DNA of 35,678 nt from Actinomycetota bacterium (GTDB lineage Bacteria; Actinomycetota; Acidimicrobiia; IMCC26256; PALSA-610): NCBI GenBank assembly GCA_046727335.1, contig JBKPCL010000036.1, positions 1 through 35,678 of the forward strand, in the 5' to 3' direction. Below are positions 1 to 35,678 of this stretch, piece after piece. A program made the translations under genes and the position numbers. Below the pieces are notes generated by a model that was not told where the DNA came from, did not search any database, and saw only the letters and a list, made by a program, of their open reading frames with translations. Position 1 is the stretch's first letter. Every line of letters begins with the position of its first letter.

Positions 1-1
1 C

Positions 2-3000
2 GCTCTCCTGTACTCGTATGTTCTCGGAGCTCCGGTGTACGGCGCGGTCTCGGTGGCGCGAAGCCAGTTCTACGTCGGCGCGACCGACGGACTGCTCTAC
101 GCGTTCGGGCTCGGCGCCGCGCCGACCGCGCCGCCGGCAGACCCGAACTGTCCGACGGGATTCACGTGCCAGGACGTCCGCAATCCTCTGCCGGGCAGTG
201 AGCAGACGGCGAACGGGGTCCTCACGGTCACGGCGAGCGGCGCGGCGATCCATGGCACCGCCGACCAGTACCGATCGATCGGGAAGCTCGTCACGGGCGA
301 CTCGCAGTCGAGTGTGACGGTCGTCGCGCAAAGCACACAGAACAAACAGCCGCAGGCCGGCCTGATGGTGCGCCAGGCGTACGGCACGAGCACCGACCAA
401 GGTGCGCCGTTCTTCGCGATCCTCGCGTACCCGAACGACCTCACCGAGGGACTCCCGCAGCCGATGGTCGTCATCTGGTACCGGTCCCAGTTCGGCAAGA
501 ACTCGATCGAGCTGACGAAGTGGTATCCGGCCAACAAGCCGGTCTCGGTCATGATCCAGCGCGTCGGCAACCTCTTCAGCGCGGGCATCTCGTTCGATGG
601 AGCGAACTTCCAACTCATTCCGGGCGCGTCGGTCAGCATCGACATGCCCACGACGACGTTGCAGGGGCTCGCGGTCGACTCGGGATCGACCACGAATTAC
701 GGCACCGCGTCCTTCACCAATCTCTCGGTTGGGGGTCCGGTCGTCACGCCGATGACACTCCAGCTGCCGGTCCATCCCTGCCCCGCACCTTGGACGTGCC
801 AGGACATCGGGAACCCGAACCCGCCGGGCGACACGACGGCAACCGGAAACTCGGTCAACCTCGCCGGCACCGGCACGGGCTTCGGAGGCGCCACCGACTC
901 GCTGCACTACGTCTACCAAACCGTTTCCGGGAACCAAACGATCGGCGCGCAGGTCGTGACCGCGCCGCCCGCGTCGAACGCGCAGATCGGGTTGATGATG
1001 CGCGCGAGCACTGCTCCGTCGGCGCCCATGTACAGCGTGTACCTCAAACCGGGCGGTGCCGCGACCGTGCAGTGGCGGGCCTACGACGGCATCGCGTACC
1101 GCAAGAGTGTGCCGATCCCCACCGTCACGTCTCCGGCGTACCTCCAAATCCTTCGCTTTCAGGACACGCGCTTCAATCCGCCGGTGACGTTCTTCGGAAC
1201 CATGACCTCACCGGACGGCGTTTCGTGGACGCCAGTGCTCGGGTCATCGGTCGCGATCGATATGGGCCCGGGTTCGTACCTCGCCGGTCTCGCAGCAACA
1301 ACCGCGGTCGCGCGCGCCACGACACCCGGAACCTTCAACAACGTCACCTTTGGCACGCCGCAGACACCGCCACCCGGCGTCTGCCCCGACGAGTTCACCT
1401 GCGCAGACGTCGGCATTCAGAGCCTCCCGAGCAACGAGGTGTTCCTGAACGGAACATGGACGATGCAGGCGAGCGGCAGTGACATCTGGAGCAACTACGA
1501 CACGTTCCATTTCGCCTACCAGGCCTTCCCGGACGACCCCGCGAACTCGAACAACGGCGACGGCACGATCAGCGCGCGCGTCGTCTCGCAGACGAACGTC
1601 GGAGGGCCGTGGATGAAGTCCGGCGTGATGATCCGCGCCGGGACCGACCCACAGGCTCCCTACTACGGCGTCTTCGTGACGCCCGGCAACGGCGTCGCCG
1701 TGCAATGGCGCGCCGGCCAGGCCCAGCAAACGACGCAGACACTTGCCCCGGGCGTGCACGCGCCGGCCTTTGTCCTGGCGTCGCGCTACACCGACACCGC
1801 TCACAACAACATCGTGTACTACAGCGCGTTCACTTCGCCCGACGGTGTCACGTTCACCTATGTCCCCGGCTCGACCGTGAGCCTCGATCTCCCTGGACCT
1901 CTCGTCGCCGGGATCGCAAGCAACTCGTACGACTCGGGCACCACCTCGGTCGCGACCTTCGACAGCGTCGCCCAGCTGCCGGGATCGCAGCCGCCGCCGT
2001 TCATCTGCCCGCCCGGCTGGAACTGCGCAGATCTCGGTGGCGCCCTTCCGCCTGGGCAAGACCAGCTCACGTCATCGGGAACTTGGAACGAGATCGGCGG
2101 AGGCGGCGACATCTGGGGGACCGCGGACTCGTTCCACTTCGTGTCGCAGACATTGCCCGTCAATGGGACTGCGAGCGCGCAGGTCACGGCGCAACAAGCG
2201 ACGGACCCGTGGGCGAAGGCAGGACCGATGCTGCGCACGAGCACAGACCCCGGTGCGCCCTACTACGCAGCGTTCATCACGCCGAGCAACGGCATCGCGG
2301 TCCAGTGGCGCGCCGTACAAGATGGCGCGTCGAGCCAGCTGGTAGTCCCCGGTGCCGCGCCCGCATACCTCATGGTCAACCGGTTCACGACCACAGGCGC
2401 GAATCCGCGGACGTACCTGGCGGCATACACGTCGAACGATGGCAACACCTGGACCCCGATCGGTTCCTCGGTGATGCCGTTGAACCTCGGCGGCCCACTG
2501 CTTGGAGGCTTCGCCATCACGTCGCACAACCAAGGAGCGGGATCGGCGGTCACGCTCGATTCGGTCGCAGTCACCGCGACCGACCTCGCGCCACCCGGAG
2601 TGTGCCCGGCCGAGTGGCAATGTGCCGACCTCGGCGGAGCGACGCCTGCCGGCAGCCAGGATCTCTCCGGAGACACGTGGACGATCAACGGAGGCGGAGG
2701 CGACATCTGGGGAACCGCCGACTCCTTCCGTTACCTGTGGCAACCGATGGCGGGCGACGGGACACTCAGCGCGCAGTTCGTGTCGCAAGGCAACACGAAC
2801 GACTGGGCCAAGGCCGGCGTGATGCTCCGGCAGACGACGGATCCCGGGTCGCCCTACTACGCCGCGTTCATCACTCCGGCAAACGGTGTCGTGATCCAGT
2901 GGCGCACCGCCCAGGGCGACGTCTCGTCCCAGGTGACGACTCCGGGCGCGCCCGCGCTGTATCTCCAGATCGTGCGGACCGGGACGACGTTCACGGCCGC

Positions 3001-3157
3001 GACGTCTCCCGACGGAATCACGTGGACGCCGGTGCCCAACTCTGCCGTTGACATACCGAGCTTGACCGGAGGTTTGCTCAGCGGGCTCGCCGTGACATCA
3101 CACGATACCGGCGTGCTGTCGACGGTCGTCGCGAACTCGGTGGTCACGACGCCATGA
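2..3157 (+). CDS. Secreted multidomain protein, 5'-truncated by the window edge: the last blade of a PQQ/FG-GAP-like beta-propeller followed by five tandem ~200-aa concanavalin-A-like (DUF1349-like lectin/glucanase fold) modules
   Basis: The frame is open from nt 2, with no stop upstream of the GTG at 35. The sequence ...YVGATDGLLYAFG is a propeller-blade motif. Five modules open with CPxx[FW]xCxD[VIL]G at nt 149, 779, 1382, 2006 and 2603. They carry GGDIWG-x-ADSF-x-[FY]..Q, WAKAG[VP]M[LI]R, GAPYYA-F-[IV]TP-NG and QWR motifs. Stop TGA 3155-3157 overlaps the next ATG. Confidence 0.8.
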   Translation, partial: ALLYSYVLGAPVYGAVSVARSQFYVGATDGLLYAFGLGAAPTAPPADPNCPTGFTCQDVRNPLPGSEQTANGVLTVTASGAAIHGTADQYRSIGKLVTGDSQSSVTVVAQSTQNKQPQAGLMVRQAYGTSTDQGAPFFAILAYPNDLTEGLPQPMVVIWYRSQFGKNSIELTKWYPANKPVSVMIQRVGNLFSAGISFDGANFQLIPGASVSIDMPTTTLQGLAVDSGSTTNYGTASFTNLSVGGPVVTPMTLQLPVHPCPAPWTCQDIGNPNPPGDTTATGNSVNLAGTGTGFGGATDSLHYVYQTVSGNQTIGAQVVTAPPASNAQIGLMMRASTAPSAPMYSVYLKPGGAATVQWRAYDGIAYRKSVPIPTVTSPAYLQILRFQDTRFNPPVTFFGTMTSPDGVSWTPVLGSSVAIDMGPGSYLAGLAATTAVARATTPGTFNNVTFGTPQTPPPGVCPDEFTCADVGIQSLPSNEVFLNGTWTMQASGSDIWSNYDTFHFAYQAFPDDPANSNNGDGTISARVVSQTNVGGPWMKSGVMIRAGTDPQAPYYGVFVTPGNGVAVQWRAGQAQQTTQTLAPGVHAPAFVLASRYTDTAHNNIVYYSAFTSPDGVTFTYVPGSTVSLDLPGPLVAGIASNSYDSGTTSVATFDSVAQLPGSQPPPFICPPGWNCADLGGALPPGQDQLTSSGTWNEIGGGGDIWGTADSFHFVSQTLPVNGTASAQVTAQQATDPWAKAGPMLRTSTDPGAPYYAAFITPSNGIAVQWRAVQDGASSQLVVPGAAPAYLMVNRFTTTGANPRTYLAAYTSNDGNTWTPIGSSVMPLNLGGPLLGGFAITSHNQGAGSAVTLDSVAVTATDLAPPGVCPAEWQCADLGGATPAGSQDLSGDTWTINGGGGDIWGTADSFRYLWQPMAGDGTLSAQFVSQGNTNDWAKAGVMLRQTTDPGSPYYAAFITPANGVVIQWRTAQGDVSSQVTTPGAPALYLQIVRTGTTFTAATSPDGITWTPVPNSAVDIPSLTGGLLSGLAVTSHDTGVLSTVVANSVVTTP

Positions 3158-4743
3158 TGAGCAGAAAGGCACAGGAGCCGGCGCGTTCCGACGACGGCGC
3201 CAGGGTCTTCCGCCGCCGCGACGGGCGCATCCGGGTGGTGCGCGAATCCTTCATCGACCTCGCGGCCCTCGAACAGGATTCGGAGGCCGACGAGGTCGCG
3301 TACGTCGCGAAGCTCGAGATTCTCGGCCGTGCGACGCGCGACGAGGGACTGCTCTCCCGATCGCAGAAAGTCGCGGGACTCCTCGCGATCGCCGCGGGGG
3401 TCATCGCGTTGCTCATCGCGCCGGTGTTCACCGTCGTCGCGGTCAATGCGGCGCTCGTCATCTTCTTTTGCAGCGCGACGGTGATGAAGCTCGTGCTCAC
3501 CGACCGCGGGATCAAGGAGAACTGCGCGGTCGTCATCTCTCAAAGCGAGCTCGACGCGATCGCCGACGAGGACCTCCCGATGTACACGATCCTGTTGCCC
3601 GTGTACCGCGAAGCAGGGATGCTCGGACAGCTCGTCGACGGCATCGGCGCGCTCGATTACCCGGCTGAGCGGCTCGACGTGAAGTTGCTCGTCGAGGAGG
3701 ACGACGTCGAGACGCGCGAAGCCGCGGCCGCGATGGAACTTCCTCCGTACTTCGACGTGATCGTCGTCCCCGACGTGGGGCCACGGGGCAAGCCCCGCGC
3801 GTGCAACCAGGGGCTGGTCCGGGCAAAGGGCGAGTTCCTCGTCATCTACGACGCGGAGGACCGACCCGAGCGCGACCAACTACGGAAGGCCGTCTGTGCG
3901 TTCAGTCGTGCTCAACCTGACGTCGTGTGCCTGCAAGCGAAGCTCAACTATTTCAACCGCACCCACAACCTCCTCACGCGCTGGTTCACGGCCGAGTACT
4001 CCGTGTGGTTCGATCAGCTGCTGCCGGGACTGCAATCCGCCGACGTGGCGATCCCACTCGGTGGCACGTCGAATCACTTCATCACCGCGCGCCTGCTCGA
4101 GCTCCACGGCTGGGATCCGTTCAACGTGACCGAGGACGCGGACCTCGGTATGCGGATCTTCCTCCGTGGTTGGAAGACGGCAATCCTCGACACCACCACG
4201 TACGAAGAGGCGACGAGCCGCTACCGCAATTGGATCCGCCAGCGCAGTCGTTGGGTCAAGGGCTACACGCAGACGTTCCTCATGCACACGAGACGTCCGC
4301 GTGAACTCCTGCACCGTATGGGACCGAAGGCCTTCATCGTGTTCGTGCTGTTCTTCGGTGCGGGAACGCTGTGTCTCCTCCTCAATCCTCTCTATTGGCT
4401 GCTCGCAGCATGGTGGTTCGCGAGTCATCAACACTGGATCGAAACAATCTTCCCGAGACCGGTGCTCTACGCGGGCACCGTCGCACTGTTCATCGGGAAC
4501 GTGGCCTGTCTGCTCATGATCGTGGTCGGAACGTTCAGCCGGCGTAACTACGACGATGTGAAGTGGGCGTTTCTGAGCCCCCTGTACTGGCTGCTGATGT
4601 CCGTCGCCGCCTGGAAGGCGGTCACGCAGCTCTTCTACAAGCCGTCCTTCTGGGAGAAGACCGAGCACGGCTTCTGCCGCTACGAGCCCGAGAACCTGGT
4701 CACCGTTCCTGCCCGCGCTGAACAGAGGGAGTCGGTCTCGTGA
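3154..4743 (+). CDS. Membrane-embedded processive family-2 glycosyltransferase (beta-glycan synthase type, CslA/BcsA/PgaC-like architecture)
   Basis: One N-terminal TM helix (LLAIAAGVIALLIAPVFTVVAVNAALVIFF) and a GT-A core. Core motifs are LLPVYRE, DYPAERLDVKLLVEEDD, GKPRACNQG, DAED (DxD), TEDADLGMR (TED) and QRSRWVKG (QxxRW). About four C-terminal TM helices follow. ATGA overlap with the upstream gene at 3154-3157. Confidence 0.9.
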   Translation: MMSRKAQEPARSDDGARVFRRRDGRIRVVRESFIDLAALEQDSEADEVAYVAKLEILGRATRDEGLLSRSQKVAGLLAIAAGVIALLIAPVFTVVAVNAALVIFFCSATVMKLVLTDRGIKENCAVVISQSELDAIADEDLPMYTILLPVYREAGMLGQLVDGIGALDYPAERLDVKLLVEEDDVETREAAAAMELPPYFDVIVVPDVGPRGKPRACNQGLVRAKGEFLVIYDAEDRPERDQLRKAVCAFSRAQPDVVCLQAKLNYFNRTHNLLTRWFTAEYSVWFDQLLPGLQSADVAIPLGGTSNHFITARLLELHGWDPFNVTEDADLGMRIFLRGWKTAILDTTTYEEATSRYRNWIRQRSRWVKGYTQTFLMHTRRPRELLHRMGPKAFIVFVLFFGAGTLCLLLNPLYWLLAAWWFASHQHWIETIFPRPVLYAGTVALFIGNVACLLMIVVGTFSRRNYDDVKWAFLSPLYWLLMSVAAWKAVTQLFYKPSFWEKTEHGFCRYEPENLVTVPARAEQRESVS

Positions 4744-6401
4744 CGTCGAGTGCTGTGGCCGCGCCCGACGCGGCCGCTCTCGAGCAGCCAGGATCGGTCG
4801 AAACGCGCGAAGCGGGTGACGCGCGTGCCCCGCGTCGCCCGCTTCGCCTGCTGGCAGCCTCGCTGTCGCCACGCAGGAGCACGCCACGGACCGCGGTCGC
4901 CCTCGCCTACGTCGCCGCGGCTGCCGCGACGATCTGGTCTGCCGCGACGCACTCGATGCTCCTCTATGGCGACGCGCGCGCACACCTCAACGTCGCGCGT
5001 CACGTGACCGACGGGCTCCAAACGGGATTTACGCAGCTCGGCAGCGTGTGGCTCCCGATGCCGCACCTCCTCCTAGTTCCTTTCACCGCGTCACGATTGT
5101 TGTGGCACAGCGGCATGGCGGGAGCAATTGTCGGCGTCGAGTGCTTCGCATATGCGTCCGTGAGGATCTTCAACATCGTCGACGACCTCACCGACAACCG
5201 ACTGGCCGCGTGGTGCGGGTTCCTGCTCTTCATCGCGAACCTCAACATGCTCTACGTGCAGTCGACCGCGCTGACCGAGCCTGTACTGCTCGCGTTCATG
5301 ATCGGAGCGACGTACCACTTCGTGCGATGGATGCGCACGTTGTCCGTGCGCGAGCTGATGTGGGCGGCGATCTTGACGATGCTGGCCACGCTCACCCGTT
5401 ATGAAGGTTGGGCGCTGCTCATCGCAGGCGTTTGCGTCGTCGCCTATTGGGGGCTGCTCGCTGACCGTCGCCGCAAATCGCAGCAGGCGAACCTGGTGCT
5501 CTACACAATCGTCGGCGGGTACGGCATCTTGCTGTGGTTCATCTACAACCTGACCATCTTCGGCGATCCGCTGTACTTCCTCCACAGCCAATACAGCGCC
5601 CAGGTCATCAACGGATCGCAAGCTCGCTTCGGTCTGCTCGGCACCAAAGGCAACCTCGTCGAGAGCCTGCTCACCTACGGATGGGATGTCGCCGGTGTCG
5701 TCGGTCCCCTCGTCCTGATCGCGGCCGCTGTCTCGGTCGTCGTCCTGTCGACAGCTCGCGATGCCCGTCGTCGCCGGATCCTCTGCACGCTCGCGCTTCT
5801 CGGGGCGCCGGTTGCGTTCGAGGTCGTGTCGCTCTATCTGGGACAGACCACCATCCGAGTGCCGCAGCGCCTTCCGCACGGCATGTGGAACGACCGCTAC
5901 GGGCTGGTGGCACTTCCCCTCTGCGTGGTCGCGATCGCGACCGTGTTCGGCCGTAAGCGAATCCTCGGCGCGCTCGTTGTCATCACCGGAGTTCTCGGGA
6001 CGGCATCGTTGGCGTTCGGTACGCCGCTCACGTTGGCCGACGGCCGCACCGGCACCTCGAGCGCGGCAGCCGGTCGACCGGAGCGCGCCGCCGCGTTCTT
6101 GCACGCGAACTACCGCGGGGGCGAGATCCTCGCTGACGACTCCGCCGCTTCGGCATTCATGTTCGCCACCGATCTCGACCTCAAGGAGTTCGTCAGTCCC
6201 GGATTCGGCCGTTACTGGCGGCGAACACTGGTTGCTCCCGGGTCATACGTGCGCTGGGTTGTCGCCGTACCCGGTGACGCCATCTCCGCTGGTCGTAAGC
6301 ATCATCCAGATCGCTTCAGCGCCTTCCGACTCGTGTTCACCGACAGGGACATCAAGGTGTACAAGTTCGTCAATCCGGAGCAACGCACGCGAGCATTCTG
6401 A
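4740..6401 (+). CDS. Polytopic membrane protein, probable GT-C-fold glycosyltransferase (ArnT/PMT-like) with a C-terminal extracytoplasmic domain
   Basis: GTGA start/stop overlap with the GT2 gene at 4740-4743. About 11-13 hydrophobic helices. The first loop carries an acidic/His motif (YGDARAHLNVARHV) that resembles the PMT/ArnT loop-1 motif. A ~110-aa soluble tail follows. The family assignment is by architecture only. Confidence 0.65.
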   Translation: MTSSAVAAPDAAALEQPGSVETREAGDARAPRRPLRLLAASLSPRRSTPRTAVALAYVAAAAATIWSAATHSMLLYGDARAHLNVARHVTDGLQTGFTQLGSVWLPMPHLLLVPFTASRLLWHSGMAGAIVGVECFAYASVRIFNIVDDLTDNRLAAWCGFLLFIANLNMLYVQSTALTEPVLLAFMIGATYHFVRWMRTLSVRELMWAAILTMLATLTRYEGWALLIAGVCVVAYWGLLADRRRKSQQANLVLYTIVGGYGILLWFIYNLTIFGDPLYFLHSQYSAQVINGSQARFGLLGTKGNLVESLLTYGWDVAGVVGPLVLIAAAVSVVVLSTARDARRRRILCTLALLGAPVAFEVVSLYLGQTTIRVPQRLPHGMWNDRYGLVALPLCVVAIATVFGRKRILGALVVITGVLGTASLAFGTPLTLADGRTGTSSAAAGRPERAAAFLHANYRGGEILADDSAASAFMFATDLDLKEFVSPGFGRYWRRTLVAPGSYVRWVVAVPGDAISAGRKHHPDRFSAFRLVFTDRDIKVYKFVNPEQRTRAF

Positions 6402-6512
6402 TTCTGGCGCGCACATCGCGCATTGTTCACCTCGGATCCTTCAACCTCTGAGCGTGTTTTGGCCGATAGCACAAGCTGACCATTCGGCCTGACGATCTCA
6501 GGGGGACCTGAA

Positions 6513-7457
6513 ATGCGGGGAGCTCGGAAGCGCGAGCAGCTCCTGGTGGCAATCGTGGCGCTGCTTGCGCTCGTTGCTGGGCTGACGGTGTACACCTTCG
6601 CCGGCGCGGCGTCGGGTGGAACCGGCATCTTCCACACGAATTGTGACTACCACCACTCCGCAATGGACGACCCCATCGTCCACCCGGGTGTTCCTGGCTC
6701 GAGTCACATGCACGACTTCTTCGGCAACAAGACCACGAATGCCTTTTCGACGCTGTCGAGCCTGCAAGCCGGAACGACGACGTGCACGGTCGGCGTCGAC
6801 AAAAGCGGCTACTGGGCGCCGCAGCTGATCTTCAACGGCACGCCCGTGCAGCCGACTCGCGTCCAGGCGTACTACCTCTCGAAGGCGGGCCCGGTCGTCA
6901 CACCGCCGACCGGCCTCGAGCTGGTCGCCGGGAATGCCCATGCGACCGCGCCGTTGCCGACGAGCGTCGTCAGTTGGAACTGTTCAGGTATCTACTCCGG
7001 CCCGACCGCGTCGCAGACCGCGCCGCCGGTATGCCCGAGTGGTTCGGTGCTGAAGGTCGTCGTCTTCTTCCCGAACTGCTGGGACGGCTTCCTGCCGACC
7101 GGCCAGGACAACACGTCGCACACGACGTACGCGGTGAACGGAACGTGCCCCAACGGCTACAAGGCGATCGCCCAGCTGCGTGCCGAGTTCAAGTATCCCG
7201 CCGGCGTCGACGGGCGCGGCAACGTGGCGTTCTCGTCCGGCCCCTACTACACGATGCACGCGGACTGGTTCAACGCGTGGGACGCGACGGCGCTGAGCAA
7301 CATCGTCTCGGGTTGCATCAACGCCAACGTCGATTGCGGGAGCGCGGTGCCGAGCGCTTCCTCGGGCACGACCGCCCCACCGGCGACGACGGCGACAACC
7401 GCGACGACGCTGCCGCCGGCCACCACATCGACCGTCGCCGGGTGCGTCAAAGTCTGA
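6513..7457 (+). CDS. Secreted/anchored DUF1996 domain protein with a Thr/Pro/Ala-rich C-terminal tail
   Basis: RBS AGGGGGA lies 7 nt upstream of the ATG. N-terminal signal/anchor is LLVAIVALLALVAGLTVYTF. The DUF1996 hallmark DDPIVHPGVPGSSHMHDFFGN is present, with conserved Cys pairs. The tail is SSGTTAPPATTATTATTLPPATTST. Confidence 0.85.
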   Translation: MRGARKREQLLVAIVALLALVAGLTVYTFAGAASGGTGIFHTNCDYHHSAMDDPIVHPGVPGSSHMHDFFGNKTTNAFSTLSSLQAGTTTCTVGVDKSGYWAPQLIFNGTPVQPTRVQAYYLSKAGPVVTPPTGLELVAGNAHATAPLPTSVVSWNCSGIYSGPTASQTAPPVCPSGSVLKVVVFFPNCWDGFLPTGQDNTSHTTYAVNGTCPNGYKAIAQLRAEFKYPAGVDGRGNVAFSSGPYYTMHADWFNAWDATALSNIVSGCINANVDCGSAVPSASSGTTAPPATTATTATTLPPATTSTVAGCVKV

Positions 7458-7472
7458 CGCGTCGGTAGCGCG

Positions 7473-7498
7473 AGCGCGGCGTCGGGAGGCGCCGCGCT
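7473..7498. terminator. GC-rich hairpin between convergent genes (possible bidirectional terminator)
   Basis: AGCGCGGCG (7473-7481) pairs perfectly with CGCCGCGCT (7490-7498) around an 8-nt loop. No U-tract. The hairpin touches the stop codon of the minus-strand gene. Confidence 0.4.
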
Positions 7499-10293
7499 CA
7501 GCCGACGACGACGCTGTCCATGGTCACCGTGCACAGCGCACCGGCGTTGTGCGAGTTGTCCGCGAGGCCCGCGAGCAGCGTCGCCCCGACGTTCATGGTG
7601 AAGACGGATCCCGGGATGAGGGACCACGTCACCCCGTCAGCCGACGTGTACGCGCTGAACGTGTTCGCCGAACGACTGACCTTCAGGAAGACAGGCACCG
7701 TTCCGGTCGGGTTGGCGAGCTTGACGGTCGTGCCGCCCTGTGTTGCGCGCTCTTGCACCTTGATCCCGACACTGGGTGACACCAACACCGCGTAGTTGGG
7801 AGCACCGGCATCGCTACTCGCGCGGAGCATGACGCCGGCCTTGGCGTTGGTGCTGCTGTTCGTTTGGGTGATCACCTGCGCGCTGATGCTGCCGTCGCCC
7901 GTCAAGGACTGCGATACGAAATGGAACTGATCCGCGGTACCCGTGATGTCCGTGCCGCCACCGACGAGCGTCCACGTGCCGGTACCCGAATCGAAGGACT
8001 GAGTCCCCGCGAGCGCCGGGCTTCCAATGTCGGCGCAGGTCCACGGCGCCGGACATGGCAGCGGCGGCCCCGATGTGGTCGACGTCGTACTGCTGCTCGT
8101 CGTGCTCGTCGTGCTCGTCGAGGACGTCGACGACGAGCTTGTCGTCGAGCTCGTCGTGGTGGTCGTCGTGCTCGTCGGTGACGGCGGCGCCAGCGTTCCC
8201 GACAGCGAATCCATCGTCACGGTGCCCGCCACGCCGTTGTTGTGCGAAGTGACCGCGAGTCCCTCGAGAACTGTCGCGCCGAGGTTCATCGTGAAGGTCG
8301 AGCCGGCGATGAGGGACCAGTTCGCTCCGTCAGTAGACGTGAAGGACTTGAACGTCGAGCCCGCCCGCGTCACCTTCACGTACGCGGGGACCGTGCCTGT
8401 GGGGTTCGCGAGCTTGACCGTCGTACCACCCTGCGTGGATCGCTGTTGCACCTTGATCCCTTGTCCCGGTGTGACGACGACGCCGTAATACGGAGCGGCG
8501 GGATCCGTGCTCGCCCGCAACATGACGCCGGCCTTCGCCGCGGAGTTCATGCCCGCCATCGACGCCACGCGCGCCGCGATGTTGCCGTCGCCCGTCAGCG
8601 ACTGCCACACGAACCGGAACTGGTCGTTGGTCCCGCTGATGTCCGCGCCGCCCGCGGTGATGCTCCAAGCACCGGTGTTCGGATCGAAGAACTGGCTCCC
8701 CGCGGGCGTGGGATTTCCGATGTCGGCGCAGGTCCACGGCCCCGGACACGGAATGGGTGGCGCCGGTGCCGGCGGCTTGCCGGAGAGCACGATCGAGTCG
8801 ATCGTGGCCTGGCTCAACTGCGTGCCGTCGTTGGATGCGACGGCGAGACCAGCGAGCAGTTGTGATCCGAGCGCGGCCGGAGCCGACGATCCCGCGATCT
8901 TCTGCCAGACATAGCCGTCGGCAGAGTCATACGTCGTCAGCGTTCCTCCGATGTCGGCGACCCAGAGGTACGCGGGCGCGGCCCCCGCGAGGTTCACGAG
9001 GGAGACGGCCGGCCCTCCTTGAGTTGCTCGCTGCAGTACCGACACTCCGCTTCCCGGCGTGACGAACGCGGCGTAGTACGGCGCGCCGGGATCGGTACCG
9101 GCGCGCAGCATCACACCGGCCGGCGCCGCCGCGTTGGTGTTCGTCTGGGAACCGACGCGGGCACCGATTCCCACGTCAGGAGTCACGCTCTTCCACACGA
9201 AATGGAATTGATCCGACGTGTCGGTGACGCCACTACCTCCGCCCGCCACCGTCCAGGTGCCGGACGCCGCCGCGAAACTCTGAGCGCCAGCGGGCGTCGC
9301 TCCACCGATGTCGGCGGCGTTCCACGCGCTCGAGTCATCGGTCCACATCACCTCAGCGGTTTTGGACCGGAAGCTTCCGACCGACGTCACCGTCGCACGA
9401 ACGGCGTCTTCGCCCTCACCTTGTCCCGAAAACGTGAATGCAGCATGACCGTTCGAATCAGTCAAGACGCTCTGCGTGAGTCCGGCATCGGGGCCGCTTG
9501 TCACGTCGAACCGGACGGCGACGTTCGGGAGTCCGCCACCGCCTCCATCGAGGAGGCTCGCCGTTTCCGTCACCGATCCGCCGGCGAATTGCGTCACGGT
9601 TGCGGGACCGAGCGTCAGCGTGGCGAAGTTGCTTCCGGCGCTGCCGATCGCACGCCACTGGATGGACTCGTTGCGCTTGGGAGTGCAGGAACCGGCATCG
9701 ATACCCCCGCTGTCGAGGACGTGAGTGCTGTCCGCGAGGGTGGTCGGCACGCCGGCGATCGTGATCGTGACGGTTGGCGCGACCGTGAGCGGCGTGCAGT
9801 TCTTGTCGGGATAACTGCTCGTATCGAAGTTGTCGAACGTCGGATTGTTGTTCGGCGGGTTCTCGGTGAGGATCACGCTCTGTCCGGCGGGCACGGTGAA
9901 CGATCCCCAGAGGTTCGTGAAGACCTTGCCGCCCGGAACCGAGGAGTGATCGTCGACGTCGACTCGATCGACGTGCACCGGCGCCGGCCCCGGATTATCG
10001 AGTCGGATCGCACCGGCGTCGTAGCAAACCGTGAGGGTGCCACAGTTGCCGGCGCCGGGGAAGGTGCCGCCGAGAAAGACGGTGTTCGGCGCGCCCGCCC
10101 ACGGGACAGGGAAGGCGGGAGGATCCGGGGTGTTGATTTCCTTGTCCTCGGCGTATCCCACGAAGACGCCTAGTCCGGCCGGGGGTGTCGCGCGGGCCGT
10201 GCGGCTCGTCAGGGCGACTGCCACGGGGACACACAGTGACGCGAGCAACGCACTCGATGCGAGCACGGCTCGGGCGCGAATCGTTCGCTTCAT
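7498..10293 (-). CDS. Secreted multidomain protein: unknown N-terminal domain, bacterial Ig-like (Big_1-type) domain, three ConA-like/DUF1349-like modules, and a Ser/Thr-rich linker before the last module
   Basis: Preferred start is the ATG at 10293 (MKRTIRARAVLASSALLASLCVPVAVALTSRTARA signal peptide, GAGG RBS 6 nt upstream). The ORF is open to 10362. The Ig-like segment is GSVTETASLLDGGGGGLPNVAVRFDVTSGPDAG...SNGHAAFTF. The modules share the motifs of the gene at 2..3157 (CPGPWTCADIG at 8748, CPAPWTCADIG at 8055, AKAGVMLRA..DP.AP.Y). Confidence 0.85.
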   Translation of the reverse strand: MKRTIRARAVLASSALLASLCVPVAVALTSRTARATPPAGLGVFVGYAEDKEINTPDPPAFPVPWAGAPNTVFLGGTFPGAGNCGTLTVCYDAGAIRLDNPGPAPVHVDRVDVDDHSSVPGGKVFTNLWGSFTVPAGQSVILTENPPNNNPTFDNFDTSSYPDKNCTPLTVAPTVTITIAGVPTTLADSTHVLDSGGIDAGSCTPKRNESIQWRAIGSAGSNFATLTLGPATVTQFAGGSVTETASLLDGGGGGLPNVAVRFDVTSGPDAGLTQSVLTDSNGHAAFTFSGQGEGEDAVRATVTSVGSFRSKTAEVMWTDDSSAWNAADIGGATPAGAQSFAAASGTWTVAGGGSGVTDTSDQFHFVWKSVTPDVGIGARVGSQTNTNAAAPAGVMLRAGTDPGAPYYAAFVTPGSGVSVLQRATQGGPAVSLVNLAGAAPAYLWVADIGGTLTTYDSADGYVWQKIAGSSAPAALGSQLLAGLAVASNDGTQLSQATIDSIVLSGKPPAPAPPIPCPGPWTCADIGNPTPAGSQFFDPNTGAWSITAGGADISGTNDQFRFVWQSLTGDGNIAARVASMAGMNSAAKAGVMLRASTDPAAPYYGVVVTPGQGIKVQQRSTQGGTTVKLANPTGTVPAYVKVTRAGSTFKSFTSTDGANWSLIAGSTFTMNLGATVLEGLAVTSHNNGVAGTVTMDSLSGTLAPPSPTSTTTTTTSSTTSSSSTSSTSTTSTTSSSTTSTTSGPPLPCPAPWTCADIGSPALAGTQSFDSGTGTWTLVGGGTDITGTADQFHFVSQSLTGDGSISAQVITQTNSSTNAKAGVMLRASSDAGAPNYAVLVSPSVGIKVQERATQGGTTVKLANPTGTVPVFLKVSRSANTFSAYTSADGVTWSLIPGSVFTMNVGATLLAGLADNSHNAGALCTVTMDSVVVG
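8065..8186 (-). repeat. Low-complexity Ser/Thr linker (about 40 residues, PPSPTSTTTTTTSSTTSSSSTSSTSTTSTTSSSTTSTTSGPP)
   Basis: Read directly from the translation. On the plus strand it appears as reiterated GTCGTC/GCTCGTCGT units. Confidence 0.9.
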
Positions 10294-10467
10294 CGACGAC
10301 CTCACTCCGAGTCTCTGCCTCGCCCCGATGCAGGCGCGCCGATACGTCGGCGCAGCATCCATGTAGAGGCCGTCGGCTCCGACCTGATACGCCGATTGCT
10401 GCGAGAGCGAATCGTCGAGCCGTCCCTCCGCGTATCAGGGACCCCCGGCGACGCTCATATACGCGCT

Positions 10468-11526
10468 ATGCGCGCCAGGGTGCTGCTCGCCGTCCTGGGG
10501 TGTGCAGCCCTTCTCGCCGCATGCCTTGGGCCGCCGCCTCCTCCTCCCCCGCCACCGCCGCCGCCCCCCGCTGCGGTCTCGATCTGCGGCATGAGTTTCT
10601 GCGCGGGCGGACAACCGTGGTCGATGTACGGCTCGACGATCTACAACCCAGGCCTCACCCCGTACCTCTCGGGCATCAACAATCCCTCGGGCACGATCGA
10701 CCTCGTGAATCAGGCGCATCTCAACACGATCCGCATCACCAACTTCCTGGACAGGGAAGGTGATCCGTCGACTGCGCCGTATGACGCGACGCGCTGGGCG
10801 AAGGTGGACGCCATGATCGCCGCGGCCTATGCCGCCGGCCTGCACGTGATCCTGGGAATCTCGGACTATCGGTCGATGCTGTGGAACAACTGCATCAACC
10901 CCTACACAGCCGACTGGACGAACTTCATCACCTTCGTGGCGAACCGGGTCAACACCGTGACGCACGTCGCCTACAAGAACGATCCGACCATCGCCTTCGT
11001 CTCCATCGCTGGTGAGCCGCTCTCCGTCGGCGCGCACACGTTTACCGCGAAGGTCACCGGACACTCGTGCACGCTCAGTTACACGACGCAGCAGCTCACC
11101 GGCTTCTATCGCTCGACGACGACTGTCTGGCAGCACCAGCAGCCGTCGGTGCTCGTCAACTCCGGCGGCCTGACCTATCTCGACCTCGACGACTCCGGTA
11201 TTGACTGGCAAGCGATCTTCGCGCTTCCCACGGTCGCCTTCTGCGACATCAAGACCTATGGCGGGATGCTCGCGTGGGCGCCGAACGCGGTCTCCTACTG
11301 TCAATCGCTGGGCAAACCGATCGTCGACGAGGAGTTCGGCTGGCGCCAAAGCGTCGGCGACCGTGTGCGGAGTCAGAAGTTCGCGGACACCTACTCGGCA
11401 TTGAGGTCGATGCACTTCGCCGGAGTGGCGTTCTGGAATCTTGGTTACCAGCTCGGCGGGTCGAGTTATGAGGTCAATCCCGCGACGCACTACACGTTTG
11501 CGGTCGTGCGGAGCAACGCGCCGTGA
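10468..11526 (+). CDS. Lipoprotein glycoside hydrolase, clan GH-A / GH5-like (beta-mannanase-like TIM barrel) with a poly-proline tether
   Basis: Preferred start is the ATG at 10468 (MRARVLLAVLGCAALLAAC, lipobox LAAC). The ORF is open from 10396. Thirteen consecutive Pro codons lie at 10531-10569. YKNDPTIAFVSIAGEP is at the acid/base Glu position. GKPIVDEEFGW is at the nucleophile Glu position, typical of GH5 mannanases. Confidence 0.75.
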   Translation: MRARVLLAVLGCAALLAACLGPPPPPPPPPPPPPAAVSICGMSFCAGGQPWSMYGSTIYNPGLTPYLSGINNPSGTIDLVNQAHLNTIRITNFLDREGDPSTAPYDATRWAKVDAMIAAAYAAGLHVILGISDYRSMLWNNCINPYTADWTNFITFVANRVNTVTHVAYKNDPTIAFVSIAGEPLSVGAHTFTAKVTGHSCTLSYTTQQLTGFYRSTTTVWQHQQPSVLVNSGGLTYLDLDDSGIDWQAIFALPTVAFCDIKTYGGMLAWAPNAVSYCQSLGKPIVDEEFGWRQSVGDRVRSQKFADTYSALRSMHFAGVAFWNLGYQLGGSSYEVNPATHYTFAVVRSNAP

Positions 11527-12887
11527 CCGTCGATGCGGCCGTCGCCACAACTTCTCGAGGTTCCGGCCCGGCCCGGCTGACCGCGGCCGCGAAGCGGATC
11601 CCCCTTCCTGAGGGCACGTGGGCGATCGGCACCGGGCTCGTGATCATCGGCGTCACGACGTACGCCTTCCAGGTGCTTGCGGCCCGGCGCCTGTCGGATT
11701 CGGACTACGCCGCACTCAACGCCCTGTGGGCGATCGTGTTCGTCGTCACGCCCGGATTGTTCCTGCCACTCGAGCAGGAGGTCGCGCGCGCCCTCGCCCG
11801 CCGGCGCGCGTGCGGAGCCGGCGGCGCGCCGATCGTCAGGCGCGCCGCCGTGCTCGGTGGCGCGCTCGCAGGCGCGGTCATCGTGGGCGCCGCGATCTTC
11901 GCCAAGCCCATCGTGAACGAGCTCTTCAACGGCAACGCCGGCCTGCTGGTCGCGCTGATCGTCGCCGTCGCCTTCTACTACGTGGCGCATCTCGTGCGCG
12001 GCACGCTGGCCGGGAACGGCCGCTTCGGGTCGTACGGGTTGTACCACGGCACCGAAGGCACGGCACGCGTGACACTGTGCTTCGCTCTCTTCGCGATCGG
12101 CGCAACGGCATCGGGTCTCTATGGCTTGGCGCTCGCCGTCCCGCCGCTGCTCGCAGCGTTGATCGCGCTACGCGGGGAGCACGGTCTGCTGGTGCCCGGT
12201 CCCGACGCGCCCTACGCTGAGCTGTCGAGCGCGCTCGGACTCCTGTTGCTCGCGTCACTGCTCGCGCAACTCCTGTCGTACGCGCCCGTGCTTGCCGCGC
12301 AACTGCTCGCGGCACCGTCACAGAAGGATCTCGTCGCCAAGTTCGTGACCGGGTTCTTCGTCGCCCGCATTTCTCTGCTGCTCTTCCAGGCCGTCCAGGC
12401 CGCGCTGCTCCCGAAACTCTCGCGGCTGGCGGGCGAAGGACGGCACGACGACTTCCGGCGTGGCTTACGACAGCTCCTCATCGTGGTGATCGCCGTGTGC
12501 ACGATCGGCACGCTCGGCGCCGCGATTCTCGGCCCGACCATTGGTCGAATGCTCTTTCCGACCAAGTGGGTGTTCGGTTCGCGCGACCTCATGCTGCTGA
12601 CGCTCGGATCGAGCCTATTGATCATCGCCCTGACGCTCGCGCAGGGACTCATCGCACTCGAGGCGTTCGCGCGTGCGGCGTTGGCCTGGGCCGTCGGCGT
12701 CGCGGTGTTTCTGGTACCGCTCGCCCTCGTCCACGACTTGTTCCTTCGCACGGAACTTGCGTTCGTCGCCGGTTGTGCCGCGGCGACGATCGTGATGGCC
12801 GCGGCACTCGCCGTGCGCATGCGGCAGACTCGACCAAGGCTCGACGAGCTCGTCGAAGTGCTCGAACACGAGCCCGTGGAGGTCTAG
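11523..12887 (+). CDS. Polysaccharide-biosynthesis / MOP-superfamily (Wzx-like) flippase-like polytopic membrane protein
   Basis: GTGA overlap with the GH5 gene at 11523-11526. 454 aa with about 12-14 hydrophobic helices and no soluble domain. Assignment is by architecture and context. Confidence 0.6.
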   Translation: MTVDAAVATTSRGSGPARLTAAAKRIPLPEGTWAIGTGLVIIGVTTYAFQVLAARRLSDSDYAALNALWAIVFVVTPGLFLPLEQEVARALARRRACGAGGAPIVRRAAVLGGALAGAVIVGAAIFAKPIVNELFNGNAGLLVALIVAVAFYYVAHLVRGTLAGNGRFGSYGLYHGTEGTARVTLCFALFAIGATASGLYGLALAVPPLLAALIALRGEHGLLVPGPDAPYAELSSALGLLLLASLLAQLLSYAPVLAAQLLAAPSQKDLVAKFVTGFFVARISLLLFQAVQAALLPKLSRLAGEGRHDDFRRGLRQLLIVVIAVCTIGTLGAAILGPTIGRMLFPTKWVFGSRDLMLLTLGSSLLIIALTLAQGLIALEAFARAALAWAVGVAVFLVPLALVHDLFLRTELAFVAGCAAATIVMAAALAVRMRQTRPRLDELVEVLEHEPVEV

Positions 12888-12897
12888 GGGCGAGGGG

Positions 12898-14538
12898 TCA
12901 GCCGGTCGAGGCGATTCCGACGATGGACGCGGGAAGTGCATGTCCCGCGAGACTTCCGACAAAGGCGAGATTCGAGAAGTCGAACACCCCGCCGTCCGAC
13001 GACACCATGAGATAGCCGTTCCCGTAACGGACCATGCCGACGATGGGACGGTTGAGCCGCGTCCCGCCCATCGAGCCGCGGTACGGCGCGTTGAAGGCGA
13101 AGATGCCGCCGTCGGACGCGACGAGCCAGTAGCCGCCCCCGCTCGCGGTCGGGACGAGATCGATCACGGGCCGGTTGAGGTGGTGACCGCCCATCGAGCC
13201 GTAGTAGTGCGCGTCTCCGAACGTGAAGATGCCGCCGTCCGCTCCGACCATGTAGTAGCCATGGCCGGTCGACGTCGCAACCGAACCGACGATCGGTGCG
13301 TTGAGCCGAGTTGCACTCATGTCGCCGTAGCGATGGGCGTCTCCGAACGCAAACACGCGGCCGCGGGACGTGAAGAGCCAGTATCCCTGTCCGGTTGCGG
13401 TCGACGACAGGCTTCGCACTGATTCCCCCGCACCGAGGGCCGGCGAGTTGCCGTGCCACGCGGCATTGCCGAAGCCGAACACTTGACCGGCCGCGTTGAC
13501 GATCCAGTACCCGCGCCGATTCGGCGTCGGCTCGATGTGCACGACCGCGCCCGTGCGCGCACCGCCGTAGTACTGCACGACGCCGAACGCGTAGACCTGG
13601 CCGGTCGCGCCGACCATCCAATAGCCGGTCGTCGCATGTGCAGGCGGCGGCGCAGGCGTTGATGACGGGACTGTGTTTCCGCAGTCGATGCCGGCGTTGA
13701 TGCAATGGGTGACGAGCAGGTTCAACGTGGCGGGTGTCCACGCGTTGAACCAGTCGCCGTGCTCGCTGTAGTACGAGCCCGACGACAGCGTGATGCTCCC
13801 GCGACCATCGATGCCGGGCGGATACTTCACTTCGAGGTTGACCTGCGGGAGCGGAACCGGATGGCCGGCCGGGCATGCGTTGTTGATCGACGCCGCCATG
13901 TGCGAGAGATGGTCAGCGGAGTCGAGATGCACGCCATCCCAACAATCGGGGAATCGGATCCGCATCTTCAACACGCTGCCGGTCGGACACACTGGAGGCG
14001 AGGCGACGCCCGGCATGCTGGCGCCGGAGCACGCCCATGCGATGTGCGCGAGATCGTTCTGGAAGCTCGTCGCCTTGGCGTTCCCCATCACGATCCTGAG
14101 CCCGGCCGGCGGCGTGGCGAGCGCACCGCCGACCTTGTCGCGGTAATACACCTGCGCTGTGGTCGGATCGACGGCTGAGCCGTTGAAGAACAGCGACGGC
14201 ACCCAGTAGCCGGAGCGATCCTGAGCGATGTCACACGTCGTTCCATGCGCCGACAATGACGCGAACGTCGAGAACGCGTTGGTCGACGTGTTGCCGAAGA
14301 AGTTGTGCATGTGCGACGCGCCGGGAACTCCCGGATGCACAATCGGATCATCGGGAAGCGAGTGCGAGAACACACAGTTGGTGTGGAACACACCGCCGCC
14401 GGGACCCGTCGCAACCAATTGCGCGGGCAACGTCGATTGGACCCGACGATCGACGCGAGTGGTGGTCGATGACGCGCACGCGCTCAGTGCGAACATCGCA
14501 AGGGCAACGACACCTGCAATGTGAAGACGAAATCGCAT
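12898..14538 (-). CDS. Lipoprotein fusing an N-terminal DUF1996 domain to six ~42-aa GYW...DGG[IV]F.FG repeats (predicted beta-propeller)
   Basis: Preferred start is the ATG at 14538 (MRFRLHIAGVVALAMFALSAC lipobox, GAGGAG RBS 5 nt upstream). The ORF is open to 14601. The DUF1996 hallmark is DDPIVHPGVPGASHMHNFFGN. Repeats such as GGGYWLVASDGGIFAFNAPYRGSMGGTRLNRPIVGM lie at about 12901-13630. Confidence 0.85.
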   Translation of the reverse strand: MRFRLHIAGVVALAMFALSACASSTTTRVDRRVQSTLPAQLVATGPGGGVFHTNCVFSHSLPDDPIVHPGVPGASHMHNFFGNTSTNAFSTFASLSAHGTTCDIAQDRSGYWVPSLFFNGSAVDPTTAQVYYRDKVGGALATPPAGLRIVMGNAKATSFQNDLAHIAWACSGASMPGVASPPVCPTGSVLKMRIRFPDCWDGVHLDSADHLSHMAASINNACPAGHPVPLPQVNLEVKYPPGIDGRGSITLSSGSYYSEHGDWFNAWTPATLNLLVTHCINAGIDCGNTVPSSTPAPPPAHATTGYWMVGATGQVYAFGVVQYYGGARTGAVVHIEPTPNRRGYWIVNAAGQVFGFGNAAWHGNSPALGAGESVRSLSSTATGQGYWLFTSRGRVFAFGDAHRYGDMSATRLNAPIVGSVATSTGHGYYMVGADGGIFTFGDAHYYGSMGGHHLNRPVIDLVPTASGGGYWLVASDGGIFAFNAPYRGSMGGTRLNRPIVGMVRYGNGYLMVSSDGGVFDFSNLAFVGSLAGHALPASIVGIASTG

Positions 14539-14808
14539 CGGGTCTCCTCGTGATGAACGTGTCGACCGAGCGGGATTCCGTTCCCTAACTGCAGTGCGCA
14601 ACCGGCGCCGGAAGATGCAAGTTTACGACTCGAAGGCCCACACAGGCTGGACCAATCCGCGGAAAGTTGACCCACTCTTCACTTGTCACCATCGCGCGCG
14701 CACCGCTGTTCGTCTCCCACGCGAAGACCGTTGGGACGTGGGATACGTGCGGTTCACCTTCGTTCCGTACGTTCGAGATGCGACCCCTACGTCGAAGGGA
14801 GTGCATCC

Positions 14809-16638
14809 TTGAGGCCGATTCACAAAGTTGCGGCCGCGTTCACAGCGTTGAGCGTCGTCGTTCTCGGAGCCGGCACTGCAGTGTCGCATGTTGCCGGAGC
14901 GTCACCGACCGCGAATGACACGGCGACACCGATCAAGCACCTCGTCGTGATCTTCCAGGAGAACGTCTCGTTCGACCACTACTTCGGGACGTATCCACTT
15001 GCGGCCAACACGTCCGGCGAGGCTTTCCACCCACGCGCGACAACCCCGACAGTGAACAAGCTCGCCGACAACCCTGGCGTCGGTGGTACCGGAACGCTGC
15101 TCACGAACAATCCGAACCGTGACAGCGGAGGCAATCAGGTCAACCCTCGCCGCTTGGACCCCGCGAACATCAACGACGTCCTGACGTGCAGCCAGGACCA
15201 CGCGTACAACGACGAGCAGAAGGCGTTCGACGGCGGCGCGATGGACAAGTTCGTCACGTCGGTCGGTACTGCGACCGGTCAGAGCGGCACCGGCCAGTCG
15301 TGCGCAGCATCAGACGTCATGAACTACTACGACGGCAACACCGTCACGGGCTACTGGAACTACGCGCAGCACTTCGCGATGAGTGACAACTCGTTCGGTA
15401 CGACGTTCGGCCCGTCGTCGCCAGGTGCGGTGAACCTGATTTCCGGCAACACGGGCGGCGTCGGACTCATGATCAACGGCGCCGACACCAACGGCGACAC
15501 GGTCAGCGACGGCCAAGGCGGCCATTCGCTGATCGAGGACGCCCAGCCGTACTACGACGACTGCTCGACTCGCGACGCGGTCACCTTGACGGGCCAGAAC
15601 ATCGGCGACCTGCTCAACACCGCCGGCCTCAGTTGGGGCTGGTTCCAGGGCGGGAACCGGCCGACGACGTCGTTCGCGACGGCCGCGCCCGGCCAACCGA
15701 CGAGCACGTTCATTCCCGATCAGTTCAAGGGAAAGTTCGCCGGCAAGCCCGCGTCCGACCAAGGACTGTGCAACGCGGTGCATCCGGTCGGGGCTGCGAT
15801 CGGTGGCACCGGAGGGCTCGTCGCGGGTGGAACCAACTACGGGAACAAGGACGACTACATCCCGCATCACGAGCCGTTCAACTACTACGCCTCGACGGCC
15901 AACCCGCACCACCTGGCTCCGACATCGCTCTCCGCGGTCGGCACCGATACGCAGACGATCACGGGTGGTGTCCCGCAGTTCGACACCGCGAACCATCAGT
16001 ACGACATGAGCGACTTCGATGCACTCGTCGGAGCCATCACGCGCGGCTATCTGTCACCCGATCACCTTCCTGCGGTCAGCTTCTTGAAGGCACCGGGGTA
16101 CGAGGACGGACACGCCGGGTACTCCGACCCCTACGACGAGCAGCAGTTCGTGGTCAAAGAGATCAACGCCCTCGAGCAGACGCCTGACTGGAGCAGTACT
16201 GCCGTCGTCATCGCGTACGACGACTCGGACGGCTGGTACGACCATGCCTTCAGCGGCGTGCACAACCCCTCGAACACGGCGTCCGTGGCGACGCCACCCG
16301 GCCCCCAGGACTTCTTGAACGGAACGGGCTTGTGCGGTGACACGACGACCAACGCGCCTCTCGCCGGACAGAACGGTCGTTGCGGTTATGGACCGCGGCT
16401 TCCGCTCATCGTCGTCTCACCGTGGGCGAAGCAGAACTTCGTCGACCACACCCAGAGCGATCAATCGTCGATCCTGAAGTTCGCCGAGGACAACTGGCAT
16501 CTCCCCGCGATCAGCGGCTCGTTCGACGGCATCGCCGGGCCCCTTGACAATCTGTTCAACTTCCGCGGCCAGCACTCCGGCCGCGCGGTGTTCCTGGATC
16601 CCGCGACCGGCCGGCCGTACCCCGGTAGCGGCAGTTAG
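14809..16638 (+). CDS. Secreted phosphoesterase-family protein (phospholipase C / AcpA acid phosphatase family)
   Basis: IKHLVVIFQENVSFDHYFGTYP, IPHHEPFNYY and GYGPRLPLIVVSPWAK are hallmarks of this family. Preferred start is the in-frame TTG at 14809, preceded by GAAGGGAG with a 7-nt spacer. It gives the signal peptide LRPIHKVAAAFTALSVVVLGAGTAVSHVAGA. The ORF is open from 14683. No twin-arginine motif. Confidence 0.85.
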   Translation: MRPIHKVAAAFTALSVVVLGAGTAVSHVAGASPTANDTATPIKHLVVIFQENVSFDHYFGTYPLAANTSGEAFHPRATTPTVNKLADNPGVGGTGTLLTNNPNRDSGGNQVNPRRLDPANINDVLTCSQDHAYNDEQKAFDGGAMDKFVTSVGTATGQSGTGQSCAASDVMNYYDGNTVTGYWNYAQHFAMSDNSFGTTFGPSSPGAVNLISGNTGGVGLMINGADTNGDTVSDGQGGHSLIEDAQPYYDDCSTRDAVTLTGQNIGDLLNTAGLSWGWFQGGNRPTTSFATAAPGQPTSTFIPDQFKGKFAGKPASDQGLCNAVHPVGAAIGGTGGLVAGGTNYGNKDDYIPHHEPFNYYASTANPHHLAPTSLSAVGTDTQTITGGVPQFDTANHQYDMSDFDALVGAITRGYLSPDHLPAVSFLKAPGYEDGHAGYSDPYDEQQFVVKEINALEQTPDWSSTAVVIAYDDSDGWYDHAFSGVHNPSNTASVATPPGPQDFLNGTGLCGDTTTNAPLAGQNGRCGYGPRLPLIVVSPWAKQNFVDHTQSDQSSILKFAEDNWHLPAISGSFDGIAGPLDNLFNFRGQHSGRAVFLDPATGRPYPGSGS

Positions 16639-16657
16639 CAAGACCAGCCGATAGCGA

Positions 16658-16702
16658 GCGCGCGGCGATCGCTCTCCCACGAAGAGAGGGATCGCCGCGC
16701 GC
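16658..16702 (+). terminator. Strong GC-rich hairpin 20 nt after the phosphoesterase stop
   Basis: A 19-nt arm GCGCGCGGCGATCGCTCTC (16658-16676) pairs with GAGAGGGATCGCCGCGCGC (16684-16702). One mismatch, 7-nt loop. It is followed by AAATTCCTT, so there is no clean U-tract. Confidence 0.6.
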
Positions 16703-16892
16703 AAATTCCTTCGCGCGACGTGTCGCAATCCGCGTCCCTCGTTCGTCGTACACATGCCGAAAAGAGAAGGGAGCGCGCATGCACTCGCCGATCGCGACCG
16801 CGGGGCGAACCCTGAGGCGGCTCGGGGGAAAACCGGACTGTCGTTGTCACACGCGCGGCGTATGTTGCGTGCACGCTCCACGCGCGACACGC

Positions 16893-16906
16893 GTGACACA
16901 TGTCAC
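16893..16906. promoter_or_regulatory. Perfect inverted repeat GTGACA-CA-TGTCAC in the MMPL leader (candidate operator)
   Basis: Read directly from the sequence. An extra TGTCAC half-site lies at 16845-16850. The repeat sits about 120 nt upstream of the MMPL start. Confidence 0.3.
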
Positions 16907-17023
16907 TACACCGGGCGCTTGGGATTTCGGTGAAATCGCGGGGAGTTGCAAGTCGTCATCATTGCTCGTCGACTCCGGCGAGCGCACCGTCACTTTCGTC
17001 CTCACCCCCCGGAGGGACGTCAA

Positions 17024-19156
17024 ATGTTGACCAGGATCGCCCGCACCTCGTATCGCCACCGCCGCGCCGTCGTCGCGATCTGGCTCGTGGCCTTCGCGCT
17101 TGCCATCGTGGGCGGATCCGCGCTCGCCGGCGAGAAGGCGACGTCCGGCCGGCTGCCCAATACTGATTCGCAGCGCGCGTACGACCAGCTCGCTCGCGAC
17201 TTCCCGCAGCGTCACGGCGACGAAGGACAGATCGTGTTCGCCGACGTTCGCCAGGACCGTCCGGCGATCGACGCGTACCTGGCGAAGGTTGCGACGACGT
17301 CGGGCGTGATCGAGGTCCAACCACTCCGAATCTCGGAGGCGGGATCGGTCGCGGTCGCGCCGATCACGACCGCGAGCGGATCGGGCTCGCATCCCAAGGC
17401 GACCGCCGATCACATCAAGGAACTCGCGAAACCGCTGGAGCGAGCGGGTGTCGACGTCCAGTTCAGCGGGAACTGGTTCGGTGACACGAGCATGCCCGCG
17501 AGTGAGATCGTTGGGGTGCTCGCCGCAATCGTCGTGCTGCTCATTGCTTTCGGCTCGCTGATCGCGATGGGCCTTCCTATCCTCACCGCGCTGATCGGTA
17601 TCGGCATCTCACTTGCCGGCGTCGGGATCATTGCAAACGTGTTCACGACTCCGGACTTCGCGCCGCAAGTCGCAGCGATGATCGGCATCGGTGTCGGGAT
17701 CGACTACGCACTCTTCATCGTGACCCGTTACCGGAACGCGCTCCATCGCACCGGCTCTCCGGAGGCGGCCGTGATCGAGGCGATGAACACCTCGGGCCGC
17801 GCCGTCGTGTTCGCCGGCTTCACCGTGATGGTCTCGGTCCTCGGCATCTTCCTCATGGGTCTGCCGTTCCTGCACGGGCTGGCGGTCGGCATCTCGCTCG
17901 CCGTCGTGATCGCAATGCTCGCCGCGATCACGCTGCTGCCGGCCCTGCTCGGGTTCGTGGGCTTCACCATCGACCGGTTCCGCGTCGGCCGGCGCACGGT
18001 CAGCGGGCGGGAGACCATGTGGCATCGCTGGGCTCGCACGGTCCAGCGGCGCCCCGTCCCGATCGCGCTCGCCGGGTTTGCGGTGCTCGTGGTGCTCGCG
18101 CTGCCGACGCTCGGCCTGCACTTGGGCAACGCCGACGCGAGCAACGACCCCAAGGGCAGCACGACGCACCGCGCCTACGACCTGATCGCCGACGGCTTCG
18201 GCCCGGGCGCGAACGGTCCGATCATGGTCGTCGCGGACACGTCGACTCCGGGCTCGGCGCAGTCGCTGCCGCGATTGGTCAGCGCGCTGCGGGCGACCCC
18301 GGGCGTGGCGTCCGTCACGGACGCGCGTCCCAACGCTTCGCGGTCCGCGGCACTGGCGACGCTTTATCCGACCACCGAGCCGCAAGCGCGGGCGACGGAG
18401 CATCTCGTCCACCGGCTCCGTGACCACGTCATCCCGGCGGCGACCGCCAACACCGGATTGCAGGTGCATGTCGGCGGACAGACAGCGAGCTCCGTCGACT
18501 TCGCCGACGTGATCGGACGGCGTCTGCCGATCTTCATCGGTGCGGTGCTCGCGCTCAGCTTCCTGCTGTTGCTGGCGGTGTTCCGCTCGCTGCTCGTGCC
18601 GCTCAAGGCAGTGCTGATGAACCTGCTGTCGATTGGTGCGGCGTACGGCATCATCGTCGCGGCGTTCCAGTGGGGCTGGGGCTCGAGTCTGCTCGGCGTG
18701 AGCGCCGCGCCGATCGAGCCGTGGGTCCCGATGATGCTGTTCGCGATCGTGTTCGGGCTCTCGATGGACTATGAGGTGTTCCTGCTGAGCGCCGTGAGGG
18801 AGCACTACGACGAGACGCACGACAACGGCACGGCGGTGGCCGAAGGCTTGGCGAGCACGGCTCGGGTCATCACTGCGGCGGCGTTGATCATGGTGTTCGT
18901 CTTCGGCAGCTTCGTGGTGTCCGACGTGCGCGCCCTGAAGCTGATCGGCCTCGGCCTGGCCGTGGCCGTCGCGATCGACGCGTCGATCGTGCGCGTCGTG
19001 CTCGTCCCAGCGACGATGGAACTCTTGGGTGACGCGAACTGGTGGCTGCCGAAGTGGCTCCAACGTGCGGTTCCGCGACTCCGCGTCGAGGATCGCTCGA
19101 TCGAAGCCGAACTCGAGCGCCTCCGGGAGGACGAGCTCACGAGTGCGGATCGCTGA
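17024..19156 (+). CDS. MMPL-family (RND superfamily) membrane transporter, full length
   Basis: Start is the ATG at 17024 with a GGAGGGA RBS at 17011-17017. There are two 6-TM bundles with GIDYALFIVTRYR and GLSMDYEVFLLSAVRE motifs. The C-terminus is PATMELLGDANWWLPKWL. Confidence 0.9.
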   Translation: MLTRIARTSYRHRRAVVAIWLVAFALAIVGGSALAGEKATSGRLPNTDSQRAYDQLARDFPQRHGDEGQIVFADVRQDRPAIDAYLAKVATTSGVIEVQPLRISEAGSVAVAPITTASGSGSHPKATADHIKELAKPLERAGVDVQFSGNWFGDTSMPASEIVGVLAAIVVLLIAFGSLIAMGLPILTALIGIGISLAGVGIIANVFTTPDFAPQVAAMIGIGVGIDYALFIVTRYRNALHRTGSPEAAVIEAMNTSGRAVVFAGFTVMVSVLGIFLMGLPFLHGLAVGISLAVVIAMLAAITLLPALLGFVGFTIDRFRVGRRTVSGRETMWHRWARTVQRRPVPIALAGFAVLVVLALPTLGLHLGNADASNDPKGSTTHRAYDLIADGFGPGANGPIMVVADTSTPGSAQSLPRLVSALRATPGVASVTDARPNASRSAALATLYPTTEPQARATEHLVHRLRDHVIPAATANTGLQVHVGGQTASSVDFADVIGRRLPIFIGAVLALSFLLLLAVFRSLLVPLKAVLMNLLSIGAAYGIIVAAFQWGWGSSLLGVSAAPIEPWVPMMLFAIVFGLSMDYEVFLLSAVREHYDETHDNGTAVAEGLASTARVITAAALIMVFVFGSFVVSDVRALKLIGLGLAVAVAIDASIVRVVLVPATMELLGDANWWLPKWLQRAVPRLRVEDRSIEAELERLREDELTSADR

Positions 19157-19177
19157 CCGGCGAGACACGGCACAGAT

Positions 19178-19216
19178 GCGAGGCCCGGTGGACAACCACC
19201 GGGCCTCGCTTGACTT
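19178..19216 (+). terminator. Intrinsic terminator downstream of the MMPL gene
   Basis: Perfect 14-bp stem GCGAGGCCCGGTGG / CCACCGGGCCTCGC with loop ACAA, followed by TTGACTTTTCC. Confidence 0.75.
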
Positions 19217-19276
19217 TTCCAGCTAGGAACCTCTAAGTGAGCTGCGATCGTCGCCATCGCTGATTGGGACCGTGTT

Positions 19277-20161
19277 GTGACCACGCAGTTCGCCGCCCAC
19301 GTTGTGGATGGCATCGACCCGGCGCAGGTCGACCGCGATGACGCGGCCTCTGCCTCGGTGCGACAGTTGCTCGTCGAGCATGCTGTTCTCTGTATCCGTC
19401 TCGACCGCGCGCTCAGCGACGATGAGTTGCGATCGGTCGTCGAAATGTTCGGACCGATCAAGGAACCGGTCGGCCGAGATCGCGACGGAACACCACTTCG
19501 TTACGGCGAACCGCGTCAGGTCATCGATTCCGGATTCGTGATGACCGACGAGCTGCGTGAGCAGTTCAGCGGGTCGCTTGGTGGTGACGCGGTTCGCCCC
19601 GGGTTGTTCGAGTTCTTCCACACCGACGACTCCTATACCGAGCAGCCCGCCGCCTGCACGGTCCTGCACGCCCGCGCGCTTCCGGAAAGTGGGGGTGGAG
19701 CGACGTCGTTCCTCGACATGCGAGCGGCCTATCGCCTGCTCGATGAGGGCATGCGCGAGGAGTTGCTTGGACTCGTCGCGATCCACTCGTACAACAATCA
19801 CTCGGCATTTCCGCCTCGAGCGTCGGCATCCGGCCCGCTGGAGGCGCTCGTCGATGTTGCGCATCCGATCGTGCGCGCTCATCCCGCTTCCGGCGAGCCG
19901 GCGCTCTATTTCGACCTCGACCGCGCGACTCGCATCGAAGGGCTGCCGATCGAGGAAGGCCGGGCACTGCTGCGCTCGCTGCAGGAGCATGCGGAGTTGC
20001 GCGCGCCGCGCTACGCGCACGAGTGGCGCCGACACGACGTGCTCGTGTGGGACAACGCGTCAGTACAGCACAAGGCCGGCGGCGACTTTCCGGTCGGTGA
20101 GCAGCGTCGGTTCTGGCGCTACATGGTCGAAGGACAGACACCGACGGCCTTCGCGCCGTAA
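19277..20161 (+). CDS. TauD/TfdA-family Fe(II)/2-oxoglutarate-dependent dioxygenase
   Basis: FHTDDSY (His-x-Asp facial triad) and VLVWDNASVQHKA (distal His region). Length is 294 aa. GTG start. Confidence 0.85.
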   Translation: MTTQFAAHVVDGIDPAQVDRDDAASASVRQLLVEHAVLCIRLDRALSDDELRSVVEMFGPIKEPVGRDRDGTPLRYGEPRQVIDSGFVMTDELREQFSGSLGGDAVRPGLFEFFHTDDSYTEQPAACTVLHARALPESGGGATSFLDMRAAYRLLDEGMREELLGLVAIHSYNNHSAFPPRASASGPLEALVDVAHPIVRAHPASGEPALYFDLDRATRIEGLPIEEGRALLRSLQEHAELRAPRYAHEWRRHDVLVWDNASVQHKAGGDFPVGEQRRFWRYMVEGQTPTAFAP

Positions 20162-20664
20162 TGGAGCCCGAAGCCGCGACGCTGCTCGAGTTCCTCGACG
20201 CCCAGCGGGAAAGCGTCTTCGCGATCGTCGCCGGCTTGTCGGACGAAGCGCTGCGCCGAGCCGTGTTTCCATCGGGCTGGACCTGCCTGGGCCTCATCCA
20301 GCATCTCGCGCTCGACGACGAGCGGTACTGGTTCCGTCGGATCGCAGCGGGTGAAGCGATCGATCTTCCCTCAGACGAAGCCGACGGCTCGGCATGGATC
20401 GTCGACCGCGACGTTTCCGCGGAGGCCGTCTTCACCCTCTACCGCGACGAGATCGGACGCGCCAACGCGATCATCGGCGGCGTGCCGCTCGAGAGTCCGC
20501 CGCGGGGTCAGCATCTGCATTTCTCGTCGTCGTGGCCGGCTCCCGATGGCGTGGTTCCGAACCTGCGATGGATTGTCGTGCACATGATCGAGGAGACGGC
20601 CCGCCACGCCGGACATCTCGACGCCGCGCGAGAACTCTTGGACGGCCGTACGGGTTTGGGCTGA
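20161..20664 (+). CDS. DinB-superfamily protein (DUF664 / mycothiol-transferase-like four-helix bundle)
   Basis: TAATG 1-nt overlap with the dioxygenase stop. The C-terminal sequence VHMIEETARHAGHLDAARELLDG is typical of DUF664/DinB proteins. Confidence 0.75.
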   Translation: MEPEAATLLEFLDAQRESVFAIVAGLSDEALRRAVFPSGWTCLGLIQHLALDDERYWFRRIAAGEAIDLPSDEADGSAWIVDRDVSAEAVFTLYRDEIGRANAIIGGVPLESPPRGQHLHFSSSWPAPDGVVPNLRWIVVHMIEETARHAGHLDAARELLDGRTGLG

Positions 20665-20696
20665 AACGCAGGAACTGCCGTCGTGAGCCAAGTGGC

Positions 20697-21452
20697 TCAC
20701 ACTCCGGGAAAGACGCGTCGCAGTTCGTCGAGCTCGACGTTCCCCGCGACCGGTGGCGTGTGGGCGGGATCCAAACGTCCGTAGACGAGGCGGATGAGCG
20801 CCTCGGCGGGAAGCTCCAGGTCGGGCGGGTGCGACTCCGCGCAAGGCTCGAGGGACACGCCTTCGGGCCCCATCGACAGTGTGAAGTCGCGGGCCGGCTC
20901 GGTCGTGCGGATGTGAACGTCGCGCGGCGAAGCCGGCGGCTTTCCCGCGAATCGAGCGATCAACCCGAGGTTGTCGAGGACGAAGCCCGTGACGTCGGGC
21001 GGAATCGTCGCGGTCGGCGTCAGCGCAACTTCGACGTCCCACGTATGCAGCGCGTGCTCGTTGAGGCGGAGGCCGACGAATCGGTCGAAGTCGAGCGGGA
21101 GCGGTCCGAGCGACAGGTGAAGCGCGTTCCGTTGCTCCGGACTCAACGACACGAGGCGATCGACGAGCGCGCGGTCGGCCTGCACACCGTCAGTTGTCTT
21201 GGCTCTCGGGGACTTTGCGTTCCACACGTCCCACACTCGCGGCGCGACGTCGTCCGGAAGGTCGCGGTCCGCGAGCGCCGCATCGAGGCGCAGGGTGTGG
21301 ATCTCGGCGCCGGAACCAAGATGCGACACGACGTCGGCGATGCTCCATTCCGTCGGATACGCGCCCAGGCTTAGTTGATCATCGGTGAGCGGCTCGACGA
21401 TGGCGCGCAAGCGCGCCACGGACCCTTGGAGTGCGTCGAGCCGATCGGTCAT
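20697..21452 (-). CDS. Mycothiol-dependent maleylpyruvate-isomerase-family (MDMPI/DinB fold, TIGR03083-like) protein with a C-terminal MDMPI_C-like domain
   Basis: Preferred start is the ATG at 21452 (MTDRLDALQGSVARLRAIVEPLTDDQL...WSIADVVSHLGSG). The 103-codon upstream extension to 21761 is Ser/Arg/Thr-rich and overlaps the MarR gene. Confidence 0.8.
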   Translation of the reverse strand: MTDRLDALQGSVARLRAIVEPLTDDQLSLGAYPTEWSIADVVSHLGSGAEIHTLRLDAALADRDLPDDVAPRVWDVWNAKSPRAKTTDGVQADRALVDRLVSLSPEQRNALHLSLGPLPLDFDRFVGLRLNEHALHTWDVEVALTPTATIPPDVTGFVLDNLGLIARFAGKPPASPRDVHIRTTEPARDFTLSMGPEGVSLEPCAESHPPDLELPAEALIRLVYGRLDPAHTPPVAGNVELDELRRVFPGV

Positions 21453-21459
21453 CGTGTCC

Positions 21460-21993
21460 TCAATAGCATGTGGGCGCACAGGTGTCGGTGACGCGGTGGT
21501 CGTCGTCGGCGGCGAGGTACGCCTCGAGCGCGGCGCGGACGACGTCGAGGTTGTCCGGGCCCACCTGCGTCGCCCACTCGTCTTCCAGCTCCTTCCACCG
21601 TCGCTGCCCGTCTGCGAGCTTGGCGGCTCCCGCGTCGGTGAGGAGAAGTACGCGCGCGCGGCCGTCCCTCGGATGCGGTGCCTTGCGGACGATTCCCGCC
21701 TGTTCGAGGATCGCGACAACTTCCGAGGTCGACTGCTTGGTGATTCCGAGGTAGCGGGCAAGCTCGACGGCCGTCACGTCATCGCGGCCGAGGAGATACC
21801 GGGCGGCCAATCCGTGTACGACCGTCATCGGCGACGACCCTCGGTCGGCACGCGCCGCGCGGAGCCGGTCCACCATCGCCTTGGCCGTGCGAATCACGAG
21901 AATCACGAGCTCATCGGCGTGGCCCGCGCTACGAGCTGTCCGCAGACCGCGCACTCCGGGGCTCGCTCCCTGACTCACTTCGGTGGTTCCCAC
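21460..21993 (-). CDS. MarR-family transcriptional regulator
   Basis: Winged-HTH region VELARYLGITKQSTSEVVAILEQAGIVRKAPHPRDGRARVLLLTDAG. The stop lies 8 nt upstream of the MDMPI start, so the two form an operon. It is divergent from the mini-MMPL/MFS operon. Confidence 0.85.
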   Translation of the reverse strand: MGTTEVSQGASPGVRGLRTARSAGHADELVILVIRTAKAMVDRLRAARADRGSSPMTVVHGLAARYLLGRDDVTAVELARYLGITKQSTSEVVAILEQAGIVRKAPHPRDGRARVLLLTDAGAAKLADGQRRWKELEDEWATQVGPDNLDVVRAALEAYLAADDDHRVTDTCAPTCY

Positions 21994-22000
21994 GGCACCC

Positions 22001-22010
22001 GACTATAGTC
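22001..22010. promoter_or_regulatory. Perfect 10-bp palindrome GACTATAGTC in the MarR / mini-MMPL divergent intergenic region (candidate MarR operator)
   Basis: Read directly from the sequence. It is the only AT-rich palindrome in the 71-bp intergenic region 21994-22064. Confidence 0.35.
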
Positions 22011-22064
22011 AGGCTCCCTTACTAGGTGAGCCCGCCCGACCCAGTCCCCCCGGAGGTCGTCTTC

Positions 22065-22727
22065 ATGTCGCTGCGCGGGCTCGCCCGCTTGTGTTATCGG
22101 CGGCGGCGCGTCGTCGTGGCCGCGTGGTTGGTCGTACTCGTCGGCATCGTCGCCTTGTCCTCGGTGATCGGCACGAACTTCACGACGAACTTCAGCGCGC
22201 CCAACACCGAGTCGACGCGCGCATCAAACCTCCTCCGTGCCGACTTCAAGGCTCAGTCCGGTGACGTCGTGCAGGTGGCGCTCAAAGGCACGCCTTCGAT
22301 ACGGCGCACGGATGTGCGCGCCCAAGTGGAGGCCTTCACCGCCGCCTTCGCTGGGGTGCGCCACGTCACGAACGTGAGCGACCCGTACGTGACACCGGGC
22401 GGGATCTCACGCTCGGGCGCCGCGGCCGCGATCATGTGCACGTTTTTCCTCTCGTTCGTGCTCGGCGACAACATCATCATCAAGCTTTTCGGTATCGGCT
22501 TCGCGAGCGCGATCTTCATCGACGCGACGCTGATCCGGCTCCTGATCGTCCCGTCCACGATGGAGCTGCTGGGTGACGCCAACTGGTGGCTGCCCGACTG
22601 GCTCGATCGGATCCTTCCCCACGTCGACGTCGAGGGTCCCGCAGCCGTGCCCGACGCCGGCCGGCGTTCGACTGACGAAGACGAGGGCGAGCGCGACCTC
22701 GCGCCGGTTGGCGGAGCCCCCGAATGA
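22065..22727 (+). CDS. MMPL-derived mini-protein: N-terminal ~120 aa and C-terminal ~75 aa of an MMPL transporter joined in frame (internal ~500-aa deletion); possible pseudogene
   Basis: Start is the ATG at 22065, with GGAGG 8 nt upstream. The N-part aligns with the MMPL at 17024 (PNTESTRA..L.ADF vs PNTDSQRA..LARDF). The C-part aligns with its last TM and tail (IDATLIRLLIVPSTMELLGDANWWLPDWL vs IDASIVRVVLVPATMELLGDANWWLPKWL). The junction is near 22405-22435. Confidence 0.6.
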   Translation: MSLRGLARLCYRRRRVVVAAWLVVLVGIVALSSVIGTNFTTNFSAPNTESTRASNLLRADFKAQSGDVVQVALKGTPSIRRTDVRAQVEAFTAAFAGVRHVTNVSDPYVTPGGISRSGAAAAIMCTFFLSFVLGDNIIIKLFGIGFASAIFIDATLIRLLIVPSTMELLGDANWWLPDWLDRILPHVDVEGPAAVPDAGRRSTDEDEGERDLAPVGGAPE

Positions 22728-24388
22728 CGGTCGACGACGCCCTCGCGACGGAGTCGCGCGTGTACGCGCGTCGATGGTGGACGCTCGCCGTTCTGTGTCT
22801 GAGCCTGCTGATCGTGTTCGTCGGCAACTCGAGCTTGAACGTCACCATCCCGACGCTGTCCCGGGAGCTCGGCGCGTCGACCTCACAGCTGCAGTGGGTC
22901 ATCGCCGCATACTCGCTCGTCTTTGCCGGCCTGCTGTTCTCGACCGGCGCGCTCGGCGACCGCTATGGCCGCAAAGGTGCGCTGCAGTTCGGACTCGTGG
23001 TGTACCTCGTCGCGTGCACGCTCGCGAGCTCGTCGAACGCGATGTGGCAGCTCATCGCGTGTCGAGCCGTGATGGGTGTCGGCGCCGCGTTCATCATGCC
23101 GTCGACGCTTTCGATCTTGGTCAACGTGTTCCCGCCGCACGAACGAACCAAGGCAATCGCAATCTGGGCCAGCGTGACCGGGGCCGCCGGGGCCATCGGT
23201 CCGGTCGCGAGCGGTTGGCTCCTCGGACATTTCTGGTATGGCTCGGTGTTCCTCGTCAATGTCCCGATCTTGCTGACGGCGCTCGTCGCCGGATGGTTCC
23301 TCGTGCCGAAGTCGCGCGATCCCGAGCAAGGTCAGCTCGATCCGGGCGGGGCACTGCTGTCGATCGTCGGGATCGGTTCGTTGGTGTACGGACTGATCCA
23401 GGCTCCGCAAATCGGTTGGCACAGCACCCAGACGCTCGCCGCGTTCGCGATTGCCGTCGTCGTGCTCGTCTTGTTCGTCGCGTGGGAGCTGCGGGTGCAC
23501 GAGCCGATGCTCGACATGCGGTTCTTCCGCAACCCGGCGTTCAGCACCGGCACCGGAGGCATGATCCTCATCTTCTTGTCGATGTTCGGCGTCATGTTCC
23601 TCATCACGCAGTACTTCCAGCTGATCCTCGGCTATTCGCCGCTCAGCGCTGCGCTGCGCTTGCTGCCGATGGCGCCGATCATGATCCTCGTCTCGCCGAT
23701 GACCCCGCGACTGAGCGCCCGGTTCGGCGCCAATCGCGTGGTCGCGGCCGGCATGGGTGGCGTCACGCTCGGCCTGTTGATGTTCCGGGCCCTCACACCG
23801 CACACGCCGTACTGGTATGTCCTCCTGTCGATCGTGCCGCTCGTCAGCGGCATCGCGCTCTCGATGTCGCCGATGACCGCGTCGATCATGTCCGCCGTGC
23901 CTGCTCGTCGCGCCGGTGCCGGATCGGCGATGAACGACGCGACACGCGAGCTCGGTGCCGCGCTCGGTATCGCGCTCATGGGCAGCCTGGCGGCGTCGCA
24001 GTACAGCTCACATCTCGCCCCGGTGACGGCGCACCTTCCGGTCGCGGTGCAGCGCCAGGCGCGTGTCTCGCTCGCCGACGCGTTGGGCGCAGCAACGAAG
24101 CTCGGCGGATCTGCCGGTCAGGCGCTGACTGTCGGCGCGCAACACGCGTTCATCGATGGCATCCAGCTCGCCGTCACCTGTGGCGCGATTCTCGCCGCGA
24201 CGGCGGCCGTCATCGTGTTCCGGTACTTGCCGCACCAGGCTGCGCACGGTGCCGGCAAGAGCCCGGTCGAGGCGATGGAAGAAACCGCCGAACTCGCGCT
24301 CGCGGGCGTCGAGCCGGCATTCGCCGAGTCCGGCGACGCTCGCGCAGCCGACGCACGCGGAGCTGAGGTCAGGCAGCTACCCGCGTGA
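22724..24388 (+). CDS. MFS transporter, DHA2 (EmrB/QacA-like, 14-TMS) drug:H+ antiporter family
   Basis: ATGA overlap with the mini-MMPL stop. Motif A is GALGDRYGRK. 554 aa with about 14 hydrophobic helices. Confidence 0.9.
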   Translation: MTVDDALATESRVYARRWWTLAVLCLSLLIVFVGNSSLNVTIPTLSRELGASTSQLQWVIAAYSLVFAGLLFSTGALGDRYGRKGALQFGLVVYLVACTLASSSNAMWQLIACRAVMGVGAAFIMPSTLSILVNVFPPHERTKAIAIWASVTGAAGAIGPVASGWLLGHFWYGSVFLVNVPILLTALVAGWFLVPKSRDPEQGQLDPGGALLSIVGIGSLVYGLIQAPQIGWHSTQTLAAFAIAVVVLVLFVAWELRVHEPMLDMRFFRNPAFSTGTGGMILIFLSMFGVMFLITQYFQLILGYSPLSAALRLLPMAPIMILVSPMTPRLSARFGANRVVAAGMGGVTLGLLMFRALTPHTPYWYVLLSIVPLVSGIALSMSPMTASIMSAVPARRAGAGSAMNDATRELGAALGIALMGSLAASQYSSHLAPVTAHLPVAVQRQARVSLADALGAATKLGGSAGQALTVGAQHAFIDGIQLAVTCGAILAATAAVIVFRYLPHQAAHGAGKSPVEAMEETAELALAGVEPAFAESGDARAADARGAEVRQLPA

Positions 24389-25256
24389 TGGCCTGAACCT
24401 CCTGCGGGCCCAAGTCGAGCCCGGCGGCGGCGACATTGCTCTCGAGGTGCGACACCGAACCCGTCCCGGGAATCGGAAGGACTGCGGGTGAGCGCGCGAG
24501 CAGCCAGGCGAGCGCGACTTGCCTCGGAGTCGCGTCGTGACTCGCCGCGATTTGCTGCACGGCGCGGTTGTGGTCGAGGTCGAGGATGGGCGCCCACGGC
24601 AAGAACACCATCTCTTCTTGCTCGCAGAGGTCGATGATCGAGTCCGACGCTTGATCAGTCGCGTTGTAGCGGTTCTGTACCGAGACGATCGCCGCGACCT
24701 GTTGTGCGTCGCGCAGCTGCGACTCCGAGACGTTGCAGACACCGATGTGGCGGATCTTGCCTTGGTCCTTGAGCTCGGCGAGGGCGCCGATGGAGTCAGC
24801 GAGCGGTACCTCGGGATCCGGTCGATGGAACTGGTACAGCGGGATTTGGTCCAGCCGCAGCCGACGCAGGCTTCCGTCGCACGCGTCACGGAGGTGTTCA
24901 GGTCGACCGTTCGCGGGCCATCGTCCAGGGCCGGTGCGCACGAGGCCACCCTTCGTCGCGATGACCAGGTCTTCGGGATACGGAGAGAGCGCCTCCGCAA
25001 TCAACGTTTCGCTCACATCGGGACCGTACGAATCAGCGGTATCGATGAAGTTCACGCCCAGCTCGACGGCTCGTCGCAGCACGGCCTTCGCTTCGTCGCG
25101 GTCGGGTGGCTCACCCCAGATGCCCCGGCCGGTGATGCGCATCGCGCCATATCCGAGACGATGCACCGTCAGGTCACCGCCGACGTCGATGGTCCCCGCT
25201 CCTGCGGCGGGCGTACTCGATTGCGACACCACCGTCCCCTGTCGTTGTCGTTGCAC
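24369..25256 (-). CDS. Aldo/keto reductase
   Basis: LGYGAMRITG, FIDTADSYG, IPLYQFHRPD and IRHIGVCNVS motifs. 295 aa. Confidence 0.9.
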   Translation of the reverse strand: MQRQRQGTVVSQSSTPAAGAGTIDVGGDLTVHRLGYGAMRITGRGIWGEPPDRDEAKAVLRRAVELGVNFIDTADSYGPDVSETLIAEALSPYPEDLVIATKGGLVRTGPGRWPANGRPEHLRDACDGSLRRLRLDQIPLYQFHRPDPEVPLADSIGALAELKDQGKIRHIGVCNVSESQLRDAQQVAAIVSVQNRYNATDQASDSIIDLCEQEEMVFLPWAPILDLDHNRAVQQIAASHDATPRQVALAWLLARSPAVLPIPGTGSVSHLESNVAAAGLDLGPQEVQAITRVAA

Positions 25257-25288
25257 AGGTTCTTCAGGCGCGGCGTGAGGCTCGTCGC

Positions 25289-25822
25289 TTACGGCGAGAC
25301 GATCGGGAACCGCTCGGCCAGCGCTTTCGGAAGCTCTTCCGGTTGATCGAGCGGCAGCAGACGACCGTTCAGGAAGACGGTCGCGGTCGTCACAACGCCG
25401 CTACTCACGCCGCTTCGCTGATCGCGGCGCACGGCATCGGCGAAATTTCCGTACGCCAGATCCTCGTCGAAGCGTTCCACGTCGAGGCCGAGCGTCTGCG
25501 CATGCGTAGCAAGGTCGGCGACCTCCAACGCGTCCTGATGCTCGAAGAGTCGGTCGTGCATCGGCCAGAACATGCCTTGGTCGTCGGCAGCTTCCGCGGC
25601 TTGGGCCGCCGCGAAGGCATGAGGATGCGCGCCCGTGAGCGGGAAGTGCCGGAAGACCTCCTCCACGGTCTCGTTCGCTGCCCGGAGGTCGCGCATGACG
25701 CGCCACAGACGGCCCGACTGTGGACACTCGTAATCGCCGAACACCGTCAAGACGATGTCGCCTGCCGCATCGCCGCGCCGGTGATCAGCTTCCGAGACGG
25801 GCGGCCGCAGTTCGGTACTCAC
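25289..25822 (-). CDS. Cytoplasmic DsbA-family thioredoxin-fold protein with a degenerate CPQS active site
   Basis: VFGDYECPQSG occupies the place of the usual CPYC. FRHFPL, FWPMHDRLF and TATVFLNG motifs are present. No signal peptide. GTG start. Confidence 0.8.
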   Translation of the reverse strand: MSTELRPPVSEADHRRGDAAGDIVLTVFGDYECPQSGRLWRVMRDLRAANETVEEVFRHFPLTGAHPHAFAAAQAAEAADDQGMFWPMHDRLFEHQDALEVADLATHAQTLGLDVERFDEDLAYGNFADAVRRDQRSGVSSGVVTTATVFLNGRLLPLDQPEELPKALAERFPIVSP

Positions 25823-26163
25823 GGCCGTCGCTCGATGAACAGCGGTCGGTCCCTCGTGTCCACCCCACCATTGTGGACCCGTTGGCCCGGCGTTCGCGTT
25901 CCGCGAATTCCCGGGTCGGCAGACGCCGCTGTTCTTCAGAGCGCGACGACTTGTCCTTTCATCCCCGAGACGGCCGCGACAGCAGCCTTCCTCCGCTCTA
26001 CAAGGCCTCGGCCCCGATGAGCACCGTTCTGAATGGTGCTTTTCCTTGGCGGCACGGTGAGCGGACGGCGCAGCGGCGAGCCGTTCGGCCAGCTTCCCGA
26101 CGGAGCCATCGTCGAAGCGCTGCCCGGGCTGCGAGTCAAAGGCAAAGAATCGCTCGTCGACGC

Positions 26164-27369
26164 CTACATTCTGCGTGCCCTTCCCTGACGAGAAGCTGTC
26201 GGGCTTCTATGCCCGGATCCCGGCAGTCGGCGCGCAATGCGGTCGGTGTTCGCCGCGAGCAACGGCGCAGCGAGAGCGAGCACCAGTACATATCCGGCGA
26301 CGAACGGTCCGATGCGCGCGTCGAGGCCGGCGCTGACCGCCAATGACGCGAGGATGAGCGAGAACTCACCGCGGGCAAGCATCGTGAACGCGACATTCGC
26401 CCCGGCAGCCGCCGTGAAGCCGTAGATACGGGTCACGATCGCCCCGGCAATGATGCTCAGCGTCGTGGTCATCGCAATCGCGGCGGCTATCGGAGCCGCG
26501 ACGGCCGCGATATCGCCGGGATCGACACTGACACCGAACGCGAAGAAGAACAGAGCCGCAAACGTGTCGCGAAGCGGGTGCACGAGATGCGTGATCCATC
26601 CGCGCTTGCGGCTGCCGGCGAGCACGAGGCCCATCATGAAGGCGCCGATGGCGTCGGACACGCCGACTTCCTCGGCGACGCCCGCGGTGAGGACCGCCAA
26701 GCCGACGCACCCGGCAATGAGCAACTCATTGTCCTCGGTATCGACCATTCGGCTGACCCAACGAGCGCCGTGACGCGCGAGTAGAGCGAGCGCGACGAGA
26801 AACGCGAAGGCCTTGCCCGTCGAGAACACGACATCGACCGCGCCCTGGTTGTGATGGAGCACGGGCTGCAACAGCGCGAGGTACAGCGCGAGGAAGAGAT
26901 CTTCGACGACGATGATGCCAAGGATCGCCCGCGTTTCGTCATTGGCGAGCCGGCGGAACTCGATGATCAGTTTGGTCACGATCGCCGACGACGAGACGGC
27001 GACCGCGCCTGCGATGACGAGCGCTTCGCGGCTCCCCCATCGGAGCGCGAACCCAAAAGCGAGTCCGGCGCCGACGTTGCAGAGCAGGACCGCGGCACCT
27101 GCGGCAACCAGGCGGCGCCCACCTCCGATGAGTTCGTCGACCGAGAACTCGAGCCCCAGGGAGAAGAGCAGCAGCACGAGACCGAGTGTCGCCAGGAGTT
27201 CGAGCGCGCGCGGATCGTGCACGAGATCGAGGCCGGGCGTGTGCGGTCCGAACGCCAGCCCAGCCAGCATGAACAATGGGATGGTCGGGAGGCCGATGCG
27301 GCGCCCGACGCGGCCGAGAATGCTGGCCGCGACGAGCGCCCCACCGATGGCTACGAGCGAATCGCCCAT
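26164..27369 (-). CDS. Cation:proton antiporter (CPA2/Kef-type Na+/H+ or K+/H+ exchanger, membrane domain only)
   Basis: 401 aa with about 11-12 TM helices. The N-terminus GRRIGLPTIPLFMLAGLAFGP is typical of this family. No RCK/KTN domain. Confidence 0.9.
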   Translation of the reverse strand: MGDSLVAIGGALVAASILGRVGRRIGLPTIPLFMLAGLAFGPHTPGLDLVHDPRALELLATLGLVLLLFSLGLEFSVDELIGGGRRLVAAGAAVLLCNVGAGLAFGFALRWGSREALVIAGAVAVSSSAIVTKLIIEFRRLANDETRAILGIIVVEDLFLALYLALLQPVLHHNQGAVDVVFSTGKAFAFLVALALLARHGARWVSRMVDTEDNELLIAGCVGLAVLTAGVAEEVGVSDAIGAFMMGLVLAGSRKRGWITHLVHPLRDTFAALFFFAFGVSVDPGDIAAVAAPIAAAIAMTTTLSIIAGAIVTRIYGFTAAAGANVAFTMLARGEFSLILASLAVSAGLDARIGPFVAGYVLVLALAAPLLAANTDRIARRLPGSGHRSPTASRQGRARRM

Positions 27370-27375
27370 TGCCGG

Positions 27376-27507
27376 CTACTCGGGATAGAGCACGAAGACC
27401 GCGACGAGCAACGCGATTATCACGAGCGTCGCCGTCACACTGAGGATCAAGTAGTTGCGACGTGCGGCGCGGCGCTCAGGCGCGCGCGAGCGCGACGATT
27501 CCTTCAT
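27376..27507 (-). CDS. Possible 43-aa single-TM protein immediately upstream of the antiporter
   Basis: ATG at 27507 with a GAGGAG RBS 9 nt upstream. The product is MKESSRSRAPERRAARRNYLILSVTATLVIIALLVAVFVLYPE. Its stop lies 4 nt upstream of the antiporter start. No homology evidence. Confidence 0.3.
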   Translation of the reverse strand: MKESSRSRAPERRAARRNYLILSVTATLVIIALLVAVFVLYPE

Positions 27508-27559
27508 TGTTCCGATCTCCTCGCGTTGATTACGAGGCGCGCGCCGCGCGCCTCGTGCG

Positions 27560-27895
27560 TCAGAAGGAACTTGGAAGAACCGCTGGCGGCCCGCGCACAC
27601 GGACGATGCGATGCGATCGCCACGCGGACGCGGCGCGCCGGCGCTGTACGCCCGCATAGCACAGGAGCGTGGCTGCGAGTGCAGTTGCAGTAGCGAGCAG
27701 TGCCCATGCCGCGAGAACAGCCGACTGTCGAGTGGGTGCGGCGGTGGTGATTGCGAAGTGCGGGGCAACGTCCGCCGCCTCGATCGTGGGTCCGCGGGAC
27801 TCACCCGCCCCGATGCGAGCGCGCGCGGCGGAGGCACCGAAGGTGCAGAGCAGAACCGCAAGGAGGACGGCCGCGGAGGCTCGGGCGCGCCTCAT
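27560..27895 (-). CDS. Small bitopic membrane protein (111 aa: signal peptide, short ectodomain, TM, basic tail), paralogue of 29243..29587
   Basis: ATG at 27895, 56 nt downstream of the amt stop. The product begins MRRARASAAVLLAVLLCTFGASAARA. It then has ...TTAAPTRQS, the TM AVLAAWALLATATALAATLLCYAG, then VQRRR and ...RVRGPP. It shares the AAPTR...TM...RGPP layout with the upstream paralogue. Confidence 0.45.
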   Translation of the reverse strand: MRRARASAAVLLAVLLCTFGASAARARIGAGESRGPTIEAADVAPHFAITTAAPTRQSAVLAAWALLATATALAATLLCYAGVQRRRAASAWRSHRIVRVRGPPAVLPSSF

Positions 27896-27951
27896 TGCAC
27901 TGAGCTTACCAATGCCATCGCCGGGAGCTTCGTGTCGTTGACCATCTTCGA

Positions 27952-29186
27952 TCATGCGCGCTCGAACGCGTAACCGGTCTCCGAATGCTGAGTGATGTCG
28001 AGACCGACATCCTCGTCGTCTTCGGCCACTCTCATGCCACCGGGAAGCACCGCGCGCAGCACACCGGCAATCAGCCCAGAGGTGACGAACGAGAACGCCA
28101 GGACGACGACGACCGCGAGCAATTGCTCGCCGAACAGTCCCCAGCCGCCGCCGAAGAACGCACCGTCGTTTCCGGCCGGATTGACCGTCGCGTCGGCGAA
28201 CAGTCCGAGCAGTAGGGAGCCGATGATGCCGCCCACGAGGTGCACAGCGATGACATCCAGCGAGTCGTCGTACCCATATCGGAACTTCAGTCGAATCGCC
28301 ATGTAACACACCGCGCCTGCAATGCCTCCGATGACGACCGGCGCGAGGCCGCCGACGAACCCCGCGCATGGTGTGATCGCGACCAGCCCGGCAACCGCGC
28401 CCGACGCCGCACCGAGTGTCGTCGCATGCCCGCTCTGGATGCGCTCGACAATGAGCCATCCGAGCATCGCCGAGGCTGCCGCGACGAAGGTGTTGAGGAA
28501 CGCCTGCGCGGCGACTGTGTTGGCGGCGAGCGCCGAACCGGCGTTGAAGCCGAACCAGCCGAACCAAAGGATTCCTGTGCCCAACAAGGTGAACGGGAGC
28601 GAATGGGGCGTCAGCGGTTCTTGAGGCCAGCCCCTCCGCTTGCCGAGCAGCAGCACCAACGCCAGCGCGCGGCACCGGCGTTCACGTGCACCACCGTGCC
28701 ACCCGCGAAGTCGAGCGCGCCCCGCTTCGCGAGCCAGCCACCCGCGAAGACCCAGTGCGCCACTGGGAGGTAGACGAGCGTTGACCAGAGCCCAAGGAAC
28801 CATACCCACGCGTGCCAACGCATTCGATCGGCGATCGCACCGGTGATCAGCGCGGGAGTGATCACGGCGAACGTCAGTTGGAAGGCGACGAAGGCGAGCG
28901 TCGGGATCGTTCCCGACACGGCGTTGGTGAGGTCCTTGAGACCGATGTAGTCGAAGTTTCCGATCAGTCCTCCGTTTCCGGCGCCACCAAAGGCGAGGCT
29001 GTATCCGAAGAAGACCCACAGCACGGTGACGAGCCCCATCGCGAAGAAGTTCTGCATCAACATTGCAAGAACGTTCTTGGCCCGGACCATGCCGCCGTAG
29101 AACAAGGCGAGCCCGGGCGTCATGAAGAGAACGAGCGCGGTGCTGCAGAGCACCCACGCGGTATCTCCCGCGTCGATTTTCGGCAC
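27952..29186 (-). pseudogene. amt: Ammonium transporter (Amt/AmtB family) interrupted by a single-nucleotide frameshift near 28666-28673
   Basis: The N-terminal ~172 codons start at the GTG at 29186, with an AGGAG RBS 7 nt upstream. They read VPKIDAGDTAWVL...FYGGMVRAKN...DFAGGTVVHVNAGAA and then run into garbage. The C-terminal ~238 codons are in another frame (ALALVLLLGKRRGW...ILWFGWFGFNAGSA...HLVGGIIGSLLLGLFA). Adding one G/C in the GCCGCGCGC run restores ...NAGAAALALVLLLGKR. Confidence 0.85.
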
Positions 29187-29242
29187 GTGGCAACTCCTGA
29201 TGCGTGTGGGCACGCGCGAGCGCGCCCGAGCGACAGTGGACG

Positions 29243-29587
29243 TCAGATCAGGGTTGCGTGGTGCGGGGGTCCGCGCCGATTGACATTGCCGTACTGGGCG
29301 CGGACAGAAATGCGGGTGCGTCGAGCGCCGGCAGCAAGCATCGCAGCCGCCAGGGCAAGCGCGAGGCTGAGTGCCGGGATCCACGGCGAGAAGACGCGCG
29401 AACGTGTTGGTGCTGCTGGGGTCAGTGACGCGAGCGTGGCGTGTCCCTGGGAGATGGCGGACACCGACGCAGCCCGGGGAGCTCGACGGTCGTCGTTGCG
29501 GAGGCTCTCGCGCACGCCGAGCGTCGCACCCGCCACGAACACGACGGCGAGTGCAAGCATCCTTCGCCCGTGGTGGATCGAGCACAT
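29243..29587 (-). CDS. Small bitopic membrane protein (about 105-114 aa), paralogue of 27560..27895
   Basis: MLALAVVFVAGATLG acts as a signal-like segment. It is followed by ...TPAAPTRSR, the TM WIPALSLALALAAAMLAAG, then ARRTR and ...NRRGPP. The motif order and spacing match the downstream paralogue (42 vs 44 residues between AAPTR and RGPP). Confidence 0.45.
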   Translation of the reverse strand: MCSIHHGRRMLALAVVFVAGATLGVRESLRNDDRRAPRAASVSAISQGHATLASLTPAAPTRSRVFSPWIPALSLALALAAAMLAAGARRTRISVRAQYGNVNRRGPPHHATLI

Positions 29588-29691
29588 GATGACGACAGTC
29601 TGGCGACGAACTGTTACGACGACGTTTCGACTCGAACTCAGGTGGTTTCAGCCCCGCGGGTGCTGACGTCGGAAGATGGTGCACAACCTCG

Positions 29692-30435
29692 TCAACCCAG
29701 CGAACCGTGGAACTTGGCGTTGCCGAACGCGAAGATCCCACCGTCGGAAGCGACGAACCAGTAGCCACCACCGTTCGGCGTCGATGCCATGCCGACGATC
29801 GGACGGTTCAAGCGGATCGCGCCGGTCGAACCGTAGAAGTGCGCGTTCCCGAACGCGAAGATCCCGCCGTCAGACGCGACCAACCAATACCCGCCGCCGG
29901 TTGGTGTCTTGCTCATGCCGACGATCGGTCGGTTGAGTCGGATCGCGCCCGTCGAGCCGTAGAAGTGCGCGTTCCCGAACGCAAAGATCCCGCCGTCAGA
30001 CGCGACCATCCAATAACCGCCGCCGTTCGGAGTTGCCGCCATGCCGACGATCGGACGGTTCAAGCGAATCGCGCCCGTCGAGCCGTAGAAGTGCGCGTTC
30101 CCGAACGCGAAGATCCCACCATCGGACGCCACCAACCAATAGCCGCCACCGTTGGGCGTTCCCACCATGCCGACGATCGGACGGTGCAAGCGGATGGCTC
30201 CGGTCGAGCCGTAGAAGTGCGCGTCGCCGGCGGTAAAGATTCCGCCATCGCTCGCGACCTTCCAATAACCCTTGCTCGTCGGTGTCGCCGCGATACCGAC
30301 GATCGGCCGGTTCAGATGCGTCGCGCCGGCGGCGGCGCCGCACGCAGTCGGGCCGCAGGTGTAGACGCCACCGTTGTTCGCCGCCAGCCAGTACGCGCTT
30401 CCATCGGGCTTCGCCGCCATCCCGACGATCGGAGG
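29692..30435 (-). repeat. In-frame 126-bp tandem repeat array (about 6-7 units) encoding the 42-aa propeller-blade repeat
   Basis: CCGTAGAAGT recurs at 29831, 29957, 30083 and 30209, exactly 126 bp apart. The flanking ~50 nt are nearly identical between the central units. Confidence 0.9.
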
Positions 30436-31974
30436 CGGCGACGGCGCGAAGCCGGTGAGATGTGAATCGTGGTGGAACATCGGCCACGACCCGATGCCCC
30501 CGACGCCCGAACCACTGGAACCGCTGATCTCGTAATGACCGATCACGCCTTGGTTGCCGCTGGTGTATCCGGCCACGGTGATGCCGATGGTGCCGTTCGG
30601 GTCGCGCGTCACGAGCGGCGAGCTTTGGAACCCTTCGAAGTTCGTTCCGGGAAGAGCTCCCAGGTTGGTGCCGGTGCGGCCGTCGAACATGTACACACCG
30701 GCGGTGGTCGGCACGAGCACGTCTTGGCGGCCGAGATTCCGCAGGTCCGCGGTGACGACCGAACCGATCACCCGGCCCGGCGCGCCGCGGTGCCAGATCG
30801 TCGTACCGTTCGCACCGTTCAGCGCCCACACCGCGCCGCCGACTCCGTTGTCGGTGCCCTCGATGACCTGAAGTTGCCGATTGCCGAGCACGTCGGCCAG
30901 CGCCGGACTCGACGTCGTGACGCCATCGAGCGCGGCGTTCCAGAGCAATGCGCAGTTGCTGAGATTCACCGCGAGCAGATGGTTCGTCGTGCCGCGGTGG
31001 TAGTACGCGCCGGTACCGAACACCGCCGCCATCGTCGCGGTGGCCGTGAACTGGCCGACTGCCGGTGAGGACTGGACCACTTCGTCGGTGTTGAACTGGC
31101 ACACCAGACCGCCGTTCGCCTGCGGCTGGCCGAGGTTGCCCGTCCGGCGCAGCACGCGCAGATGCCCGCCGTTCTGGTACTGGTAGCCGAAGGCGAGGCC
31201 CGCGGTCGAGTCACCGCCTTCGATGATCTCGAGTTGCCCATCGTGGAAGACGTCGGCCAGCGCGGGCGTCGTGAAATTCGAGTCGGCTTGGAACCACGGG
31301 AAGCCCGCGAGCGTGGCGCCGTTGACCGCGTTGAACACGGATTGCCACTGCCCCATCGAGCCGCTGACGACGTCGACGCCGCCCTGCAGGTTGCCGACCG
31401 CGAGCGACGAGCGAACACCGTGGGGATCGGCACCTCCCGGAGCGGTCGCCGGGACGAGCCACTGGTTCGCGCCGTTGGGCCGAATGGCGCGATAGCCGCC
31501 GAGGTTCGGGTGGTCCGGAGCGCCGGTGCCGATGAACACGGAGTCGGTGCCGCCCGCGTTGATCGCAGCGACCGACGGCGTGGAATCGACCGCGGCGCCC
31601 GCGTTGAACGGCCAGCCGCCCACTGCCGAGCCGTCCGCGAGATGGAAGGCGTAGACGCGTCCCGCGTGGTCGCCCACGACGACCGACGGCCGTCCGTCGA
31701 GGTTCGCGACGTTTGGTGACGAGAGCCCGACGGGTGCACCCGCGTCATTGAGCGCGTGGGACCAGATCAGCGTCGGTGTGCCGGCCGCCGCGACGCCAGC
31801 CCGAGGTGCGGCATTTCCGACAGCCGGCGAGGTGAAGGGCATCGACGCCAACGCCACGAGCACGCTCGCTGTCAGCACGCGTCGCGTCGCGCGCTTGAGG
31901 CACCAGCTGAGCCCCACAGTCACCCTCCCGATCAGCACCGGCGGAAAACCGTAACAGTCCAACTGCCTCGGCAC
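29692..31974 (-). CDS. Secreted double-propeller protein: N-terminal FG-GAP/PQQ-like beta-propeller plus seven C-terminal 42-aa GYW...DGGIF.FG.A.FYGS repeats
   Basis: Signal-like segment VLTASVLVALASMPFTSPAVGNA. FG-GAP-like blades include SSPNVANLDGRPSVVVGDHAGRVYAF, TTPALADVFHDGQLEIIEGGD, SSPALADVLGNRQLQVIEGTD and VVTADLRNLGRQDVLVPT. The C-terminal repeats are nearly identical. The exact start is uncertain (an internal GTG is possible). Confidence 0.85.
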   Translation of the reverse strand: MPRQLDCYGFPPVLIGRVTVGLSWCLKRATRRVLTASVLVALASMPFTSPAVGNAAPRAGVAAAGTPTLIWSHALNDAGAPVGLSSPNVANLDGRPSVVVGDHAGRVYAFHLADGSAVGGWPFNAGAAVDSTPSVAAINAGGTDSVFIGTGAPDHPNLGGYRAIRPNGANQWLVPATAPGGADPHGVRSSLAVGNLQGGVDVVSGSMGQWQSVFNAVNGATLAGFPWFQADSNFTTPALADVFHDGQLEIIEGGDSTAGLAFGYQYQNGGHLRVLRRTGNLGQPQANGGLVCQFNTDEVVQSSPAVGQFTATATMAAVFGTGAYYHRGTTNHLLAVNLSNCALLWNAALDGVTTSSPALADVLGNRQLQVIEGTDNGVGGAVWALNGANGTTIWHRGAPGRVIGSVVTADLRNLGRQDVLVPTTAGVYMFDGRTGTNLGALPGTNFEGFQSSPLVTRDPNGTIGITVAGYTSGNQGVIGHYEISGSSGSGVGGIGSWPMFHHDSHLTGFAPSPPPIVGMAAKPDGSAYWLAANNGGVYTCGPTACGAAAGATHLNRPIVGIAATPTSKGYWKVASDGGIFTAGDAHFYGSTGAIRLHRPIVGMVGTPNGGGYWLVASDGGIFAFGNAHFYGSTGAIRLNRPIVGMAATPNGGGYWMVASDGGIFAFGNAHFYGSTGAIRLNRPIVGMSKTPTGGGYWLVASDGGIFAFGNAHFYGSTGAIRLNRPIVGMASTPNGGGYWFVASDGGIFAFGNAKFHGSLG

Positions 31975-32003
31975 GCGGAGGCGCGCGCCGCCGCAGTGCC
32001 GAG

Positions 32004-33224
32004 TCAGGAAAGGGAAAAACGCGAGCCGGCGGCCTTGCGCAACGCCGCATTCGGCTGCTCTGGGAGACGTGTCAACGGTGTTGCGATCTCGTCGACCGTC
32101 GGGCCGTATTTCGCGGCGAGCGGTGCGAGCGCGTCGAGGTCGAAGTCGTAGAGCTCCGCGGCGTTGCCTCCGAGCACCGCGCGCAGTTCATCTTGGCCGA
32201 CGGCGTGGAAGACCGCGCGCAGACTCTCCTTCGAGTACGGCGCGGTCCCTTCGTCGTGCGGATAGTCACTTCCCCACATGAACCGACCGGGCGCCATCAC
32301 GTTGCGTGCTTCCCAATCGTCGGGACCGGGGAAGCTCGCGCCGACCCAACAGTTCTGCTGGAAGTACTCCGTCGCCGAGCGCGGGAGCGCGTTCTCGGCC
32401 GTGTACTTCAACTCGCCGATCGCACCCTTGCGCACGCTGGCGATGATGCCGTCGAGCTGCTCGAGCAGCGGCGGAAAGGCGGCGGCTGAACCCTCGGTGA
32501 TCACGAACTTGAGACGCGGGAAGCGTTCGAAGACACCCGACAAGAGCATGTGGACGAAGGGTCGCATGCCGTAGAAGCCGACCTCGCTGATCATGATCAT
32601 CGGGACCGACGGGAACTTCCCGTAGTCCGGTGAGCCGGTGCCGGAATGAAGGTTGACCGGCACGTCGAGATCCTGGAGCGCGGCCCACAAGCGGTCGTAG
32701 TCAGGGTGGTACAGCGGCTTCACCCATTTGACGTCGGGCGCGACCGTCGGCAGGAGCACACCACCGCGCAGCCCATGCTGCTTGATCCACGTGGCGTCTT
32801 CGATCGCGTCGTCGACGTCGTTCAGGAAGATCTGGCCGATGCCGGCGCGCTGCGCGGGCTTGCGGGCACAGAAGTCGACGAGCCACCGGTTGTGCGCATG
32901 GATGCCCGCGCGGCGATGCGCGTACTCCTCGGGCTTCGGTGGCCCGGCGAAGAGTACGAACCCCGGGTAGAACGGCGGCACGGTGTTCGGGAACAGGACC
33001 TCACCGACGACGCCGTCGGCGAGCTGATCGGCGTCGCGTCGCTCGTCATCCCAGTTGCGCACGCGCAGGTTGGTGTCGCGCAAGTCCTTCCACGGGTTCT
33101 TGTACTTCCCGCGCCAGGCGTCGAAGTCGTCGCGGAACGACGGGTCGAGATACTCCCGGTACGTCTCGTGGTTGGCGCCGGCGTGCGTGTCGGCCGAGAT
33201 GATCGTGTATCGGGACTCCGTCAT
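32004..33224 (-). CDS. Metal-dependent hydrolase/decarboxylase of the amidohydrolase_2 (ACMSD/LigW-like) family
   Basis: Preferred start is the ATG at 33224 (MTESRYTIISADTHAG...). The C-terminal motif is FMWGSDYPHDEG. It is a paralogue of 34788..35678. The 139-codon 5' extension of the raw ORF overlaps the TetR gene and is Arg/Gly-rich. Confidence 0.85.
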   Translation of the reverse strand: MTESRYTIISADTHAGANHETYREYLDPSFRDDFDAWRGKYKNPWKDLRDTNLRVRNWDDERRDADQLADGVVGEVLFPNTVPPFYPGFVLFAGPPKPEEYAHRRAGIHAHNRWLVDFCARKPAQRAGIGQIFLNDVDDAIEDATWIKQHGLRGGVLLPTVAPDVKWVKPLYHPDYDRLWAALQDLDVPVNLHSGTGSPDYGKFPSVPMIMISEVGFYGMRPFVHMLLSGVFERFPRLKFVITEGSAAAFPPLLEQLDGIIASVRKGAIGELKYTAENALPRSATEYFQQNCWVGASFPGPDDWEARNVMAPGRFMWGSDYPHDEGTAPYSKESLRAVFHAVGQDELRAVLGGNAAELYDFDLDALAPLAAKYGPTVDEIATPLTRLPEQPNAALRKAAGSRFSLS

Positions 33225-33253
33225 GAGGGTGCTCCCAAACGGATCGAGGGGCG

Positions 33254-33266
33254 AGAATCCGATTCT
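33254..33266. promoter_or_regulatory. Palindrome AGAATC-C-GATTCT in the 45-bp amidohydrolase/TetR divergent region (candidate TetR operator)
   Basis: Perfect 6+1+6 inverted repeat. A further GATTCT lies at 33274-33279 and a GGTTCT at 33280-33285. Confidence 0.4.
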
Positions 33267-33269
33267 AGT

Positions 33270-33896
33270 ATGAGATTCTGGTTCTCGTCTAGGCTGGGCG
33301 CCGTGGTCGACTCGTCTGTTGCGCCCGCGGACCCGCAGGCGCTTCCCCGCACCCAGCAAGAGCGGCGCCAGCGGATCATCGCCGCCGCCATCGCGCTGCT
33401 CGAAGGCGGCGAGTACGACACGATTCAGATGCGGGACGTCGCGGAGCGCGCCGGAGTGGCCCTGGCGACGATCTACCGGTACTTCACGTCGAAGGAACAC
33501 CTCTACGCCGCCGCGCTTCTGCTCTGGGCCGCCGACTACCCGCTGGAGAGCCGAACGTTCGATCGCACGAACGACAACGACGAGACACGAATTCGCGCGC
33601 TCATGCGGCGCGCGGTGCGCGCCTTCGAACGTCATCCTCAAATGATGCGCGCCCTGATCGTGCTGGAGAGCTCGAACGATCCCAACGCGCGAGCGCTGTT
33701 CCAGGAGTTCGCCAAGCGCAACGTCGACACGCTGATGGCGGCACTCAGGGGTATGGATCCGGACACCGCCGGCGCCGTCGTCGAAACCGCGAACGCAGTG
33801 ATGGTCACCCGCCTGCGCTCGTGGGCACTGGGCCGCTGCTCGATACGCGACGTCGACCGATCAGTGCAGCGCGCGCTCGACCTGATCTTCGTGTAG
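33270..33896 (+). CDS. TetR/AcrR-family transcriptional regulator
   Basis: HTH region IQMRDVAERAGVALATIYRYFTSKEHLY. The start may be the ATG at 33270 or the GTG at 33304; if the latter, the operator-like repeats are fully intergenic. Confidence 0.85.
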   Translation: MRFWFSSRLGAVVDSSVAPADPQALPRTQQERRQRIIAAAIALLEGGEYDTIQMRDVAERAGVALATIYRYFTSKEHLYAAALLLWAADYPLESRTFDRTNDNDETRIRALMRRAVRAFERHPQMMRALIVLESSNDPNARALFQEFAKRNVDTLMAALRGMDPDTAGAVVETANAVMVTRLRSWALGRCSIRDVDRSVQRALDLIFV

Positions 33897-33904
33897 CTCG
33901 CGCG

Positions 33905-34795
33905 TCAGAGATTGTGATGGGGCGGCAATTCGCCCGCGGCGATCGCGTCGGCGCGCGCGTGCAGGAGTGACCCTGCGTCCTCCAGGTTGTGCCCGATGAC
34001 GAACCGGCCTTCCTTGACCTGCGAGACGACGAAGCGGCCGAGCTCGCCGAGGTCGGCAAGGTCCGCGTTCATGCCCGCCGCCGCGAGTCGCTCCCGGAAC
34101 TGCTCGAAGGTGAGTACGGGGCCCGGCGTGTGCTCCCACACGCGCTGCAGGTCGGCCGGACGATTGCGTTGTGCCGACCACAAGCCCGTGTCGAGCAGGC
34201 CACCAGACGGATAGAAGACCGCGGCGCGCAGGTTCGTGTCGTTGTCTGCAAGCTGATGCGCGAGCGACTCGGTGAAGCAACTGATCGCGGCCTTGCTCGC
34301 GGCGTACACCGATGCATACGGGACTGGCGCAATGCCGCCGTCTCCGGAAGACGTGTTGACGATGACCCCCGGCTCACCCGACTCGATCATGCGCGGGACG
34401 AACGCCAGCACTCCGTTGGCGACTCCGAACACGTTGACGCCGAAGCACCACTTCCAGTCGTTCGGCTCCTGCTCCCACGGCACTCCGCCGCCGCCGGACG
34501 TGACGCCGGCGTTGTTGAAGAGCAGGTGACACGCGCCGTCGCGATCGAACACCGACTTCGCGAGCGAGTCGACCGACGCGAAGTCGGAGACGTCGGTACG
34601 GATGCCACGTACCTCGCCCCGGCTCGCGAGCTCTTCCACCGTTCGGTCGAGCACCGGCCTTTCGATGTCCGCGATGACAACGCGCACGCCTTCGTCGAGC
34701 AGCGCTTCGACAATCCCGCGCCCGATCCCGCCGGCTCCGCCGGTGACGACTGCCACCCTCCCGCGCAGGTCGTGCAGGCCGCGCGCCTCACCCAC
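33905..34795 (-). CDS. Short-chain dehydrogenase/reductase (classical SDR)
   Basis: GTG start at 34795, overlapping the upstream stop by 8 nt (GTGGGTGA). Motifs are VAVVTGGAGGIGRGI, NNAG and YAASKAA. Confidence 0.85.
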   Translation of the reverse strand: MGEARGLHDLRGRVAVVTGGAGGIGRGIVEALLDEGVRVVIADIERPVLDRTVEELASRGEVRGIRTDVSDFASVDSLAKSVFDRDGACHLLFNNAGVTSGGGGVPWEQEPNDWKWCFGVNVFGVANGVLAFVPRMIESGEPGVIVNTSSGDGGIAPVPYASVYAASKAAISCFTESLAHQLADNDTNLRAAVFYPSGGLLDTGLWSAQRNRPADLQRVWEHTPGPVLTFEQFRERLAAAGMNADLADLGELGRFVVSQVKEGRFVIGHNLEDAGSLLHARADAIAAGELPPHHNL

Positions 34796-35678
34796 TCCAG
34801 CGCACCTGGTACTCGTCCTTCCACCACTCCGCGGCGCGGATCTCTTCCGGCGTCGTGACGCGCGTGACGTCCTGGCCGAGGTCGGCGGGCGTCGGTCCGA
34901 TGCGGTTACCGATCGGCGCCAACGCCGCGAGGTCGAAGCCGTAGCAACGCGCGGCGGTGTCGCCGAGCATCTTGCGCGTGTCCCCCACCGGTACGTCGCC
35001 GAAGTCCTTTCGTAGCCGTTCGACCGTGTTCGGCCACGTGCCTTCGGGATGCGGATAGTCGGTGCCCCACATCGCAACGTCGCATCCGATGCTGTGACGC
35101 CGGCGGATCTCCTCCTTCGACATCGTCGACGCGCCGACGAAGATGTTCTCGCCGAAGTACTCCGACGGCAACTTCGAGAGAATGCCTTTCATCAGCGCCG
35201 CCATCTTCTTCGTGGTGTGGCCGCCGCCGAGGTACTGATCCCACTTCCACTTCATGTCGGCGACCCAGTACGACGCGCCCTCCGTGACGACGAACTTCAG
35301 ACCCGGATAGCGCTCGAACGCGCCGCTGAAGAGCAGGTGCGCGATCGGGCGGTGCGTCCAGAACACGACCTCGGCCAGGTAGATGCCGATGAACTCGTTC
35401 ATCTCCTCGCGCGGCGCCTCGCCGGAGTGCACATGCACCGGGAAGTTCGCGGCCTGGCACGCAGCCCACACCGGGTCGTAGGCGGGATCGTTGTACGGCG
35501 TGTGGTCGCGCCACATCGTCGGGATCATGATTCCCCGGATCCCGGGGTGCTCGGCGAGCCACTCGACCTCGGCGACCGCGCGCTCGACGCCGTGCGTGAT
35601 CGGAACGAGGCCGACACCGGCGCGACGATCAGGGCTCGAGGCGCACAGCTCGACAAGAAAGCGATTGTGGGCGCGCGC
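34788..35678 (-). CDS. Amidohydrolase_2-family metal-dependent hydrolase, 5'-truncated by the window edge
   Basis: The frame is open to nt 35678 (...GLVPITHGVERAVAEVEWLAEHPGIRGIMIPTMW...). AMWGTDYPHPEG motif. It shows paralogy to 32004..33224 (LLSGVFERFPRLKFVITEG vs LFSGAFERYPGLKFVVTEG). Confidence 0.85.
   Translation of the reverse strand, partial: ARAHNRFLVELCASSPDRRAGVGLVPITHGVERAVAEVEWLAEHPGIRGIMIPTMWRDHTPYNDPAYDPVWAACQAANFPVHVHSGEAPREEMNEFIGIYLAEVVFWTHRPIAHLLFSGAFERYPGLKFVVTEGASYWVADMKWKWDQYLGGGHTTKKMAALMKGILSKLPSEYFGENIFVGASTMSKEEIRRRHSIGCDVAMWGTDYPHPEGTWPNTVERLRKDFGDVPVGDTRKMLGDTAARCYGFDLAALAPIGNRIGPTPADLGQDVTRVTTPEEIRAAEWWKDEYQVRWSG

Follow-up and report, generated by a model that had tools for sequence, protein, structure and literature searches.

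Gene content of the locus

The window, that is, the whole stretch of 35,678 nucleotides that was analysed, comes from a soil actinobacterium of the Acidimicrobiia, and the cluster at positions 2-14538 contains eight open reading frames. In all eight, third-position GC lies between 0.79 and 0.87, the GC3 pattern of real genes.

g1, 2..3157, + strand: secreted protein, C-terminal 1051 aa, with the end of a PQQ-type beta-propeller and then five ConA-like (DUF1349-fold) modules
g2, 3154..4743, + strand: processive-synthase-type membrane GT2; start and g1 stop overlap in ATGA
g3, 4740..6401, + strand: predicted membrane glycosyltransferase of the GT-C fold whose C-terminal part is an extracytoplasmic alpha/beta domain; start and g2 stop overlap in GTGA
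g4, 6513..7457, + strand: membrane-anchored or secreted DUF1996 protein (Pfam, 3.6e-37) with a Thr/Pro-rich tail
g5, 7498..10362, - strand: secreted protein with an uncharacterised N-terminal region, Big_1, three ConA-like modules and a poly-Ser/Thr linker; probable start, ATG at 10293
g6, 10396..11526, + strand: GH5 lipoprotein, with lipobox LAAC and then a run of 13 Pro; probable start, ATG at 10468
g7, 11523..12887, + strand: distantly MurJ/MOP-like membrane protein of about 12 TM segments; start and g6 stop overlap in GTGA
g8, 12898..14601, - strand: lipoprotein (lipobox LSAC) with DUF1996 (Pfam, 3.6e-44) and six repeats of about 42 aa, GYW..DGG.F.FG; probable start at 14538

The genes, domains, motifs and overlapping start and stop codons described in the original prediction were all present. 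The 4-nt overlaps were read directly at 3154 (g1/g2), 4740 (g2/g3) and 11523 (g6/g7), and 4-nt overlaps were likewise found in the relative L100. The g1 frame is open at the contig edge, in such a way that its first 423 aa or so are cut off, and its signal peptide is visible only in the full-length L100 orthologue (1474 aa, 86% identical), which has an N-terminal anchor and a PQQ_2 propeller. The five modules of g1 (nt 149-778, 779-1381, 1382-2005, 2006-2602 and 2603-3154; starting at aa 50, 260, 461, 669 and 868) are about 200 aa each and share 26-55% pairwise identity. An AF2 model of module 4 (pLDDT 93) had its best Foldseek match in 3o12, a DUF1349 structure, with a TM-score of 0.66-0.70.

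As for the glycanase g6, the protein has the two catalytic Glu residues (in AGEP and DEEFG), the Pfam Cellulase profile was matched with 36.4 bits (5.4e-9, cutoff 23.5), and the best PDB matches were the endo-beta-mannanases 4qp0 (1e-7) and 8gf3 (5e-7), unlike the GH5 partner in Nocardioides, which is nearest to endoglucanases. No PDB relative of g4 was found by sequence. The description of g7 as flippase-like is based on its roughly 12 hydrophobic segments and on a weak MurJ match in 3 of 20 homologues.

The synthase-type GT2 and its GT-C partner

The g2 protein matched Pfam Glyco_tranf_2_3 at 2.7e-25, and by a simple hydropathy scan it has three or more stretches of strong hydrophobicity, one near the N-terminus and two near the C-terminus. 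Invariant in the family alignment were the motifs D233-A-E-D236, T326-E-D328 and Q363-R-S-R-W367, and the best match of the family profile was BcsA (2.5e-18, versus 3e-4 for HAS). With its D, DxD, TED and QxxRW motifs and BcsA as its best solved relative, g2 is plausibly a polymer synthase.

This family is very widespread, with at least 597 relatives in species-representative genomes and identities of 42-53% across phyla, in which a GT-C gene is a recurrent neighbour. Outside the Acidimicrobiia, the other recurrent neighbours are BcsB, GH5, a GDP-mannose-pyrophosphorylase-like gene (assigned by eye), GtrB/PgfS-like GT2s and MshEN domains. A BcsB homologue (PF03170, 6e-57) adjoins g2 orthologues of 42-53% identity in 13 loci, and a conjugative plasmid of Geobacillus carries a compact nucleotidyltransferase-BcsB-GT2-GT39 cassette. 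Some orthologues carry, at the N-terminus, repeats resembling MshEN on visual inspection, or are preceded by a standalone MshEN gene (1.6e-12). The g2 motifs, the match to BcsA and the BcsB, GH5 and MshEN neighbours bear out the proposal of a synthase-type glycan locus.

The g3 gene is preceded by GGGAG 10 nt upstream of its start. As the original prediction had it, the protein is GT-C-like, which was borne out at the level of fold, since the top 18 Foldseek matches of its AlphaFold model (pTM 0.75) were GT-C enzymes, but not by Pfam PMT, where it scored 19.3 bits, below the cutoff of 22.7. Of 58 neighbours compared across phyla, 56 have an acidic residue (D or E) at the position of D78, which lies in its first outer loop. 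The modelled fold and this near-universal acidic residue make g3 plausibly an active GT-C enzyme. Among 98 loci, 57 contain a g3-like gene, which in most of them immediately follows the GT2. The GT2/GT-C pair is a module spanning phyla and not a local oddity. The GT-C is not obligatory, because many orthologous GT2s (39 of 79 loci outside the Acidimicrobiia) have none within 10 kb. A single GT2-GT-C fusion was detected (P0216), which may be an assembly error because the GT2 is split there into two reading frames. In some 10 protein clusters the synthase GT2 has a GtrA-like domain as a fusion partner. Searches of the literature returned no published study of the GT2/GT-C core and no experiment on any member of the g2 family.

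The conserved gene set of the Acidimicrobiia

Sixteen related loci define the set found in this class: a Big_1 and lectin protein, a small ArnC/DPMS-like GT2, a PQQ-propeller protein with ConA-like repeats, the BcsA-like GT2, the GT-C and a GH5. The gene order, from the small GT2 through the propeller-lectin protein, GT2 and GT-C to GH5, is kept, and in 11 relatives the GT2 is immediately preceded by a g1-like gene. Orthologues of g5 (55-61% identity) are found in at least nine Acidimicrobiia loci, where they are co-directional and head the cluster. Those of g6 (41-67% identity) follow the GT-C in seven loci and precede the g1-like gene in L010; an N-terminal ConA-like module, joined to the GH5 by a Ser/Thr linker, is present in those of L002, L005, L008 and L009. 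This single linked module, together with the ConA-like fold of the AF2 model, suggests that the lectin module may serve to bind what the locus makes.

The window lacks the small GT2 only because g1 is already cut by the start of the contig. In relatives, including the 84%-identical L100, it is encoded just upstream of the g1-like gene, and it is present in 14 of the 16 Acidimicrobiia loci, with ArnC (2.7e-21 in PDB, 1.8e-24 in NCBIfam) and DPMS as best matches. In P0097 and the Patescibacteria fusion F25, a domain homologous to it forms one protein with the synthase GT2, and a PgfS-like neighbour (F17, 6.7e-74) was detected in Paenibacillus. A GT-C was found in 12 of 14 loci with the small GT2 versus 28 of 65 without it (p = 0.006). 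The coexistence of small GT2 and GT-C points to a step with polyprenyl-phosphate sugar outside the membrane. Neither the small GT2 upstream of g1 in relatives nor the cross-phylum GT2/GT-C module figured in the original prediction.

Because the synteny is conserved, the clustering of g1, g2, g3, g5 and g6 goes far beyond chance. The proposed triplet of GT2, lectin-repeat protein and GT-C proved to be a conserved, tightly linked unit, by its synteny in relatives and its 4-nt overlaps, and in the Acidimicrobiia it is conserved together with the GH5 and the second lectin protein. It had also been claimed that the known accessory proteins are absent and that multi-lectin and DUF1996 proteins take their place. 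BcsB, a neighbour of orthologous GT2s elsewhere, is indeed absent here, with a ConA-like repeat protein in its place, but the role given to DUF1996 as a replacement did not stand. We consider it about evenly probable that positions 2-11526 hold the version found in Acidimicrobiia of a synthase-dependent glycan system that is widespread, with the BcsA-like GT2 coupled to the GT-C glycosyltransferase as its invariant core.

Proposed mechanism, alternatives and related systems

The cluster may well make and export a sugar polymer, as a synthase-dependent beta-glycan system. In the mechanism that we propose, g2 would polymerise a beta-linked hexose polymer (glucan or (gluco)mannan) from nucleotide sugar at the cytoplasmic face, and its membrane domain would be the channel through which the polymer is extruded. 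The small GT2, whose gene lies just off the contig, would load a sugar onto polyprenyl phosphate, and g3 would decorate the polymer with this lipid-linked sugar as it emerges on the outside of the membrane or, less likely, would attach the polymer to something. The multi-module ConA-like proteins g1 and g5 would bind and organise the polymer, in the place that BcsB has elsewhere, and the GH5 lipoprotein g6 would trim or release it. Taken as a whole, this mechanism has in our view an even prospect of being right. The Geobacillus cassette, in which the GT-C is present without a dedicated polyprenyl-phosphate sugar synthase, counts against it, and the acceptor of g3 could be a protein instead of the polymer.

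Such a protein acceptor is the basis of an improbable alternative, in which the ArnC/PgfS-like GT2 and the GT-C act in O-glycosylation like Ppm1/Pmt or the streptococcal PgfS/PgfM, the targets being the Ser/Thr/Pro-rich linkers of the co-encoded lectin-repeat and GH5 proteins and the product of the synthase GT2 being separate. Homologues of g3 weakly match PMT and PMT_2, the protein glycosyltransferases DPY19, STT3, PglB and Pmt4 are among its top Foldseek matches, the Paenibacillus neighbour is PgfS-like, and long Ser/Thr/Pro linkers exist in g5, g4 and the GH5 of relatives. However, in phyla without a lectin-repeat protein the GT-C still goes with the synthase GT2, the g3 start overlaps the GT2 stop codon, and g3 lacks PMT-specific features, with no MIR domain and a Pfam score under the cutoff. 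Comparably unlikely is a lipid-primed synthase with a ligase: like O:54 WbbF, g2 would extend a glycan from a polyprenyl-phosphate primer supplied by the small GT2, and g3, in the manner of WaaL or an oligosaccharyltransferase, would pass the completed chain on in one piece to an acceptor, either a protein or part of the envelope. The DPM1-like and GtrA-like domains fused directly to the synthase GT2 in relatives would fit this, oligosaccharyltransferases are among the nearest structural matches of g3, and the Geobacillus cassette would need no separate donor synthase. Against it, the BcsB-type partners and the BcsA-like sequence suggest extrusion of a free chain, which a trimming GH5 also suits better, and the TM-scores of g3 are similar for all GT-C classes (0.4-0.5), in such a way that the oligosaccharyltransferase likeness is not specific.

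Two further alternatives are less probable still. The original prediction in its full form, in which g4 and g8 with their DUF1996 domains and the 12-TM g7 belong to the assembly machine as integral accessories, is quite unlikely. In its favour, the three are adjacent in the contig, all are extracytoplasmic or membrane proteins, the g7 start and the GH5 stop codon overlap, a weak match (8-19 bits) links the g7 profile to the membrane part of a Patescibacteria GT2 mega-fusion, and the g8 repeat domain recurs in related loci fused to a GH5-like domain (L006 and L019). Within 10 kb of the GT2 in 99 related loci there was no DUF1996 homologue, a failure of co-conservation that tells against the DUF1996 proteins as parts of the system, and no g7 homologue except a distant g7-like ORF in L033; the cluster of the relatives is contiguous without the three genes. 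Their clustering with the locus is not beyond chance, and in this comparison of gene neighbourhoods they appear as local neighbours whose involvement lacks support from conservation. Very improbable is that g2 is a membrane glycolipid glycosyltransferase (GT21-like) and that no exopolysaccharide is made. Many g2 homologues show a faint Glyco_transf_21 match, and ceramide glucosyltransferase also has QxxRW, but BcsA is the best solved match of g2 over the GT domain and the following helices, BcsB, GH5 and MshEN adjoin the GT2 in other phyla, and the GH5 of relatives has a lectin module as binding module.

Among known systems, BcsA-BcsB(-BcsZ) shares with the synthase reading the GT2 motifs, a cognate endoglycanase gene nearby, a true BcsB homologue adjoining orthologous GT2s in Chloroflexota, Bacteroidota and Bacillota, and, in g2 relatives, MshEN, a known c-di-GMP-binding domain. 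It differs in that the similarity of g2 to BcsA is remote (phmmer 1.6e-11) and without a PilZ domain, BcsB is replaced in the Acidimicrobiia lineage by the PQQ-propeller/ConA-like repeat protein upstream of the GT2, the glycanase is GH5 and not GH8, and the GT-C has no counterpart in Bcs systems. The comparison with Streptomyces cslA-glxA-cslZ made in the original prediction holds for the general logic, in which a synthase-type GT2 of an actinobacterium is accompanied by a glycanase and an extracellular partner; it is a loose analogy, as there is no GlxA-type copper radical oxidase here and the GT2 clade and the glycanase family are others.

The three-component extracytoplasmic glycosylation systems (GtrA/GtrB/GtrC; CsbB/GtcA/YfhO; ArnC/ArnT; PpgS/Rv3779; PgfS/PgfM) likewise bring together an ArnC/DPMS/PgfS-like GT2, a GT-C and, as in relatives of this locus, a GtrA-like domain, there fused. 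Here, in contrast, these components lie inside a synthase operon and are tied to a BcsA-like GT2, with the GtrB-like gene and GtrA outside the window itself. We know of no such system that decorates a synthase-made exopolysaccharide. The synthase-dependent O-antigen system of WbbF with the WaaL ligase combines a processive GT2 with a multi-spanning membrane transferase acting on lipid-linked glycan outside the membrane, which we take, by analogy only, as a possible logic for g2 and g3. Some g2 homologues bear in JGI annotation the KEGG name of the Xanthomonas biofilm GT2 XagB, a label only, the Xag polymer of Xanthomonas itself being uncharacterised. In NfrB-NfrA-YbcH of E. coli, the N4 glycan receptor synthase, a GT2 with DxD, TED and RQxSRW is controlled via MshEN, to be compared with the MshEN-linked g2 orthologues; NfrB and g2 are only 22% identical (E 6e-7), and the system of NfrB has a C-terminal MshEN, the outer-membrane partner NfrA and no GT-C.

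Gene content of the locus and its predicted synthase

The window is a complete metagenomic contig of 35,678 nt. The codon-position GC supports eight genes within its positions 2-14601, and the nearest genome relatives of the window are MAGs of soil Acidimicrobiaceae/Acidimicrobiales.

Genes of the locus
g1, 2-3157, + strand: open at the contig edge; a beta-propeller tail and then five modules of ~200 aa, with 26-55% mutual identity
g2, 3154-4743, + strand: GT2 glycosyltransferase (Glyco_tranf_2_3, 2.7e-25) with motifs D233-A-E-D236, T326-E-D328 and Q363-R-S-R-W367
g3, 4740-6401, + strand: multi-spanning membrane protein with a sub-threshold PMT match only
g4, 6513-7457, + strand: DUF1996 protein (3.6e-37)
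g5, 7498-10362, - strand: Big_1 plus three modules of the g1 kind
g6, 10396-11526, + strand: GH5 lipoprotein
g7, 11523-12887, + strand: ~12 hydrophobic segments, without a family match
g8, 12898-14601, - strand: lipoprotein with DUF1996 (3.6e-44) and six repeats of ~42 aa

The genes, domains and start/stop overlaps of the original prediction proved accurate, as seen from the GC codon pattern, the Pfam matches and direct reading of the overlaps (ATGA at 3154 and GTGA at 4740); one more, GTGA at 11523, was read between g6 and g7. The Rfam scan of the window gave no match, and in the scan for promoters and terminators the consensus matches were intragenic only and no promoter was found.

The three motifs of g2 are invariant across 15 homologues and align with those of BcsA, and three hydrophobic segments were detected at a strict hydropathy threshold (aa 79-97, 393-411 and 443-461). 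With the family profile, the best solved structure was BcsA (2.5e-18), the match extending over the GT domain into the helices that follow it, and hyaluronan synthase reached 3e-4 only. Together with the BcsB, GH5 and MshEN partners that its relatives have in other phyla, the motifs and the BcsA match support that g2 is a BcsA-like polymer synthase, as judged from sequence, and the claim of a synthase-type glycan locus is supported. The locus would work in a Bcs-like manner, yet it is not a member of that system: no PilZ domain was matched in g2 by the domain search, its score against the CelA/BcsA equivalog TIGR03030 (61.6 bits) is far below the cutoff of 699, and no BcsB was found in the window or in the related Acidimicrobiia loci. 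In other phyla, 13 loci have BcsB beside the g2 orthologue. The predicted absence of GlxA and BcsB was thus borne out, since the domain searches found no GlxA-type copper radical oxidase domain in any product of the window, in such a way that the oxidase partner of the Streptomyces cslA-glxA-cslZ system is missing. E. coli NfrB was considered as an orthologue of g2 and dropped, being a distant relative only (22% identity). The mixed-linkage glucan synthase of Romboutsia, which carries PilZ and is without such neighbours, was also dropped, and the KEGG name XagB is a mere label whose polymer is not known.

Conserved partners in Acidimicrobiia

The conservation of the locus was studied by tblastn in 16 related loci of Acidimicrobiia, each taken with 10 kb on either side. 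A GT-C gene like g3 was present in all of them, directly downstream of the GT2 wherever the latter is visible (one locus, L038, is a short contig with just the 3' end of the GT2), and lectin-module proteins were also found in 16/16. Eight loci carry a g6-type GH5 (41-67% identity) and at least nine a g5-type Big_1 protein. ORF clustering showed an extra conserved member, a soluble GT2 of ~285 aa present in 14 of the 16 loci, whose best solved relatives are ArnC (2.7e-21), an archaeal Dol-P-Man synthase (1.3e-13) and GtrB, and whose best NCBIfam matches are ArnC, Dol-P-hexose transferase, AglJ, PgfS and PpgS. The usual order, on a single strand, is Big_1-lectin protein, small GT2, propeller-lectin protein, synthase GT2, GT-C and GH5. 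In the closest relative, L100 (GT2 84% identical), the small GT2 is followed by the g1 orthologue and then by the GT2 with the same 4-nt overlap; this orthologue has 1474 aa, with an N-terminal anchor, a PQQ-type propeller of ~420 aa and five modules. This layout indicates that the contig end alone explains why the small GT2 and ~423 N-terminal residues of g1 are missing from the window.

Two variations were noticed among the relatives. One Acidimicrobiaceae MAG contig (CAVWHF010000003.1; L007 and L012) has two GT2/GT-C clusters ~16 kb apart, each with its own lectin proteins. In L009 (15182-21385), and also in L008, L011 and L017, the cluster is followed closely by a second conserved set of synthase type, formed by a 687-aa GT2 (multi-TM N-terminus, QRTRW), a 523-aa HlyD-like protein and a membrane-anchored protein of 893 aa that matches GH26 once and Big_3_5 twice and, by eye, resembles a tandem duplication; this set is absent from the window.

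Fold prediction was needed because the searches against PDB sequences were empty for the lectin-module profile, for g3 (alone and as a profile), for g4 and for the g7 profile. The model of module 4 of g1 (pLDDT 93.3) is a ConA-like sandwich, with 3o12 (DUF1349; 5.9e-7, TM 0.66-0.70) and 3mep as nearest Foldseek matches, followed by legume lectins, CBM66 and a GH43 C-terminal domain. The Pfam scores for DUF1349 (PF07081) are 26.3 bits in g1 and 28.3 in g5, both below the cutoff of 32.4, and the DUF1349 literature gives no biochemical function. The other PQQ-propeller protein of the window (29695-31974) was compared with the g1 propeller and is not a paralogue of it.

The g6 protein scores 36.4 bits against Pfam Cellulase (cutoff 23.5), and its nearest PDB sequences are GH5 endo-beta-mannanases (1e-7 and 5e-7). 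Both catalytic glutamates are kept in the alignment to the mannanase 4qp0, with AGEP opposite ANEP and DEEFG opposite MEEYG. In four relatives (L002, L005, L008 and L009) the GH5 bears one N-terminal ConA-like module joined by a Ser/Thr linker. Because this is the architecture of a CBM on its enzyme, the ConA-like modules are predicted to bind the glycan that the GH5 cuts, and we infer from this fusion the best evidence here for glycan binding by them. A different situation was seen by eye in the GH5-like protein of L016 (8215-9414, - strand) and in the GH5-like domains of L006 and L019, which seem to show PW(Y/F)L(S/A)AWSAC in place of the nucleophile motif DEEFGW of g6 and may lack the catalytic nucleophile.

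The DUF1996 proteins and g7 behave otherwise. The DUF1996 domain (PF09362) scores above the cutoff of 27 in g4 (129.1 bits) and g8 (152 bits), spanning profile positions 1-237 in both; neither this domain nor g7 has a homologue in 99 related loci, as tblastn and six-frame phmmer agree. The original prediction had placed the DUF1996 proteins within the glycan system, and with 0/99 related loci this part of it fails, lack of co-conservation being what that prediction had named as refuting. A look-up of the exact g4 sequence found no other contig with an identical copy, and no biochemical function is given in the DUF1996 literature. Removing DUF1996 from the model averts a functional assignment that is attractive but lacks support. 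The only part of g8 that recurs in related loci is its C-terminal repeat domain, fused on the N-terminal side of a GH5-like domain in L006 (18449-20578) and L019 (~18600-20700). The ~42-aa repeat (GYW.VASDGG.F.FG.A.FYGS...LN.PIVGM), at 12898-13640 (- strand) in g8, also ends the unrelated PQQ-propeller protein of the window (29695-30400, - strand) and is probably an extracellular module widespread in Acidimicrobiia. Regarding g7, predicted as flippase-like, the multi-TM nature was maintained (~12 segments), but a MOP family match is absent for g7 itself, which matched no family, and weak MurJ matches were found in just 3 of 20 scanned homologues (best 5.7e-5), out of ~1,900 homologues among 50%-identity representative proteins.

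The GT-C protein and the core pair across phyla

The AlphaFold2 model of g3 (mean pLDDT 74.5, pTM 0.75) was compared with the PDB by Foldseek, and GT-C enzymes filled each of the top 18 places. DPY19, STT3 and PglB account for the first 13 (E <= 1e-3, probability 1.00, TM 0.41-0.51), and AftA, Pmt4, Emb, AftB and PimE followed with weaker E-values. The first extracytoplasmic loop contains D78, which does not vary among 38 close homologues; of 58 GT-C neighbours in other phyla, 56 have D or E at this position. Pfam scores were below cutoff for PMT (19.3 versus 22.7) and PMT_2 (16.3 versus 26.1), and the domain searches gave no match to MIR or PMT_4TMC in g3. Enzymes of the GT-C class use polyprenyl-phosphate-linked donors. 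The modelled protein combines the fold with the conserved acidic residue that an active GT-C has, and is predicted to use a polyprenyl-phosphate donor, with indirect support for this donor link from the ArnC/DPMS-like GT2 co-encoded with it in relatives.

An alignment-based scan of species-representative genomes yielded at least 597 relatives of g2 (42-53% identity), found in Chloroflexota, Solirubrobacterales, Gaiellales, Nocardioides, Paenibacillus/Cohnella and Mucilaginibacter/Pedobacter, and further in Patescibacteria, Planctomycetota and MAGs labelled Gammaproteobacteria. Among 79 loci from outside Acidimicrobiia, 40 have a g3-type GT-C within 10 kb, adjacent and co-directional in 26, and 13 have a true BcsB homologue (PF03170, 6e-57), 11 of them together with the GT-C. 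The GT-C was present in 12/14 loci with the small GT2 versus 28/65 without it (p = 0.006, the loci being phylogenetically non-independent). Other recurring neighbours are GH5 lipoproteins, GtrB/PgfS-like GT2s and MshEN domains, and a GDP-mannose-pyrophosphorylase-like gene was recognized by eye in 7/79 loci. MshEN is a c-di-GMP-binding domain (PMC5013675). In Solirubrobacterales, a standalone MshEN gene of 99 aa lies directly upstream of the GT2 (L045, 8925-9221; Pfam 1.6e-12), and the Chloroflexota GT2 orthologues, of ~1,300 aa (L059, 7529-11458), have long N-terminal repeats that are MshEN-like by eye; no MshEN-type domain was found in the GT2 of the window.

Fusions were also detected. In ~10 protein clusters the g2 homologue is fused to an N-terminal GtrA-like domain, and in P0097 to a DPM1-like GT2 domain. 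In a single protein of ~1,550 aa, a DPM1-like GT2 is combined with the synthase GT2, a multi-TM region of weak g7 resemblance and a GT4 (L094, 9134-13846, and also L058, L074, L090 and L097, from Patescibacteria and some Gammaproteobacteria-labelled MAGs); the match of the g7 profile to the membrane part of this Patescibacteria fusion is low-scoring and collinear, and one ORF in L033 was also matched. An apparent GT2-GT-C fusion (P0216) is regarded with doubt, since in its locus a frame change splits this same GT2. A compact arrangement is carried by the conjugative plasmid pEF60063-1 of Geobacillus stearothermophilus (L101, 3997-10734), a four-gene cassette of sugar-phosphate nucleotidyltransferase, BcsB, GT2 and a GT39-family protein, whose GT2 is 47% identical to g2 and which has transposase and integrase genes on its flanks. 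The core module is thus mobile, and the cassette offers a tractable experimental entry. No description of a GT2/GT-C(/BcsB) system came up in full-text literature searches.

Proposed mechanism, its alternatives and flanking genes

The most economical mechanism would be one in which g2 extrudes the backbone, g3 glycosylates it at the outer face with a lipid-linked sugar, the multi-module ConA-like proteins take the position that BcsB has elsewhere and hold or organise the product, and the GH5 trims the polymer. Decoration of the polymer by g3 is predicted because of its GT-C fold and acidic residue, and because the donor synthase is co-operonic or fused in many relatives. Regarding the backbone, the mannanase-like GH5 of the window, the GDP-mannose-pyrophosphorylase-like neighbours and the GH26 in the second synthase cluster of relatives would fit mannose; the endoglucanase-like GH5 that is the partner in Nocardioides, and BcsB, may point to a glucan.

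Other explanations were weighed against this mechanism. In one, the targets of the GT-C and the small GT2 could be Ser/Thr-rich linkers in the secreted proteins, glycosylated in the manner of Pmt/Ppm1 or PgfS/PgfM, but the GT-C pairs with the synthase across phyla, even in loci without lectin proteins. In another, chain growth by the synthase could take place on a lipid-linked primer, with the GT-C as the ligase that moves the completed chain to an acceptor, as in WbbF/WaaL; this fits the domain fusions and the Geobacillus cassette, where no donor synthase is encoded. That g2 is a glycolipid glycosyltransferase is unlikely given its partners, and the idea that the DUF1996 proteins and g7 could be integral to the machine gets no support from conservation.

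The extrusion and glycosylation mechanism borrows the three-component logic of Gtr/Arn/Pgf, but set within a synthase operon: the GT-C is in the window, the GtrB/ArnC-like GT2 is seen in relatives, L100 included, and only off this contig, and the GtrA-like domain only as a fusion in some g2 homologues. The novelty specific to the lineage is the Acidimicrobiia accessory set of propeller/ConA-like proteins and lectin-tagged GH5; of broader reach and greater interest is the GT2/GT-C core. We put forward tentatively, as a possible though rather doubtful generalization, that this pair represents a cross-phylum class of glycan machinery not recognised before, a synthase/lipid-carrier hybrid in which the backbone extruded by a BcsA-like synthase would be glycosylated or ligated outside the membrane by a dedicated GT-C with a polyprenyl-phosphate sugar, the extracellular partner being BcsB or, in Acidimicrobiia, the ConA-like repeats, so that the PQQ-propeller/ConA-like proteins would be a new functional analogue of BcsB.

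Synthase-dependent exopolysaccharides, such as cellulose, PNAG, alginate and Pel, have a central part in biofilm and cell-surface biology, and the known ways in which such polymers are modified comprise acetylation, deacetylation, epimerisation and the addition of phosphoethanolamine. If true, a conserved GT-C partner would add a new kind, in which a lipid-linked sugar feeds the extracytoplasmic glycosylation or transfer of the polymer. The core pair is present in hundreds of species-representative genomes, among them those of Chloroflexota, Bacillota, Bacteroidota and Patescibacteria. Acidimicrobiia are abundant and poorly cultured soil bacteria, for which a major surface glycan is predicted from the locus, along with a family of large multi-lectin proteins to handle this glycan.

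Directly after g8, the window encodes (14683-19156, + strand) a secreted protein of the phosphoesterase family (PF04185, 9e-70), which includes phospholipase C and acid phosphatases, and then an MMPL transporter; this pair is possibly related to envelope lipids and has no counterpart adjoining the cluster in relatives. Further downstream (27560-29771, - strand), the ORF at 28614-29771 covers just positions 1-163 of the 399-position ammonium-transporter model and the ORFs overlapping downstream of it are without a family match, so this gene may be frameshifted or miscalled.
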